Shown in pieces: positions 1 through 64,000 of a stretch of 64,000 nt of DNA; the first letter of the stretch is position 1, and every line of letters begins with the position of its first letter. The position numbers were made by a program, and so were the translations under genes. The stretch is from an uncultured Verrucomicrobiae bacterium (GTDB taxonomy: Bacteria > Verrucomicrobiota > Verrucomicrobiia > Limisphaerales > Palsa-1400): positions 725,858-789,857 of the forward strand of contig CAVXRD010000003.1 of NCBI GenBank assembly GCA_963764165.1, given 5' to 3'. A model generated the notes under the pieces. It was not told the origin of the DNA. It worked only from the letters and a program-made list of their open reading frames with translations, and searched no databases.

Positions 1-3000
1 TGCGCAGGGCGCCCGTCGAATAGGTGGTCGTTTCGGTCGGGCCGTAAAGATCGTAAACCTTCTTCGCTGACGTCTTGGAATAAATTTGCTCCACCAGCGC
101 GGTGGCCAGCGGCTCGCCCGCAAGATTGACAACTTTGACTGAACTGGGCACGCCGTTGATGCGGAGCAATTCGCGCATGGCCGATGGCACGGTGTTGACC
201 AGAGTGACTTCCGAAGCGGCAGGCAGGCCCGGCAGAGCAAGCGCGTTGTCGGCCAGGATAATTTTTCCGCCCCAGCAGAGCGGAACGAACATTTCGTAAA
301 CGGAAAGATCAAAACACATCGAGGTCGACGCGAGCATTCCCGCGTACTCCTCGGGCAGAAACGCATCCTTCGCCCAGCAGACCATGGCCACGGCGTTGCG
401 ATTTTCCAGGGCGACGCCTTTCGGCTGTCCGGTCGAGCCGGAGGTGTAGAGCACGTAAGCCAAATCGTTTGGCCCGGCTTGATTCAAAGGAGCTGTCTTG
501 TCGGAGATTGGCTGGATGTTCTCGACGAGCAGCACCTGGGTTTTCGAGGCGGGAATCAATTCGCGGAAACGCTCGCGTGTCAGCAACACGCGCAATCCAG
601 CATCCTGCGCGATGGCCGCCAGGCGCGCCTTCGGATAAGTGGGATCCAGAGGGACATAAGCTCCGCCCGCTTGAAGTGTTCCGAGAATCCCGGCCACCAT
701 ATCCTCGGAGCGCTCGAGGCAGATGCCCACCAAAGATTGGTTGCCCACCCCTAAAGCTTGCAAACTCTTCGCAATGGTTGCGGCGCGCTCGTAAAGCTCG
801 CGATACGTGAATCGCTTTGTCCCCACCACGAGCGCCTCCGCAGTGGGCGTCCGCGCGGCCTGTTCATTGAACAATTGGGCGAGCGTCTTTTCGCGCGGGT
901 ATTCCAGTTGCGTGCGATTCCATTCATTCAGAATCGTCTCCGATTCCGCCGGGGTCAAAATAGACAGCTTGGACAGGGGCTGTTCCGGCGCCGCGACCAG
1001 AGACTGCAGAGCGGTTTCCACATGCCCCAGCATCCGTTGCGCCGTGGCGCGATTGAACAAATCCGTTGCGTATTCCAATCGGAAAACCGGCCCCAGTTCG
1101 TTGTCAAGAAGGCAGAAACGCAGGTCGTATCCCTCCACGATGGATGGCGCCTCGGTCGCGAAAAAGACCTGCGCAATCGGGTGATATGAAGAATCCGCCG
1201 ATGGGCAAATTTGCGCGATGACGTCCTTGAACGGGATTTGCGAATGCTGGACGGCGGCAGTTTTGGCGGTGCGAACGCGGTCGAGCAAATCACGGCCCGT
1301 CATTTCCGCGGCCATGCGAGTGCGGACCACGGCAATGTTGGCTTTATGGTCACTGCCCGTTTGCAAGCCAACCGGCAGATCGTCCTGCCCGGAATACCGG
1401 TTTAAAACGACATCGAGGGCGGCCAGCGCCAAGGCGGCCCGGTCGCCGGTTTCCATTTTTGACGCCAGCGAGCGCGGCAAAGGCCGGGTTTCTGTGGCCA
1501 CCGCTTTGGATAATACCGCTGGACGAGTGCGGTCGGTGGGCAATTCCAAAAGTGCGGGTGCGCCCGCCAGCTCACGCTTCCAGAAATCCATATCGAGTTC
1601 CCTGCTTTGCTCCAGAACTTTCTTCAGTTCGGCTGCTGTTTCATCCACCCAGGGCTCCTCCAAAACCTTCTCATGGGCGCCCTGGACGATGGTGATATTG
1701 ACTCCGCGGCGGGCGAAATCGCCCCAGCCGTAATCCTGCTCGAAAGAGCACCATAACGGGTGGCCCGGGCTGCGGAACAGGTGAACACGGCCTTCGTATG
1801 GTTTTGGATGAAACTTTCGCAAGGCCAGAATATGGCTTTGCCACAATGCGCGCTGGTCAGCCGGAATGGTGGCAAGGTCAACCAGATTTTCCGCGTCATT
1901 GGCGGCCGAGCCATTGCCGCCGCCGCCAAGCAAACGGGAAAGCTTTTGTTTGACACGGCGCGTTTTCCAGAGAATGAAATCGTGGCGCTGGGCCGGGGTC
2001 CATTGCCGGCAGTAATCGGCCCAGTAAACCAGATTTTTGGCGAACCGCAGCCCCCACGCAGGGGTATAACTGAATTGGGTGTAGCTCGAGTTCGGCGGAG
2101 CGCAATTGAGCAGCGCCAGCAAGGCGACTTTTTCGCCCTGCGCCTCGATTTGCCGCGCCATTTCAAAGGCCACGTTTCCACCGAAACAATATCCGCCGAG
2201 ATAGTAGGGGCCGTGCGGCTGGATGCGGCGCATATCCTTGACATATTGCGCGGCCATTTCCTCCATGGTGTCGAATTCCTGGTGGCCGTTCAGCCCGCGG
2301 GAACTCAATCCGTAGACAGGCTGGTCCGCGCCAAGCCGGCGGGCAAGATTCACGTAGCCCCAGAACATTCCGCCACCCGCTCCGTGGACGAGAAATAACG
2401 GAGGCTGTGTTCCCTTGGGCTGCAACTCGACAACAGACGTTCCGGCGGTGGCGCTTTCGTCGCGAATCTCGTCACGCACCACCACTGCCAGCTTCTCCAC
2501 GGTCGCCGCGGTAAAGATCGCCGCGAGCGGCAGTTTTTTCCCGAAGGCCTTCTCAATGCGCGCGGAAACTTTGACGGCCAGCAGCGAATGGCCGCCCAGA
2601 TCGAAAAAATTATCCTCGATGCCAACGGGTTCGACGCCCAGCACGCTTTCCCAAATGCGGCACAGCTCCAATTCGACAGCGTCCCTCGGTGATGCGTATT
2701 TGCGCGTCAATGTGGGACGGGCGTGGTCCGGCTCCGGCAGGGCGCGGCGATCCACTTTCCCGTTGTGTGTCAGCGGAAGGGATTCGATTTGCACGAACGC
2801 CGAAGGAATCATGTATTCCGGAAGATGTTCGCCAAGAATGGCGCGCAACTGATTCGGCTTGGGCGCGAGTTTTCCATCCGGGACATAGTAGGCCACCAGG
2901 CGGGTCTGGCCGGCTCCGGAGCCGCAGACTTTGACCGCGCATTCGCGCACGCCAGGGCAGCGTCCCATCACGGCTTCGATTTCGCCCAACTCGATGCGAT

Positions 3001-5698
3001 AACCGCGCAGCTTTACCTGGTTATCGATGCGGCCCAAATACTCGACGTTCCCATCCGGGAGCCAGCGGGCGAGGTCCCCGGTGCGATAGAGGCAGACACA
3101 GGGGCTGTCTGCGCTAAATTGATGAAGAACAAATTTCTCAGCGGTGAGCTCCGGACGATTCCAGTAGCCCTTGGCCAACCCGTCGCCACCGGTATACAAC
3201 TCGCCCGGAACGCCAATTGGGACCGGATTGCGATTCGCGTCAAGTATATAAACCTGGGTATTCGAGAGCGGCTTGCCAATCGGCACGTTCGTCGCATTTT
3301 CTGGAATGTCGCGCAGGAGAGCGCAACAGGTGAATGTCGTGTTCTCGGTCGGGCCGTAACCATTGACGAGGCGGTGCGGCGGGCGGTCTTTGAGCACCGC
3401 GCGCACCCATCGCGCATCCAGCGCTTCGCCGCCGGCCATCACGGTCCGCATGGTGGCAAACGCGCCGGGAACCTCCGAGGCCACCTGGCTGAACAATGCC
3501 GAGGTCAGGAACATCGCGGTGATGCCCTGCTCGCGCAATTCCGCCGCAAAATCCTTCGGCGAGAGCGCAATGTCCGTTGCGATGCCGCGCAATTGCCCGC
3601 CGTTGAGCAGCGAGCCCCAAATTTCAAACGTCGCCGCGTCGAAAGACATGTTCGACACTTGGGCGATGCGGTCGGTCGCATCCAGCTGGATATAGTTCGT
3701 CTTGAAAACCAAACGATTCACGCCGAGATGCGGCACGGCCACGCCCTTGGGCTGGCCTGTCGAGCCGGAGGTGTAAATGATATAGGCGGTGTCCGTCGGC
3801 TTGGTGCGATTTGGAAGATTCTCGGCGCTCTCGCGCTGGATTTCGTCCGCATCGGCATCGAGGCAAATCGCGCGCAGGCCGCGATGCGGCAAGTGCCGCA
3901 GCAAGCTTTGCTGTGTCAATAATACACCGGTTCGCGTGTCGCTGAGCATGAAGGCCAGGCGTTCCTTCGGATAACGCGTGTCCATCGGAACATACGCCCC
4001 GCCCGCTTTCAAAATCGCCAGCAGCCCGATGATCATGCTGGGCGAGCGCTCCATGCAAATGGCGATGGGCGCGGCTGGGTCAAATTTCTGCCGCGCGATG
4101 ACGCGGGCAAGCCGATTGGCGCTTTCGTTCAATTCGCCATACGTCATCGTCTCCCGGCCGAACACCAGCGCCACCGCGGCCGGCGTCGCCCGGGCCTGCG
4201 CCTCGAACAATTCGTGAATGCATTGCTGGCGCGGATAATCGGTCGCGTTGTCGTTCCATTCCACCAGCACGCGGCGGCGTTCGGCTTCGCCCAAAATCGG
4301 CAAATCCGAAAGGCGGCGCACCGGTTCGATCACCACGCTGCGAAGCAGATTCTCGTAATGCTCCAGCAGCCGTTCCATGGTCCCCTGCTCGAAAAGGTCG
4401 CAATCGTATTCCACCAAAGCCACCATTGAGCTGCCAAAATCCTGCACCACAAACGTCAAATCGAATTTCGCCGTCCCCGTATCGGTCTCGACGTGCTCCA
4501 CCTGCAATCCCGGCAGCGTCATCGCGCCGTTGTTGACAGTCTTGGCCTGCAGCGCGAACATCAGCCGCGTGAAGGCCAGATGCGCCAGCGAGCGTTCCGG
4601 GCGAAGCGATTCCACGACGCGTTCAAAGGGCAAATCCTGATGCGCGTAAGCGCCGAGGGCCGCAGCCCGCACGCGCTGGAGCAATTCATCAAAGGTCGGG
4701 TTGCCCGCGAGGTTGGCGCGGAGCAAAAGCGTATTGACAAAGAATCCGATGAGCCCCTCGGTTTCAAGGCTGTTGCGCCCCGACACCGGCGTTCCAACCA
4801 CGACGTCCTCAAGGCTTGTGTAACGATGCACCAGCGCCTGGAACGCGGCCATCAACACCATGAAAAGCGAGGACTGCCGTTCCGCGGACAATTGTTTCAA
4901 ACGCGGGCCGAGGTCCGGGCTTAACCGGCGCGTCACCGTCCGTCCCCGAAAAGCCGGAGTGCGCTCGCGCGGCTTGTCAGTCATCAATTCCGTGATCGGC
5001 GGAGAGCCGGCCAGTTGCGTTTTCCAATATTGGAGCTGGTCCTGAACGGACTCGCCGCTGAGCTTCTGCTTTTGCCAGTCGGCGTAGTCGGAGTATTGAA
5101 TCGGCAGCTCGGGCAATTGCGCTTTGCGGTTTTCGATTTGCGCTTTGTAAAATTCTTCCAGCTCGCGAAACAGCACATTCAGCGACCACTCGTCGGAGGC
5201 GATGTGATGCAGATTCAGCACCAGCATGTGATCGTTGGAGGCAAGGCGCACCAATGACGCCCGCAGCAGCGACTCCGTGCTGGCCAGATTGAACGGGCGG
5301 CGGACTTCTTCGCGGATCCATTTGTCCGCCTCCGCCGCATTGGGCATGTCCACGACGCGCAGCGCGAAATCGAATTGGTTCGAAATCACCTGCACCGGCG
5401 TTTCCGCCGAGCAAACGAAACGGGTGCGCAGCGTCTCGTGGCGCTTGATGATGTTCCTCAAGGACTGATCGAGAGCGATTACGTCCAGCGAGCCTGTCAG
5501 GCGCAGGACGGACGGAACATTGTAAAGGGGGCTGTTCGGATGCAGTTGATCCAAAAACCACAACCGCTGCTGGGCGAAGGAAAGCGGGCTTTGGTTTTCG
5601 CGGCGCGAGGCCTGCCGCAAGCGCTCGGCCAATCTGGCTCTTTTCTCTTCCGCGGTCTGTGCGGGCGCTGGTTCTACTGGGGAGGTAGAGGTAGTCAT
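1..5698 (-). CDS. NRPS3 (partial, runs off the left edge): C-A-T-TE-halfC-A...
   Basis: ATG at 5698 overlaps the upstream TGA (ATGA). Absent from the ORF track, consistent with no stop before the edge. Hand translation: MTTSTSPVEP..SFAQQRLWFLDQ, HHIASDEWS, YTSGSTGQPKG, A code DAFFMGGTFK, FFDLGGHSL, TE GYCFG/GAH, FWKRELAGAPALLELPTDR, second A code DLYNNALTYK (Ala-like). Confidence 0.93.
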   Translation of the reverse strand, partial: MTTSTSPVEPAPAQTAEEKRARLAERLRQASRRENQSPLSFAQQRLWFLDQLHPNSPLYNVPSVLRLTGSLDVIALDQSLRNIIKRHETLRTRFVCSAETPVQVISNQFDFALRVVDMPNAAEADKWIREEVRRPFNLASTESLLRASLVRLASNDHMLVLNLHHIASDEWSLNVLFRELEEFYKAQIENRKAQLPELPIQYSDYADWQKQKLSGESVQDQLQYWKTQLAGSPPITELMTDKPRERTPAFRGRTVTRRLSPDLGPRLKQLSAERQSSLFMVLMAAFQALVHRYTSLEDVVVGTPVSGRNSLETEGLIGFFVNTLLLRANLAGNPTFDELLQRVRAAALGAYAHQDLPFERVVESLRPERSLAHLAFTRLMFALQAKTVNNGAMTLPGLQVEHVETDTGTAKFDLTFVVQDFGSSMVALVEYDCDLFEQGTMERLLEHYENLLRSVVIEPVRRLSDLPILGEAERRRVLVEWNDNATDYPRQQCIHELFEAQARATPAAVALVFGRETMTYGELNESANRLARVIARQKFDPAAPIAICMERSPSMIIGLLAILKAGGAYVPMDTRYPKERLAFMLSDTRTGVLLTQQSLLRHLPHRGLRAICLDADADEIQRESAENLPNRTKPTDTAYIIYTSGSTGQPKGVAVPHLGVNRLVFKTNYIQLDATDRIAQVSNMSFDAATFEIWGSLLNGGQLRGIATDIALSPKDFAAELREQGITAMFLTSALFSQVASEVPGAFATMRTVMAGGEALDARWVRAVLKDRPPHRLVNGYGPTENTTFTCCALLRDIPENATNVPIGKPLSNTQVYILDANRNPVPIGVPGELYTGGDGLAKGYWNRPELTAEKFVLHQFSADSPCVCLYRTGDLARWLPDGNVEYLGRIDNQVKLRGYRIELGEIEAVMGRCPGVRECAVKVCGSGAGQTRLVAYYVPDGKLAPKPNQLRAILGEHLPEYMIPSAFVQIESLPLTHNGKVDRRALPEPDHARPTLTRKYASPRDAVELELCRIWESVLGVEPVGIEDNFFDLGGHSLLAVKVSARIEKAFGKKLPLAAIFTAATVEKLAVVVRDEIRDESATAGTSVVELQPKGTQPPLFLVHGAGGGMFWGYVNLARRLGADQPVYGLSSRGLNGHQEFDTMEEMAAQYVKDMRRIQPHGPYYLGGYCFGGNVAFEMARQIEAQGEKVALLALLNCAPPNSSYTQFSYTPAWGLRFAKNLVYWADYCRQWTPAQRHDFILWKTRRVKQKLSRLLGGGGNGSAANDAENLVDLATIPADQRALWQSHILALRKFHPKPYEGRVHLFRSPGHPLWCSFEQDYGWGDFARRGVNITIVQGAHEKVLEEPWVDETAAELKKVLEQSRELDMDFWKRELAGAPALLELPTDRTRPAVLSKAVATETRPLPRSLASKMETGDRAALALAALDVVLNRYSGQDDLPVGLQTGSDHKANIAVVRTRMAAEMTGRDLLDRVRTAKTAAVQHSQIPFKDVIAQICPSADSSYHPIAQVFFATEAPSIVEGYDLRFCLLDNELGPVFRLEYATDLFNRATAQRMLGHVETALQSLVAAPEQPLSKLSILTPAESETILNEWNRTQLEYPREKTLAQLFNEQAARTPTAEALVVGTKRFTYRELYERAATIAKSLQALGVGNQSLVGICLERSEDMVAGILGTLQAGGAYVPLDPTYPKARLAAIAQDAGLRVLLTRERFRELIPASKTQVLLVENIQPISDKTAPLNQAGPNDLAYVLYTSGSTGQPKGVALENRNAVAMVCWAKDAFLPEEYAGMLASTSMCFDLSVYEMFVPLCWGGKIILADNALALPGLPAASEVTLVNTVPSAMRELLRINGVPSSVKVVNLAGEPLATALVEQIYSKTSAKKVYDLYGPTETTTYSTGALR

Positions 5699-8600
5699 TT
5701 GAGTTCCTTCTCATCCAATTCCAACAGCAACTCTTCAACTTCACTGTCGGAAAGCTCGTCGATGCGATCCAAAAGACGCTGGGCTCGCGACGTTTCATTT
5801 CGGCGGAGTTCAATGCCAGGCTGCGAGGCAGTTTGCCGTTCCGCGGACACGACTTCGCGGGCCATTCCCGCGACGGTGGGCGATTCAAAAATGACGCGCA
5901 CCGGCAATTCGATCTGCAATGCCTTGGCGATGCGGGACACAATCTGCGTCGCCAGCAGGGAATGTCCGCCGAGGTGGAAAAAATTGTCGTTGATGCCGAT
6001 CCGGTCCCGTCCGAGGATTTCACGCCAGATGTCCGCGAGCAAAATCTCGGTCGGATTCCGCGGCGCTTCGCAGGCCTCGGCTTCCGCTTTTGCGAGTTCC
6101 TCGGGAGCGGGCAGCGCGCGGCGATCCACTTTTCCGTTGGGCGTCAGCGGCAGCTTGTCCATCGGCACGATATGCGACGGGACCATGTAGGATGGCAGCT
6201 TGATCGAAAGAAATTCGCGCAACTGAAGGCTGGCAGGCGACGTGTCCGCGCGCAGCACGACATAAGCGACCAACTGTTTCGTGCCCGAATGATCTTCCCG
6301 CGCCACCACCAGCGCCTCACGCACCGATTCATGGGTCATCAAGGCGGCCTCGATCTCACCCGGCTCAACCCGGAAGCCGCGAATCTTCACTTGTTCATCT
6401 TTGCGCCCGATGAATTCGACATTTCCATCTGGGAGCCAGCGCGCCAAGTCGCCGGTTCTATAGAGATGCTCCGGGCCGAACGGATTGTGGACAAATTTTG
6501 AATCCGTAAGTTCCGGACGATTCACATAACCGCGCGCGACGCCATCTCCGCCGATGTAAATTTCCCCGATCGCGCCCTGGGCCACGGGCCTCATGGCAGC
6601 GTCCAAAATATAAATTTGCGTGTTCGCGATTGGCCGCCCAATCGGCACTGAGGCGCGGCCAGCCCAATTTTTTGGCACGCGATAGCAGCAGGTAAATGTC
6701 GTGTTTTCGGTCGGGCCGTAACCATTGATAAATTGCGTGTTCTTCAATTCCCGCACGGCCTTGAGCACATGCGGAACGGATAGCGCCTCGCCTCCGGCCA
6801 GCAGGAAACGCAGGCCCTGCAAGCTGGCCAATTGGTTGTCAATCATTTGATTGAACCAGCCGGAGGTCAGCCAGAGGGTCGTGATTTTATGCCGCTGCAC
6901 GAAATGGCCCAATTCCTCCAAGGACGGCATTTGCGGCGGATGCAAAACCAGTTTCGCGCCGTTGGCCAGGGCGCCCCAAATCTCAAAGGTCGACGCGTCG
7001 AACGAAAGAGTCGCCAATTGCAGAAAAACATCGTTTGGGCTGAATTCGACAAAGTCCGTATTCCGCACCAAGCGCCCTATTCCGCGATGTGTCACGGCAA
7101 CCCCCTTCGGCCGGCCAGTCGAGCCGGAGGTATACATGATGTAGGCCATATCCGTCGCTTTGGGCGCGCGGACTGGGCTGTTGCGGAGACGGCCGCCACC
7201 GACCGGCCAATTTGGATTGTCGAGGCAAAGAATCTGTTCGCCAGGGGCTGGAATGGCGCCACGGTAGCGTTCGCGGGTTACGACAAGGCTGGCCTTCGAG
7301 TCTTCCAGCATCATCGCATTGCGGGAAGCTGGATTGGCGGGATCGAGCGGAAGATAAACCGCGCCCGTTTTCAAAATCGCGATGAGCGCCACAATCATGT
7401 CAAGCGAACGCTCGACGCAAAGGCCGATCACCGTCTCCACCCCTGCCCCGGCTTCGGTGAGTTTCGCCGCGACCAGGTTGGCGCGATGATTCAACTCGCC
7501 ATAGGCGATTTCGCCATCTTCGCAGACCAGCGCAATGGCCGCCGGATTTTTGGCAACCTGCTTCTCGAAAAGCTCATGCGCGCAGGCGTCACGCTCGTAT
7601 TCGTTCGCCGCACCCAACCCAAGCTTCATCGATTTCTCGCGCTCCGTGTCGGTTTCCAATTCAAATTCCGAAATGCGCAGCGCGGAATTCGCGAGAATAT
7701 TTTCAACGAGAACGCGGTATTGCTTCGCCCAGCGCTCAATCGAGGGCGCGTCATACAAATCCGTGCTGTATTCGATGCGAATATCGAGATGGCGCCTCCC
7801 TTCCGTGACCAGCAGCGTGAAATCGAATTTCGCGGCGCCGCTCTCGAGTTCGACCCGACTGGCGTTCAAGCCAGGGATCGTCCAGCCGTCCGAAAAATCC
7901 CGCTGCAAGCCAAAAGCCACCTGGAAGAGCGAATTGGCGGCCAAATTCCGTTCACCGCCGAGGGCGCGGACGAGATAATGCAGCGGCGGTTGCTGCCCCG
8001 CGCCAGCGCTCATCGACGTCTCGCGAACGCGCTTGAGCAGCTCCGCAAAGGTGGGATTGCCAGCCAGACCGATCCGCAGGGCGCGAGTATTGACAAAGAA
8101 ACCGATCAGGTTTTCGGTTTCCAATTCGTCGCGTCCCGAGAAGGGGGAACCAATCACCAAATCTTCCTGCAAAGTGGCGCGTTGAAGCAAAATGGCAAAG
8201 GCTGAAAGCAACACCTGGTAGACTGTCGAACCTTCTTTGCGCGCGAAATCCTTCAGTTTCGCCGCGAGCGGCTCGGGCCAGTTTGCGAACAGCGCCGTCC
8301 CGCGATGGCTCGTCATTGCCGGGCGCGGACGGTCTCCCGGAAAACTGGTGAGCGGCGGTGCGCCGGCGAGCTGCTTCTTCCAAAATTCCACGCCTTCCCG
8401 CATCTGATCGCTCTGGGACATTTCGCGCTGCCACAGCGCGAAATTGCCGTATTGAATCGGGAGTTCGGGAAGATCTGACTCACGGCCAGCGTCAAAGGTT
8501 TTATAAAGCGCCGCGAGTTCACGAAGGAAAACGCCCACCGACCATGCATCGGAAATGATGTGATGCATGTTGATGGCGAGAAGATTCTTCCGGTCACTGA

Positions 8601-8991
8601 CACGGAAAAGGCTCACGCGCATCAGCGGCTCTTGGGTCAAGTCGAAGGATTTTCTGGCATCCGCCCCGGCGAGACGGACCGCCTCGGCCTCACCGCTGGC
8701 CTGTAGCCGAAGATCGGTAACGGACAGCGGAAAAGGCTTGGGCGGAAAAACGATCTGGCAGGGCTTGCCATCCTTGGAACCGAGCGCGGTGCGCAAACTT
8801 TCGTGGCGGCGCACGATTTCGTTCACGGCATATTGCAGCGCGGATAGGTTCAGGGCGCCATCGAGCCACCACGCCTCGGCGATATTGTAGGTTGCCGTGT
8901 TGGGCGTGGCTTGCTCAAAAAACCAGAGTCCCTCTTGTGGCCATGACAGGGGGAGCACGCCTGCCATATTTTGAACCGATTGGTCCTGCAC
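5695..8991 (-). CDS. NRPS2, single module C-A-T (A code DAFWLGGTFK, Val-like)
   Basis: HHIISDAWS, YTSGSTGRPKG, NGYGPTENTTF, FFHLGGHSLL, acidic C-terminal docking helix (IDELSDSEVEELL). Confidence 0.96.
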   Translation of the reverse strand: MQDQSVQNMAGVLPLSWPQEGLWFFEQATPNTATYNIAEAWWLDGALNLSALQYAVNEIVRRHESLRTALGSKDGKPCQIVFPPKPFPLSVTDLRLQASGEAEAVRLAGADARKSFDLTQEPLMRVSLFRVSDRKNLLAINMHHIISDAWSVGVFLRELAALYKTFDAGRESDLPELPIQYGNFALWQREMSQSDQMREGVEFWKKQLAGAPPLTSFPGDRPRPAMTSHRGTALFANWPEPLAAKLKDFARKEGSTVYQVLLSAFAILLQRATLQEDLVIGSPFSGRDELETENLIGFFVNTRALRIGLAGNPTFAELLKRVRETSMSAGAGQQPPLHYLVRALGGERNLAANSLFQVAFGLQRDFSDGWTIPGLNASRVELESGAAKFDFTLLVTEGRRHLDIRIEYSTDLYDAPSIERWAKQYRVLVENILANSALRISEFELETDTEREKSMKLGLGAANEYERDACAHELFEKQVAKNPAAIALVCEDGEIAYGELNHRANLVAAKLTEAGAGVETVIGLCVERSLDMIVALIAILKTGAVYLPLDPANPASRNAMMLEDSKASLVVTRERYRGAIPAPGEQILCLDNPNWPVGGGRLRNSPVRAPKATDMAYIMYTSGSTGRPKGVAVTHRGIGRLVRNTDFVEFSPNDVFLQLATLSFDASTFEIWGALANGAKLVLHPPQMPSLEELGHFVQRHKITTLWLTSGWFNQMIDNQLASLQGLRFLLAGGEALSVPHVLKAVRELKNTQFINGYGPTENTTFTCCYRVPKNWAGRASVPIGRPIANTQIYILDAAMRPVAQGAIGEIYIGGDGVARGYVNRPELTDSKFVHNPFGPEHLYRTGDLARWLPDGNVEFIGRKDEQVKIRGFRVEPGEIEAALMTHESVREALVVAREDHSGTKQLVAYVVLRADTSPASLQLREFLSIKLPSYMVPSHIVPMDKLPLTPNGKVDRRALPAPEELAKAEAEACEAPRNPTEILLADIWREILGRDRIGINDNFFHLGGHSLLATQIVSRIAKALQIELPVRVIFESPTVAGMAREVVSAERQTASQPGIELRRNETSRAQRLLDRIDELSDSEVEELLLELDEKELK

Positions 8992-9065
8992 GGTTTAAAG
9001 AGTAGGAATTTGCGGATTAAATAAACAGTAGGTGATGACCTAACCTCGCATGGTGGAAACCCCGC

Positions 9066-12000
9066 TTAAACACCCGCTTTGACCACGCGGGCGCGGCGAT
9101 TTGTGATTGTGGGACGCGGCGTCGAAGCCGCTTTCGCACCCTGCATCAATCCCGCCAGCGATGCCACGGTGGGATTCTCGAAAATCGCACGCAACGGCAG
9201 ATCCAAGCCGAACCGGCGATTAATCCGGGCGAACGCCCGCGTGGCCGAAAGGGAGTCCGCGCCCAATTCAAAGAAATCGTCCTCGATGCTGATTTGGCGG
9301 AGAGTAAGAACTTCCTCCCAAACTTCCACCAGCGCCTTTTCCTGTTCGTTGCGCGGGCCGACGTAATTTCGCGGTGAAGCGCTCGTTTCCTCGGGTGTGG
9401 GAAGTCGGTTCACATCGATTTTGCCATTCGGTGTGAGCGGAAATTCCTTCAACGCGACGAAGTGCGCGGGAACCATGTAGCCAGGCAGTTTCGCGCGGAG
9501 GAATTCACGCAATTCCGCCGATTCCGGCGCGCCGTTGCGTGTCGTAAGGTAAGCCACTAACCGCTTCTCACCGGCGCCGATTTCGCGGGCGGTGACGACG
9601 GCATTGGTGATCTCCTCGTGCTGGCGGAGGATCGTTTCGATTTCGCCCAGTTCGATGCGGAACCCGCGAATTTTCACCTGTTGATCGGCGCGGCCAAGGC
9701 ACTCGACAGTGCCATCCGGCAGATAACGCGCGAGGTCGCCCGTTTTGTAAATGCGGCTCTTGCCATCGTTGCGGAACGGATCAGCGATGAATTTATCAGC
9801 CGTCAATTCAGGCCGGCCAAGATAACCGCGCGCAAGGCCGTCGCCACCGATGTGCAATTCGCCCGCCACGCCGACAGGTACGGGTTGGAGTTGATGATCG
9901 AGAATGTACAACTGCGTGTTGGCAAGCGGACGGCCGATCAAAATCGGGCTCTTCGGCTCTACTTTCCAAGCTGTCGACCAGATCGTCGTTTCCGTCGGGC
10001 CGTAGAAATTCCATAAGCCCGCGACTTTTCCGGCGAGGCCGTCCGCCAGGGTGCGGGTGAGGGCCTCGCCGCCGCAGAGGACGCGAAGATCGCGTTTGCC
10101 AGCCCAACCGGATTCAATCAACAAGCGCCATGTTGTGGGTGTTGCCTGCATGACGGTGGCTTCGGAGGATTCGATCAACTCGGCCAGGCGAGGCCCGTCA
10201 GCCGTGACGGATTGCGGGGCCAGTGTCAATTGCGCGCCTGAAATCAGCGGAAGGAAAATTTCAAGACCCGCAATGTCAAACGAAAGCGTGGTCACGCTGA
10301 GTAACTTGTCCGTTGCCTTGAAGCCGATGGTTTTGCCAGCCGAGAGGAGTAGATTCACCACCGCTTGATGACCCACTTGCACGCCTTTGGGCCTGCCAGT
10401 GGAACCGGAGGTATAAATTACGTAAGCAAGGCCGTCGGACTTCGAGGTCGAGGTGACGTTTTCGTCGGCGCGCCCGTAATCGAGCGAATCAACGGAAATC
10501 ACGTCGCCATCCAAAATCGGAACTGATTGCAAGGCACTGTTCTCGGTGACGAGAACCGTCACCTTCGCATCGTCGAGCATGAAGGAGAGGCGGTCGCGGG
10601 GGAATGCAGGGTCAAGCGGTACGTAAGCCGCGCCAGCTTTCAGAATTCCCAGCAATCCGGCCACCATGTTCACGGAACGGTCGACACAAATGCCCACCAA
10701 CGTGCCCGGGCCGACTTCCAGGCTCTTCAGTTTTGCGGCGACGTCGTAGGCGCGGCGGTTGAGATCGCGATACGTCAACTTTTCCCCACCCGCCACGACA
10801 GCGATTTGCGCAGGCACTTCGGCGGCTTTGCGCTCGAACAAACTGTGAATCGTCTCGGTTTGCGGATAGGACTCCTCGGTTTTGTTCCATTCCACCGTCA
10901 ACCGTTCCCGCTCAGCCGCAGGCATTGGCGAGAAGGTTTCGTAGCGGGCATTTGGATCCTGCGCCATCGCGCGAATAGTGCTGCCATAATAGGCTGACAT
11001 TTCCTCAATTTGGCGGCGGCAAATTCGGTTCGGATCGTAATCAATGTGGTATTCCAATTTCGTTCCCGTCGTGTCGAGAATGAACGACGTGAAGGCCGGG
11101 AGATCGTTCGCTTCAAAATAATAGCCGTCGCGCAAATCAATCCCGCCTTGGAGATCGTTGTAGACGTGGAATTGCACGAAATCGAAGGCGGATTCGAACA
11201 CGGGACGCCCGCCGTTCAGTTTCGTGACTTCCGCCAGCGGGAACCTGCGATAGGGGGCGATTTCGCGCTCCGCGGCAAAGCATTGCTTCACCAATTCGAT
11301 CCACGTCCCGCCTTTGAGTGAGAAGCGCAGCGGCAGCGTGTTCAGGAACAGGCCGATCACTTTTTCGCCATCGACGACTTCCGGGCGGCCGTTGCACAGG
11401 AGGCCGCTCATGACTTCGTTCTGTCCGTAAATGAGGCTCACCACGCGTTGATGCGCGGCGAGCAAAACTGTCTTGAGCGGCACGCCGGCACGGCGGGCCA
11501 GCTCTTTCAAGCCTTGCAGAACTTCAGCGTCAACAAACGTTTCCGGGCCGCGCTTTTGTTCGAGCCCGCCTTCGCACATGGATTTCGGCCAGCGCGGCAT
11601 CGTTTGCAGATTCGCGCCCGCCAGTTTTCCGGTCCAAAATGCGCGCGTCTCGGCATCGGCGATCGTCTTCGCTTCGAGCGCGGCAAAATCGCGATAGGTG
11701 GTCTCCGGCGGCGCAATAACTTTGCCACCGCCGCTTCGCAGCGCCGCGTAGTCCTCCATGATTTCCGTCAAGACTGCGGCGAGGCTCCAGCCGTCCATGC
11801 AGGAATGATGGAAGCTGATGATGAACTGGAATGAATTTTCCGACAGCCGCTGCGCGTGAAATCGGATGAGCGGCGCCGTCGTCCGGTCAAATGGCATCCG
11901 CTTTTCGTTCTCAATCCAATCGACGACAGATTTCTCCTGCTTGTCCGGCGCGAGGTCGCGCAGATCGTCCACCGTCAGGCGGAATCGCGCCTGGCGGTGC

Positions 12001-14078
12001 ACCAATTGCAGCGGCTCGCTGTAACCAGCGATGTGGAATGAAGTCCGCAAAATAGGATGACGCTGAATCAGGAGGCTGATGGCGTCGTTCAACTTCTCCT
12101 GATCGAACGGGGCGTCGATGTGATAGCTGAAAACGTCGTGGTAAACAGCAGACTTGGGATTCAGTTCGTTGTGGAAGAACATGCCCAATTGCAACCGCGC
12201 CACAGGATACGCATCTTCCACGTCATCGGGCAGGCGCTTGCGGTCTTCCGCCGAGACGAGGTCGAACGGGCGGCTTCGCGGCGCTTGGCCTGCTTGACTC
12301 GACGCCGTGGCGCAGGCGGCCATGCCAGCGACGGTCGGGTGTTGAAACATTTGCTGCAACGAGAGCGTCAGCCCCTGCCCTTGTGCGCGCGACAAAACAG
12401 AGATGCTGCGAATCGAATCGCCGCCCAGTTCAAAGAAATTGTCAAATACACCCACTTGCCCGACACCGAGCACTTCGCTCCAAATGGCGGCAAGTTTGGA
12501 TTCAGTTTCGTTTCGCGGAGCGGTGAATTCTTTTTCAAGGTCGGGGCGCGCGTCGTCCGGAGCCGGGAGGGCGCGGCGGTCCACCTTGCCGTTGGTGTTC
12601 AGAGGCAGAGACTCCAGCACGATGAATCGCGCCGGGATCATGTAATTGGGAACGCTTTTGCCGAGATGCTCGCGCATTTCCGTCACCGAAGGCGCGGCTG
12701 ACTTGGGCACAATGTAGGCGATGAGGCGCTTGTCGCCTTCGTCGCCGTCGCGGGCCAGCACGACGCTTTCGCGGATGGCCGGATGGCGGTTGAGGGCCGA
12801 TTCGATTTCCCCAAGCTCCACTCGGAAGCCGCGAATTTTCACCTGGTGATCCATGCGGCCGAGGTATTCCATCTCGCCGGATTCGGCGATGCAGGCCAGA
12901 TCGCCGCTGCGATACATGCGCGCGCCCGGGACGTTTGAAAACGTGTCTGGCAGGAAGCGCTTGGCCGTGAGGTCGTCGCGTTTGAGGTAGCCACGAGCCA
13001 CGCCGTCGCCGCCGACCACAATTTCTCCGACAACGCCTTTCGGAACTGGCTTGAGGTTTTCGTCGACGAGATAAATCTGAAGGTCTGGAATCGGAACGCC
13101 GATAACGCTGCCATTGCCATTCGTCAGGTCGATTTGACGAATCGGACGGTAGGTTGAGTGGACGGTGGTTTCCGTGATGCCGTACATGTTGACGACAGTC
13201 GGACGTTGATCGCCGTGACGTTCAAACCACGGCTTCAAGCTCTGCAATTCGAGGGCTTCACCCGCGCAAATGACATAGCGCAGGTTCAAATCCAATTTCT
13301 TCTCCGCAATCGTCTCCGCCCAGATGACCTGGCGGAAGGCCGACGGCGTCTGATTCAGGACGGTCACTTTTTCGCGGGCAAGGAGTTCGTAAAACTCAGA
13401 AGGAGAACGGCTTACGAGATAAGGCACAATCAGCAAGCGAGCGCCGTTCAACAGCGAAGCCCACAATTCCCACACCGAAACGTCAAACGCATACGAGTGG
13501 AACAGCGGGAAGACATCCGTCGGATTAAATTGATACCAATGCGCCGTCTGGGTCAGCAGGCGAATCACGTTGTGATGCGTGACGATCACACCCTTCGGTT
13601 TGCCCGTGGAACCGGAGGTATATATAATATAGGCGGCGTTGTCGCCCTTTACGCCGCTTTCCACGCTCGCGGTTGATTCCTGGGCGATGACGGGCCAATC
13701 CGCATCCACCCGCAAAATCCGAGCGGATCCAGCCGGCAATGCCGCCGCGATCTTCTCCTGTGTAATAACGACCGGCGCTTCCGCGTCTTCCAGCATGAAA
13801 GTGAGGCGGTCTTTCGGGTAGGTGAGGTCGATGGGGACATAGCAGCCACCCGCCTTCAGCACGCCCAGAATCGTTACCACCATCTCGAGAGAGCGGTCAA
13901 GATACAGGGCCACAGGCACTTCCGGCTTGACGCCCATTTTCCGCAAATGCGCCGCGAGCTGGTTGGAGCGCTCATCGAGTTCCTTGTAAGTCAGAGATTT
14001 TTCGCCCAGATTAATGGCGATGGTGTTGGCGTGTTGGCGCGCGCTTTCCTCAAAGGCTTCGTGGAGAACGTTTTTCAT
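9066..14078 (-). CDS. NRPS1, A-T-C-A-T (A1 Thr/Ser-like DVWNIAMVHK; A2 Gly-like DILQLGFIWK)
   Basis: Two YTSGSTG.PKG motifs, T motifs GGDSI and GADSL, C motif FHHSCMDGWS. Likely start is the ATG of MKNVLHEAF at 14078. Confidence 0.96.
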   Translation of the reverse strand: MKNVLHEAFEESARQHANTIAINLGEKSLTYKELDERSNQLAAHLRKMGVKPEVPVALYLDRSLEMVVTILGVLKAGGCYVPIDLTYPKDRLTFMLEDAEAPVVITQEKIAAALPAGSARILRVDADWPVIAQESTASVESGVKGDNAAYIIYTSGSTGKPKGVIVTHHNVIRLLTQTAHWYQFNPTDVFPLFHSYAFDVSVWELWASLLNGARLLIVPYLVSRSPSEFYELLAREKVTVLNQTPSAFRQVIWAETIAEKKLDLNLRYVICAGEALELQSLKPWFERHGDQRPTVVNMYGITETTVHSTYRPIRQIDLTNGNGSVIGVPIPDLQIYLVDENLKPVPKGVVGEIVVGGDGVARGYLKRDDLTAKRFLPDTFSNVPGARMYRSGDLACIAESGEMEYLGRMDHQVKIRGFRVELGEIESALNRHPAIRESVVLARDGDEGDKRLIAYIVPKSAAPSVTEMREHLGKSVPNYMIPARFIVLESLPLNTNGKVDRRALPAPDDARPDLEKEFTAPRNETESKLAAIWSEVLGVGQVGVFDNFFELGGDSIRSISVLSRAQGQGLTLSLQQMFQHPTVAGMAACATASSQAGQAPRSRPFDLVSAEDRKRLPDDVEDAYPVARLQLGMFFHNELNPKSAVYHDVFSYHIDAPFDQEKLNDAISLLIQRHPILRTSFHIAGYSEPLQLVHRQARFRLTVDDLRDLAPDKQEKSVVDWIENEKRMPFDRTTAPLIRFHAQRLSENSFQFIISFHHSCMDGWSLAAVLTEIMEDYAALRSGGGKVIAPPETTYRDFAALEAKTIADAETRAFWTGKLAGANLQTMPRWPKSMCEGGLEQKRGPETFVDAEVLQGLKELARRAGVPLKTVLLAAHQRVVSLIYGQNEVMSGLLCNGRPEVVDGEKVIGLFLNTLPLRFSLKGGTWIELVKQCFAAEREIAPYRRFPLAEVTKLNGGRPVFESAFDFVQFHVYNDLQGGIDLRDGYYFEANDLPAFTSFILDTTGTKLEYHIDYDPNRICRRQIEEMSAYYGSTIRAMAQDPNARYETFSPMPAAERERLTVEWNKTEESYPQTETIHSLFERKAAEVPAQIAVVAGGEKLTYRDLNRRAYDVAAKLKSLEVGPGTLVGICVDRSVNMVAGLLGILKAGAAYVPLDPAFPRDRLSFMLDDAKVTVLVTENSALQSVPILDGDVISVDSLDYGRADENVTSTSKSDGLAYVIYTSGSTGRPKGVQVGHQAVVNLLLSAGKTIGFKATDKLLSVTTLSFDIAGLEIFLPLISGAQLTLAPQSVTADGPRLAELIESSEATVMQATPTTWRLLIESGWAGKRDLRVLCGGEALTRTLADGLAGKVAGLWNFYGPTETTIWSTAWKVEPKSPILIGRPLANTQLYILDHQLQPVPVGVAGELHIGGDGLARGYLGRPELTADKFIADPFRNDGKSRIYKTGDLARYLPDGTVECLGRADQQVKIRGFRIELGEIETILRQHEEITNAVVTAREIGAGEKRLVAYLTTRNGAPESAELREFLRAKLPGYMVPAHFVALKEFPLTPNGKIDVNRLPTPEETSASPRNYVGPRNEQEKALVEVWEEVLTLRQISIEDDFFELGADSLSATRAFARINRRFGLDLPLRAIFENPTVASLAGLMQGAKAASTPRPTITNRRARVVKAGV

Positions 14079-14217
14079 ATTAGAAATCAATGCTCCGCCA
14101 GAATAAGGCATTGAAAAGTCGATCAAATAGGGACTTGAACCCAATTGGAATTGCCGAACGCCCGCATCCCGTTAGCTTTCCATTGCATCAAATGTGAAAC
14201 CCCTCTAATCATTGCCA

Positions 14218-14724
14218 ATGGGAACCGCCCCCCCTGAAGACTTGCCGCTGGCTGACGTTATGCGCAGCCAATGGGCTGGCCGCCGCAGGAATAATTGAAG
14301 ATTGGGCTTTGGGCGGCGCTCTGGCGGCAATTTATTTCGTCGAACCTTTCGCCACCTCCGACGCCGACATTTTTTATACCCGCGGATAAGGGCATGGCAG
14401 CGGGAAGACCTGCGATTTATGCGCATCTGCAGGCGGAAGGTTGGGAAGTGGACCGGGAGCACCTCAATTGTCCGCGGGTTTCCCGTGCAATTTCTCGCCG
14501 CCGATGGACTCACCGATGAAGCAGTGCGCGAAGCGGAGCATGTGGATTACGAAGGCGTGCCCGCCAAGATTTTTCGCGCCGAACACATCGTAGCCATTGC
14601 CGCGAGCGTTGGCCGCGCCAAGGATAAGGCGCGCATCGAGCAAATGCTTGCGCAAGCCGATATCAACCAATCCGAGTTGGAAAAGATACTGCATCGGCAT
14701 AAATTGAAAATCCCATTGTTATGA
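14218..14724 (+). pseudogene. Frameshifted nucleotidyltransferase-fold (DUF6036/AbiEii-like) gene
   Basis: Pieces in different frames join to WALGGALAAIYFVEPFATSDADIF / FIPADKG..EVDREHL / IVRGFPVQFL..VGRAKDKARIEQML; about 3 frameshifts. Confidence 0.65.
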
Positions 14725-14852
14725 AGCTGGCGTTACGAAAACAATTCGCGCGTGAACCATTCGTGGAAAAAATCCGCAAAGTGGCCCAGCTCGTGCGATT
14801 GGCAAAAACATTTCCCCGCCGCCCAGCCAAACCGCATCCAAGCGGCAGGTAA
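14721..14852 (+). CDS. 43-aa basic protein coupled to the nucleotidyltransferase
   Basis: ATGA overlap; MKLALRKQFAREPFVEKIRKVAQLVRLAKTFPRR. Confidence 0.5.
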   Translation: MKLALRKQFAREPFVEKIRKVAQLVRLAKTFPRRPAKPHPSGR

Positions 14853-14869
14853 ATGTCGCAAGCGCCACC

Positions 14870-15012
14870 GTCTGAAAATTGGGAGCCGTGCTGCGGAGAG
14901 GGATTTTGATTTTGCGCGAGGCGGAGCGGGCGGAGAATCCCAGTCCCGGCGTGCCGGGATACGCGCGCGACAACGAAGCCCAAAAGCAAAAGACCCGCCG
15001 CCCGGAGGTTTT
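14870..15012. repeat. Partial MITE-like intergenic repeat
   Basis: GTCTGAAAATT..CTGCGGAGAGGGATTTT..AAAAGACCCGCCGCCCGGAGG resembles a dispersed verrucomicrobial repeat (from memory); no credible ORF here. Confidence 0.4.
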
Positions 15013-15062
15013 TGAGGCAAGGGCCGGCTTGCCAAAACGAGGCGCGTTGGTAAGTTGTTCGA

Positions 15063-15296
15063 ATGAGCAAGATCGACATTCTCAACGAATTGCCAAAGCT
15101 TACCCCGACGGAGAGGCAGGAAGTTCGTTTGCGCCTTGCCGAATTGGATAATGTTGATTGGCTGGACGCAGAGGATCTTACTGAGGAGCAAAAGGCTTTG
15201 ATTGACGAGCGTTGCCGCGAGATGGATGCGAATCCTGAGACCAGCATCTCATGGGAAGATGCCCGAGCGCAACTATTGAGCGGCATTAAACGGTGA
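15063..15296 (+). CDS. Addiction-module antitoxin (TIGR02574-like)
   Basis: LTEEQKALIDER..ISWEDARA; overlaps the toxin start. Confidence 0.85.
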   Translation: MSKIDILNELPKLTPTERQEVRLRLAELDNVDWLDAEDLTEEQKALIDERCREMDANPETSISWEDARAQLLSGIKR

Positions 15297-15595
15297 GCTA
15301 TAGAGTGGAGATTCGGCCGCAGGCCTTGGCGGACATTGGCGAAACCGCTGCCTGGCACGAAAAGAGGAAAGAAGGTTTGGGATCCCGGTTTACGCAGGAA
15401 ATTGCCGCCGCGATTGATGGTTTAGCCGGAAACCCACTCGCTTTCCGGCTCCGGAATCGCCGATTGAATATTCGTTGGTGTTTCCCAAAAAGCTTTCCCT
15501 ATCGCATTGTATATCGCGTGAATCAAAATGCGGTGGCTGTCATCGGAATTATCCACGCGGCTCGCCATGACAGACATTGGCGTGATCGCATTTGA
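15293..15595 (+). CDS. RelE/ParE family toxin
   Basis: VEIRPQALADI..GLGSRF..FPYRIVYRV..VIGIIHAARH. Confidence 0.88.
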   Translation: MSYRVEIRPQALADIGETAAWHEKRKEGLGSRFTQEIAAAIDGLAGNPLAFRLRNRRLNIRWCFPKSFPYRIVYRVNQNAVAVIGIIHAARHDRHWRDRI

Positions 15596-15633
15596 CCTTT
15601 CCAGTAACGTCGGCGAAGGGAGCTTGAGGCTTT

Positions 15634-15939
15634 TCACGGCAGGGCATCGCTCGCCTGTGCGGGATAAATGTGCTGAAAATCGCGCCACTGGTGAACTGGC
15701 TGATCATCGACCATGACGTTCGGCTTTGGCAGGAAGCCGATGAAGCAATTTGTGATGTTTAATTCCTCAGCAGTGGCACGCGCGTAGTCGGCGCCGCCTG
15801 AACTCCAGAGATAAAGAACCGCCCCGGTTTCCTTTAACCGTCGCACCTGGGCAATGACAGCGGGCATTGGAATTCGTTTCCTACCGACTGAACGAACCAA
15901 AGTGTCATCCACATCCACAAATACGACGTGCGTTCTCAT
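15634..15939 (-). CDS. Small HAD-superfamily (DUF705-like) protein
   Basis: VFVDVDDTL motif I, LYLWSSGG, PKP..VDD. Confidence 0.8.
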   Translation of the reverse strand: MRTHVVFVDVDDTLVRSVGRKRIPMPAVIAQVRRLKETGAVLYLWSSGGADYARATAEELNITNCFIGFLPKPNVMVDDQPVHQWRDFQHIYPAQASDALP

Positions 15940-16072
15940 TTTGATGCCGTCATTATGCAACGATTCCGTGATTTTAGCATCTCCCAAATCCTCACAATAT
16001 CGGCTTATCGGCGTTGATTCCTGATGCCAGCCGTTTCAGAATCTGGATAGCGAATTTACGAACTACCGCCTT

Positions 16073-16396
16073 ATGACCGATGATGAATTTTGGCAATTGA
16101 ACTCGCGAATTGATGCGAAGGCGCTGGCGTGCAGAGACGACGATAGAGCGATTCGTCCAGTTGAAACGGCGCTTTGCGAAAAAACCGAGGCTGAACTTCT
16201 GGCGTTCGAGCACCTTTTGGCCAGCAAGCTTTACGCGCTTGATGGTGAAGTTTATGCCAAAAATTCGGGAAGAATTGGCTGCTCCGGCGATCCTTTCCTG
16301 TATGCCGTAGCGGGTGTAGCGGGTTTTTTGAGATTATATAATCTGGAACGCCCGAACTCAGGAAAGAGACTCAAGCGGGTTTCATGCGCATCGTAA
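16073..16396 (+). pseudogene. Truncated DUF4240-like gene
   Basis: MTDDEFWQL..KLYALDG..SGDPFLYA, then the frame runs into a repeat element at 16340. Confidence 0.55.
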
Positions 16397-16501
16397 GTCC
16401 GGATCCACCGTTAAAACATTCTTTCTTTCCTGTAATCCACCTCACTGCCATCGACCGAATAACTCCCTGGCCTCTTTTCCTGAGTTCGGTCGTTCCAGAT
16501 T
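16340..16501. repeat. Inverted-repeat element (AATCTGGAAC..TCAGGAA family)
   Basis: Arms 16340-16368 and 16472-16501 are near-perfect reverse complements; related copy at 58454-58588. Confidence 0.8.
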
Positions 16502-16885
16502 CAATTTTTCAATTTTCCCGTTAAAAATCGTGCTGAAAACACTCCGGTAGGTTTTTCATCCCGCGACACCCGTGCCAAAGTGCGCCGTGCCTATGCAAGG
16601 TCATGATGTTGCGGGAAGGGCGGCGCCCCATTGCGTGTTCATGCGCCGCAGTCTCGGCGCTCTGTCTTTGGAGCCATGGCGACGGACTTTTCACCCCCTT
16701 CCCCCGCGGGTTCTTCAATATTTTCAGTCGGAACAAATACGGCCAGCACGGCGGGGGCCGTTGCACGCTATTGCACCCTATTGCACCTTCCGTTTTTTTC
16801 ACTTTCCGCAGACGCCGGGATGCGCCCATCCCCTGCAAGAACCTGTCATAGGCGATCATTTTGGCGCGAAAACGGGCCGTCTTGA

Positions 16886-16951
16886 GAGGAAACCTGTCTT
16901 GCTGCCAGACAACTTGGAAGTCATTGCACTTTGGGTGGAGCCCGGTAGAGT
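16886..16951 (+). promoter_or_regulatory. TGTCT-N7-AGACA operator plus sigma70-like promoter (TTGCAC-16-TAGAGT)
   Basis: Conserved with the homologous block at 19421-19487 upstream of the paralog. Confidence 0.55.
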
Positions 16952-17109
16952 CGTTACCGGCTCAACGCAAAGAGGATGCGTAGCGAAAAACCAACGGGTG
17001 CGGGACTGTTTGGGTGCCCACCTGTGTCCGCGCGCGCCTGCATCCTGTAGGAAAATCAAACTGTTAGAAAACCAGATCAACCATGCATTGGCACTTCTCA
17101 AAAACCACT

Positions 17110-19230
17110 ATGAATAAAAAAATCGCAACTCTTGCCATGCTCTGCGCCTCAGCAGGGCTCGCTCACGCGGACTTGAATGCCTTTCAATCGGCCCTCCTTT
17201 CCTATCATCCTGTGTCGTACTGGCCGCTCAACGAAACCAGCGGCACGGTCGCGCATGACCTGATGGGGCAGAACAACGGCACCTATACTGGCGGGTACAC
17301 ACTCGGGCAGGCAGGGGTGGCTATCGATGGTGGAAGCGCCGGGACGAATCTCTCGGCGGCCTTCGACGGATCTTCGGGTTATGTCAATATTCCGTATAAA
17401 GCCAACCTCAATATCACCAGCAAACTGTCCGTGGTGGCTTGGGTGAAGGTTCCTTCCACTGGCGAGTTTGGCTTCGGCACGGTGATTGGCCACTCTGACG
17501 CCAGCTACCGAATGACGGTTGATGTCGACTACCCGCGTTTTGTTGATTCGAGCCCGGACGTCATCGGCACGGTCAATATTGCGGACGGAAACTGGCACCT
17601 GTTGGTCGGTGTTTATGACGGCAGCGAGCATCTCTACGTGGACGGACAGCAGACGGGCCCCAGCTCGCAGAGCGTTACATCGTCGAGCACCTACCCCGTC
17701 ATGATTGCTGCTTCACCCGATTACGTGGACCAGCGCAATTTCGTGGGCAACATCGCGCATGTGGCGGTCCTGACCAATGCGTTGACAGCAGCCCAGATCG
17801 GCGCGCTGTATTACACCCTGGGCGTCCCGGCCACGGTGACCGTCACGCCGGTGGATCCAACCATCTACACCTCGGCCAGCATTAAGTTCACTGCGCTGAC
17901 CAACGGAACTCCTCCGCTGTCGGTGCAATGGTATTATATCGATTCGAACAATACCTCGAATGCCATCGCCGGGGCCACGAACAACACCTACACCATTGCC
18001 AGCGCCACTTTGGCGGAGAATGGCTATCAATATGGGGCGCTGGTGAAAAATCCCTTTGGCACGAACACCGCCGAAACGACCTTGACCGTCGAGAACGGGC
18101 CTCCCTACATCGTTCCCGGCGGCGATCTTCCCATTTTGAACGCGGAAGCCTACGCGGGCGCTCCTGTCACATATTCGATCGGCGTGGCTGGCTCCGAGCC
18201 GATCTACTTTCAATGGCTGGTGGACGGCGTCTCAGTGGCAGGCGCAACGAACAGCAGTTTTACATACGGCGCGGGCTGCGGCAGCCATACAATCCAGGTT
18301 GCTGTGACGAATGCGGAGAACGTCGGCAGCCCCGTCCTGAGTTCGGTCGCCACCATTTTAGGGGATCCATATCCGGAATCGGTCACGTTCACCAATGGAG
18401 CGGGCTGGCAATTGAACGGCTCCGTCCAGAACCTCAGCGGCACTGTGCTGGAATTGACCGACGACGGCGGCGGCGAGGCTTCGAGCGCGTTCTATAATAC
18501 GCCGCAATTCGTCGGGGCCTTCACGGCGTCTTACGTCTATCAGGGAATCGGCGGGGCGGACGGCGTCACGTTCTGCCTGCAGGCAGACCCATCCGGCGCG
18601 GATGCGTTGGGCGGCACAGGCGGTGACCTCGGTTTCTACGGCATCACCAACAGCTATGGGCTGGAATTGAATATCTACATTGGCTCTCCGATTGGCATCG
18701 CGACGGGCACCAACGGCGCCACATTGAGCGGCGGCGGCGGCGCGGGTTATGCGCCCACCGGCAGCGTCTCGGTGGCCAGTGAAGATCCGATTCTGTTCCA
18801 ACTCACCTGCGCCAACGGAAATCTCCTGGTCGTCATGACCGACCAGGACAGCGGCGACACCTACACAACCAATTATCCCATTGGTTCGATTACAAATGTG
18901 CTGGGCGGGAGCGATCTCGCCTATGTCGGCTTCACTGGGGCGGACGGCGGCGTTTCATCGCAGCAAACGATCAGCGACTTCGTTTTTACGCCGACACTCT
19001 CCGGCAGCGAGTCCCTTGCGGTGACTCACACGCCTGGCTTCGTGAAGTTGATCTGGTCGAGCATGGATTCAACTTATTCGCTTCAGCAGAGCGCTGACCT
19101 CCTGAACTGGATCGCCGGACCGGCGCCGACTTCGGCCAATGGCACCAACACGGTGACGGTGGCTACCAGCGGCATGGCGGATCAGGTACTATCGCCTGGT
19201 GCGTCTACCCTGTCCGACGGATTAAGCTGA
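17110..19230 (+). CDS. Secreted LamG + Ig-like + legume-lectin-like protein (C-terminal frameshift)
   Basis: Signal peptide MNKKIATLAMLCASAGLAHA, PVSYWPLNE, DGNWHLLVGVYDG, GADG..AYVGFTGADGG; extra G at 19185-19186 relative to the paralog. Confidence 0.88.
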   Translation: MNKKIATLAMLCASAGLAHADLNAFQSALLSYHPVSYWPLNETSGTVAHDLMGQNNGTYTGGYTLGQAGVAIDGGSAGTNLSAAFDGSSGYVNIPYKANLNITSKLSVVAWVKVPSTGEFGFGTVIGHSDASYRMTVDVDYPRFVDSSPDVIGTVNIADGNWHLLVGVYDGSEHLYVDGQQTGPSSQSVTSSSTYPVMIAASPDYVDQRNFVGNIAHVAVLTNALTAAQIGALYYTLGVPATVTVTPVDPTIYTSASIKFTALTNGTPPLSVQWYYIDSNNTSNAIAGATNNTYTIASATLAENGYQYGALVKNPFGTNTAETTLTVENGPPYIVPGGDLPILNAEAYAGAPVTYSIGVAGSEPIYFQWLVDGVSVAGATNSSFTYGAGCGSHTIQVAVTNAENVGSPVLSSVATILGDPYPESVTFTNGAGWQLNGSVQNLSGTVLELTDDGGGEASSAFYNTPQFVGAFTASYVYQGIGGADGVTFCLQADPSGADALGGTGGDLGFYGITNSYGLELNIYIGSPIGIATGTNGATLSGGGGAGYAPTGSVSVASEDPILFQLTCANGNLLVVMTDQDSGDTYTTNYPIGSITNVLGGSDLAYVGFTGADGGVSSQQTISDFVFTPTLSGSESLAVTHTPGFVKLIWSSMDSTYSLQQSADLLNWIAGPAPTSANGTNTVTVATSGMADQVLSPGASTLSDGLS

Positions 19231-19265
19231 GATGAAAGATTTCGGCTCGATCGGAACAAGCTCGC

Positions 19266-19305
19266 AAAAGGGGCCGGAGAACGGAAACGGTCGCGGCCCC
19301 TTTTT
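19266..19305. terminator. Intrinsic terminator
   Basis: AAAAGGGGCC..GAAA..GGCCCCTTTTT hairpin, homologous to 23718-23755. Confidence 0.75.
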
Positions 19306-19420
19306 GTTTGACGATCCCGCCGGCGCAGGGTGGAGCATCGCACCCAGGAGGGTTGAGCCTCCCAAGGGCGGGTCAAGGTGGGACAAAGATGATTATGATG
19401 GCGGGACAGGGCGCATCCGA

Positions 19421-19487
19421 GAGGAAGCCTGTCTTATTGCCAGACAACTTGAAAAGTCTTTCCACTTTACAGCGGCTTCGCTACAGT
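19421..19487 (+). promoter_or_regulatory. TGTCT-N7-AGACA operator plus promoter (TTCCAC-16-TACAGT)
   Basis: Homolog of 16886-16951. Confidence 0.55.
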
Positions 19488-19638
19488 GGGAGGCAATCAA
19501 CACAAATGTCGCTTGGCAAAAACCCTACGGGTGCCGACCCGTCTCGTTGTGCATCTGCGTGCTCCGCGCGTGTGTGTTGCAAGAACTCAACAATAGAAAC
19601 TTGATCGACTCAGTATTGGACCCTCACTAAACACCTCT

Positions 19639-22600
19639 ATGAACAGAAAAATAGCAACACTTGCAATGCTCTGCGCCTCAGCAGGGCTGGCTCGTGCGGA
19701 CTTCAACCCCGTCGCCCTCACGAGCAACAGCTACACCTTCGACATTGTGGTCGAAGCCAGTTATGCCCCACCCTTGCCGAATTGCATCACGGTCACCACT
19801 GGATCGGGATTGAGCGAGGGTGACAACACGTTTTTCGAACAGACTTATTACAGGCCCGCCGGCTTGAATGGCTCTTATTGCGGCGTTCCGCATGCGGGGA
19901 CGGTGTTCACCAATATGAACAACACCAACATGACGTTCCTGATGCCGCCCACGTATTTGACCAACAATGATGTCATGGTCTATTCGGCTATAACAACAGG
20001 CACGCTGTTGTTTGCCACTCCGACGATCGCGACCAACTTGGCAATTCTGGGTGTGGACGGAAACGGCAGCATGGTTTTCCAATATGTTGTAAATCATACG
20101 GATGGGTCGACGGAAACCGGCACCTTCTCGGGACTGGACTGGTTCACGACATCATCCGCCAATTGCTGGGGCGCGAACGGCCGCGTCACATCGGGCGGCA
20201 CGTATAATAATATTAATACAAACGCCGGCACCTCGTTGAACACGCAAGTGCCATACCTCGATGCCTACAAAATCACGGTGACAAATGGCGCCGTGCCCGT
20301 TGCAAGCGTCACAATCAATTACACGACAGGCACTTCCGTCGGCAACTTCTTCGGCGTGAGCGGTAACGCTTCCGGAAATACCTGGACGCCAATCCCGGTG
20401 ACAGGTTTTAACGAGATGGCCATTGTTCCGTCGCCGCTGCCCTACCCGGTGAACGCGACCATGGACAACGGAACAAATCTGTATTCGCTTGGCAACACAT
20501 GGTTCGAGCAAGGCTGGGACGCTAACGCGCCCGCTTCTGGACTGCCTCCTTCCGGTTCCATCTTCAGCAGTTCGAGCCAGCCGACGCATCATTATCAAAT
20601 GGGAAACTATAAGGCGAATAATGCCATCCTGTTGGACACGAATCACCTGACCGCCACGATTGTCCCAGCCACGCCAGCGGCTTACACATCTTTCGCGTTC
20701 CTCACCGCTGGCGGCAACATTGGCAGCGGAAACAAGATGACGAACTTGTGCATCATGATGCACGCAGACGGTGTCAACGAAACCAATATTTTCATTGGTT
20801 ACGACTGGTTCGAAGGTTCCGTTCCGAACGCTGTCGCGTATAACTCTCAGGGCCGCACAAGCTTGCCATCCCGCACGTTGAACAACATCAACAACGGGAA
20901 TCCGAAGATGTTCGAAACATACTTCACCTTGGTCGATCCCGTCAGCCCGGTGACGAATATTGTGTTGAAGAATCTCTCCGTGCCGAGCACGGCTTCAACC
21001 ACCTTCATCATGGCTGTCAGCGCAACAGCCGGGGCGCTGCCTCCCGTTATCACCTCAGGGCCGAATCCCGCAACCCAAGCCTGGTTTCCGGGCCAAACGG
21101 CGACGTTCCAAGTCAGCGTGAGCGGCACGGCGCCGATCACCAATATCTGGTATGCTGATTACGGCACCGGCAACTTCACGCCGCTGTCTGACGGTTTGGA
21201 CGCAAACGGCTCTTACATATCTGGATCCAGCACAACGACGCTGACCATCAGCAACTTGACCGCCGCTGATGCCGGGAACTACGAATACCTCGCGACCAAC
21301 GTCGCTGGCGGTGCTTTGAGCGGCGAAGCGGCTCTCACCGTCAATTCAGGATCGCCAGTCGGGCCAATTATCGATTCACAGGTTCCAGCCAACTCGCCGC
21401 TGACGGTTCTATCCAATCACAGCACAACTCTGTCGGTCACGGTTGATGGATCCTCCTCCCCGCCGATCTACTACCAATGGTACGAGGGATCGACCGCCAT
21501 TTCCAACGCGACTGGCTCAACTTACGTAAACTTGGACACCACCAACGCAACCTTCTATTGCATCGTATCCAACTTCGTTGGAACCGCCACCAGTGCTCCC
21601 GTGGTATTGGATGTGGAAGTCCCGACGCTTAGCGCATATCAATCCGCGGTGTTTGCGTACCACCCAGTCTCTTACTGGCCACTCAATGAAACCAACGGCA
21701 CCACCGCCCTGGATTGGGCTGGCGTCAACGACGGCACCTACCTCGGCGGTTACACGCTTGGGCAGCCCGGCGTGAATTCCGGCATTGGCATTGGCACAAA
21801 TGCCACTTCTGTGGCGTTCGACGGCTCCTCGGGCTATGTCGACATTCCTTACGACGCCAACTTGGATATTGCCGGCCACATTACAGTGATCGCATGGATT
21901 CAAACTCCGGTCGGCGGCGAGGCCGCAGGCCACTTCGGCACTGTCCTCGGACATTCGGACTCCAGCTATCGGTTGACGGTCGTCGGCTCAACGCCCCGCT
22001 GGGTGGATTCGAGCCCGGACGATGTCGGCACCGCGAATGTCGGGGACGGCAACTGGCACCAAATCGTCGGCGTATGGGATGGCAATGAACACCTCTATAT
22101 CGACGGGCAGCCAACCGGCCCCGCTCCCGTGAGCACGACGACGACGCGGCAGATTGACGTCACCATCGCCGCATCGCCGGATTACCTGGGCTCTCGCAAT
22201 TTCGAGGGCAATATCGCTCAGGTGGCGATCATCACCAACGCGTTGACGGCGGCTCAGGTGGGCGCTCTCTACTACAGCGCTGAGATTCCGGCCACTGTCT
22301 CCATTACGCCAGTCGATCCAAGCATCTACACCTCGGCGAGCGTTACGTTTACGGCCGTCACAAATGGAAGCCCGACGATCTCCGTGCAGTGGTATTATAT
22401 TGACTCGAACAACACCTCAAATGCGATCCCGGGTGCCACAAACGACACATACACCATTGCAAGCGCCACCTTGGCCGAGAATGGTTATCAATATGGCGCC
22501 GTCGTCGCAAATGCCTACGGCACAAATAGCGCCTCAACAACATTGAGCGTGCAGAACGGCCCCCCATACATCCTCCCTGGTGGCGACCTCACGGTGCTGA

Positions 22601-23679
22601 ATTCGGAAGCCTACGCGGGCGCGCCAGTCACATTCACCATCGGCGCCGCCGGTTCGGAACCGATCTTTTATCAATGGTTGGTCGATGGCATCGCAGTTTC
22701 AGGCGCGACGAACGCGACCTTCACTTATGCCGCGGGTTGCGGCAGTCACACCGTTCAAGTTTCGATGACGAACGCTTTCGACGTCGGCAGCCCGGTGCTC
22801 AGCCAGACCGCCACCGTGGTTGGCGACCAATATCCGGAAAGCGTCACCTTCACCAACGCCGCAGCCTGGCAGTTGAACGGCACCGACCAGAGTCTGACCA
22901 ATGATGTTCTGACCCTGACAGAGGATCTCGGCAGCGAGGCTTCCAGCGCCTTCTACAATACGCCTCAATACGTGGGCGCCTTTACGGCTTCCTACACCTA
23001 TTGGGGCCAGGGCGGCGCGGACGGCACCGTGTTCGTCTTGCAGACCGAAGGCCCCACTGCGCTGGGCGGCGGCGGTGGTGAACTCGGTTTCTACGGAATC
23101 GAGCCCAGCTTCGGCTTCGAACTGAATATCTACAGTGGTTCTCCAATCGGAATCGCAATCGGCACCAACGGTGAAACGCTGGGATCTGGCGGTGGCGGCG
23201 CGGGTTACGGCCCCACTGGCAACGTTTACGTCAATGGCCAGGATCCAATCCTGTTCCAGCTGACCTTCGCGAATGGCAACCTTGGAGTTGTCATGACTGA
23301 CCAGTTCTCCACTGCCACCTACACGACCAACTATGAAATTGGCTCGATTACAAACGTCCTCGGAGGCACCGACCTCGCCTACATCGGCTTCACCGGTGCC
23401 GACGGCGGCGTCGCCTCCTACCAGACTGTGAGCAACTTCGTCTTCACCCCGACCATTGCGAGCGCGACGTTGTCAGTGACTCATACGCCGGGCTTCGTGA
23501 CGTTAAGCTGGCCGAGCCTGGATCCAACGTGGCAGTTGGAGCAGAGCGCCAACTTGCTTAGCTGGATCGCCGGACCCACGCCGACTGCGGCGAATGGCAC
23601 CAACTCGGTGAAGGTGGCAACCAGCAGCGCGACCGACCAGTACTATCGCCTGGTGCGCCTGCCCTGCCCAAGCAACTAG
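19639..23679 (+). CDS. Large secreted protein: duplicated N-terminal beta domain, Ig domains, LamG, lectin-like domain, YYRL tail
   Basis: Signal peptide; C-terminal half paralogous to 17110-19230; ends DQYYRLVRLPCPSN. Confidence 0.92.
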   Translation: MNRKIATLAMLCASAGLARADFNPVALTSNSYTFDIVVEASYAPPLPNCITVTTGSGLSEGDNTFFEQTYYRPAGLNGSYCGVPHAGTVFTNMNNTNMTFLMPPTYLTNNDVMVYSAITTGTLLFATPTIATNLAILGVDGNGSMVFQYVVNHTDGSTETGTFSGLDWFTTSSANCWGANGRVTSGGTYNNINTNAGTSLNTQVPYLDAYKITVTNGAVPVASVTINYTTGTSVGNFFGVSGNASGNTWTPIPVTGFNEMAIVPSPLPYPVNATMDNGTNLYSLGNTWFEQGWDANAPASGLPPSGSIFSSSSQPTHHYQMGNYKANNAILLDTNHLTATIVPATPAAYTSFAFLTAGGNIGSGNKMTNLCIMMHADGVNETNIFIGYDWFEGSVPNAVAYNSQGRTSLPSRTLNNINNGNPKMFETYFTLVDPVSPVTNIVLKNLSVPSTASTTFIMAVSATAGALPPVITSGPNPATQAWFPGQTATFQVSVSGTAPITNIWYADYGTGNFTPLSDGLDANGSYISGSSTTTLTISNLTAADAGNYEYLATNVAGGALSGEAALTVNSGSPVGPIIDSQVPANSPLTVLSNHSTTLSVTVDGSSSPPIYYQWYEGSTAISNATGSTYVNLDTTNATFYCIVSNFVGTATSAPVVLDVEVPTLSAYQSAVFAYHPVSYWPLNETNGTTALDWAGVNDGTYLGGYTLGQPGVNSGIGIGTNATSVAFDGSSGYVDIPYDANLDIAGHITVIAWIQTPVGGEAAGHFGTVLGHSDSSYRLTVVGSTPRWVDSSPDDVGTANVGDGNWHQIVGVWDGNEHLYIDGQPTGPAPVSTTTTRQIDVTIAASPDYLGSRNFEGNIAQVAIITNALTAAQVGALYYSAEIPATVSITPVDPSIYTSASVTFTAVTNGSPTISVQWYYIDSNNTSNAIPGATNDTYTIASATLAENGYQYGAVVANAYGTNSASTTLSVQNGPPYILPGGDLTVLNSEAYAGAPVTFTIGAAGSEPIFYQWLVDGIAVSGATNATFTYAAGCGSHTVQVSMTNAFDVGSPVLSQTATVVGDQYPESVTFTNAAAWQLNGTDQSLTNDVLTLTEDLGSEASSAFYNTPQYVGAFTASYTYWGQGGADGTVFVLQTEGPTALGGGGGELGFYGIEPSFGFELNIYSGSPIGIAIGTNGETLGSGGGGAGYGPTGNVYVNGQDPILFQLTFANGNLGVVMTDQFSTATYTTNYEIGSITNVLGGTDLAYIGFTGADGGVASYQTVSNFVFTPTIASATLSVTHTPGFVTLSWPSLDPTWQLEQSANLLSWIAGPTPTAANGTNSVKVATSSATDQYYRLVRLPCPSN

Positions 23680-23717
23680 GCTGACCTGAAAACTCAGCTC
23701 GAATAGCCATAATTCAC

Positions 23718-23755
23718 AAAGGGGCCGCGCAACGGAAACGTTCGCGGCCCCTTTC
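23718..23755. terminator. Bidirectional terminator between convergent genes
   Basis: AAAGGGGCCGCG..GAAA..CGCGGCCCCTTT. Confidence 0.75.
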
Positions 23756-23827
23756 GTTCTCTGGGTGGCGCGACGGAATCGCTGCAATGAGCTACCACGA
23801 AACTTTTAAACACTCGCGGCTTGAGAA

Positions 23828-24973
23828 TTAATCTCCCTTGTCAACCGCGGCGCGTGTATAAACTTTAGCCATTGCCCGTGCCGTGCCGCTCCAATCAAAG
23901 CGCCGCGCTTGTTCCAAACCTGCGGCGCTCATTTTTTTGCGCAGAACACAGTCGGAGGCCACAAGCTCAAGCTGCCTGGCCAAGGCATCGACGTCCTCCG
24001 GGTCAACGACCGCCGCCGCATTCCCCACCACTTCCCCGAGCGATCCGCGCGACGAGCAAATGACAGGGCAGCCGCACGCCATCGCTTCAGTCGGCGGCAT
24101 CCCGAATCCCTCGAAGAGCGACGGGTAAACGAACGCCCCCGCCGCGCGATAAAGATCAGGCACGAAATCGTCCATGACAAATCCGAGATGCCGGATATCC
24201 GAGGAAAACGGAGATTCCTTCGCTGCCTGGTGAATATGCTCCGCCCCATGCCAATCACCTCCCGCAAGGGCCAATTGCCAATTCGAGCCAGTCGCCTTCT
24301 TGAATTTATTGAAGGCGGAAATCAGCCGGACGTGATTTTTCCCAGGATGCTCCAGGCGGGCGATATAGAGGAAATACGGGTTTTCCAGTCCGAACCGGCG
24401 AGCGGCGACGTCCTTGGCGTGCTGAACTTCGCCCGGGAAAAATCGCGAGTGCTCAACGCCATTGTAGACAACCGTCAAGCGATTCTCCGGCACGCCGAAA
24501 AAACGCGCAATATCCCGGGCCGTGTTTTCGCTGATCGCCACGATCTGGTCCTGCCGCCGGGCCAGGCGGGGCACAACCATGCGCCCATAAACCATCCTGG
24601 CCCAACTGTATTTTTTCTTCACATGAAATTGGGCCAGGTCATGGATGGTCGCGACGAGCGGACATGGCCGCCGCCAGATCATCCGCCGGTAGCTCGGCAC
24701 ATGCAGGACGTCAAGACGAAGTTTCCGCGCCAATCCCGGAAGCACGGTTTGATGCCACGCGATGTCTTTGAGCGCGGGGCGGAACTCCTCGCTGACGGAA
24801 ACAATCCGCGCCCTGCCGGCGGCAAATTTGAATAACTCAGCGTCATTTTCAAGAACGAAGAGAGTGTATTGATGCGTGTTCTGCTCAAGCAGCGCCCGGA
24901 CGAGGGCAAAGAGATACTGCGCGATGCCTGTTTTGCCGCGCTGGCCGACTGAGGTGGTGATTCCAATTTGCAC
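23828..24973 (-). CDS. Glycosyltransferase family 4 (GT-B)
   Basis: ATIHDL, PSLFEGFGMPPTEAMACG. Confidence 0.95.
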   Translation of the reverse strand: MQIGITTSVGQRGKTGIAQYLFALVRALLEQNTHQYTLFVLENDAELFKFAAGRARIVSVSEEFRPALKDIAWHQTVLPGLARKLRLDVLHVPSYRRMIWRRPCPLVATIHDLAQFHVKKKYSWARMVYGRMVVPRLARRQDQIVAISENTARDIARFFGVPENRLTVVYNGVEHSRFFPGEVQHAKDVAARRFGLENPYFLYIARLEHPGKNHVRLISAFNKFKKATGSNWQLALAGGDWHGAEHIHQAAKESPFSSDIRHLGFVMDDFVPDLYRAAGAFVYPSLFEGFGMPPTEAMACGCPVICSSRGSLGEVVGNAAAVVDPEDVDALARQLELVASDCVLRKKMSAAGLEQARRFDWSGTARAMAKVYTRAAVDKGD

Positions 24974-24989
24974 AAGGCCAAGGGCGCCA

Positions 24990-26438
24990 TTATGAGGTCG
25001 ACACGAAGGATTCCGCGATCAGCCCGCTCAGTTCCGGCTTCTCGGTCAGAAGCTGGTCGAACTGCGACATTTTCAATACCTCCAGCACTTCAGGCTGAGC
25101 GCCGGTGAAAACCAGCGTGATGCCGTGCTGCCAGGCCCACTGCTGAATTTTGAGCATCGTCGTCAGCCCCGTGCTGTCAACAAATCGGGCCAGCGACAAA
25201 TCAATGGAAACCGGGGCCGCCCGCCCCGCGCCGGTGATCATCTCGCGGGTGTGGTTCCAGTAATCGATGGCGTTGACGGCGGTGATTTCGCCGTGCCACT
25301 GCAAGCCGCGCCCGCCTTCCGTCGCCAGGCGTGTGACGATGGCGGATTGCTCCAGAGTCCGCTCTTCGATGAGCCGGATAGCGTCGGGGATGCTCGGGGC
25401 GATGGCAAAATGATCTTTCAACCGCATCAAGCGCAGCGCCTGCCGGACGGCCGGCGTGACCGAGGCGAGCACAAAATGGCGCCCGTCGGCGCGCAATTTT
25501 TTATGCATGACAAGCAGCAGGCCGAGATCGGTGCTGTCGACGTATTGAATGCCGGACATGTCAAGCACGTAGTGGCGGCCAACGTTTCGCGCCGAATCCC
25601 ACCAGCGGCCCGCCAGCATTCGAGTTTTGCGCAGTGTCATTTTTGGGTACCACTGCAAAAACACCCATTGCGCGACGATGCGCCAGCCGAATCCCCATAG
25701 GTCATGCATGTAGCGCTTGAATAACCTGCGCGGCTCGCATCCCAGCCGGAATATCCATTCCATCCCCGCCTTGCGCATCCAAATCGGCGCGCGCTTGACG
25801 CGTCCGGCAAGAAAATCAATCGTCGCGCCGACGCCTGCGACAACGGGGACGCCCATGGCGCGATAGTGCATCGCAATCCACTTTTCCGCCTTGGGGCATC
25901 CGAAGGCCACGAACAAAATATCCGGATTGGCTTCGCGCACGCGCTTCTTAATCTCTTCGTGATCCATCTCGAGCAAACGGGCGAACGGCGGCGAATAATA
26001 ACCTGCCAGCAGCAGCGAGGGATGCTCTTTCTTCAAACGGACGGCTGCCGCCTCCACCGAATCCGGCGTGGCTCCGAGCAAGAAAACGCGATATTGCTTT
26101 TCCGCCGCCACTTTCAGGAGCACAGGCACAAGATCGGCTCCGGCTACGCGCTCAGGCAGCCGGTTTCCCAGCAGCCTTGAGGCCCACATGACCGGCGTGC
26201 CATCGCACAGAACGAGATGGGCATCGTTCAAAATATGGCGCAATTCAACATCGTTTTGCGCCTGCACCAGAAAATCAACGTTCGCGGTGACTAGATAATG
26301 CGGACGGCGGGCCGCGATCATTTGCTCAATGATGGCCACCGTTTCGGTCGTCGTCACGTTATCGAAAGGCACGCCCAAAATGGCGATCGGCGGCTGCACC
26401 GGGATCAGCCGCTGAATTTTTGTGTCAAGAGTATTCAT
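24990..26438 (-). CDS. WecB/TagA/CpsF glycosyltransferase fused to two STAS domains
   Basis: VTANVD, ERVAGADL, AFGCPKAEKWI, KRAP.W..GMEW.FRL..EP.RL.KRY, then LDMSGIQYVDSTDLG and IDLSLARFVDSTGL. Confidence 0.92.
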   Translation of the reverse strand: MNTLDTKIQRLIPVQPPIAILGVPFDNVTTTETVAIIEQMIAARRPHYLVTANVDFLVQAQNDVELRHILNDAHLVLCDGTPVMWASRLLGNRLPERVAGADLVPVLLKVAAEKQYRVFLLGATPDSVEAAAVRLKKEHPSLLLAGYYSPPFARLLEMDHEEIKKRVREANPDILFVAFGCPKAEKWIAMHYRAMGVPVVAGVGATIDFLAGRVKRAPIWMRKAGMEWIFRLGCEPRRLFKRYMHDLWGFGWRIVAQWVFLQWYPKMTLRKTRMLAGRWWDSARNVGRHYVLDMSGIQYVDSTDLGLLLVMHKKLRADGRHFVLASVTPAVRQALRLMRLKDHFAIAPSIPDAIRLIEERTLEQSAIVTRLATEGGRGLQWHGEITAVNAIDYWNHTREMITGAGRAAPVSIDLSLARFVDSTGLTTMLKIQQWAWQHGITLVFTGAQPEVLEVLKMSQFDQLLTEKPELSGLIAESFVSTS

Positions 26439-27204
26439 ATTCTGTCGCCTCGACCTTTTTCCATTGCCAGCAGGAGAGCGCGCCGGCTTTTCCTGGAAAA
26501 GCCAGTGCGGCGAGATAACCCCGAGCGGGCTGCAAGACCCGCAAGTTCCATTGGCCGGCGGAAAATCCGGCCTCTTTCGGCAATTTTAGAAAACGCGCCT
26601 CGGCGTCTGTGTCGAAGGAAACTTCGACCTCGCGCAGCAAGTGTCCAATCCCCGCGCCGGTGGCCTTTAAGAGCGCCTCCTTGCGCGTCCAAATTCGGAA
26701 AAAGGCTGCGTCCTTTTCCGATTTTGGAACCGCTTTGAACTCCGCAAATTCACGAGGCGCGCAAAAGACCGCCGCCATTTCCTCCGCATCCTCGACGGGG
26801 CGCAGCCTCTCGATGTCAACGCCGAGAGGCCGATCGAATGTCAGCGCCAGCACAGCGGCGTCCTCGCAATGGGCCAAATTAAACTGCAATCCAGACGCGG
26901 CCAGCGTCGCATTTAACAAGGGCTTCCCGTTGGGACCTGTTGTCAACTGTATGGATTCGGGACCGGCCCCAAGGTAGCGCCCAAGAATGGTGCGCAAGGT
27001 CGCGCGCCCCGTGACGTAACGGCTGCGATCCCGGTCAAAACGAAATGCCGCGGCCCGCTTTTGCTCCTCCGGCGCCAGGACATCCCTTAAATGCGCCAGG
27101 GTGTCCTCCGTTTCGGTCAAGCAAAACGACCAAACATGCACGTCCTCCTGCCCGAGGAGAAAATCATGGGGCGGCGCTGGCCAGGAAAATTCCAAATCAT
27201 CCAT
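26425..27204 (-). CDS. Sfp-type 4'-phosphopantetheinyl transferase
   Basis: GKP, FNLAH, LGVDIE, FFRIWTRKEALLKATG. Confidence 0.95.
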   Translation of the reverse strand: MDDLEFSWPAPPHDFLLGQEDVHVWSFCLTETEDTLAHLRDVLAPEEQKRAAAFRFDRDRSRYVTGRATLRTILGRYLGAGPESIQLTTGPNGKPLLNATLAASGLQFNLAHCEDAAVLALTFDRPLGVDIERLRPVEDAEEMAAVFCAPREFAEFKAVPKSEKDAAFFRIWTRKEALLKATGAGIGHLLREVEVSFDTDAEARFLKLPKEAGFSAGQWNLRVLQPARGYLAALAFPGKAGALSCWQWKKVEATEYEYS

Positions 27205-28345
27205 AGGCAGGCCAAACTCGTTTGAAGACGCCCACCAACCCGGCCCAATCCGGCGCGTCGGTGTGGAGCAATTGCTGCAATCGGCGCAAGAGGCGCGGCT
27301 TCGAGGTCACGTCCGTGTCCCACAGCAGGAGTGCCAGCGCGTTGAAAAGGCGCTCTCGCGGATAGCGGAATGAGGACGCTTCCGGAAACGCCTTAAATCC
27401 GAACGTCCGAACACTCAAAAGGAAGTTTCGCCACGCGGAAGTCTCCGGGCACTTTTCGACGGTGCTCAGGGCGTAATCGGAGATGGTTTCAAAGCTCTGC
27501 TTCAATCGGCGGCTCTCCAGCCACAGCCAAAGCCTCTGCGCCAGCGCCGTCAATTGCCTATGTTCCACTTCAAATTCCTCAACTGATTTGCTGGAAATCT
27601 TGGGATGCAGCTTGAATGCCATTCCGGCGACATGGTGCGCCCGGATTTCCGGCATCCACGGATTCAACTCTCCCGCATCCAACACCGCCAGCCGCCGGTT
27701 GCGCTCGCAGACGCTCCAATGATATTCGCCGAAAACGGTCAAGACGGCGTCGCCCAGCGCGAGTTGCAACTTGGCGATATTGCGGCCGATAAAATCCGCC
27801 TCTTCCCGCGTCAATCGCCGCTTGTCCAACAGTTCTCGCGCCATCAGTAGACCTGAGCAGCGATTGAACATTAGGCGGGTGGCTTCCGATAAAGGAATGG
27901 CCGGGGCGCGCAAATGGTGGCCGCAATCATTCAGGATTCCTTCATTCCCAAAAATAACGCGATGCCCCGCCACCAGATCGTAGCTGAACATCGTCACCGC
28001 GCTGTCCCTCCACCTGTCAATAACATCTATTTTGAACTCAACCGCCATGCCCGCATCCACCGAAAGGCGCTCGCCCAGCTCGTGCAGTTTCCCTCGATAC
28101 CGGCGGTCATTCAGCACACGATTGCCGCGCAGGAAAACATAGAATTCGAAATCGTTGTACGGTTTGTCAGCAGCCGCTTCGCGCAAAACGCCGCCTTCGC
28201 CGCGGCCGTAGCCGCCGCCCAGCACAATGGCGTCGATTTCTTTGGCCGGAATCGCCGCCGTCACACCTTCGCGAACTTGCTCGCAAAGCTGCTCCAACCG
28301 CGTTTCCAGTTCGGCGCTTCCGTCAACTGTGAACCGTTTGATCAT
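27197..28345 (-). CDS. Nucleotidyltransferase-fold protein of unknown function
   Basis: AIVLGGGYGRGEGG..PYNDFEFYVF matches the pol-beta NTase G[GS]..DxD/E signature. Confidence 0.72.
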   Translation of the reverse strand: MIKRFTVDGSAELETRLEQLCEQVREGVTAAIPAKEIDAIVLGGGYGRGEGGVLREAAADKPYNDFEFYVFLRGNRVLNDRRYRGKLHELGERLSVDAGMAVEFKIDVIDRWRDSAVTMFSYDLVAGHRVIFGNEGILNDCGHHLRAPAIPLSEATRLMFNRCSGLLMARELLDKRRLTREEADFIGRNIAKLQLALGDAVLTVFGEYHWSVCERNRRLAVLDAGELNPWMPEIRAHHVAGMAFKLHPKISSKSVEEFEVEHRQLTALAQRLWLWLESRRLKQSFETISDYALSTVEKCPETSAWRNFLLSVRTFGFKAFPEASSFRYPRERLFNALALLLWDTDVTSKPRLLRRLQQLLHTDAPDWAGLVGVFKRVWPAYG

Positions 28346-29207
28346 TTCGATAAAATTTCCATCCTTCGCGAAAACCCTCCAATTTGGCGCGCCGCTGCTG
28401 CCAGCGAATTTGCGCGGCGTGCGGCAATTCCTTCAGGCGGCCTTCGCGCGCGCAGAATTGAAAATCGCGGCGGAGATCGTTCATCCAGCCGAGCATCACC
28501 GTGCGCGGCCAATTGACTTCCGAGACCGGGCGCTGCCACACCGCAGCGAGCGCCTTCGCCTCGCCAAAGGACCGTTTGTAAGCCTGCGCGGGAGTGTAAT
28601 TATGCGAGTGCATGACCACCGACTCCGGGCAGTAAACCACTTTGTATCCTTGGGCGCGGCACCAGCGAGTATACTCGTCGTCTTCCGAATATTGCATCGA
28701 CTCCAGGAAACCGCGCTTGGACCAGATGTCCTTGCGCAATCCGCTGCTGACCATGCTGAAAAAATGATCCCATTGCGCGGAATCCCGGCTTTCGCCAAAA
28801 CACCGAACGTAATCGTGGGCAAACACCGCCTGGCAATCCGGCCGCGGAATCTGCCGCCCAAATACGGCGGCCGTTTTCTCGTCCTGCAATGCGTTCACCA
28901 GCGGCCGCAGCCAGTTCCGCCCCTGTGGTGTCGCGTCGGCGTTCACAAAAATTGCGAATTCCGAACTGGCAAGCTTCATTCCCAAATTCATCACGCGCGA
29001 CGGATTATATTCGTGCGGCCGAATTTGGATGAAGTGACTTGGCCCGGCGTCCTGAATCAAATCCACCGAGCCGTCCGTGGAGCCGGAATCAATCACAATC
29101 AGCTCCCAATTCTTCCAATCCTGATTTTTCAACGCAGGCAGCGTCTGGCGAAGAGCCCACCCTTCGTTAAACGAACGCATAATGATACTGATCAATGGAT
29201 CACTCAT
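28323..29207 (-). CDS. Glycosyltransferase family 2 (rhamnosyltransferase-like)
   Basis: ISIIMRSFNE, VIDSGSTDG, NADA, SEDDE, VMHSHNY. Confidence 0.92.
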   Translation of the reverse strand: MSDPLISIIMRSFNEGWALRQTLPALKNQDWKNWELIVIDSGSTDGSVDLIQDAGPSHFIQIRPHEYNPSRVMNLGMKLASSEFAIFVNADATPQGRNWLRPLVNALQDEKTAAVFGRQIPRPDCQAVFAHDYVRCFGESRDSAQWDHFFSMVSSGLRKDIWSKRGFLESMQYSEDDEYTRWCRAQGYKVVYCPESVVMHSHNYTPAQAYKRSFGEAKALAAVWQRPVSEVNWPRTVMLGWMNDLRRDFQFCAREGRLKELPHAAQIRWQQRRAKLEGFREGWKFYRNDQTVHS

Positions 29208-29468
29208 CTCAGCGACAAGAGTGCCGGAAATTTAGTTTCGGCGTATGGGTGAATACCCCACTCCGCCCCGTCCTCCATCTTTTCACAATCTCACCGATAA
29301 TGGGCGGTAATCGAGGTCCGCGTGATTCCGCAGGGCCCAAATGCGGTTTATTCGGGGAAAAAACCAAGGGTGCAATAGGGTGAAATAGGATGCAATGCCC
29401 TGGCCCTGGATCGGGTAGGAATGAAGGGATGGAGAGGCGCAGGTAAGATTGCCGCCGGTCCGCTTTGA

Positions 29469-29655
29469 GCGGAGCGCGGCTGTGTCGAAGACCAGCCGCA
29501 GCAACTCTCAAACAACTGACAGCGATTCTTGTTGCGGCCACCTCCAAAAAACAGATTAAAACTTCGGAACTGCGACTGGCGAGCCTGGAGATCTTTCCAA
29601 CGCGCCACTCGTTTCGACGCGGCTGCGGCTGGTCTTCGACACAGCCGCGCTCCGC
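29469..29655. repeat. REP doublet (REPIN-like): 34-bp perfect inverted repeat with a 119-bp spacer
   Basis: GCGGAGCGCGGCTGTGTCGAAGACCAGCCGCAGC at 29469-29502 and its reverse complement at 29622-29655. Confidence 0.85.
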
Positions 29656-29840
29656 TGTCGGCCTGCGTCCACCACGCGTTTTCAATCACACCCCTCGAAT
29701 CAGAGACCGATTGCCTCGTCTCGCGCCTTTCAAAATGTCAAAGAACCCGCCCTGACGGGCACAGGGAGAAAAATAAGCTCAAAAATCTTTTTTGTCAATT
29801 ATGCTTGCAGTTACACTGTTTCGTGGTATTTAGTGAGCGT

Positions 29841-30855
29841 ATGACAACCGTATCATCGATTGTTCAGCCGGGGCCGGTGGCGAAAACAGCGCCGGGCCAG
29901 GAGTGCTGCGGGCCGACCGGCCGCGCCCGCACCAGCAAGATCGCGCGTCTGCCCGCCGATATCCGGGCTGAATTGAACGAGCGGCTTCTGGAAGCGGAGC
30001 CGCCTGCCGCCATTCTGGAATGGCTCAACGGCCTCCCGGAGGTGCAGCGCGTGCTGGCGCAATCTTTTGACTCCCAGCCCATCACGGAAGTCAACCTCTC
30101 GCGCTGGCGCCAGGGCGGTTACGCCGGGTGGCTGGAGCAGCGGAACACGCAGGAGGCGGTGGAAGCCGTGGCGACGGCCGCCGCCGGGGTGGAAGGTCCG
30201 GCGGCGGAAAATCTCAACCGGCATCTGGCGGTCGTGCTGAGCGCGCGGCTGTTCGTGGAGATGCAGCGCTGCGGGGCCATGCCCGACGGGCCGGACAAGA
30301 CGGCGTCGCTGCACCAATTGGTGGTGTCTGTACGCCCTGTTGCGCCGAGCGGAGTATTATGGCGAGAAGGTGCGGCTCGACCGGGAGAAGCTGAAAATGC
30401 TGGAGGAGCGCCTGCGGCAAGAGGCGGAAAAAAACCGCAAGCGCTCGCCCGAGGAACAGGAGGACCGCATCAATAAAATCCTGGGCACAGGCCGCTTCGC
30501 CGCCAACTGGAACAACGACCTAAGACGATGGGAAGGGCCGGGAGCGGCGATGCGGTATGAGGAGGAGGAAGTCACGCTCCAGGTGCGGACGGAAATGAAG
30601 CGGCGCTATCCCAATGGTTTCCCGGAAGGCTACCGCCCTCCCTACGGCGACCCATTGCCCGTTTATCCTAAGCCTGTTGACACCCCAAAGAGTGTCAATC
30701 ATTCAGAGCAGAAGCCCAGTGTTCCAGCGCGCAGCGATGACGATAGCCCGCCCAGCAATCCCAACGGGAGAATGGCGAGAAAAGGTAGCGGACACAACAC
30801 AGGCCACCATGGGTGGATGTTGGGCGACAATCGACAAATGAACAAATTGCCATGA
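29841..30855 (+). pseudogene. DUF3486/Mu gp27-like orphan, split by a +1 frameshift near 30337
   Basis: RTSKIARLP..RAELNERL..NLSRWRQGGY..W; frames rejoin as VSVR/LLRRAEYYGEK if one C of CCC is removed. Confidence 0.65.
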
Positions 30856-31167
30856 CGACGCTTATGCGCGAGGGCAATGCGGCTTTTACGGCCCCGGCGC
30901 GAGCGGCGGAAATGGCAGCGGATGAAGACTGATTCCCATTTCCGAATACAAAAGTGCCAAAAGTGAGGACTGACGTAGGCATGACGTATGCACAGGTTCT
31001 TAATGACTACCGAAGGGCTGGTTCGGGAGTGAAAATCGGCGCCGAGTGCGCGCATTCCCGGAAAAAGCGTTTTGGCACAACGATTTAACTTGCGGATCCG
31101 GGTGGGGGGAAATAGAAAATCATTAAATGGAAATGCCAGTCAAACCAATAACGAATTGAGCGTTCTT

Positions 31168-32940
31168 ATGAAATCCACAAAACAATCCCCAAGCGTATTG
31201 CTAACACTCAATAGAATTCTCCCCGCCCTAACGGGAGGATTGTTACTTTTCTCGGGCACTGCCCTGCGCGCTCAGACAAACTCCATTCTGGACCTCGGCA
31301 CTTTGGGAGGGGCCAGCAGCTCGCCGAACGGAATAAACAACAACGGTCAGGTTTGTGGCTCAGCATATACCACTAATGGGGAACAGCACGCTTTCCTCTA
31401 CACCAACGGAACCATGATAGATTTGGGCACGTTGGGAGGCTCCTTCGCCAGCGGGTCAGCAATAAACAACAGCGGGCAAGTTGCCGGCGAATCATATACG
31501 CCCGGTAATTCATCCTCCTCTACGCATGCTTTCCTCTACACATCTGGAGCCTTGCAAGATTTGGGCACTTTGGGCGGATCCTACAGCGAGGCGGACGCAA
31601 TGAACGACAGCGGCTGGGTTGTCGGCGCTTCATATACGGCTGGTAATGCTCTAAATCCTTTCCTCTACACCAATGGAGTCATGTATGACTTGGGTACATT
31701 GGGAGGAGACTGGGGCGCGGCGAGCGGCGTAAACAACAAGGGTCAGGTTAGTGGCGTAGCATATACCGCTAATGTGGAAGAGCACGCTTTCCTCTACACC
31801 TCTGGAGCCATGCTAGATTTGGGCACTTTGGGAGGGTCGGTTAGCTATGCGAACGGAATAAACAACAACGGTCAAGTTACTGGCGGTTCATATACCGCCA
31901 GTGGGGCTACCCATGCTTTCCTCTACACCTCTGGAGCCATGCAAGATTTGGGCACTTTGGGGGGGGACACCAGCTTTGCGGAAGGAATAAACGACAACGG
32001 CCAGGTTGTCGGCTGGTCTGACACCTCTGATGGCACACAGGATGCTTTCCTCTACATCAATGGCGTGATGATCGACCTCAATAATCTGCTTCCGGCAAAT
32101 TCCGGTTGGACTCTCGAAAATGCTGTGGCTATCAACGATTTGGGGCAAATCGTCGGACAGGGTTATAATGCGGCCACCGGCCAAGACGATGCATTTTTGC
32201 TCAACATCTACTCGCCGCTCTCCGTAACTGCCCAACCGCAATCGTTGGAGGTCAATGCTTTCACCACCGCATCATTTTCCGTGACTGCAACCGGCACGCC
32301 ACCTCTGGGCTACCAATGGTCGGTGAACGGCACAAACATCCCGGGGGCTACTTCCAGCACTTTGACGGTTTCAAATGTGGTGCAAACAAATTTAGGAACG
32401 TATTCCGTATTAGTCACCAGCGCTTCCGGCTCGACCAACAGTTCTAATGCAACGCTCTCGATGTATCCTTACTTGATCGCTCCATTTGCCGGGGTCGATA
32501 CGTATTGGGGCCAAACAAACACCTTGAGCGTAGGTGCCTGGGGAACGGGGCCGTTGAGTTACCAATGGTTTGACAACGGGAACGCCATCGACAGTGCTAC
32601 GAATTCTACTTTGACGCTGTCCAACATTCAATTCACAAATGCCGGACTTTATTCAGTAGTCGTGTCAAGCGCGTTGGGCAGCGTCACAAATACCCCGAAT
32701 CAGGTCATTGTGAACCCGGCCAATGTCGGAGTTCAACTCTGCCCGAATGTCGTGATTCAGGGGACCGTCGGCTACAATTTCATCATTCAGAGCACGACTA
32801 ATCTAGCCGACACGAATTCATGGATAACTCAAGCCAACCTGACTCTAACTCAACCAGTGCAGTTCTGGGATGACACCAATACAGACGTCAACCAGCCAAG
32901 CAATCCACGGAAGTTTTATCGGGTGTTGCCTGGACAATAA
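31168..32940 (+). CDS. Secreted HAF-repeat (DLGTLGG) beta-propeller + Ig domains + FYRV tail
   Basis: Signal peptide, about 7 HAFLYT..DLGTLGG..INNNGQV repeats, two YQW/YSV Ig domains, ends RKFYRVLPGQ. Confidence 0.92.
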   Translation: MKSTKQSPSVLLTLNRILPALTGGLLLFSGTALRAQTNSILDLGTLGGASSSPNGINNNGQVCGSAYTTNGEQHAFLYTNGTMIDLGTLGGSFASGSAINNSGQVAGESYTPGNSSSSTHAFLYTSGALQDLGTLGGSYSEADAMNDSGWVVGASYTAGNALNPFLYTNGVMYDLGTLGGDWGAASGVNNKGQVSGVAYTANVEEHAFLYTSGAMLDLGTLGGSVSYANGINNNGQVTGGSYTASGATHAFLYTSGAMQDLGTLGGDTSFAEGINDNGQVVGWSDTSDGTQDAFLYINGVMIDLNNLLPANSGWTLENAVAINDLGQIVGQGYNAATGQDDAFLLNIYSPLSVTAQPQSLEVNAFTTASFSVTATGTPPLGYQWSVNGTNIPGATSSTLTVSNVVQTNLGTYSVLVTSASGSTNSSNATLSMYPYLIAPFAGVDTYWGQTNTLSVGAWGTGPLSYQWFDNGNAIDSATNSTLTLSNIQFTNAGLYSVVVSSALGSVTNTPNQVIVNPANVGVQLCPNVVIQGTVGYNFIIQSTTNLADTNSWITQANLTLTQPVQFWDDTNTDVNQPSNPRKFYRVLPGQ

Positions 32941-32983
32941 AGACCTATCGCGGAAATCAAAGCGGCAGATACTTGTGTCCTCG

Positions 32984-33046
32984 CTTTTTGCGCTAGATGA
33001 GACCGGCTGGAATTTCGGCGGCTCTAAGAGGGGCTACCGCCTTCGC
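32984..33046 (+). repeat. 63-bp direct repeat, copy 1
   Basis: CTTTTTGC.CTA.A.GAGACCGGCTGGAATTTCGG.GGCTC..CCGCCTTCGC shared with 34109-34171. Confidence 0.85.
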
Positions 33047-33187
33047 TGTCGCTTCGGCGCTACAAGTCCGCCTTGGCCGAGGCTTCGGCGCGACAAGTCC
33101 GGATAGGCGTTTTTCGAGCTTTGGGCGGGGCGAAGTCGAAAGCATTGTCCGTCGCCCGGTGCCGAGATGCGGTAGGCATGAACGGAT

Positions 33188-33416
33188 ATGGATTACCGTA
33201 AGTTCATCACCATTGAGGCTGGCAAGCGCGGCGGGCGTCCGTGCATTCGGAGGACGCGGATCGCCGTGGCCGACGCGCTTGGCTGGCTGGCTGCCTGCGG
33301 GGATGACGCACGCTGAAATCATTGGCGACTTTCCTGAATTGACGCAGAAAGACGTTCGGGCTTGCCCCGAGTACGCCGCTGAACGTGAACGCCGCCTCGT
33401 CACTGTGGCCGAATGA
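33188..33416 (+). pseudogene. DUF433 antitoxin, frameshifted
   Basis: MDYRKFITIEAGKRGGRPCIRRTRIAVADALGWLA / AGMTHAEIIGDFPELT; frame break in a GCTG run near 33290. Confidence 0.8.
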
Positions 33417-33574
33417 AGCTGCTCTTATACCAGAACTTGAGTTTCAAATTGGCGAAGAAGCTGGGGGATGTATTTCCAGGGTCGGAGCAAGTAAGATTGG
33501 TCGGGATGCATGAAGCCGAAGACGACCGTTCCCGGCCTGTTCGCGGGCTTGCAAACAGGTGCGGGCCGCTTTAA
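33413..33574 (+). pseudogene. DUF5615 PIN-like toxin, truncated
   Basis: MKLLLYQNLSFKL..FPGSEQVR..EAEDD then a stop at 53 aa; catalytic Asp of DQNL replaced by Tyr. Confidence 0.72.
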
Positions 33575-33583
33575 TTCTTTTCC

Positions 33584-33781
33584 ATGAGTGCTGAGGAATT
33601 GGAGTCGGAAGTGACACGGCTGTCGAAACCGGAATTGGCTGCTTCTTCTCGATGGTTCGAGGAATTCGCCGCGGACTTATGGGATAAGCAGATCGAAACG
33701 GACATCGCTTCTGGCAAGCTCGATCACCTCGCGAGGCAGGCCGATGAGCATTTTGATGCAGGCCGCTGCACTCCCCTTTGA
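33584..33781 (+). CDS. Antitoxin of a ParE-like pair
   Basis: WF.EF..D.WDKQIE.D..SGKLD.LA; overlaps the toxin start. Confidence 0.78.
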   Translation: MSAEELESEVTRLSKPELAASSRWFEEFAADLWDKQIETDIASGKLDHLARQADEHFDAGRCTPL

Positions 33782-34035
33782 ACCACTTTGCCACTCCTGA
33801 GTATTTGTTTCATTAACGCCGGCTGGCGCCGGACCTTCGCGAATTGGCCGACGCAAAATTCCAGTTGCTGAAATCAGACCCACGCCATCCATCGCTCCGG
33901 TTCAAGAAAACTGGCATCCTTTGGTCCGTTCGGATTGGAGTGCGACATCGCGCGTTAGCCAGAGAACGAAAGGAAGGCTTTGTTTGGTTCTGGATAGGCA
34001 GGCATGACGCTTACGAGCAGATTCTGAAAAGATGA
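33778..34035 (+). pseudogene. ParE/RelE-like toxin with a premature stop
   Basis: MNHFATPEYLFH*RRL..DPRHPSLRFKK..WSVRIG..WFWIG.H; in-frame TAA at 33814-33816. Confidence 0.75.
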
Positions 34036-34108
34036 AGCCCTTCGCCAGCCTCCTAGAAATCTGGCGCTGCCATTTGATGCTGATGGCCATGCGCCGGTGT
34101 CACCCTAA

Positions 34109-34452
34109 CTTTTTGCACTAAAAGAGACCGGCTGGAATTTCGGTGGCTCCGAGACGAGTTCCCGCCTTCGCGGAAGGCTTCCCCCTTCGCTAAAGCTTCC
34201 TCACTTCGCTAAAGCTATGGAGGACGAGACGGACGACAGGAGGCTTCCGCCTTCGCGCTTTGGCGTGATCGAGCAGGAAACTTCACGCCGTGGGCGCGGA
34301 CCTGCCTGCCCAAAAGGGGCTAAAGACCGACGGCAAGCGATTGAGGAGAACTGGCCCTCAACACAACATCCCGGGCGTCGCGGGGGTCGCTCCTACGGAG
34401 CTTGGAACATTTTTGTGGCGGGTTTCTACAACGATGCCGCGCCTGCGGCGCT
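34109..34452. repeat. Direct-repeat copy 2, nested CTTCGCTAAAGCT palindromes and a GCTCCTACGGAGC doublet
   Basis: Direct repeat 34109-34171; CTTCGCTAAAGCT twice at about 34185-34216; hairpins at 34386-34402 and 34436-34452. Confidence 0.7.
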
Positions 34453-34498
34453 TCGGCGGCGGCCAGGCCTTCCTGTCGCCTCAAGTCGCTGAACCCGT

Positions 34499-35722
34499 TT
34501 ATGAAATTGCCGCTGCCTGATAACGGTCTGACCGGGCAGAGCCGCCCGTCGTGGGTCGGCCGGAATTGGCCGCCTTCGCAAGATCGGCGTCGCGGGTCAT
34601 CAATCGGAAAACATCGGGAATCGCAGTAACGCCGTCCGGGATGGTCGGCTGGTTGGTGCAAAGGGAAGCGTAGCTGTGGGCGTCCGTTGGGTGGTAACCG
34701 TGCATGCCGCGAATGGGCCTGGCGCCCATGTGGCTCGGGACAATCAGAACCCCTTCCTTGGCCAGGAAAACCAATTCGCCGAAATAACGGTCTTTGAAGA
34801 GAGTGCCCATTTTCTCCAGTTCTTCATCCGGCACGATGCGCCCAAGCTCAACCTTTTGCAGGGCGCTCGTCACCAGCCAGCGGGCGCGGTCGTTGAAGAA
34901 CCAGAATCGCGCCATTGTGGAATCGTAGACCACGGCATAGTCATTCGGCACACGCAGTTGCAGTGCGTCGATTTCTTTCTTGAGATCCAGGATGGTATCG
35001 CAATTGGCCATGCCGTGATCGCTAAATACGTAAAGACGCACTTCTTCGTAATGCCCTTTGGCCGCCGCCAGAAGCTGCCCGATCCATTCCTCGTAGACGC
35101 GGAGCTTCACGGGAATTTCCGGGGATTTATTTCCCAGCATGTGAAGCATCCCGTCGAGGCCCGGCCAGTATTGAAAAGCAAAATCGATGCGCTCGGATTT
35201 TATTTCGCTCACCAAGGCGCTGAGGTTGACATGTTCGTCCAGCGTCGGATCGCTGACGAAATATGGGATTTCCCGCTCCACCAAATAATCGAAAATATTC
35301 GGCCCGCGATTGAGCCCCTTGGGCTGGAGGGGATTTTTGGTCTCGCTGAAGTTGTAGAGGGAGATTTGGTTGAACGGGATGTTGTAGAGATCGAAGTATC
35401 CGCGAAAACTGAGCCGGTTCTTGATAAATTTGGAAAGATACCGGCGGAAAATTCGGCGGCTGGTCAGGGCGGTGGGCAGCCATTGCAGGGGCTTGAGGGA
35501 CCTGAAGGGAGAGCGTTCCGGCTCGTAAACAAAATAGTTCCAATTGCGATGCTCCACGGGCCAGCGGCCTGACAAGATGGAAGGCACGCAGGCCGAGCTG
35601 TAGCCGAAAACCGAGGTCAGGCGCCGGCGGTTCGGCGCCATCTTGTTCATGAACGGATCGCTCTTGATGATCTCCCAGCCGCAGGCGTCAATAAAAACAA
35701 ATAGAGGCAGAACTGGCTTCAC
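34499..35722 (-). CDS. Alkaline phosphatase superfamily (NPP/phosphodiesterase-like) protein, no signal peptide
   Basis: FVFIDACGW, GYSSACVPSILSG, LDGMLH, FSDHGM, GMHGY. Confidence 0.88.
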   Translation of the reverse strand: MKPVLPLFVFIDACGWEIIKSDPFMNKMAPNRRRLTSVFGYSSACVPSILSGRWPVEHRNWNYFVYEPERSPFRSLKPLQWLPTALTSRRIFRRYLSKFIKNRLSFRGYFDLYNIPFNQISLYNFSETKNPLQPKGLNRGPNIFDYLVEREIPYFVSDPTLDEHVNLSALVSEIKSERIDFAFQYWPGLDGMLHMLGNKSPEIPVKLRVYEEWIGQLLAAAKGHYEEVRLYVFSDHGMANCDTILDLKKEIDALQLRVPNDYAVVYDSTMARFWFFNDRARWLVTSALQKVELGRIVPDEELEKMGTLFKDRYFGELVFLAKEGVLIVPSHMGARPIRGMHGYHPTDAHSYASLCTNQPTIPDGVTAIPDVFRLMTRDADLAKAANSGRPTTGGSARSDRYQAAAIS

Positions 35723-35907
35723 GCTCTGCCCTCCGCGGCGCGAGCGGACCTCAGCATCTGCGAAGAACGGACTTTTCGGCCGGAGCGGGCCGGCAGCCTG
35801 GCAATCGACCCTCTCTCAATCGGGACAACTCTCGGTTTGAGGTCACCCGGCGCGAAGGCAACGGGAATGAAGGTCACGGGCGCGCGTCTTGTGATTAGGT
35901 TCAACAT
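35719..35907 (-). CDS. 62-aa basic hypothetical protein coupled to the AP gene
   Basis: SD GAAAGGA before ATG 35907; its stop overlaps the GTG start (GTGA). Confidence 0.5.
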   Translation of the reverse strand: MLNLITRRAPVTFIPVAFAPGDLKPRVVPIERGSIARLPARSGRKVRSSQMLRSARAAEGRA

Positions 35908-36127
35908 AGCGGTCCTTTCTGCTGGCCGGGGTAATCCGGCGTGTTCGTTGCTGCTGCTCCCATGGGCTGGCAAACCTGGGAGAAAAAAATGTGGATGTTC
36001 AAGCGCCCGCCGGCCTCATTTCCGGCCGCTTGAATCTCATCAATGATGGAACCACAGTTCATACATTTACCGTTAAGGCATTTGACTCGAAATACCAATG
36101 GGGTGCCCGCCCCGAAAACCGGACCGT

Positions 36128-36592
36128 TCACCGGCAAGCTGAAGGCGCTGACAACCACCGTTTGCAAAGTTCCCGCATCAGTTTGGCCAGTTGCAAAAAC
36201 CCGTGCGGCTTGACGATGTATTCCCGCGCGCCCATCGATTTGGCTCTCGTGATGTCCGTTTCGTGGGACGACGACGAAAGCACCACCAGCGGCAGCTCGC
36301 GCAGGGCCGCATTCTTCGACCACCAGTCAAGCACATCGAATCCGTTGAGCCGCGGCATTTTCAAATCGAGCAAGACGAGCGACGGCATCGGAAACTTCGC
36401 GCGGTCTGAAAACGGCGCCGTTCCCGACAAGTAATCAATCGCCTCCTGGCCATCGCGGACAATTGTCAGCGGGTGCAAAATCTCCGCCTTGCGAAACGCC
36501 AGGCGCAGAAGAGTGGCGTCCCCATCGTCGTCCTCCGCGGCGAGGACCGTTTTGACGGGAATCGCGCTCGGCTTGGCCTTGCTCACGGGCAC
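36128..36592 (-). CDS. Single-domain response regulator (Rcp1-like)
   Basis: AEDD, LLDLKMPRLNG, VLSSS, YIVKP. Confidence 0.93.
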   Translation of the reverse strand: MPVSKAKPSAIPVKTVLAAEDDDGDATLLRLAFRKAEILHPLTIVRDGQEAIDYLSGTAPFSDRAKFPMPSLVLLDLKMPRLNGFDVLDWWSKNAALRELPLVVLSSSSHETDITRAKSMGAREYIVKPHGFLQLAKLMRELCKRWLSAPSACR

Positions 36593-36658
36593 AGGGTCTT
36601 GGGTTGAACCGCGATTCTACATAGGGTGTTTACCCTAAATGGCGGAGTCGCGGCGGAA

Positions 36659-38854
36659 TCAATGGGATGCTGCCAGCAGGTCATGCTCGTCGTCGCCATC
36701 GTGGAGGTCGGGAACCAAATGGAGTTCAACCCAAAAACGGCTGCCGTGGCCCTGCTCGGAAATCGCGCCCACCGTGCCGCCCATGCGCTCCACAACTTTG
36801 CGGACAATCGCCAAGCCTATTCCCGTCCCCTCGTAGCGGTCGTCCAGCTTCTCGTACATTCCGAACAGCCGCTTTTGCGCCGCGGCTGGAATGCCGATGC
36901 CATTGTCCTCCACCCAAATCCGCGTCACATCTCCTCTGTTCTCCGCGCGCACGCGAATGACGGGACGGATTCCCGGCGTCACAAACTTGACGGCATTGCC
37001 AAGCAGGTTCGAAAAGCATTGGGTCAAGTATGATTCGTTGCCCGTCACCATGGGCAGGGTTCCTTCAACTTGAATGTCCGCCCGGGACGGATGCAGGTGC
37101 GGATAAACGTCGATCAGGTCGCGCACGATTTTGTCGAGGTCCACCGGCGATTGCGGCACCTCCTGCAAAACAACTTTGGTGTAGCTAAGAGCGTCAACTA
37201 TAAGCTGATCCAGGCGGCGCGCCGCGCGGACGATGCGGCGGCAGTAATCCTCTGCTTCCAAGGGCGTGGGGCGGGATTCGGAGGTTTGGTCCATCAGCAT
37301 CTCCGCAAACGCGCTCATCGCTCGGAGCGGGGCGCGCATGTCATGGGTTATGGAGTAAGAGATGTGCTGCAGCTCGTTGACCATTTCCTGCAATTTTGTG
37401 GTGCGCTCCTGGACGCGCAGCTCCAATTCCTCGCGGCCGCGGGCCAGGTTTTCCCGGGCGGCCACAATTTCCGTGGCGTCATGAACAATTTTTGAAGCGC
37501 CAATGATGTGTCCGTGCTCGTCCCGCAAAGGCGAAACGCTCAGTGAAACCGGGATGCGCGCCCCGTCCTTGGCCACCCGCACGGTTTCAATGCGCTCCAC
37601 CCGCAGCCCACGCCGGATCTTTCCGAGAATGAAATCCTCCTCCCCCAGCCGTTCCGGCGGGAGAAGCAGCGTGATCGGCTTTCCGATCATTTCCTCCGGC
37701 TTGTAGCCAAATAGCTTTTCCGCGCCTATGTTCCACGTCCGAACAATTCCGTCCAGCCCCTTGGAAATGATGGCGTCCTCGGACGATTCCACAATGGCGG
37801 CCAGCCGCGAACGGGTTTCCTCCGCCTTGTTCTGATTCGTCCAGTCGCGAAACACGACGACAACGCCGAATGGCGCTCCGCCCTGCTGGCGAATGGGCGC
37901 AGCGCTTTCGTCGATTGGGTATTCGGCGCCAGTCTTGGAGAGCAGCAGCGTGTGGTTAATTTGGCCCGTGGGAGCGCCAAATCGCAGCGCCCGCTTTACC
38001 GGGCTGTCCTTGGTCTGGCGCGTCGTGGCGTCGACGATGCGGAATACCTTTGAAACCGGCTGGCCGGCGGCTTCCTTCGGATTCCAGCCTGTCAAGCGCG
38101 CCGCCTCGGCATTTAGAAATGTTACGTTCTCTTCGGTATCTGTGACAATGACCCCGTCGCCAATGGAAGCCAGGGTGGTTCCGAGCAGCTCCTTTTGCCG
38201 CTTCATTTCAAGGATGGCCGCCTCCCGCGCCCGCGCCGTCCTCGTGACGCGCACATCCGCCCAGGCAAGGAAGGCCAGATTTGTCACAATCGTAAAAACA
38301 AAAGCCAGAACACGCGCCGAATCCGCAAGTTGCGCGCGGCGCATGGTTTTGGCCAGCACCGCAGTCACGGCGGATTTCTGCTTCTCGATGTCCCCATGGA
38401 TCGCATCTGTCAGTTGAATGCCCCGCCCGGTTTGCAGAGAGGCCAGCGCGGATGACAAGCCGCTCTTGGCGTGAAGCAGCAGGACTTCCCTCATTTCAGA
38501 CTGTTTGGCTTCGACATCGCGGATGAGATTTTCGACCCCGTTGGGGGCAAGTTCGCCCGCGGCCGCGTGGCCCCGGAGAATGTCCTTTTCCATCTCAATC
38601 TGCGTGAGCGCCTGGCGATAGGCCTGGAGATAACGGCCATTGGCGGTCAGAAAGTAACTGTGCATGGACGTCTCGGCATCATCCACGCTCGCGACTGTTT
38701 CCTCAAGGTGCTGCTCGACCGCCCGTTCCGTCTCCACTCGCGAGGAGAAATGCAGGGCCACCAATCCCACCACGAACGTAAACAGGAGCGTTGCCGCAAA
38801 GACGATGGCCGCCAGCGTAAAGACGCGGATTTTATAGGCAGGATTTGTTTTCAC
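36659..38854 (-). CDS. Sensor histidine kinase CHASE3-PAS-PAS-HisKA-HATPase
   Basis: Two TM helices, PAS motifs, THDMRAPL, NLLGNAVKF, DNGIG, GTGIGL. Confidence 0.94.
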   Translation of the reverse strand: MKTNPAYKIRVFTLAAIVFAATLLFTFVVGLVALHFSSRVETERAVEQHLEETVASVDDAETSMHSYFLTANGRYLQAYRQALTQIEMEKDILRGHAAAGELAPNGVENLIRDVEAKQSEMREVLLLHAKSGLSSALASLQTGRGIQLTDAIHGDIEKQKSAVTAVLAKTMRRAQLADSARVLAFVFTIVTNLAFLAWADVRVTRTARAREAAILEMKRQKELLGTTLASIGDGVIVTDTEENVTFLNAEAARLTGWNPKEAAGQPVSKVFRIVDATTRQTKDSPVKRALRFGAPTGQINHTLLLSKTGAEYPIDESAAPIRQQGGAPFGVVVVFRDWTNQNKAEETRSRLAAIVESSEDAIISKGLDGIVRTWNIGAEKLFGYKPEEMIGKPITLLLPPERLGEEDFILGKIRRGLRVERIETVRVAKDGARIPVSLSVSPLRDEHGHIIGASKIVHDATEIVAARENLARGREELELRVQERTTKLQEMVNELQHISYSITHDMRAPLRAMSAFAEMLMDQTSESRPTPLEAEDYCRRIVRAARRLDQLIVDALSYTKVVLQEVPQSPVDLDKIVRDLIDVYPHLHPSRADIQVEGTLPMVTGNESYLTQCFSNLLGNAVKFVTPGIRPVIRVRAENRGDVTRIWVEDNGIGIPAAAQKRLFGMYEKLDDRYEGTGIGLAIVRKVVERMGGTVGAISEQGHGSRFWVELHLVPDLHDGDDEHDLLAASH

Positions 38855-39796
38855 TCATTGAAAGGGCAGTTTGGAGCTGGCCTGCGATTTGTTTGTGGGC
38901 GCGTTTTCGGCAAGCTTGAGCGTGATGGCAGGCGACCAATCCTTCCACCCGTCTTTCGGCTTTTCATAAAGATCGAAAACGGCCCCGTTCGTGACGGCTT
39001 GAGCGGGTTCCGGCGGCGTGGCAAAAGCGATGCCGCCACTGAGCAGGGTCGAGGCCGATTCGGCCGACACCTCTGCGCCTTTGAATAATCCAAACTTGAA
39101 ATCGACTCCGCCCGCGTTCCAAAATTTTGAATTGCCGCGCACCAGCGGCGCATATTCCTGGCGGATTCTGGCCCGAATCAGCACGCCTGCCGCGTCCTCC
39201 GACAGTTGGTCGCCCAAAACTTCTCCAACCTCGACGCCTCGATAAAAAATCGGCGAATGCTCCCGCAGCGAATCCAAGGACGGCGCCCGAATCGTGATAA
39301 GCAATGCGCCAGGCTGCGGATCAGGTGGCGCTTCGGATGCGGCGGTGAAAGAATTTGTTTCGGCGCCGTGACCTGGCTGGACGGTGATGTATTCGCCAGA
39401 AACAATCGTCCGAAGCCCGCTGATGGTGCCGACTTTCAATTCAGGGCGGACGATCCAGAAAATGGAACCTTCGCGCGCGAGATCCTTCGCAGACCCGTCG
39501 AGGCGGGCAGTCACCTTCACATGTTTCAAATCCGGCGCGAGGCTCAGCGATTTGACGACGCCCACTTGCGAGCCGCGGTATTGGACACTCGTGTTGCCGG
39601 CCTCCAGTCCTTCGGTGTTCTGAAAGTAAATCGTGATCAACGGACCCGTCGCGACGTAATCGCGATAGACAAACCACACACAGAGCGCCGCCGCTGCCAG
39701 CGGAACCAGCCACAAAAGCCATGCCGGGCGCGCTTTCTTAATGACGGCCTTCGGCAGAGCCCGCCCTTCCGCGCGGCCATTTTGGAGCCTATTCAT
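38855..39796 (-). CDS. PqiB/MlaD (two MCE domains) protein
   Basis: WLVP, GLEAG.T.V.YRG..VG.V, FWIV.P, FYRGVEVG, FWNAGG. Confidence 0.88.
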   Translation of the reverse strand: MNRLQNGRAEGRALPKAVIKKARPAWLLWLVPLAAAALCVWFVYRDYVATGPLITIYFQNTEGLEAGNTSVQYRGSQVGVVKSLSLAPDLKHVKVTARLDGSAKDLAREGSIFWIVRPELKVGTISGLRTIVSGEYITVQPGHGAETNSFTAASEAPPDPQPGALLITIRAPSLDSLREHSPIFYRGVEVGEVLGDQLSEDAAGVLIRARIRQEYAPLVRGNSKFWNAGGVDFKFGLFKGAEVSAESASTLLSGGIAFATPPEPAQAVTNGAVFDLYEKPKDGWKDWSPAITLKLAENAPTNKSQASSKLPFQ

Positions 39797-40451
39797 TTAG
39801 CTTCCTCTCCTTTGGATCATCCCACAGCAGGCGGGGATCAAAGCTCAACGTTGCCAAAAGGGTCAGCGCCACCACCGCCGCAAAGGAAAACACACCCCTC
39901 CCCGGATGCACGGTCGCGACCCGCCCCATTTCGATCATGGACAAGGAAATCGCCAGCAGAAACACCTCAAGCATGTTCCATGGGTCAATAATGCGAATAA
40001 CGTGGTAAATCCATGCGCGAGCCTTCTTCCACCGCGGCCAATCGAGTGTCAAAGATATCAACAACAGCCCAATGATCTTCAGGGCCGGCGAAAGAATGCT
40101 CGTGCAGAAAACCAGGCAGGCGATGAAGTATTGGCGCTCCCGGAACAAGGCGTGAATACCCTGAATGATCGTCGTCTCGCTGTGGAGGCCGTGATATTCC
40201 GCGGTGATGAGCGGATAGAAGTTGGAAGGAAAGTAAAGCAACAGCGCCGCCAGTGAAAACGTGAGCGTCCGGACCCGGCTGTTGGGGCGGCGATGCTGCA
40301 GATGAAATCCGCACCTTGGGCAGCAAGCTTTCGAACCCGGCGGAATATATTCCACCTCCTGCACCAGACCACAAGTGTCGCAGGCAGCCACGCGCGATGC
40401 CGATGAGTTCTTCGAGTCTGCGACCTCCTCCTGCTGCTGCGATGCAGTCAT
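39789..40451 (-). CDS. pqiA: Paraquat-inducible protein A family (single domain)
   Basis: CDTCG..CPRCG zinc finger, PWNMLEVFL, FDPRLLWD. Confidence 0.88.
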   Translation of the reverse strand: MTASQQQEEVADSKNSSASRVAACDTCGLVQEVEYIPPGSKACCPRCGFHLQHRRPNSRVRTLTFSLAALLLYFPSNFYPLITAEYHGLHSETTIIQGIHALFRERQYFIACLVFCTSILSPALKIIGLLLISLTLDWPRWKKARAWIYHVIRIIDPWNMLEVFLLAISLSMIEMGRVATVHPGRGVFSFAAVVALTLLATLSFDPRLLWDDPKERKLNE

Positions 40452-40583
40452 GTGCAAACAATAGCGCACTCCGAGGTCTCCACAAATGGGTTCTGCCCCT
40501 ACGGCTATACCGAGGTAATCACCTACTTAGCGCCGGGACGCGGTGTGAACTAAGGTGGGTGGGTCAATGCCACCAAACTCAAC

Positions 40584-42812
40584 ATGATGAACGCGCGCGA
40601 AACCCAACCGGGCCGCTCCGGCGCGGCCCCCGCTGGCACCGTCAGAACCACGAAGGAAGCGATGCGCAAACTCGTGATGCGCCGTCCGAGCGGCCAATTC
40701 TTCGAGACCGTTGTCGTTGTCTGGTTGACACTTTCCGCCGCGAGCGTCGTGCTGGCGGCGGCCACTTGGGTTACTCTTTCAAATCAATTGAACGCCGCCA
40801 ACCGCGCGGTGGGCGTCCGGCTGGAGCTTGGCTCCATCTGCCAGTTGCTCCTTCAAACTCAAACCAGCGAGGCCGACTATATCATTACGGGCAATTCACG
40901 ATATTTTGACGCGTTCAGCAGAGACGCCAAAAGCGTGGCCGCCGAATGCCGGCACCTGGGAGCGCTGGCTGAAGGTGATTCAAGCCTCTTGGGGCAAACT
41001 GCCTCTTTCCGCCGCAAGGCGCAGGATTGCCTTGAATATCAAGAAGAAATTATGCGCTCGGCCCAGGCCAATGGAGTCGCCGCGGCCGCGGCGAAACTTC
41101 AATCCGGCGAAGGAAAACGAAGAATGGCCGCCGTGGTTGACGATCTCTCCGCGATGGGCGCCTCTCCCTCTGCGCTTGTCTTCGCGCAAGGGGCAAGCGC
41201 CCGTTTGCAATTGACCCGCGCCAGTCTCACCAGCCTGACGGCCGGCATACTCGGCATTGGCGCCGGGCTCTTTGCATTCTGGCTGTCGCGCATGACTGTC
41301 AAACACCAAGAGCGCGAGCGCGAGCTGATCGAGGCGAAAATGCAAGCCGACCGCCGCAGCCAGGAGAAAACAGTCTTTCTCGCCAACATGAGCCACGAAA
41401 TTCGAACGCCCATGAACGCCATTCTTGGCTTCGGCGAATTGCTGGAAAATGATATCCAGGAAGAAAAGCAGCGGGATTATCTGCAATCGATCCGCCGGAG
41501 CGCTTCGTCCCTGATGCAGCTCATCAATGACATGCTTGACATGTCCAAGATTGAAGCGGGCGTCCTGGAATTGCGAATGGAGCCCACCGACCTCCGCGAA
41601 GTTTTGCAATTTATCAAAACGATGTTTTGCGAATCGGCCGCCAGGAAAGGCCTCAAGCTCTCGTGGGTGATTCCCGACGAAGTCCCGCGGTCGCTTCTGC
41701 TGGATCGGATTCGGCTCCGCCAGATTCTGGTAAACCTCCTGGGAAACGCCGTCAAATTTACGGACAGCGGCGCGATTGAAACCCGCCTGCGCTGGCAACA
41801 GCAGGAATCCGGGCAGGCTGGGTCGCTCTCGATTGAAGTGGAAGACACGGGCGTCGGCATCCCTTCCGGCCGGCTGGAGGCCATTTTCAAACCATTCGTC
41901 CAGGCGGGCGCCCATCGCGACAAGGAATACCAGGGCGCCGGGCTCGGGCTTGCGATCGTTAAACGATTGACGGAAATGATGGGAGGCAGCGTCACCGCCA
42001 GGAGCGAACCGGAGCACGGCTCGCTGTTTCAGCTTCATTTCCCCAGTGTCGCCATCTCGGAGCACGCCCCCGCCGCCGATCCCGTTCGCGTTATCCGCGA
42101 GACGGACTTCAACGAATTGCGTCCGACTACACTGCTGGCGGTGGATGACAATCAAACAAATTGCGAATTGCTGGAAGCGATGTTCGGCAATTCGCATCAT
42201 CGTCTGTTGCTGGCGGCCAGCGGCCGCGAAGGGCTGGAGATCGCGCGGAGGGAGCAGCCGGATGTCATTCTGCTTGACGTTCGCATGCCCGAAATGGACG
42301 GGCGGCAGACGCTCCAGGCCCTCCGCGAGATTCCGGAATTAAAAACAACCCCTGTCATCGCCGTCACCGCCTCCAGCCTCGTCGAGGAAGAGCACGAGAT
42401 CCGGTCGCAGTTCAGCGGATATTTGCGGAAGCCGTTTTCGCAGCATGACGTTTTCCAGGAATTAAAGAATTTTGTGCCGCTGCTTCCAAAGCCAGCCGCC
42501 GCCTCGAACGAACAGGACGGGGAACCGGAAAGTTTCATTTGCCCGCCGTTGCCAGGAGAAGCGATTGCGGAAGTGGAGCGCCTGGTGGAGGTCGAGTGGC
42601 CGCCAGTGCGCGACAGCGTGGCGATCAATCAAAGCAAAGCATTCGCGACGAAGGTCGATGGCCTGGGCCAGAGATGGCAATGCCAGCCACTGATTGCCTA
42701 TGCCAAGACCATCCGCCGCCACGCCGACAGCTACGCGGTGGCGGACTTGGAAAGCACGCTTCTCCAATTTTCACACATCGCCGTTGAACTGCGCAAGAAC
42801 GCCCGAACATGA
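40584..42812 (+). CDS. Hybrid sensor kinase CHASE3-HisKA-HATPase-REC
   Basis: FLANMSHEIRTPMN, NLLGNAVKF, GAGLGL, LLDVRMP. Confidence 0.94.
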   Translation: MMNARETQPGRSGAAPAGTVRTTKEAMRKLVMRRPSGQFFETVVVVWLTLSAASVVLAAATWVTLSNQLNAANRAVGVRLELGSICQLLLQTQTSEADYIITGNSRYFDAFSRDAKSVAAECRHLGALAEGDSSLLGQTASFRRKAQDCLEYQEEIMRSAQANGVAAAAAKLQSGEGKRRMAAVVDDLSAMGASPSALVFAQGASARLQLTRASLTSLTAGILGIGAGLFAFWLSRMTVKHQERERELIEAKMQADRRSQEKTVFLANMSHEIRTPMNAILGFGELLENDIQEEKQRDYLQSIRRSASSLMQLINDMLDMSKIEAGVLELRMEPTDLREVLQFIKTMFCESAARKGLKLSWVIPDEVPRSLLLDRIRLRQILVNLLGNAVKFTDSGAIETRLRWQQQESGQAGSLSIEVEDTGVGIPSGRLEAIFKPFVQAGAHRDKEYQGAGLGLAIVKRLTEMMGGSVTARSEPEHGSLFQLHFPSVAISEHAPAADPVRVIRETDFNELRPTTLLAVDDNQTNCELLEAMFGNSHHRLLLAASGREGLEIARREQPDVILLDVRMPEMDGRQTLQALREIPELKTTPVIAVTASSLVEEEHEIRSQFSGYLRKPFSQHDVFQELKNFVPLLPKPAAASNEQDGEPESFICPPLPGEAIAEVERLVEVEWPPVRDSVAINQSKAFATKVDGLGQRWQCQPLIAYAKTIRRHADSYAVADLESTLLQFSHIAVELRKNART

Positions 42813-44602
42813 ATACGCACACCGATTTTTTCACCAAATTGGATGACCAGCCGCGGGCGGAAGCCACAGGCCGGCGCATTCTTGTAGTTGACGACCAGTG
42901 GGCCGCCATTCAGAGCGTCGGGCCCATTCTCGGGCGCATGGGGCATGAAGTGATTCCCGCCCTGGACGGAGCCACGGCGCTTCGCCGCGCCGCCGCGGCC
43001 AAACCCGATCTCGTGCTGCTTGATCTGTTCTTGCCGGACATGGATGGCTGCGAAGTGTGCCGGAAATTGCATGCCACGCCCGAGGGAAAAGATGTTCCGG
43101 TGATTTTTGTCTCCTCGGCGGACCAGCAGGATTTCATCGTTCCCGCCTTGGCGGCGGGAGGTTTCGACTACATCACCAAACCGTATAACGAACACGAACT
43201 GGCCTCGCGCATCCGCACCGCCCTTGCGCTCAAGGCCACCCGGGACGAATTAGCCCTGTATGCGGAAAACAAGGATCACCGGCTCGCCATGCTGGCGCAC
43301 GACTTGAAGGGCACTCTTTCCGGCGTGATCATGAGCGCCGAACTCTTGGGCGAGCGCCAGCCCTGCCTCGACGACGTCGGAAGCGCCGAGCTGGTGCGCG
43401 GAATTCTCGAACCGAGCCAGCGGTTGCTGGCCTTTGTCAAAGACTTTCTCGCCAAAGCAGCCACCACCCACGCCGCCCAGAGAGGGGAACCTTCATCCGG
43501 GCCCTCCACGAAGCGCGCGGCGCGAATTCTAGTGGTGGACGACCATGCGGCCAACATTCAAACCGTGGGCTCCGTCCTCGGGAAGCTTGGCCACGAAATC
43601 ATCCCCGCCAAGGACGGGCCAACGGCGTTGAAACGGCTGGAGGCCATGCCTCCCGACTTAATTTTGCTTGACCTGTTGATGCCGTTGATGGACGGAGTGG
43701 AAACCTGCCGCCGCATTCACCAAAGCGAGACAGGCCGGGATGTGCCGGTCATTTTCCTTTCCGCGTCCGACGACAAGGATTCCGTCGTGCGCTCGCTCAA
43801 ATCCGGCGCGGTGGATTTTGTGACAAAACCCTTTCATTCCGCCGAGCTCATTCAGCGCGTCGAGACCCAGCTTGCCCTGAAATTCAATTGCGACCGCCTG
43901 GCGAACTTCGGACGCGAGCGAAACAAGGTCCTGGCCCAGCTTGCGCTAGATTGCAAAACACAATTCGGCAGGATGCATGCGGACGCGCTGGAGCTTTGCC
44001 GCCAGCTCAGCGGAAGCCGGGACAGCCGCGCGATCCAGTTGGCGGAAAACATTCTCCGCTCCTGCGCCCAATTGATCGGATTCGTGAAATGGATTTCAGC
44101 CCGGGAGCAGTCGAAATTCGCCCTGAGCCCCAGATGCCTCGACCTGTCAAAAATCGCCGCCTGCGCGATTCAGCGCCACGCGGAATCAGCCCGCCGCAAA
44201 GGGCTATTCCTGCTGCTGGATGGAGACGAGCCGTCCGCTTTTGTGCGAGCGGACGAGATCGCGCTCAACCAGGTGCTGGATAACCTGATGTCCAATGCGA
44301 TCAAATTTTCCTCGCCGGAGAAAACAATCCGCTTATCCGTGCGCACGGAACCGGGCGCGGTGGAATGCCTCATCGCCGATCAAGGGCCGGGATTCACCGA
44401 GGAAGACAAGACGCGAATGTTTCGGCGCTTCGGCCGCCTTTCCGCGTGCCCCACCGCGGGCGAAGCTTCGACCGGCCTGGGCCTCAGCATCGTTCACGAA
44501 CTGGCGCAGGCGATGAATGGCGAGGTCACCTGCCAGTCCACCGCCGGATCCGGAACCACCTTCACCGTGCGCCTCCCGCGCGCCACTTCCGCTTCAAACT
44601 GA
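42809..44602 (+). CDS. Hybrid kinase REC-HisKA-REC-degenerate HisKA-HATPase
   Basis: Two ARILVVDD..LLDL..KP blocks; AHDLK versus ALDCK; NAIKF, DQGPG, TGLGL. Confidence 0.9.
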   Translation: MNTHTDFFTKLDDQPRAEATGRRILVVDDQWAAIQSVGPILGRMGHEVIPALDGATALRRAAAAKPDLVLLDLFLPDMDGCEVCRKLHATPEGKDVPVIFVSSADQQDFIVPALAAGGFDYITKPYNEHELASRIRTALALKATRDELALYAENKDHRLAMLAHDLKGTLSGVIMSAELLGERQPCLDDVGSAELVRGILEPSQRLLAFVKDFLAKAATTHAAQRGEPSSGPSTKRAARILVVDDHAANIQTVGSVLGKLGHEIIPAKDGPTALKRLEAMPPDLILLDLLMPLMDGVETCRRIHQSETGRDVPVIFLSASDDKDSVVRSLKSGAVDFVTKPFHSAELIQRVETQLALKFNCDRLANFGRERNKVLAQLALDCKTQFGRMHADALELCRQLSGSRDSRAIQLAENILRSCAQLIGFVKWISAREQSKFALSPRCLDLSKIAACAIQRHAESARRKGLFLLLDGDEPSAFVRADEIALNQVLDNLMSNAIKFSSPEKTIRLSVRTEPGAVECLIADQGPGFTEEDKTRMFRRFGRLSACPTAGEASTGLGLSIVHELAQAMNGEVTCQSTAGSGTTFTVRLPRATSASN

Positions 44603-44605
44603 GCT

Positions 44606-45967
44606 ATGGATTTTCTAATTATTGACGACGACAAAACGTTCCGCGACGCGACCTGCATGGTCATTGACAGCGCGGATCACTATGCCGAAGGCGTCGGCTC
44701 CGGCAACGAGGCGCTGCCTCTTCTCAAGCGGGAAAAATTCGATGCGGTGCTGCTGGATGTGCATCTGAATGGCGAAAGCGGCCTGGACGTGCTCAGCCGC
44801 ATCCAGGAGCAAAACCCCAATCTGCCGGTCATCATGTTCACCGCCGAAGGCAGCGTCAAGACGGCGGTTGAAGCCATGCGCACGGGCGCCATCGATTTTC
44901 TCGAGAAGCCATTCCAGCGCGAACAATTTCTGGCGGTGCTGGCGCGCTTGCAAAAATTTCGCCAGATGGGCCAGAAAATCGAGCGCCTCGAGCGCGAAGT
45001 CACGGAATCCAAGGCGCAAACGCCAGAACCGCTCTTCAGTTTTTCCACGCCCTTGATGCAGGAGGTCATGGGCGTGCTGTTGCGCGCCGCCAAGACGCCC
45101 GCCTCGATTCTAATTCTGGGCGAAAGCGGCACTGGCAAAACAGTGGCCGCGCGGGCCATTCATCAAAACAGCCACCTCGCCGACAAGCCATTTGTGACGG
45201 TGAGCTGCCCTAGCCTCTCCAAGGAATTGCTGGAAAGCGAATTGTTCGGCCACGTCCGCGGAGCTTTCACAGGCGCTGTCAAGGATCGCTGGGGCAAGGT
45301 TCGGGCGGCGGACGGCGGGACTCTCTTTCTGGACGAAATCGGCGATTTGCCGATGGAAATCCAGCCAAAATTGTTGCGCCTTCTCCAGGAACGCGAATAC
45401 GAGCGGCTGGGCGAGAATAACGTCTACCGCGCCAACGTCCGCGTCATCGCCGCCACCAATCGGAACTTGCAGGAGCGCATCGCGGCGGGCGCTTTCCGCG
45501 AAGATTTGTATTTCCGGCTCAATGTGATTTCCGTCGAGGTTCCGCCGCTGCGGGATCGCGGCGCCGACTTGGAAAATCTTGCGCGGCATTATCTGGAGCA
45601 TTTTGCCAAGCTATGCGGCCGGAAAGTCGATGGCTTCTCGCCGGAGGCGCTTGAACGCATTCGCTCGCATCGGTGGCCGGGCAACTTGCGGGAATTGTGC
45701 AATGCGGTTGAGCGCGCCGTCATTTTGGCGCGTGGAACGTTGATCATGCCGGAAGATCTGCCCACCGAAATGCGGACGGCTCAGAACCCCGGCTCGCAGC
45801 CGGCTGACGACGTGAAAATTGGCGCGCTGATCTCGCTGGACAAGCTTGAGGAGGTTCACATCCGCCGCATTTTGGAGAAGACCACCAGCCTCGCCCAGGC
45901 TTCCGGCGTGCTTGGCATAGACCAAGCCACGCTTTATCGGAAGCGCAAGCGCATAGGCCTGGGTTAG
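44606..45967 (+). CDS. NtrC-family sigma54 activator
   Basis: REC, GESGTGK, GAFTGA, WPGNLREL, Fis-type HTH. Confidence 0.96.
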   Translation: MDFLIIDDDKTFRDATCMVIDSADHYAEGVGSGNEALPLLKREKFDAVLLDVHLNGESGLDVLSRIQEQNPNLPVIMFTAEGSVKTAVEAMRTGAIDFLEKPFQREQFLAVLARLQKFRQMGQKIERLEREVTESKAQTPEPLFSFSTPLMQEVMGVLLRAAKTPASILILGESGTGKTVAARAIHQNSHLADKPFVTVSCPSLSKELLESELFGHVRGAFTGAVKDRWGKVRAADGGTLFLDEIGDLPMEIQPKLLRLLQEREYERLGENNVYRANVRVIAATNRNLQERIAAGAFREDLYFRLNVISVEVPPLRDRGADLENLARHYLEHFAKLCGRKVDGFSPEALERIRSHRWPGNLRELCNAVERAVILARGTLIMPEDLPTEMRTAQNPGSQPADDVKIGALISLDKLEEVHIRRILEKTTSLAQASGVLGIDQATLYRKRKRIGLG

Positions 45968-46042
45968 CCCAAGAACCCCATAAAACCCATAATTCCCATG
46001 AAGAATGGGAGTCATGGGACGGCGCAGCGCGCGCCTGCACCC

Positions 46043-47242
46043 TCACGCGGATAGAAATTCAGCCACCGGCGCGAGAGCCGGAACGCGGCTGCAAATGACA
46101 TTGATGGATACCAGCACCGGCATCGCCAGCAGCGTGCCGAGAACCCCCCACAGCCAGGTGCAGAACATCAGCATCACAAAAATCACGAACGCGCTCATTT
46201 TGAAGCGCCGCCCCAGCAGTATGGGCGTAATCAAATCCGCTTCCAACACATGCCAGACCAAGTAAGCCGCCCCTGGCAGCAATCCCCTGCCCATGGTATC
46301 AAAGGCCAGCAGCCCTGCGCCCGTGACGATGGCGATTCCCACAATCGGGCCAAAGTAAGGAACAAAATTCGCCAGCGCCGCCGCCACGCCCCACATCGCC
46401 GCATTGGGCATGCCGACAATGTGCAATGAAATTCCCACCACCGTTCCGAGCACAATATTGATCAGGCTTACGGAGAAGAGGTAGGTGGAAATGCTGCGCT
46501 GCACCTCCCGGCCGATTTCCGTGGCGCTCGCCCGGCTGGTGGGCATCACGGCAGCGCATTTCTCGATAAAACGGTCTCCGGAGGCCAGCAAGAGAAACAA
46601 GAGAACAGTCGTTTCTACAATTCCAAAAAGCACGCTGCCCGTCCAAGTGAACAACGTGCCCGCGATTTCCGTGGCTCCAGTTGGAGCGGGAGCTGGCGCG
46701 GGTGCTGCCGCCGGGGCGTTCGTAGACTTGGGACCGGCCGCAATTTCGGACGGCGGCGCGTGGGGCTGCGGCTCATTCTGCCCGGGTGGATGCCCTCGTT
46801 CCTCCGCGACAGTTCCCAAGCCGTAGATCGCCGTGGTCATCCGCGAAATCGGTTTGAAAATGTGCTGGTACTTGTCTTTCAAACGAGGCAGCGTCTCCGG
46901 CGCCGTCTTCACCCACTCCGCCACTGGCCGCTCGAGATGAATCAATCCGAAGGCAATGCAAGAAAACAAAATCCCAATGACCAGAGCGGCCCCGGCAGGG
47001 CCCGGAACGCCATGCTGGCGCAGCCACGCCACCGGCGGCTTGAGCGCCATCCAGCCCACCATCGCGAGCAGCACCGGCAGCACCACCGAGCGCGCGCAAT
47101 AAAATAGCAGCAGGACGCCCGCGGAGCTGATGATCAACCGGGTGAATTGCGCCAGAATCGGCCCGGTGGACCTCGGGCCTTGCGGCCGGCTCCGATGGCC
47201 TCCGCGAGGATTCACGTGAGATTGGGATTCCCTGGAGCGCAT
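46043..47242 (-). CDS. AI-2E family transporter
   Basis: ANFVPYFGP, LITPILLGR, WLWG..G.LLAMP. Confidence 0.9.
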   Translation of the reverse strand: MRSRESQSHVNPRGGHRSRPQGPRSTGPILAQFTRLIISSAGVLLLFYCARSVVLPVLLAMVGWMALKPPVAWLRQHGVPGPAGAALVIGILFSCIAFGLIHLERPVAEWVKTAPETLPRLKDKYQHIFKPISRMTTAIYGLGTVAEERGHPPGQNEPQPHAPPSEIAAGPKSTNAPAAAPAPAPAPTGATEIAGTLFTWTGSVLFGIVETTVLLFLLLASGDRFIEKCAAVMPTSRASATEIGREVQRSISTYLFSVSLINIVLGTVVGISLHIVGMPNAAMWGVAAALANFVPYFGPIVGIAIVTGAGLLAFDTMGRGLLPGAAYLVWHVLEADLITPILLGRRFKMSAFVIFVMLMFCTWLWGVLGTLLAMPVLVSINVICSRVPALAPVAEFLSA

Positions 47243-47355
47243 TCGGCATTGGGGACCGGATAGGGGTTGCCTGAGAGCGCGGCTTGCGGCGGGAATTCGC
47301 CCTTTCGCCCCCCCAGGAATTTAATCGCGGCATGCATGAGGACGCGCTCTTCCAT

Positions 47356-47502
47356 TTAAACCCGGCGCCCTTGAATCAATCGCACAAGGATCAGCACCAC
47401 CGCAACAACCAACAAAATATGTATGAATCCTCCCATCGTGTACGAAGACACGAATCCCAGAAGCCACATGATGATCAGAACTAACGCTAGGGTGTACAGC
47501 AT
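47356..47502 (-). CDS. lmo0937-family small membrane protein
   Basis: MLYTLALVLIIMWLLGFVSSYTMGGFIHILLVVAVVLILVRLIQGRRV (below the ORF-track cutoff). Confidence 0.88.
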   Translation of the reverse strand: MLYTLALVLIIMWLLGFVSSYTMGGFIHILLVVAVVLILVRLIQGRRV

Positions 47503-47535
47503 AGCTTTTTGGCGAATGGCATGTCCTCACGAGAA

Positions 47536-48156
47536 TCATTGCGGGGATGTTCTCACTGCCGTGGGCACGGTGTTCGTCGCGCGCGGCTGAGTGTTGGCTG
47601 GCGCCGCCTTTTTGCTCGTGTAAGGATAATAATTGGGGGGCCCGTAACCATACGAACGGACCAACCCGGGAGGCCCATAAATATCGGGATCGGCCGGCGG
47701 CGGACCATGGGGGCCGGCTCCTGGGGCCGCCGGCTGCCCCACGCCTGGGGCGGAAGGGAAGTTTCCGGCATTCGGCGCCGGAGATGGGGTAGGCTTCGCA
47801 ATTCCCGAATTCGCGGGCTGAATCGGCAATCGTGCGCCGGGCTTTGCCAAGGGGGCAGCACTTCCCGGCTTGAGCGGCGTCGCAGGAAGGATGGGAGCCG
47901 CCACGGATGATCGAGGAGCCGCCGGGGCCGGACCCGCGGCGGGTGCCGCAGTGGCAGCCGCGGCGGACGGAGCAACGGGCGCTGACTGGGCTGGCGTCAC
48001 CGGCTTTGTTGCGGGCGCAGAACTTGCCACAGGAGCGGAATTGGCAGCGGGGGCGGACTTCGCGCGGGGCGCGGGATTGGCAGACGGAGCGCTTTGCCCC
48101 TGTGCCGACAACATGCCAGCCGCCGCCAAAATCGAAATGGGTAACCAAGCTTTCAT
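47536..48156 (-). CDS. Pro/Ala-rich secreted protein
   Basis: Signal peptide MKAWLPISILAAAGMLSAQG, low-complexity body. Confidence 0.65.
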   Translation of the reverse strand: MKAWLPISILAAAGMLSAQGQSAPSANPAPRAKSAPAANSAPVASSAPATKPVTPAQSAPVAPSAAAATAAPAAGPAPAAPRSSVAAPILPATPLKPGSAAPLAKPGARLPIQPANSGIAKPTPSPAPNAGNFPSAPGVGQPAAPGAGPHGPPPADPDIYGPPGLVRSYGYGPPNYYPYTSKKAAPANTQPRATNTVPTAVRTSPQ

Positions 48157-48305
48157 AGCTCTATTCAAGCAACTCGGGTGCCGTGCGCCTCTCCCAGCAC
48201 GAGTCCGGTTCCACGCATATGCGAACTGCATCGTTGGATGAAGGGTGATTGCATTTTGCAAACCGTCTTTCAGGGTCGCCCTCATAGACAACAGCCATTG
48301 GGCTC

Positions 48306-48321
48306 TGGCATGACGTTAGCT
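48306..48321 (+). promoter_or_regulatory. sigma54 -24/-12 motif
   Basis: TGGCATGACGTTAGCT (GG-N10-GC) about 70 nt before ATG 48389. Confidence 0.55.
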
Positions 48322-48388
48322 AAAGACGACGGACCCTCCGTCTTAAAGGAGTGGGGATACCGTCGAGTAAATTAAGTAATGAAATGCT

Positions 48389-48940
48389 ATGAATAAATAC
48401 ACAAATGCAGTGATCGGACTCATCGCACTCGGAGCCTCCGCTTCGGTGATGGCTCAAGACATGACCGCGACAAACGTTCCGCCATCTGATTGGAAGCCCC
48501 TCTATCATGGCAACGAGCTCTCCCTTGACCTTTTTGGCATGGGTACAGTCGGCCAATACACGCTCGATCACCTTACCGGCGACCGCTTCGTTCATCATGT
48601 CCGCCTTGGAGCGGGCGCGGGCGGAAATTATTTCATCAATAGGTATTTTGGGGTGGGAGTTGAAGCCTTCTCTGAAAGCACCCATCATTCGACCGTCGAT
48701 GACTTGGAAGGCGACCTGATTGGCCGCTTCCCAATTCCCAATACCTGCATCGCGCCTTACGGATTCCTCGGCGGAGGCCGCGAATGGGAACCGTGGCTCC
48801 AATGGGAAGGCCATGTCGGCGTGGGTGTTGAATTTCGGGTCGTCCGTCATTTCAGTGTTTTCGTGGACGGCCGTTATGCTTTCACGGAATACTCACCCAA
48901 CTACGGCATGGGCCGGGCTGGCATTCGCCTTAGCTTCTAG
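48389..48940 (+). CDS. Outer-membrane beta-barrel protein
   Basis: Signal peptide, amphipathic strands, C-terminal RLSF. Confidence 0.85.
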   Translation: MNKYTNAVIGLIALGASASVMAQDMTATNVPPSDWKPLYHGNELSLDLFGMGTVGQYTLDHLTGDRFVHHVRLGAGAGGNYFINRYFGVGVEAFSESTHHSTVDDLEGDLIGRFPIPNTCIAPYGFLGGGREWEPWLQWEGHVGVGVEFRVVRHFSVFVDGRYAFTEYSPNYGMGRAGIRLSF

Positions 48941-48991
48941 AATCGCGCCGGGCACCTTTGATTGCGCTGTTAACTGCCAACGAAACAAGCT

Positions 48992-49504
48992 ATGAGTCAC
49001 CTGCACGATTGCTTCCTGCTCGAACTTGCGGACATCTATGATGCCGAGAAGCAGCTTACCAAGGCATTGTTAAAGATGGCTGAAGCCGCCGAGCATGAGG
49101 AGCTGAAAGAAGCCTTCGCGGCCCACCACGCGCAAACAGAAGACCACGTGCGCAGGCTGGAGGAAGTCTTCGACATCCTCGGTGAGAAACGGCCCTCGCA
49201 GAAATGCAGGGCGATGCAGAGCCTCATTGAAGAAGCTATTGAGCGCATTGCCGATGAACTCGGCGACCCGTGTTTGATCTGCGCGGCGCAGAAGATAGAG
49301 CACTATGAAATTGCCGCCTACGGCTGCCTGCACAGCTGGGCCAAGCAGTTGGACAATGACGAGGCCGCAAATCTTCTCGAGGAAACCCTGGACGAAGAAA
49401 GCGACACCGACGAGCATCTAACCTCGCTTGCCATGCAGATCGTCAACCTTGATGCCCATGAAGACGACGAGGAAGTTGGCAAGGGCGAGGGAGATGGCGA
49501 ATAG
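48992..49504 (+). CDS. Ferritin-like YciF/DUF892 protein
   Basis: ELADIYDAEKQL, AAQKIEHYEIAAYG. Confidence 0.93.
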   Translation: MSHLHDCFLLELADIYDAEKQLTKALLKMAEAAEHEELKEAFAAHHAQTEDHVRRLEEVFDILGEKRPSQKCRAMQSLIEEAIERIADELGDPCLICAAQKIEHYEIAAYGCLHSWAKQLDNDEAANLLEETLDEESDTDEHLTSLAMQIVNLDAHEDDEEVGKGEGDGE

Positions 49505-49969
49505 CTAAAGCTCTCAGACCTCCACATGGGGCAGCGCGAGAAATTGCGCTGCCCTTTTTCATTAAAACAACGGGCCAAAATCTAATGGCCCGCAAAGTTC
49601 GTCGTAATTCCTGACAAAATTCCCATTTGCCCTCCGGGTGAATGTCCGACACGAGAGGTTTCCGTAATGTTTATTTGACACGTTCCATGCTTTTTTAGTC
49701 AACTAAATAGAAGCAATTCCACATAGGCGGCTCAGGCAATGCCCTGATGCTCCGATGGGACTGGCAAACGACTCTGCGGTAGGCGGTTTTGCGCTTTCCG
49801 CCTGAGCCTTTCTTCCGTGTCCATGAACAGGCTTCGCTCCTATTGCGGCTGGCCGCAGACAGGCGAAGCTATAGGCAAGAAGATCGGACCGGGTAGGAAC
49901 CCGGTCAAGGCCGAAAGGCCAGAATAAAAGCAAGTGTTAGTAAAACTGTTAGTAATGAAAGGCCAGCAT

Positions 49970-50578
49970 ATGAAAAATTCAAACATTGTCAAAGTTACCG
50001 CGTGCGTTGCCACACTTTGTGTGGCCTCCGCAGGCAGTGTCGCCGTGGCGGATACGACCACGAACACCACCACAACCCAGGCCACCCAAGTGGTGGCCAA
50101 GACCAGCACGCTGGTTGGAACCAAGGTTGAGAATCAGCAAGGCCAGTGCCTTGGCCGCATCAGCGACATTGTTGTTGATTTCAACAACAATCAGGTGTCC
50201 TACTGCGTCTTGAGCGTGAAGCATGGCTTCTTTGCCAAGACCCGCTACATTCCAGTCCCGCTGGCGGCTTTCCAGCCCGGCGCCTCTGGGAACACCCTGA
50301 TCCTCAACGCCAGCAAGGCGAATTTGGCCCAAGCCCGCGGATATGAGAATGGCCAATGGCCGTCCTCGATCACCCCGGCCTGGGGCGCTGAACCGGCCCC
50401 GACCGTCGAGCTTCCCCCTGTGGAAGTCTTCGGGCCGGAGTACATTCCCACGTCTATACCGGTCACGATCACTCACTACGGCGATCCCGTAGATGGTCCA
50501 ATGCCTCAGCCCCGGACCGCCTCGAACGCGATTGACGAAATGACGGACGGAGTCTACAACGGCTTCCCGGTGCGCTAA
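49970..50578 (+). CDS. Secreted PRC-barrel protein
   Basis: STLVGTKVENQQG..LGRISDIVVD..YCVLS..IPVP. Confidence 0.85.
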   Translation: MKNSNIVKVTACVATLCVASAGSVAVADTTTNTTTTQATQVVAKTSTLVGTKVENQQGQCLGRISDIVVDFNNNQVSYCVLSVKHGFFAKTRYIPVPLAAFQPGASGNTLILNASKANLAQARGYENGQWPSSITPAWGAEPAPTVELPPVEVFGPEYIPTSIPVTITHYGDPVDGPMPQPRTASNAIDEMTDGVYNGFPVR

Positions 50579-50782
50579 GAAGATTGACCTCTGGCGAACC
50601 TGCTTGGGTTCGCCAGGAGGGCTGGCAAGGCCTGGCAGAACGAGTTCTGCCAGGTCGCTTGCTTTTGCACAAGGGCGCGCCACCTGCTTTTTGACAGTGG
50701 GGTGAAGTCTCCATAAGACACCCCTTGAAATTGCGCTTACCTTTCAACGCAATTCGCAGGCAGGGCCTGCGAATGCCAAGGT

Positions 50783-51421
50783 ATGATTTCATCGCGAAAA
50801 AATCTCTCTGCCCTGCTGGTGGCCGCCGCCGCGGCCACCCTGCCAGGTTGCGTTCAAACCAACATGACAAATCCTCCCCGCTCCGCCACAGAACAATTGC
50901 TTTTGAGCACTTCGGTGGACCGGGCCATGCAATCGCCAGAACTCATCAACTTCGCGGGCAAGAAGGTGTTCGTGGATACAACCTACTTTGATAGTTATGA
51001 TTCCAAAAATGCTATCGGCACCATTAGAGATGCCGTCAATAGTTCAGGGGCATTTCTTGTGTCAAATGCGGCCGGCGCCGATTATGTCATCGAGGCCCGC
51101 GCGGGCGCGCTTTCGATTGACTACACGTCTGACTTGATTGGCATGCCTAATAGCGGACTTCCCATTCCCCTGGCGGGAACGCTTGCTATTCCTGAAATAG
51201 CTCTCTATAAGACAGAGTCGCAATATGCGCTGGCGAAGATATCACTCCTGGCTTACTCGCGGACCAATGGTGAGCACTTCTATTCCAGCGGCCCTTTGAT
51301 CGGCAAGTCCTACAACAAATATTTCAAGCTCCTCGGGATTATTACCTGGACTCGCACCGATTTGCCCGAAAAGAAGCGCCAAAAACACGAAAAAGCGGAT
51401 AAGCAGCCTCCCACGAAATAG
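50783..51421 (+). CDS. Lipoprotein (DUF6655-like)
   Basis: Lipobox LPGC; RSATEQLLLS. Confidence 0.75.
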   Translation: MISSRKNLSALLVAAAAATLPGCVQTNMTNPPRSATEQLLLSTSVDRAMQSPELINFAGKKVFVDTTYFDSYDSKNAIGTIRDAVNSSGAFLVSNAAGADYVIEARAGALSIDYTSDLIGMPNSGLPIPLAGTLAIPEIALYKTESQYALAKISLLAYSRTNGEHFYSSGPLIGKSYNKYFKLLGIITWTRTDLPEKKRQKHEKADKQPPTK

Positions 51422-51425
51422 CGAT

Positions 51426-52361
51426 TTACTTCGGGCCGGGCTGGCCCGAAAGCAGCCCGTGGAGAATGATCGCCGCGCCGATGATCGGCAGCGGAATGAA
51501 AGCAAGCCGGATGCGAACGCCCGTCAAGTATTGCGTCAATGTCGCTCCAATTTGCGCCCCAATCGCGCCCCCGGTGTGCATGATCAAGGCGATCATGATG
51601 TCCACGTTCCCTTTGAAGGCGTGGCTCAGCGTTCCATAGCTGGCCGAGATGATGATCTCAAACAGATCGGTGCCTATGGCGACATGAGTCGGCACTCCCA
51701 AGAGATAGACCATCGCCGGCATGCGGATGTAGCCTGCCCCGCCGCCAAGAAATCCGCTAAAGAATCCGCCGGCGAGTGAAACGAGAATGATGGGCCAAAT
51801 GGAAATTCGCTTAAGGCCAGACGCCGGCAAATCAATGTGTGGCGGCAAATCGAGCGCCTGGACGATTCGGGAAATATTGCGAAAAGCGGAGACATCTTTT
51901 CTTGTCAGCAATTGCGGGCCCGCTTTGCCCTGCCGTTTTTCCGCGCGCTGCATTTGCAGGGTTCGCCAGCATTCCCAGCCCATAAAAGCGGAGATCGAAA
52001 TGAGCAGCACCATGAAACTGATGCCGACCACCGAATCGATGTGCTTGTTCTTTTTAAGATGCTGAATGAGCTGCGCGCCCAATTCCGCGCCGCCGATGGT
52101 TCCAAAAACCATCACTCCGGCCAGCTTCAGGTCGATGTTGCCAAGCGTCCCGTGTTTGCGCGCCGCGACAATGGATTTTCCGACGATGTGAGCGAGGTCG
52201 GTTCCGACGACAAAATTCATCGGCACGCCAAATCCGAACAAGGCCGGCCCCGCCAAAAAGCTGCCGCCGACTCCGAAGAACCCGCCGCACAAGCCAACGA
52301 CAAACCCCATCGCTGCCAGCAGGAGGGGGTTGATATGCGTATGGGAGATGGGGAAATCCAT
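51426..52361 (-). CDS. TauE/SafE sulfite-exporter family protein
   Basis: GGFFGVGGSF, GTDL, GFLGGGAGYI.MP. Confidence 0.92.
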   Translation of the reverse strand: MDFPISHTHINPLLLAAMGFVVGLCGGFFGVGGSFLAGPALFGFGVPMNFVVGTDLAHIVGKSIVAARKHGTLGNIDLKLAGVMVFGTIGGAELGAQLIQHLKKNKHIDSVVGISFMVLLISISAFMGWECWRTLQMQRAEKRQGKAGPQLLTRKDVSAFRNISRIVQALDLPPHIDLPASGLKRISIWPIILVSLAGGFFSGFLGGGAGYIRMPAMVYLLGVPTHVAIGTDLFEIIISASYGTLSHAFKGNVDIMIALIMHTGGAIGAQIGATLTQYLTGVRIRLAFIPLPIIGAAIILHGLLSGQPGPK

Positions 52362-52616
52362 TTATCGGCTGCCTTTGCCTCGGATCAATCCCAGCAGCGA
52401 CCGCGCGAGAAGCTCCAGAACGAACCCCTGTCCAACAATGAGCCCCAATGCGACCGCCGCATACCATTTCCGCTGTTCGTGAAACAGATGAGTCAGCCAG
52501 GGCGTCAGAAAATGCAGCACAAACACGACGTAGGCTGTCATTAGCACAGCGAAAACCGGCAGTTCAATGGTAAACGCCTTGAGAACCTCTCTCAGGCTTT
52601 GCTTTTTGGGAGTCAC
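52362..52616 (-). CDS. Small membrane protein upstream of TauE
   Basis: Two hydrophobic helices; abuts the TauE start; likely GTG start at 52616. Confidence 0.6.
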   Translation of the reverse strand: MTPKKQSLREVLKAFTIELPVFAVLMTAYVVFVLHFLTPWLTHLFHEQRKWYAAVALGLIVGQGFVLELLARSLLGLIRGKGSR

Positions 52617-52658
52617 TTTCGTAAAATTTCGTCGGTTCGCCGCTCGCGTTGCCGTCCA

Positions 52659-52809
52659 AGCCAATCCCGTGCCACGGGCACTGCGTCGGTTGCGACTTGA
52701 TACCACGAATCCGCGCGATTGCAAATCGCCCAATTTTTTCGCAAAACGCTGGTCGCTGGCTTCGATTTCCTGGCATCTGCCTCGGAAGCTTATTGGCACG
52801 GTAACGGCT
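52659..52809. promoter_or_regulatory. Divergent sigma54 motifs
   Basis: Minus strand TGGCACGGGATTGGCT (52659-52674); plus strand TGGCACGGTAACGGCT (52794-52809). Confidence 0.55.
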
Positions 52810-52826
52810 AAGGCATTCAGGAAGGT

Positions 52827-53735
52827 ATGCTTTCCGCCGAGATCAAGGATTATGGGAAATTATTCAAGGACACCTTTTCAGCGTGGTCCGCAAGCAAAAC
52901 ACCGCGCCTGGGCGCCTCCCTGGCTTATTACACTATTTTCGCCGTAGCGCCGTTGATGCTGATTGTCATGACCGTCGCGGGTATGCTTTTCGGCAAGGCG
53001 GCGGCCCAAAGAGAGTTGTTCGGCCAGCTCAATGGATTGGTCGGGCACGACGGCAGCCAAGCCATTCAAACCTTGGTGGCAGCCGCGAATAGACCGCAGG
53101 CCGGACTGTGGGCGAGCATTGGCGCCTTGAGCACCTTCGCGCTGGGTGTCACGGCTGTCTTCGTTGAACTTCAAGACGCGCTCAACACAATTTGGGGCGT
53201 GAAACGGGAATCGGGGCACGGAGTGCGCGATTTCATCAAGGATCGTCTCATTTCGTTCACCATGATTCTCGGAATTGGCTTCCTGCTGATGGTTTCGCTC
53301 GTGCTCAATGCGGTGCTGGCAGCCCTCGGGCATTTTGCCTCCGGCTTGCTGCCTGAGGAGCGATTCTTTCTCGGGACCCTCAACTTCTTTCTTTCACTCG
53401 GCGTGATCACCCTCCTTTTCGCCATGATTTTCAAGATTCTGCCGGATGTCAAAATCGCCTGGGGCGATGTTTGGGTGGGAGCATTCGTAACAGGTCTTTT
53501 GTTCAATTTCGGAAAGTTTCTGATCGGTTATTACCTTGGGCGAAGCAGCATGGTGTCCATTTATGGCGCGGCGGGCTCGTTCATCATTCTCCTCACCTGG
53601 GTCTATTACTCGGCGCAAATTCTCTTTTTTGGGGCGGAGTTCACCCGGCTGCATGCTGTCAAACATGCCAAAGAGCGCGGTGAGCCCGCCGCCTCGCCGC
53701 TGCCCGATTTCAAGCGGGCGCGATTTAGCCATTGA
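52827..53735 (+). CDS. YihY/BrkB family membrane protein
   Basis: GASLAYYTIF, LNTIW, IYGAAGS..LTWVYYSAQILFFGAEF. Confidence 0.93.
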   Translation: MLSAEIKDYGKLFKDTFSAWSASKTPRLGASLAYYTIFAVAPLMLIVMTVAGMLFGKAAAQRELFGQLNGLVGHDGSQAIQTLVAAANRPQAGLWASIGALSTFALGVTAVFVELQDALNTIWGVKRESGHGVRDFIKDRLISFTMILGIGFLLMVSLVLNAVLAALGHFASGLLPEERFFLGTLNFFLSLGVITLLFAMIFKILPDVKIAWGDVWVGAFVTGLLFNFGKFLIGYYLGRSSMVSIYGAAGSFIILLTWVYYSAQILFFGAEFTRLHAVKHAKERGEPAASPLPDFKRARFSH

Positions 53736-53801
53736 CACCCCCCCGCGCGGGCAATGACATAATCGTGGCCATACGATTATGCAACATCAGCAAGTATTCC
53801 T

Positions 53802-54452
53802 GTGTCAGACGCCCCGCTCGCAGATGTGAGGCCCCTGCCCCGGTCATTTTACGAACCGTCGGCGGATGCGGTCGCTTCTTTGCTGCTGGGGCATTGGCTC
53901 GTGCGCAATCTTCCGTCCGGCCCGTGCGGCGGACCGATCGTGGAGACGGAAGCCTATCTGGTGGATGATCCCGCGTCGCACGGCTTTGGCGGCGAGCGCA
54001 AACGAAATCGCTCAATGTACGGCCCGCCTGGTTACGCCTACGTCTACCTCATTTATGGATTTCATTATTGCGTCAACGCCGTGTGCCGCCCGGCGGGATG
54101 CGCGGAGGCCATTTTGATTCGCGCCTTGGAGCCGGAATTTGGCATGGACGCAATGCGAAAACATCGTGTCGCGCCGGCAGAGGCCGGCCTGACGAACGGG
54201 CCCGGAAAACTTTGCGCGGCGCTGAAGATAAATCGCGAATTGGATGGCGCGGATTTGTGCGATGCAGCGTCACCGGTGTTCATCGCGAGGAACCCGGAGG
54301 CGGCGAAGTTTCGCAAGGAGCGCGGGCCGGTCGCCGCTTCAGTCCGCATTGGAATCACGAAGGCGGCTGAAAGGCCGCTGCGATTTTACCTGGAAGGCAG
54401 CGCGTTTATTTCGCGGCGGGCGCGTTCAAGCGCGGCGCCATCCAGCGAATAA
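53802..54452 (+). CDS. mpg: 3-methyladenine DNA glycosylase
   Basis: IVETEAY, DPASH, AYVYLIYG.HYC.N, GPGKLC, RIGI. Confidence 0.95.
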   Translation: MSDAPLADVRPLPRSFYEPSADAVASLLLGHWLVRNLPSGPCGGPIVETEAYLVDDPASHGFGGERKRNRSMYGPPGYAYVYLIYGFHYCVNAVCRPAGCAEAILIRALEPEFGMDAMRKHRVAPAEAGLTNGPGKLCAALKINRELDGADLCDAASPVFIARNPEAAKFRKERGPVAASVRIGITKAAERPLRFYLEGSAFISRRARSSAAPSSE

Positions 54453-55359
54453 TCCGGCCGTTCAATCCCGGCGAGACGAGAACACTGAGGTGGCCGTGTT
54501 TCATGCGCCAGATTTCAGGTTGGCCCCAGGCCTTCCAAAGCTCCTCCATCGTGGCGGGAGGCACAAACATGTCGTAAATGGATTCGATCAGCAGAATGTT
54601 CTTGCCCGGAATTGCGGGCTGATTTTCTGTCAAGTTTAATTTCCCGACGGTGATCTTCCGGCCTCCCCAGGCGGGACGCAGGCTTTCGCAAAACGGAACT
54701 TCTCCCACCAATTTGTCCAGCCGCGCCACCGGCTCGAGCAGCACGGCGCAATCGAAGCCGGGATCATTGCAAATCGTCAGACCGCCCAGCCAGCCTCCCA
54801 GCGAAATTCCCATTAATCCCACCGCTGGGCAGCCACTGCGCCTCAGCCAGCGCGCGCAGGCCCGAGTTTCGGCGATGGCCTGGCGAATGGCCTGGGCTGT
54901 CCGCAAAATGTCGGGGCTCAAAAAATTGCTCGCCGCTCCCAATTCGCGCGGCCGCCGTTGAAAATGAAACGGCGCCTCTAGCGTGACGGCGTTAAATCCG
55001 TGCATGTTAATCTGCCGCGCAAAGATCGGATAGCGGCAGTAGTGGTTGATAATGTCGTTCCAGCCGTGCGACAGGATGATCGCGGGCTTCTCATGCCAGC
55101 GTTCGCCGCAGCGATACAATCGCCCGAGGACGCGATTATTTTTCTCCCACGGAGTCAGGTGAGGCGTGTCGAACTGGAATCGATTTCCTCCCAGAAATTC
55201 AACCCGCGCTGGTTCAACTTCCGCGGGCGTGAAATCCGGACTCGAAATCAACTCCATCGCTTCCGCAAGATGGCCACCGCCGCCATCCGGCTTTGGCATC
55301 CTCGACGCGGCGGCGCGAATGGCGGTTTCATCAAGAAATCTGGCCAGGGCCTCCCTCAT
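54406..55359 (-). CDS. Alpha/beta hydrolase
   Basis: HGWN, GISLGG nucleophile elbow, D..VP, HGH. Confidence 0.85.
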   Translation of the reverse strand: MREALARFLDETAIRAAASRMPKPDGGGGHLAEAMELISSPDFTPAEVEPARVEFLGGNRFQFDTPHLTPWEKNNRVLGRLYRCGERWHEKPAIILSHGWNDIINHYCRYPIFARQINMHGFNAVTLEAPFHFQRRPRELGAASNFLSPDILRTAQAIRQAIAETRACARWLRRSGCPAVGLMGISLGGWLGGLTICNDPGFDCAVLLEPVARLDKLVGEVPFCESLRPAWGGRKITVGKLNLTENQPAIPGKNILLIESIYDMFVPPATMEELWKAWGQPEIWRMKHGHLSVLVSPGLNGRIIRWMAPRLNAPAAK

Positions 55360-55446
55360 GCGAGGCCCCCCATGTTTTCAGGGGCGCATTTTAGTTTTTG
55401 CGACGGCGGTCTTCTGCAAAAAGCTCCGCAGCTCGGCAAGTGATCG

Positions 55447-55600
55447 CTCTCTCCCCGCCAAGCTTGGCGGGGAGAGAGAAGGAGAGAGGGGCAACCCATT
55501 AAAACTGGGCGAGGCGAGGCGCATTGAGGGTCGATGGATTTCAGTCGTTTCCTAGCCGCCCCTCTCCCTAACCCTCTCCCCGCTGCGCAGGGCGAGGGAA
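55447..55600. repeat. CCCTCTCCC-type REP pair
   Basis: Perfect palindrome CTCTCTCCCCGCCAAGCTTGGCGGGGAGAGAG plus a partner CCCTCTCCCTAACCCTCTCCCC. Confidence 0.7.
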
Positions 55601-55639
55601 TCCGCATTTCGCCGGCAAGGGATTGCCAAAAAGTGAGAT

Positions 55640-55826
55640 GCGTTCCTCTGCGCACTCATCTTCTCTGCGCGAAAGTTCTTTCCCGTTTGGGTGGGCATCG
55701 ACGATGCGCTTCGGTTTCATAGTGGCAAGAAACACCATTGCGCTAAGAGGCGCGGAGAACACAGAGTTTCATCGCCGAAATGAACCAGATTTGACACTGC
55801 TATTCCACCGAAATCGTCGAAGAACC
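55640..55826 (-). repeat. Diverged repeat copy A (GxxExxY-remnant-like)
   Basis: Homologous to 59598-59818 in the opposite orientation. Confidence 0.7.
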
Positions 55827-56075
55827 TCGTGGGGTCCGATGGACAAGCTTGCGCGAGCGCCAGTGTGGAAAAAACCAAAAGGCATGGGGTGCGGCAAAGA
55901 GTGCGGGGTTAGTTTGTTGATCGGGCCGGTTAGTCATGCCGTCGGTCTCTTTGCCGTCCCCCAATTGAGCGGCCAGTTTGTCGTCCGCGCCCAAGACAGT
56001 CACGCGGCTGGCCAAATTCGGGATAAAAGAAAATCCATCCTGTTGAAAAAAGCAACATGGCAGCCGCAAAGGACT
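55800..56075 (-). pseudogene. C-terminal fragment of an NHL-repeat-like protein
   Basis: LRLPC..IPNLASRVTVL..QLGD..FAAPHA, no plausible full gene. Confidence 0.4.
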
Positions 56076-56258
56076 TAAAATATCTCTCGTGCGATTGAGA
56101 AAGAGATGGCCGCTCATGTTGGTTTCAGCTTCCAAGCGATATTGGTTTTATACGACCGGTTTTCTTTTCTCGCAACCTTTTTTGCGAAAGCACCCACAAA
56201 AAAGCTGCGTGCCCATGCAAGCAAAGCTCACACCAAAAATATCAACGAGCCAACCCTG

Positions 56259-57140
<882 letters not shown>

Positions 57141-57229
57141 CGGGTGAGGACCGGCAGACGAAAATTGCATATGCATTTCACACAAAAGGTACGCTTTTCC
57201 CTGCCAAACGCCAGCGGCGAACACTTGTC

Positions 57230-58363
57230 TTAAGACAAAACAACCTGCGGGGGCGGCGGCACCGCCTCACTGGGCACTCGCGGAGCCGGGCCAATCGTGG
57301 CTCCGGGACGGTACTCAAGACTGACATGAACCGCGCGCCGCGCCACGCGTCCCGTTTCCACCAGTTCCATCACCTTGAGCCGCACGTAGCGAGCGAAGGT
57401 CTTGGTGTTGTTTTCGTAGTGGCACACGGGCGGATTCAATTCGCGAAACCAACTGTCGCTCGGAATGCAAACCATCGAAACCTCGCGGGGGATGGCGATG
57501 CCCCTGGAGGTCATCCACGAATAGCATGTCAACAATTGGCTGGATGAGCACAGCACCAGCGCGGTGGGACGCTGCTCCATTTTGAAGGCAGCCTCCAGCG
57601 AATGCGCCATGCTGCCGGGCGCGCTTTCATCGCGGAAAACCACCAATTGCGCGGGCGGCGAAACCGAAGCCAGGGCGCGCCGCAATCCTCGTTCGATCGC
57701 CAGCATCCCCGGCATCATTTGCTCGAAGGCCATTTGCGCAATGATGCGATGCCCTTGCCGCACCAATTGGATGCCTGCGTGATACGCGGCTGATTCCCAA
57801 TCATTGACGACAAATGGCAGATTGACCCCGGGAAACGGCGAACCGTAAATGAATGCGGGCAGCCCTTGCTTGTCGAACCAGCGCTGCGTGGCTTCGTTGA
57901 CGAAGTGGAGCATCCACGCCGCCGAGGGATTCTCCGCCACAATTTGTTTCAGATGAAGTTCCGGCCGTTCAGAATGAACCCGCGGCGAGGAAACAAAACG
58001 CAATTCGCGCCCCTGCTCCGCCAGGTGTTTTTGCAGCTCGTTGAATTCCACGAGCATGATCTGGTCGACGGTGGAGAATGGTGAAAGAAACGTGACCGGC
58101 AAATGGCGGTTCGCCACCGGACGAAGGGCCGGGATGCGATCCTTGAGAACAAACCGCGGTTTGCCCTGCCCCGGCGAGTGGATCCATCCTTCCTCCTCCA
58201 ACATCTTGAGCGCGAGCCGCAACGTATCGCGCCCGACACCCAGGCGCGCTTTGAGCGGCAATTCTCCAGGCAGCGCCTCGTTCAAATCCCCGCCAGAGAT
58301 CCATCGTTTCAGAGTCTCCGCGGTTTCGGCGACAAGACTGGTTCTCTTGGGCAGATGATGCAT
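57230..58363 (-). CDS. GntR-HTH + LacI-type ligand-binding regulator
   Basis: [34 protein letters not shown]. Confidence 0.88.
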
Positions 58364-58453
58364 GCAGCTTGCCCAATGTATGGCCCAATCCGCCCCGAAT
58401 ATCCAGCGAAACAATCTAGTCCGGAATCATCGAACGGGAAGAGGAAAAAATTG

Positions 58454-58588
58454 AATCTGGAACTCAGGAACATCAGGAAAAGAGGCGGAAGGTGGATTCG
58501 CGCGCAGGGCAATTGTCCCAATTCACATGAACTCCCATTGCCCGCAAAACGCCCCGTCCTCTTGTCCTGATTTCGTGAGTTCCAGATT
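58454..58588. repeat. Inverted-repeat element (AATCTGGAAC..TCAGGA family)
   Basis: Arms 58454-58478 and 58565-58588; related to 16340-16501. Confidence 0.75.
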
Positions 58589-58604
58589 ATTTCATTTTTC
58601 CTGA

Positions 58605-59420
58605 TTAGTAACTGGTCACAATCCCTTTGTTGGCCACGTTGTTCATGGCAAGGTCGAAGTTGACCGTTTTTGCCGTTGGGCCGAGCGACCAGACCACCGC
58701 ATTCCCCGGAACCAGCAGCGTCGAGCCGGGATATTGCGCTGAGTACATTTGGTTGAGGTAGGGATCAAACACCCGGTTGTCGCCACTGGTGTCAATTGTA
58801 ATGATATAAGGCAAACCCCACGGATCGCGCAGAATATTATCCGTCCCGACCCCGCTTCCGCCAAGCGCGCTTCCAGCCGCCACCGGCGCCGAGGCCAGCT
58901 TGCCCGTGTAATAGTTGATCTGCTGGGGATTATAAACGTGCGACTGTCCACCTGCCGATTCGGGTGGAAAGGCGTCATCGCGCAAAATGGCAATGACCTC
59001 GGAATTGTTGTTTTGATAGGTGGAGTTTGGTGTGATGATCCCATGCGAAGCCGCGGGAATGCTGGGGAATCCCGCCAACAGACCGCCGCCGCCGGTGGAA
59101 CTTGAGCCAAATGTAAAATCGTTGGTGCCGCCAGCCACCGAATTCAACGCACCGCTGGAAACAGGCACGCGCGCATAATTTGCCGCATAACTCGATATGC
59201 CGGCCACCAAGAGTGCCTCGTCCCCCTTGCAGACAGTGCGTCGCGCTCGCATTTGGGCGATGGGCAGCGCGGCCAGGATGAGCGCGGCCAAAATTCCAAT
59301 GATGGCGATGACCGTCAATAATTCGATGAGTGTGAATCCGCAGCGGATGTTGCGGCCGGCAGGCAATTTCCTCTTGAGCATGGTTTTCTCCTTAGTTGTA
59401 CAGAATAGTTCTGTGTTCAT
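58605..59420 (-). CDS. Prepilin-type (pseudopilin-like) protein
   Basis: [29 protein letters not shown]. Confidence 0.9.
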
Positions 59421-59597
59421 TTTTTAACCCGTCCCCTTGAGGTAATGCGCCCTAATGGCTCATTCGCTTGCCGCTAATATGGACTTATAATTTTATTGAC
59501 GCAAGTTAAAAACGCCGCAAGTGAAATAAATATTTGAACAGGAGGAAGACCGAGGGCGCGGAGCAGGAAAAAACGCCGGGGAACGGGAGCCCTTTCC

Positions 59598-59818
59598 GTT
59601 CCTCGACGGTTTCGGTGAAACAGCAATGACAAAACTTGATTGATTTCGGCGAGGAGACTCTTCGTTCCCTGCGCCTCTGCGCGCGATTGCTTTTGATTGC
59701 GCGATGAATCCAAATGAGATCGCCGTAGAAATCCCCGTCGCCGCTTACCGCGCTGTCAATGGCCTGCCGGAGGAAAAAGAATACTCGCGCAGAGAAGATG
59801 AGTCCGCAGAGGAAGCAC
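59598..59818 (+). repeat. Diverged repeat copy B with an internally deleted GxxExxY-like remnant
   Basis: MNPNEIA..AAYR fused to VNGLPEE; shares CGCGCAGAGAAGATGAGT.CGCAGAGGAA with copy A. Confidence 0.65.
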
Positions 59819-59948
59819 AAAGGACATTGGAGGGTTGTCGCCACCCATTTATTCTTTGGGGCTACCCGCCTGGCCCGTCGTCAATTACAAAATTGCTTCT
59901 TGTTTTTTCTCTCGTCAAAGTGAACTTTTGTTCTACAGTCGCCGGAGC

Positions 59949-60881
59949 ATGACGCCAGAGTCTGTCATAGAAACGGAGTCTCTCTGTAAAATCTTCGGCC
60001 ATCAACGGGCCTTGGATAGCGTCACCGTCAAGGTTGCTCCCGGGTCAATCGGGCTGCTCGGCCCCAATGGAGCGGGAAAAAGCACGTTCATGAAGTGCCT
60101 TCTCCAGTTGCAGCCCATCTCTTCCGGCGCCGCGAAATTGCTTGGACGCGACGTCGGGTCAGAAGGGCGCGAGATTCGCAAGCGCGTCGGTTATGCGCCG
60201 GAGCAAAATTGCCACATCCCCGGCATGGTCGGGTGCGAGTATGTGACATATTGCGCGCAATTAAGCGGCCTGCCCTTTCAAGCGGCGCGGCAGCGGGCGC
60301 ATGAGATGCTGGACTTCGTGGGAATGAGCCAGGAGCGCTATCGCAAGATCGAGAGCTATTCCACCGGCATGAAGCAGCGGCTCAAGCTGGCCCAAGCCAT
60401 CGTCCACGATCCGGAAATTGTCTTTCTCGATGAACCCACCAACGGCCTTGACCCAAAAGGCCAGGCGCAAATTCTCGAATTGGTGGGAAGCCTTTGGAAA
60501 CAATTCGGCATCAGCGTCATTTTGTCGTCGCACCTGCTGCACGATGTCGAGCAAGTGTGCGAGCGAATCATCATCATCGCGCGCGGAAAAGTTTTGGTTC
60601 ACGACAGTCTGGCCGCGTTGAAAGCAAAACGCCGCGGCGCGGCGGAAGTCGTGGTGGCGAACGGACACCAGGAACTGGTGACGGCCTGCCGCTCGAAGAA
60701 TTGGCTGTGCGACCTGCTGCCCAACGGCCATGTGCGCATCGAGCACAATTCGCAAACGTTGAACCCCCTCATAACCCTGATGAACGAACTCAAGCTGGCC
60801 CCCCTTGAGATCATCCCCAGCCCCAACGCGCTGGAGGAAGCGTTCCTGCAAGCACTGGAGATTTCGCATGCCCCTTCATGA
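59949..60881 (+). CDS. ABC transporter ATP-binding protein
   Basis: GPNGAGKST, YSTGMKQR, LDEPT. Confidence 0.95.
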   Translation: MTPESVIETESLCKIFGHQRALDSVTVKVAPGSIGLLGPNGAGKSTFMKCLLQLQPISSGAAKLLGRDVGSEGREIRKRVGYAPEQNCHIPGMVGCEYVTYCAQLSGLPFQAARQRAHEMLDFVGMSQERYRKIESYSTGMKQRLKLAQAIVHDPEIVFLDEPTNGLDPKGQAQILELVGSLWKQFGISVILSSHLLHDVEQVCERIIIIARGKVLVHDSLAALKAKRRGAAEVVVANGHQELVTACRSKNWLCDLLPNGHVRIEHNSQTLNPLITLMNELKLAPLEIIPSPNALEEAFLQALEISHAPS

Positions 60882-61863
60882 AGCCCATTACCAGCACTGG
60901 GACGGTGTCCATGAAGGAATCTGGATGCGGCGGTGGGTCATTACGAAAAATGGACTCACTGCCTGCCTGAAAACCAGATTGCTCAAGACGGTCATCGTCG
61001 CCTGTTGGATGACTTCACTGATCACGACGGCATTCTTATTTTTTCTCGGACAACTGCTCGTCCCGGACAGCATGGTGGCAAACTGGGTCACGCAAATGAA
61101 TTCCCAATTGCAAACCTTCTTCGAGATGCTGACGACCTGGCTGCGCCTGCACCCGGAATTATCGGTGAGCACCACGCAGAATGTTCTATTCTATTTTTAC
61201 TGCGTCTACGTGATGCCGATGAGCATTTTTGCGCTGGGAATGGCGCTGCCGATGCTCATTACGCGCGACCTCGCCAGCAGCGCCATCGTCATCTATTCGT
61301 CGAAGGCCGTCTCTCGCGGGGATTACCTGATTGGAAAATTCGGCACCGCATTCGGCCTGCTCACCTTAACGTGGCTGGGCCCGGTCTGCGCAGCGTGGTT
61401 CTTGAGCAATCTTCTCGCGCCGGACTGGACATTTTTCTGGCATGCGCGCGTTCCTCTCTTTCATGTCCTCCTCTTCGGATTGCCCAGCATGGTCATTTTG
61501 AGTTGCCTGGCGCTGGGAGTGTCGGCCTTCTCAAGCCGCGAAAAAGCCACTCCCGCCTTGTGGTTTACATGGTGGGCGGTTGGCTTGGTGATTCAGCCCA
61601 TCGCGGTGCAAACGATTCCATTTCTTCAACACATCAGCTTCGGCTACAATTTGCGGCAGATCGCGCTGGCGGTCTTTCAACTTGGAGACAATCTTCGCAC
61701 CGCCCAAACGGGAATTCCAATTTTCGGGGATATGCTGAAAAATTTGAGGCCCGAAACCCGCGCCGCCATCGAGAACCCAAGACTGGCGGGCGCAATCCTG
61801 GCCCTCGCGATCATGGTAACCGTGGCCGGAAGCATTGTTAGAAAGCGGGTGAAACCGGAATGA
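60868..61863 (+). CDS. ABC-2 type permease
   Basis: Multiple TM helices, ITRD..SRGDYLIGK. Confidence 0.85.
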   Translation: MPLHEAHYQHWDGVHEGIWMRRWVITKNGLTACLKTRLLKTVIVACWMTSLITTAFLFFLGQLLVPDSMVANWVTQMNSQLQTFFEMLTTWLRLHPELSVSTTQNVLFYFYCVYVMPMSIFALGMALPMLITRDLASSAIVIYSSKAVSRGDYLIGKFGTAFGLLTLTWLGPVCAAWFLSNLLAPDWTFFWHARVPLFHVLLFGLPSMVILSCLALGVSAFSSREKATPALWFTWWAVGLVIQPIAVQTIPFLQHISFGYNLRQIALAVFQLGDNLRTAQTGIPIFGDMLKNLRPETRAAIENPRLAGAILALAIMVTVAGSIVRKRVKPE

Positions 61864-62789
61864 GCGTCATCGTCCAGGCACATGAGGTGAGCCGCTGGTA
61901 CGGCATCGTGATGGGGCTGAACAACGTCAGCTTTGAGATCCAGTCTGGATTGACTGGATTGGTCGGGCCCAACGGCGCTGGAAAAAGCACGCTCATTCAA
62001 ATCATCACCGGCCAGTTGCAGCCGAGTTCGGGTTCACTGACCGTTTTTGGCGACAGGCCTTGGAATAACCCGGTCCTCCTCCGCCGCCTCGGCTACTGCC
62101 CGGAAGGAGAAGCGGTGCCGAAGGAACTGCGGCCGCTCGAGTGGCTGGAGGCAATGGGCCTGATGTCCGGCTTGAAATCCAGCGAAGTTAAAGCGAAATC
62201 GGAGGCTATGCTCGATAAGGTTAAATTGCCTCGCGAGCATTGGCACAAGCGTCTCGGCCAATATTCGAAGGGCATGAAACAACGGGTCAAACTTGCCCAG
62301 GGACTCTTGCACAGCCCCGACCTTCTTGTGCTTGACGAGCCGATGAACGGTTTGGATCCGATGGGCCGCCAGGAAGTCGCGCAAACCCTCAAGGAACTCG
62401 CCGCCGAAGGTGTAAGCATCCTCATTTCCAGCCACATCCTCGCCGAAATGGAGGCGCTTTGTCATAACATCATTGTGCTCAATTGGGGCCGGATTCTCGC
62501 CTCGGGAAGCCAGATTGAAATTCGCGGCGACATCAAGAATTGGTCCGAAGAATTGGATGTCGAATGCAGTTCTCCCGAGACGCTGGCCCGGCGGCTGTTT
62601 GACGCGGGCGTGCTAATTGGCTTCGATTTGCCTGCCGGCAAACCGGGCATGCTGAGCATTCGAATCAAGGATTCGCGGAGCTTTTACCAGCAATGGACAA
62701 CTCTGCTAGTTGAGAGCGGCGTCGAGGTCTTTTCCATCCGCGGCCGGAGCCGGTCACTGCAAAACATCTACGAAAAGGTGACAACATGA
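61860..62789 (+). CDS. ABC transporter ATP-binding protein
   Basis: GPNGAGKST, YSKGMKQR, LDEPM. Confidence 0.95.
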   Translation: MSVIVQAHEVSRWYGIVMGLNNVSFEIQSGLTGLVGPNGAGKSTLIQIITGQLQPSSGSLTVFGDRPWNNPVLLRRLGYCPEGEAVPKELRPLEWLEAMGLMSGLKSSEVKAKSEAMLDKVKLPREHWHKRLGQYSKGMKQRVKLAQGLLHSPDLLVLDEPMNGLDPMGRQEVAQTLKELAAEGVSILISSHILAEMEALCHNIIVLNWGRILASGSQIEIRGDIKNWSEELDVECSSPETLARRLFDAGVLIGFDLPAGKPGMLSIRIKDSRSFYQQWTTLLVESGVEVFSIRGRSRSLQNIYEKVTT

Positions 62790-63949
62790 GCGCAACCGAG
62801 CCGCAAGCGCCTCAATCCGCCCCGGCCCGCCGGCTTCCTGGGTTTGCCGGCGCTTTTCTCGGGGCGTTGATCCTCACATGGCGCACCCAATTTGGGATTC
62901 GCAAATTGCCGGGACAGTTGGCGATGCTGCTGGCGCTTCCGGTTTTGATCCTGCTCACTGTCAAATCCCCGAAAGCCTGGGAAGAGCGCCGCACCCAAAT
63001 TGCTGATCCCGACTACGTCGTCAACCGGCTCAACCATCGGTTGGGACGCGGAAAGACGCCTCTCACTGGCGAGGCGCGCGAAAAGCTGACGGAATTGCTG
63101 AAAAAGGAAACCACGCGAAGCGAGCACGCGTGGTTCGAGGATCCGACCGATACACCGGACAGCCGCAGGCGGCGCATCAATAATCTTTTGGATGAATGGA
63201 ACAGCCGAATCCTGGCGGGGGCAAAGACGACTCTTGATGCCGCTCAATACAAAGAGTTCCAGCGAGTCCAGGATGAGAGCCGCGACAACGCGTTCCGCAA
63301 CATGACCCAGGTGTCGGTGCCGTGGAGCCGGGTCGAGCCATTCTATCACTGGCTCGTTAATTTTTATTTCTACCTGATGCTTCCGCTCATGTGCGTGCGG
63401 GCCGGCGGGCCGCTCATTCGTGACGAATTGCAGGCGGATACGCTTTGCTTTCTCATTACCCGCCCGGTCGGCCGCGCGCAGTTGATTATCGTAAAATTTC
63501 TGACACAGCTGCTTTGGACGGAATCGGTGATGGCTATTGAACTGCTTTTAATTTTTGCCGCCGGCGCCGCGCAGCACGTGGAAAATTTAGGAACGCTGCT
63601 GCCGCTGGCCTTGCTGGCGCAAATCCTGGCCGTCCCCGCGTTTTGCGGGCTCGGACTTTTGCTTGGGCAATTGACGACCCGCTACATGGCCACCGCGCTG
63701 CTCTACGGCGCCGTGGTGGAAATGGGAATCGGGCGGATTCCGACCAACATCAACACCATTTCGCTGCTCAAACACGTCGACACGCTGCTCTCCCATAACG
63801 ACGCGCTGCAGAACATTTTCAACTGGGCGGCGGGCGGCACCGCCACGGCAGTTGTTGTCCTGGTGCTCGCTCCAGCTCTCTTTGTGGGTGTCGCGGCGGC
63901 CTTGTTCACCTTCCGCGAATACCACCACGCTGCGGAAATGCAGAAGTAG
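62786..63949 (+). CDS. ABC-2 type permease
   Basis: IRDE..TL.FL.TRPV.R, multiple TM helices. Confidence 0.85.
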   Translation: MSATEPQAPQSAPARRLPGFAGAFLGALILTWRTQFGIRKLPGQLAMLLALPVLILLTVKSPKAWEERRTQIADPDYVVNRLNHRLGRGKTPLTGEAREKLTELLKKETTRSEHAWFEDPTDTPDSRRRRINNLLDEWNSRILAGAKTTLDAAQYKEFQRVQDESRDNAFRNMTQVSVPWSRVEPFYHWLVNFYFYLMLPLMCVRAGGPLIRDELQADTLCFLITRPVGRAQLIIVKFLTQLLWTESVMAIELLLIFAAGAAQHVENLGTLLPLALLAQILAVPAFCGLGLLLGQLTTRYMATALLYGAVVEMGIGRIPTNINTISLLKHVDTLLSHNDALQNIFNWAAGGTATAVVVLVLAPALFVGVAAALFTFREYHHAAEMQK

Positions 63950-64000
63950 GCTGGAAGGGAATGCGCATCCATTTTGCGGCATTGAAAAACGAATTCCTTT

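What the first reader, a model, noticed from the sequence alone, without database searches (positions are those of the whole stretch)
1..35907. Candidate new system: NRPS line physically wired to a glycan-polymer operon
Seen: all minus-strand, AP/NPP enzyme > GT2 > NTase-fold > Sfp PPTase > WecB/TagA-STAS-STAS > GT4 > NRPS1-3. The PPTase that the NRPS carrier domains need sits inside the glycosyltransferase operon, overlapping both neighbours (27197/27204 and 26425/26438). Known: WecB/TagA enzymes act on undecaprenyl-linked intermediates of teichoic acid/ECA/EPS, not on small-molecule aglycones, and the Dlt system uses an A domain and carrier to acylate a wall polymer. Inference: a short peptide (X-Gly-Val-Ile/Val, plus Ala) is transferred onto a lipid-linked or secreted glycan, giving a peptide-decorated EPS or glycopeptidolipid.
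Basis: partly seen in the sequence, partly recalled or inferred. Interest (0 to 1): 0.88.

Follow-up and report, generated by a model that had tools for sequence, protein, structure and literature searches.

The report
Peptide-tagged glycan with swapped flippase
In a Verrucomicrobiota genome, a peptide assembly line sits beside surface-sugar genes, and related genomes carry either its peptide exporter or the usual sugar flippase but never both, so the peptide is likely grafted onto the lipid-linked sugar unit and the exporter likely flips it, a route not found in the papers searched and still untested.

Summary
The genes are real, but the block is not one operon here: plus-strand inserts of 5.3 kb and 9.75 kb split it; it is contiguous in G001 and G011. 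AP-GT2-NTase-WecB/STAS-GT4 is the core of a widespread Verrucomicrobiota Wzy/Wza polysaccharide locus. Its priming transferase, Wzy-like gene, Wza and a CE4-type deacetylase lie 57-70 kb left of the window. NRPS3 ends in C-FkbH-T-TE and is followed by a PvdE-type exporter. Among 71 genomes with the NTase, 34 have this exporter, 34 the locus's Wzx, none both. The cysteine-thioesterase NRPS family agrees with the deacetylase in 67 of 71. Best reading (0.5): cysteine thioesterases move short peptides onto a deacetylated sugar of the undecaprenyl-linked unit, and the exporter flips it. Against: only 2-3 well-supported independent contrasts (not significant), other Wzx-family genes exist in trans, and no product is known. 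The scan noted NRPS-in-glycan loci on other DNA before; none of the listed notes reports the exporter/flippase swap.

The parts
34499..35722 (-). Alkaline-phosphatase-superfamily (NPP-type) enzyme, no evident signal peptide; core gene of the glycan locus
   Evidence: PF01663 E 1.9e-17; weak PDB matches all NPP/ENPP; seen in 48 of 80 NTase loci
28323..29207 (-). GT2 glycosyltransferase
   Evidence: PF00535; 62 of 80 NTase loci
27197..28345 (-). Nucleotidyltransferase-fold protein with helical HEPN-like domain, aminoglycoside-NTase-like; marker gene of the locus
   Evidence: No Pfam/NCBIfam hit; invariant or near-invariant GGGYGRGEG, D65, E67, E103; model and fold searches
26425..27204 (-). Sfp-type PPTase; the only tblastn match in the genome
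   Evidence: PF01648, PF22624; single hit at E<0.01 in G000
24990..26438 (-). WecB/TagA/CpsF glycosyltransferase fused to two STAS domains
   Evidence: PF03808 plus 2x PF01740; TIGR00696 over cut-off
23828..24973 (-). GT4 glycosyltransferase, travels with WecB-STAS
   Evidence: PF00534
9066..14144 (-). NRPS1: A(Thr-type)-T-C(dehydrating, modAA)-A(Gly)-T; likely start at 14078
   Evidence: Pfam; codes; C domain best PDB matches McyA E 4e-121 and AmbE 2e-63
5695..8991 (-). NRPS2: C-A(Val)-T
   Evidence: orthologue code DAFWLGGTFK
1..5698 (-). NRPS3, 3605 aa, continues 5.1 kb beyond the left end of the window (G000:C3:720738-731555): C-A(Ile/Val)-T-TE(Cys)-half C-A(Ala)-T-C-FkbH-T-TE(Cys)
   Evidence: (TIGR01686 FkbH 304 bits, cut-off 147)
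1..1 (-). OUTSIDE the window, 5.1-6.8 kb left of base 1 (G000:C3:719077-720741; coordinates here are only a placeholder): PvdE/SyrD-type cyclic-peptide ABC exporter, proposed flippase; overlaps the NRPS3 stop
   Evidence: TIGR01194 518.8 bits, cut-off 286.2; distribution
1..1 (.). OUTSIDE the window, 57-70 kb left of base 1 (G000:C3:655646-669051; coordinates here are only a placeholder): other half of the glycan locus: Wza, chain-length-regulator/Wza fusion, GT2, methyltransferase, Wzy/O-antigen-ligase family, GT4, DUF2334 deacetylase (C3:664419-665240), IS fragment, LbH protein, priming sugar-phosphate transferase, GT4
17083..23679 (+). Insert, not conserved at this place: two paralogous secreted-type LamG/Ig/lectin proteins
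   Evidence: absent between GT4 and NRPS1 in G001 and G011
29209..34498 (.). Insert between AP and GT2: repeat element pair, HAF-repeat/Ig protein (31072-32940, +), small ORFs
   Evidence: AP and GT2 are under 120 nt apart in G001, G011, G025

Best explanation
The window holds half of a Verrucomicrobiota Wzy/Wza-type surface-polysaccharide locus plus three NRPS genes, whose short peptides are likely transferred by cysteine thioesterases onto a deacetylated sugar of the lipid-linked repeat unit, which the neighbouring peptide-exporter-family ABC transporter would then flip in place of Wzx. Steps. (1) Shown: genes for a priming transferase, WecB/TagA and several further GTs, a Wzy-like protein and Wza are on this contig. 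Inferred: they build an undecaprenyl-PP oligosaccharide. (2) Shown: DUF2334 has a CE4 fold and invariant Asp-Asp, His-x3-His residues. Inferred: it unmasks an amine on the unit, as ArnD does on a lipid-linked sugar (ArnD's role recalled). (3) Shown: module order and signature codes. Predicted: line 1 makes dehydrated Thr-Gly-Val-Ile/Val, whose free N-terminal dehydrobutyrine would hydrolyse to a 2-oxobutyryl cap; line 2 makes alanyl-glycerate. (4) Shown: both lines end in GxCxG thioesterases. Inferred: these pass the acyl groups to the sugar amine or a hydroxyl. (5) Shown: the exporter and the locus's Wzx were never found together. Inferred: the exporter flips the loaded unit for Wzy polymerisation and Wza export. 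(6) The NTase/NPP pair is core to the locus with or without NRPS; my guess is sugar O-nucleotidylation followed by phosphodiester cleavage.
For: Exporter vs Wzx among 71 genomes with the NTase subfamily: 34 exporter, 34 Wzx, 0 both, 3 neither (tally). The exporter orthologue is in 0 of 43 NTase-negative relatives. In 201 phylum genomes it is found at over 55% identity only in G000 and G105, the only two whose NTase-profile match is below E 1e-100. In G299, G307 and G308 the exporter gene sits head-to-head with WecB-GT4 next to Wzz/Wza with no NRPS beside it. The same tetrapeptide line occurs with no exporter orthologue in Wzx genomes G012, G030, G053, G289, so the exporter follows the glycan rather than the peptide. 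TE family (E<1e-40) vs deacetylase: 39 both, 28 neither, 3 TE only, 1 deacetylase only. All 6 Wzx genomes with the deacetylase carry an A-T-TE gene directly upstream of Wzx (in G020 cut by the contig end); a lone Pro-type A-T-TE that only hydrolysed would be futile (inference). Cys nucleophile in 49 of 52 distinct TE stretches; the 3 Ser ones are in deacetylase-negative genomes. NRPS genes within about 10 kb of core glycan genes in at least 24 of 42 TE-positive genomes, in four arrangements. NRPS A domains in 38 of 50 NTase genomes vs 30 of 201 phylum genomes. Precedent for TE-catalysed transfer between molecules: FrsA (PMC7794379, abstract).
Against: Kin are not independent: on the NTase tree each label needs 6 changes, but starred branches force only 2-3, and independent-pair sign tests give p 0.5-1. 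All 6 exporter genomes tested hold other PF13440 (Wzx/MurJ-type) genes elsewhere, which could flip in trans. The exporter is a full member of the cyclic-peptide exporter family and scores far below the PglK cut-off (70 vs 1000 bits). 33 of 44 phylum genomes with any NTase homologue have no NRPS A domain over the cut-off. NRPS and glycan genes are on different contigs in G022 and G025. Exceptions: G262, G267, G303 have the TE family without the deacetylase; G299 the reverse; G296 has an NRPS beside the NTase but no TE-family or deacetylase match. The characterised GxCxG TE of ObiF makes a beta-lactone and releases it (PMC6668435, passages). TE1 has Asn where 31 of 52 stretches have Asp/Glu. Nearly all genomes are MAGs; no product or phenotype is known.
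Confidence: 0.5

Rival explanations
1. The NRPSs make free secreted peptides (a keto-acyl tetrapeptide and a small alanyl-glycerate ester) exported by the PvdE-type transporter. They cluster with the polysaccharide genes only because both serve one stress or biofilm programme; the exclusion of Wzx reflects two or three old locus lineages.
For: Exporter is over the TIGR01194 cut-off and directly follows the last TE in most loci seen. Few independent contrasts. Other Wzx-family genes exist in trans. STAS, SpoIIE-type, DUF892 and trehalase-type genes nearby fit a stress island.
Against: The same peptide line lacks this exporter in Wzx genomes. The exporter stays with WecB when the NRPS is elsewhere. 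Standalone A-T-TE genes sit directly upstream of Wzx. The TE family tracks the deacetylase across both exporter types.
Confidence: 0.22
2. The peptide is attached to the glycan as proposed, but the ABC transporter is not the flippase: a Wzx-family protein encoded elsewhere flips the unit, and the ABC protein exports peptide or a by-product for attachment on the periplasmic side.
For: Deacetylase/TE agreement holds regardless of exporter type. Other PF13440 genes in 6 of 6 exporter genomes tested.
Against: Does not explain 0 of 71 genomes with both; the TE that would activate the peptide is cytoplasmic (inference from its place in the NRPS).
Confidence: 0.13
3. The product is a discrete glycopeptide rather than a decorated polymer: the PF04932 protein works as an O-antigen-ligase-like transferase that moves the oligosaccharide from undecaprenyl-PP onto the peptide or another acceptor.
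For: PF04932 covers ligases as well as polymerases (recalled); best NCBIfam match is an O-glycosylation ligase model, far below cut-off. Line 2 would leave a free glycerate hydroxyl (inference).
Against: A chain-length-regulator/Wza fusion and Wza are conserved in the locus, which points to a polymer; it leaves the deacetylase unexplained.
Confidence: 0.1
4. The two lines acylate each other or cyclise, for example to a glycerate beta-lactone by the terminal Cys thioesterase, giving a reactive small molecule unrelated to the glycan.
For: GxCxG TE of ObiF forms a beta-lactone from a beta-hydroxy thioester (PMC6668435, passages); glycerate has a 3-hydroxyl; FrsA joins two lines.
Against: Cys TEs also end modules loading Val/Ile, Ala, Thr or Pro-type residues, most with no beta-hydroxyl, and FkbH is in a minority of the loci.
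Confidence: 0.05

Closest known systems
Wzx/Wzy-dependent exopolysaccharide or capsule pathway (priming transferase, WecB/TagA, Wzx, Wzy, Wzz/Wzc, Wza; pathway logic recalled)
   Same: Priming transferase PF02397, WecB/TagA, several GTs, Wzy/ligase family PF04932, chain-length regulator and Wza on this contig; Wzx in the sister loci.
   Different: The locus's Wzx is not found in this genome; a cyclic-peptide exporter is found instead in 34 of 71 genomes; multi-module NRPSs, an NTase/NPP pair and a STAS-fused WecB come with it.
DltABCD D-alanylation of teichoic acids (recalled)
   Same: Adenylation domain plus carrier used to acylate an envelope polymer; the A-T-TE genes of the Wzx loci come closest.
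   Different: Here condensation domains build peptides of 2-4 units and a Cys thioesterase, not an MBOAT/DltD relay, is the proposed transferase; the proposed acceptor is the lipid-linked unit in the cytoplasm.
Conserved Roseobacter NRPS/PKS/glycosyltransferase/PPTase cluster (PMC4337385, passages: 28 of 57 genomes, product not characterised)
   Same: Conserved orphan assembly line with a glycosyltransferase and PPTase, no known product.
   Different: Four genes with a PKS as described there; no exporter/flippase exchange or deacetylase is mentioned in the passages read. Homology to this locus was not tested.
Clostridioides difficile type B flagellin peptidylamido-glycan (PMC5207245, PMC5207246, passages)
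   Same: A short peptide amide-linked to an amino sugar of a surface glycan: the product class proposed here exists.
   Different: Assigned to a FemAB-like acyltransferase and an ATP-grasp ligase; no NRPS is mentioned in PMC5207246; protein-linked, not polymerised.
FrsA (FR900359) and ObiF (obafluorin) thioesterases (PMC7794379 abstract; PMC6668435 passages)
   Same: TE-catalysed transfer between molecules (FrsA); GxCxG cysteine nucleophile (ObiF).
   Different: Acceptors are a depsipeptide core or the substrate's own hydroxyl, not a sugar.
PvdE/SyrD cyclic-peptide exporters and the ABC flippase PglK (functions recalled)
   Same: Sequence member of the PvdE/SyrD family (TIGR01194); proposed to work like PglK.
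   Different: Not a PglK-family member by score; its gene follows the glycan locus across loci whose NRPSs differ widely.

Membership tests
Wzx/Wzy-dependent polysaccharide locus | Priming polyprenyl-phosphate sugar-1-phosphate transferase | tested here: met
   PF02397 E 4.6e-67; TIGR03025 293 bits vs cut-off 295.6
Wzx/Wzy-dependent polysaccharide locus | Wzy-like polymerase | tested here: inconclusive
   PF04932 over cut-off; the family also covers ligases
Wzx/Wzy-dependent polysaccharide locus | Chain-length regulator and Wza export protein | tested here: met
   PF02563/SLBB in two genes; weak chain-length-determinant matches in the fusion
Wzx/Wzy-dependent polysaccharide locus | Wzx flippase belonging to the locus | tested here: not met
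   No match to the sister loci's Wzx at E<=1e-40 in G000; two weak PF13440 matches on another contig
Cyclic-peptide ABC exporter (TIGR01194) | Score over curated cut-off | tested here: met
   518.8 vs 286.2 bits
PglK-type ABC flippase | Score over NF050066 cut-off | tested here: not met
   70 vs 1000 bits
PglK-type ABC flippase | Flips a lipid-linked oligosaccharide | not testable with these tools
   Needs a transport assay
Dlt system | Standalone DltA and DltC with DltB (MBOAT) and DltD | tested here: not met
   A and T domains are parts of modular NRPSs with C domains; no MBOAT or DltD family hit among the window and flanking proteins scanned; the whole genome was not searched for them
Dehydrating (modAA) condensation domain | Closest solved relatives are McyA and AmbE C domains; HHxxxDG; Ser/Thr-type donor module | tested here: met
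   E 4e-121 and 2e-63, next hit 1.5e-43; HHSCMDG; Thr-type code, canonical DFWNIGMVHK in orthologues (code meaning recalled)
CE4/NodB-type deacetylase (DUF2334 protein) | CE4 fold with Asp-His-His metal triad motifs | tested here: met
   Model pLDDT 73 (one of five models good); CE4 matches to E 1.2e-6, highest query TM 0.62 to ArnD among rows shown; D8, D9, H91, H95 invariant in 35 of 35 rows covering them
CE4/NodB-type deacetylase (DUF2334 protein) | De-N-acylates the repeat unit | not testable with these tools
   Needs an enzyme assay
Polymerase-beta-superfamily nucleotidyltransferase | NTase fold, G-G/S motif and three catalytic carboxylates | tested here: met
   (Z 11.2, rmsd 3.9, 220 aligned, 10% identity); Foldseek best E 2.5e-3
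Mycobacterial-type glycopeptidolipid pathway | Fatty-acyl start unit and reductive release, MmpL export (recalled) | tested here: not met
   NRPS1 starts with an A domain; release by TE; ABC exporter
Roseobacter orphan NRPS/PKS/GT/PPTase cluster | NRPS, PKS, glycosyltransferase and PPTase genes, homologous to that cluster | not tested
   No PKS domain in the window's NRPSs; no sequence comparison with Roseobacter genes was run

The most novel reading that the evidence does not exclude
Many soil and freshwater Verrucomicrobiota build a second, peptidoglycan-like envelope polymer: NRPS-made stem peptides are amide-linked to undecaprenyl-bound repeat units, flipped by a repurposed PvdE-family exporter and polymerised by Wzy.
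Probability: 0.2. Interest if true: 0.92.

Novelty: new variant of a known kind. Interest (0 to 1): 0.74.

Why it matters
If right, it gives modular NRPSs a structural role (making stem peptides for a surface glycan), shows that a family annotated everywhere as 'cyclic peptide exporter' can stand in for Wzx, and explains many of the NRPS clusters found in 38 of 50 of these genomes, which genome mining would score as small-molecule clusters. It names testable enzymes: a Cys thioesterase as sugar N-acyltransferase, DUF2334 as the amine-unmasking step, and an NTase/NPP pair of unknown chemistry that marks a locus with homologues in 44 of 201 sampled phylum genomes. It also offers a concrete model for orphan NRPS/GT/PPTase clusters such as the Roseobacter one.

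Tried and rejected
PPTase-in-operon as proof of coupling: rejected, position varies. One continuous operon: rejected for this genome. Shared sigma-54 promoter: one two-mismatch site 22 nt before GT2, none before AP, NRPS1 or the orthologues checked; dropped. My recollection that the C. difficile flagellin glycan uses an NRPS was not borne out: no mention in PMC5207246; the papers name an ATP-grasp ligase. NTase: no Pfam, NCBIfam or PDB sequence match; ESM Atlas gave only unnamed Verrucomicrobiota clusters. DUF2334: no PDB sequence match. Earlier scan notes by sequence: none for the NTase. Independent-pair tests were not significant; the careful tree did not finish, so both trees are quick trees. 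Paper searches with no description of this system; the library lacks most subscription papers, and the primary paper on dehydrating C domains was not held. No complex prediction, metagenome scan or representative search was run. No supplementary files were opened.
Full report
1. What is in the sequence. The window is G000:C3:725858-789857 of a 7.0 Mb, five-contig genome, 97% complete. Related loci are titled Verrucomicrobiota almost throughout, and the nearest named NTase relatives on the tree include a Limisphaerales record. They do not form one minus-strand run: 5,291 nt lie between AP and GT2 and 9,750 nt between GT4 and NRPS1, filled with plus-strand genes for secreted-type HAF/Ig and LamG/Ig/lectin proteins, small ORFs and a repeat pair. 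In G001 (same genus) and G011 (same family) the order AP, GT2, NTase, (PPTase), WecB-STAS, GT4, NRPS1-3, ABC, GH15 is contiguous, so the inserts are local.

2. The NRPS. NRPS1 is A-T-C-A-T, NRPS2 C-A-T, NRPS3 (3605 aa, ending 5.1 kb left of the window) C-A-T-TE-half C-A-T-C-FkbH-T-TE. Signature codes, read by alignment and interpreted from recalled code tables, are DVWNIAMVHK (Thr-type; canonical DFWNIGMVHK in orthologues of G007, G012, G015, G030), Gly, Val, Ile/Val and Ala. The NRPS1 C domain is closest to McyA (E 4e-121) and AmbE (2e-63), well above the next hit. PMC10880069 (passages) describes AmbE-type domains as dehydrating, many converting Ser/Thr to Dha/Dhb before condensation. With no upstream C domain the residue has a free amine, so the dehydro product would be expected to hydrolyse to a 2-oxobutyryl cap (chemical inference, not from a paper read). 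FkbH keeps its DxDxT and Cys motifs, predicting a glyceryl unit joined to Ala. Both TEs have GYCFGG. Across the relatives' loci fetched up to, 49 of 52 distinct TE stretches have Cys at the nucleophile position. A cyclic-peptide exporter over the TIGR01194 cut-off overlaps the NRPS3 stop.

3. The glycan locus. The NTase has no family hit, but its model matches aminoglycoside nucleotidyltransferases. Using it as a marker, the best 80 of 523 confirmed genome loci show AP in 48, GT2 in 62, Wzx in 31, WecB in 29, Wzy-like in 21, DUF2334 in 21, Wza in 18 and NRPS genes in 8, within at most 10 kb on often short contigs (neighbours counted at 40% identity or more). This is a Wzy/Wza-type polysaccharide locus. 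In G000 the missing half lies 57-70 kb left of the window: Wza, chain-length-regulator/Wza fusion, GT2, methyltransferase, PF04932 protein, GT4, DUF2334, priming transferase, GT4. In G001 and G011 both halves and the NRPS lie within about 55 kb of one contig. NTase homologues, mostly distant, occur in 44 of 201 phylum genomes, among GT, Wza or AP genes in most of the 19 genomes inspected; only 11 of the 44 have an NRPS A domain over the cut-off. The NTase/AP core therefore does not depend on an NRPS.

4. Is the NRPS tied to it? Of 61 genomes (G000 and 60 relatives), 18 have the NTase and 13 an NRPS1 C-domain orthologue at 42% identity or more; 12 of the 13 are NTase-positive (exception G019, a fragment). 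Of 50 of the 80 NTase genomes searched, 38 have an NRPS A domain over the cut-off, against 30 of 201 in the phylum sample; genome size was not controlled. NRPS genes lie within about 10 kb of core glycan genes in at least 24 of the 42 genomes with this TE family; the others were not all inspected. Four arrangements recur: after GT4 (G000, G001, G011); head-to-head with WecB (G052, G057, G269, G280, G281, G287, G295, G297, G300); a single A-T-TE gene directly upstream of Wzx (G007, G012, G020, G030, G053, G289); and near the NTase or Wza (G003, G105, G262, G264, G290, G303). In G022 and G025 NRPS and glycan genes are on different contigs. The predicted peptides differ widely between loci, and several NRPSs include long unassigned stretches, probably PKS modules (not scanned).

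5. Two patterns that point to chemistry. First, among 71 NTase genomes (G000 and 17 relatives, 50, G105, G156, G225; G019 left out as NTase-negative) the exporter orthologue is in 34, the locus's Wzx in 34, both in 0, neither in 3 (G015, G058, G273, all fragmented). No NTase-negative relative has the exporter (0 of 43). In G299, G307 and G308 it sits head-to-head with WecB with no NRPS beside it, while the same Thr-Gly-Val-Ile/Leu line runs without it in Wzx genomes. Second, the TE family (best hit E<1e-40) and DUF2334 agree in 67 of 71 (39 both, 28 neither; G262, G267, G303 TE only; G299 DUF2334 only), across both transporter types. Three genomes whose best TE match is weak (E 1e-26 to 1e-31: G266, G272, G279) were counted negative; counted positive, agreement would be 64 of 71. 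DUF2334 models as a CE4 deacetylase with invariant metal ligands; its highest TM-score among the rows shown is to ArnD.

6. Limits. On quick NTase trees each label needs 6 changes, but well-supported branches force only 2-3, and independent-pair tests cannot reach significance. G262 (Wzx) lies inside a 99-supported exporter clade, so the split is not a single event, but it is few events. Every exporter genome tested (6 of 6) has other Wzx/MurJ-type genes. Most genomes are MAGs, so absence is 'not found'. No product data exist.

7. Mechanism. Most likely (0.5): an undecaprenyl-linked unit is built by the priming transferase, WecB/TagA and the GTs; DUF2334 frees an amine; the two Cys thioesterases transfer a keto-acyl tetrapeptide and alanyl-glycerate onto the unit; the ABC protein flips it; Wzy and Wza polymerise and export it. 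Gene content, domain order, motifs and distributions are shown; every chemical step is inferred. Attachment to the glycan by any route, summing the readings that include it, is about 0.7. The NTase/NPP pair is unexplained; sugar nucleotidylation followed by cleavage is a guess from the fold. The main rival (0.22) is a free secreted peptide co-regulated with the polysaccharide.

8. Known relatives. The pathway logic is Wzx/Wzy; the decoration logic resembles Dlt (both recalled). TE transfer between molecules is known from FrsA (PMC7794379, abstract) and a GxCxG TE from ObiF (PMC6668435, passages). Peptidylamido-glycans exist on C. difficile flagellin but are assigned to an ATP-grasp ligase and a FemAB-like acyltransferase (PMC5207245, PMC5207246, passages). 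A conserved orphan NRPS/PKS/GT/PPTase cluster is known in Roseobacter (PMC4337385, passages). PMC10212144 (passages) gave only C-domain subtype names. Other papers were seen as search listings only. Searches found no description of this locus or of a peptide exporter replacing Wzx; subscription papers and supplements were not seen and may bear on that claim. Earlier scan notes describe NRPS or PKS lines inside glycan loci of other genomes, one with a cysteine release domain; these are unchecked notes and were read after the patterns above were found.

9. Verdict. Observation partly confirmed, interpretation partly supported and extended. A new variant of Wzy-dependent glycan synthesis, probably NRPS-decorated, with a likely flippase swap. 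Interest 0.74.

Noticed in passing
window 29468-29502 and 29622-29656: Perfect 35-nt inverted pair; a 33-nt motif from it has 145 matches genome-wide at up to 4 substitutions, a REP-like repeat family.
   Followed up: partly
window 17083-19230 and 19639-23679 (+): Paralogous secreted-type LamG/Ig/lectin genes sharing upstream elements, N-termini and terminator-like hairpins; repeat spacing shifts from 4455 to 4454 nt near 19186, suggesting a one-base frameshift in the last codons of the first gene.
   Followed up: no
window 15063-15595 and 33413-34035 (+): Small ORF pairs that resemble toxin-antitoxin modules (resemblance recalled; no NCBIfam hit at 1e-6) inside both inserts.
   Followed up: partly
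L102:625-2628, L191:18996-20000 and many loci: A standalone STAS gene and a HATPase-SpoIIE fusion precede AP in many sister loci; with the STAS domains on WecB this suggests partner-switch control of a glycosyltransferase. G000 has only a remote SpoIIE match on another contig.
   Followed up: partly
L130:11809-15298, L126, L127, L185: Pairs of DUF5122 beta-propeller genes sit beside or between the NRPS genes in Wzx-type genomes; secreted-type genes also occupy the slot before NRPS1 in G001, G022, G025.
   Followed up: no
L175 and L176 (G307, G308): Ser-type A domain, FkbH-containing protein and probable dehydrogenase genes with a C-A(Ala)-T-TE(Cys) gene, far from the glycan locus that holds their exporter; may supply an amino- or hydroxymalonyl-type unit (inference).
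   Followed up: no
L170, L171, L172, L173, L179: Longer NRPS3 forms with an extra Lys/Orn-type module after the internal TE, and one protein with two internal TEs each followed by A-T.
   Followed up: partly
G000:C2 about 2952700-2957300 (L145:12730-17337): Second NRPS locus: A-T, cytochrome P450 and a C domain split over two frames; it would depend on the window's PPTase, the only match in the genome.
   Followed up: no
L149:9739-11607: Standalone FkbH-like gene inside another polysaccharide locus of G000.
   Followed up: no
L001:5035-8581 (+), 11-15 kb left of the window: Epimerase, a second WecB/TagA gene and a B12-dependent radical SAM gene, between the two halves of the locus; link unknown.
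   Followed up: no
L030 and L132 (G007): Wzx, GT2 and one NRPS1 copy are broken into several frames in this single-contig genome; decay or read error.
   Followed up: no
L083:7866-9107 and 8 other loci: Some Wzx-type loci carry a polysaccharide pyruvyl transferase, another kind of decoration.
   Followed up: no
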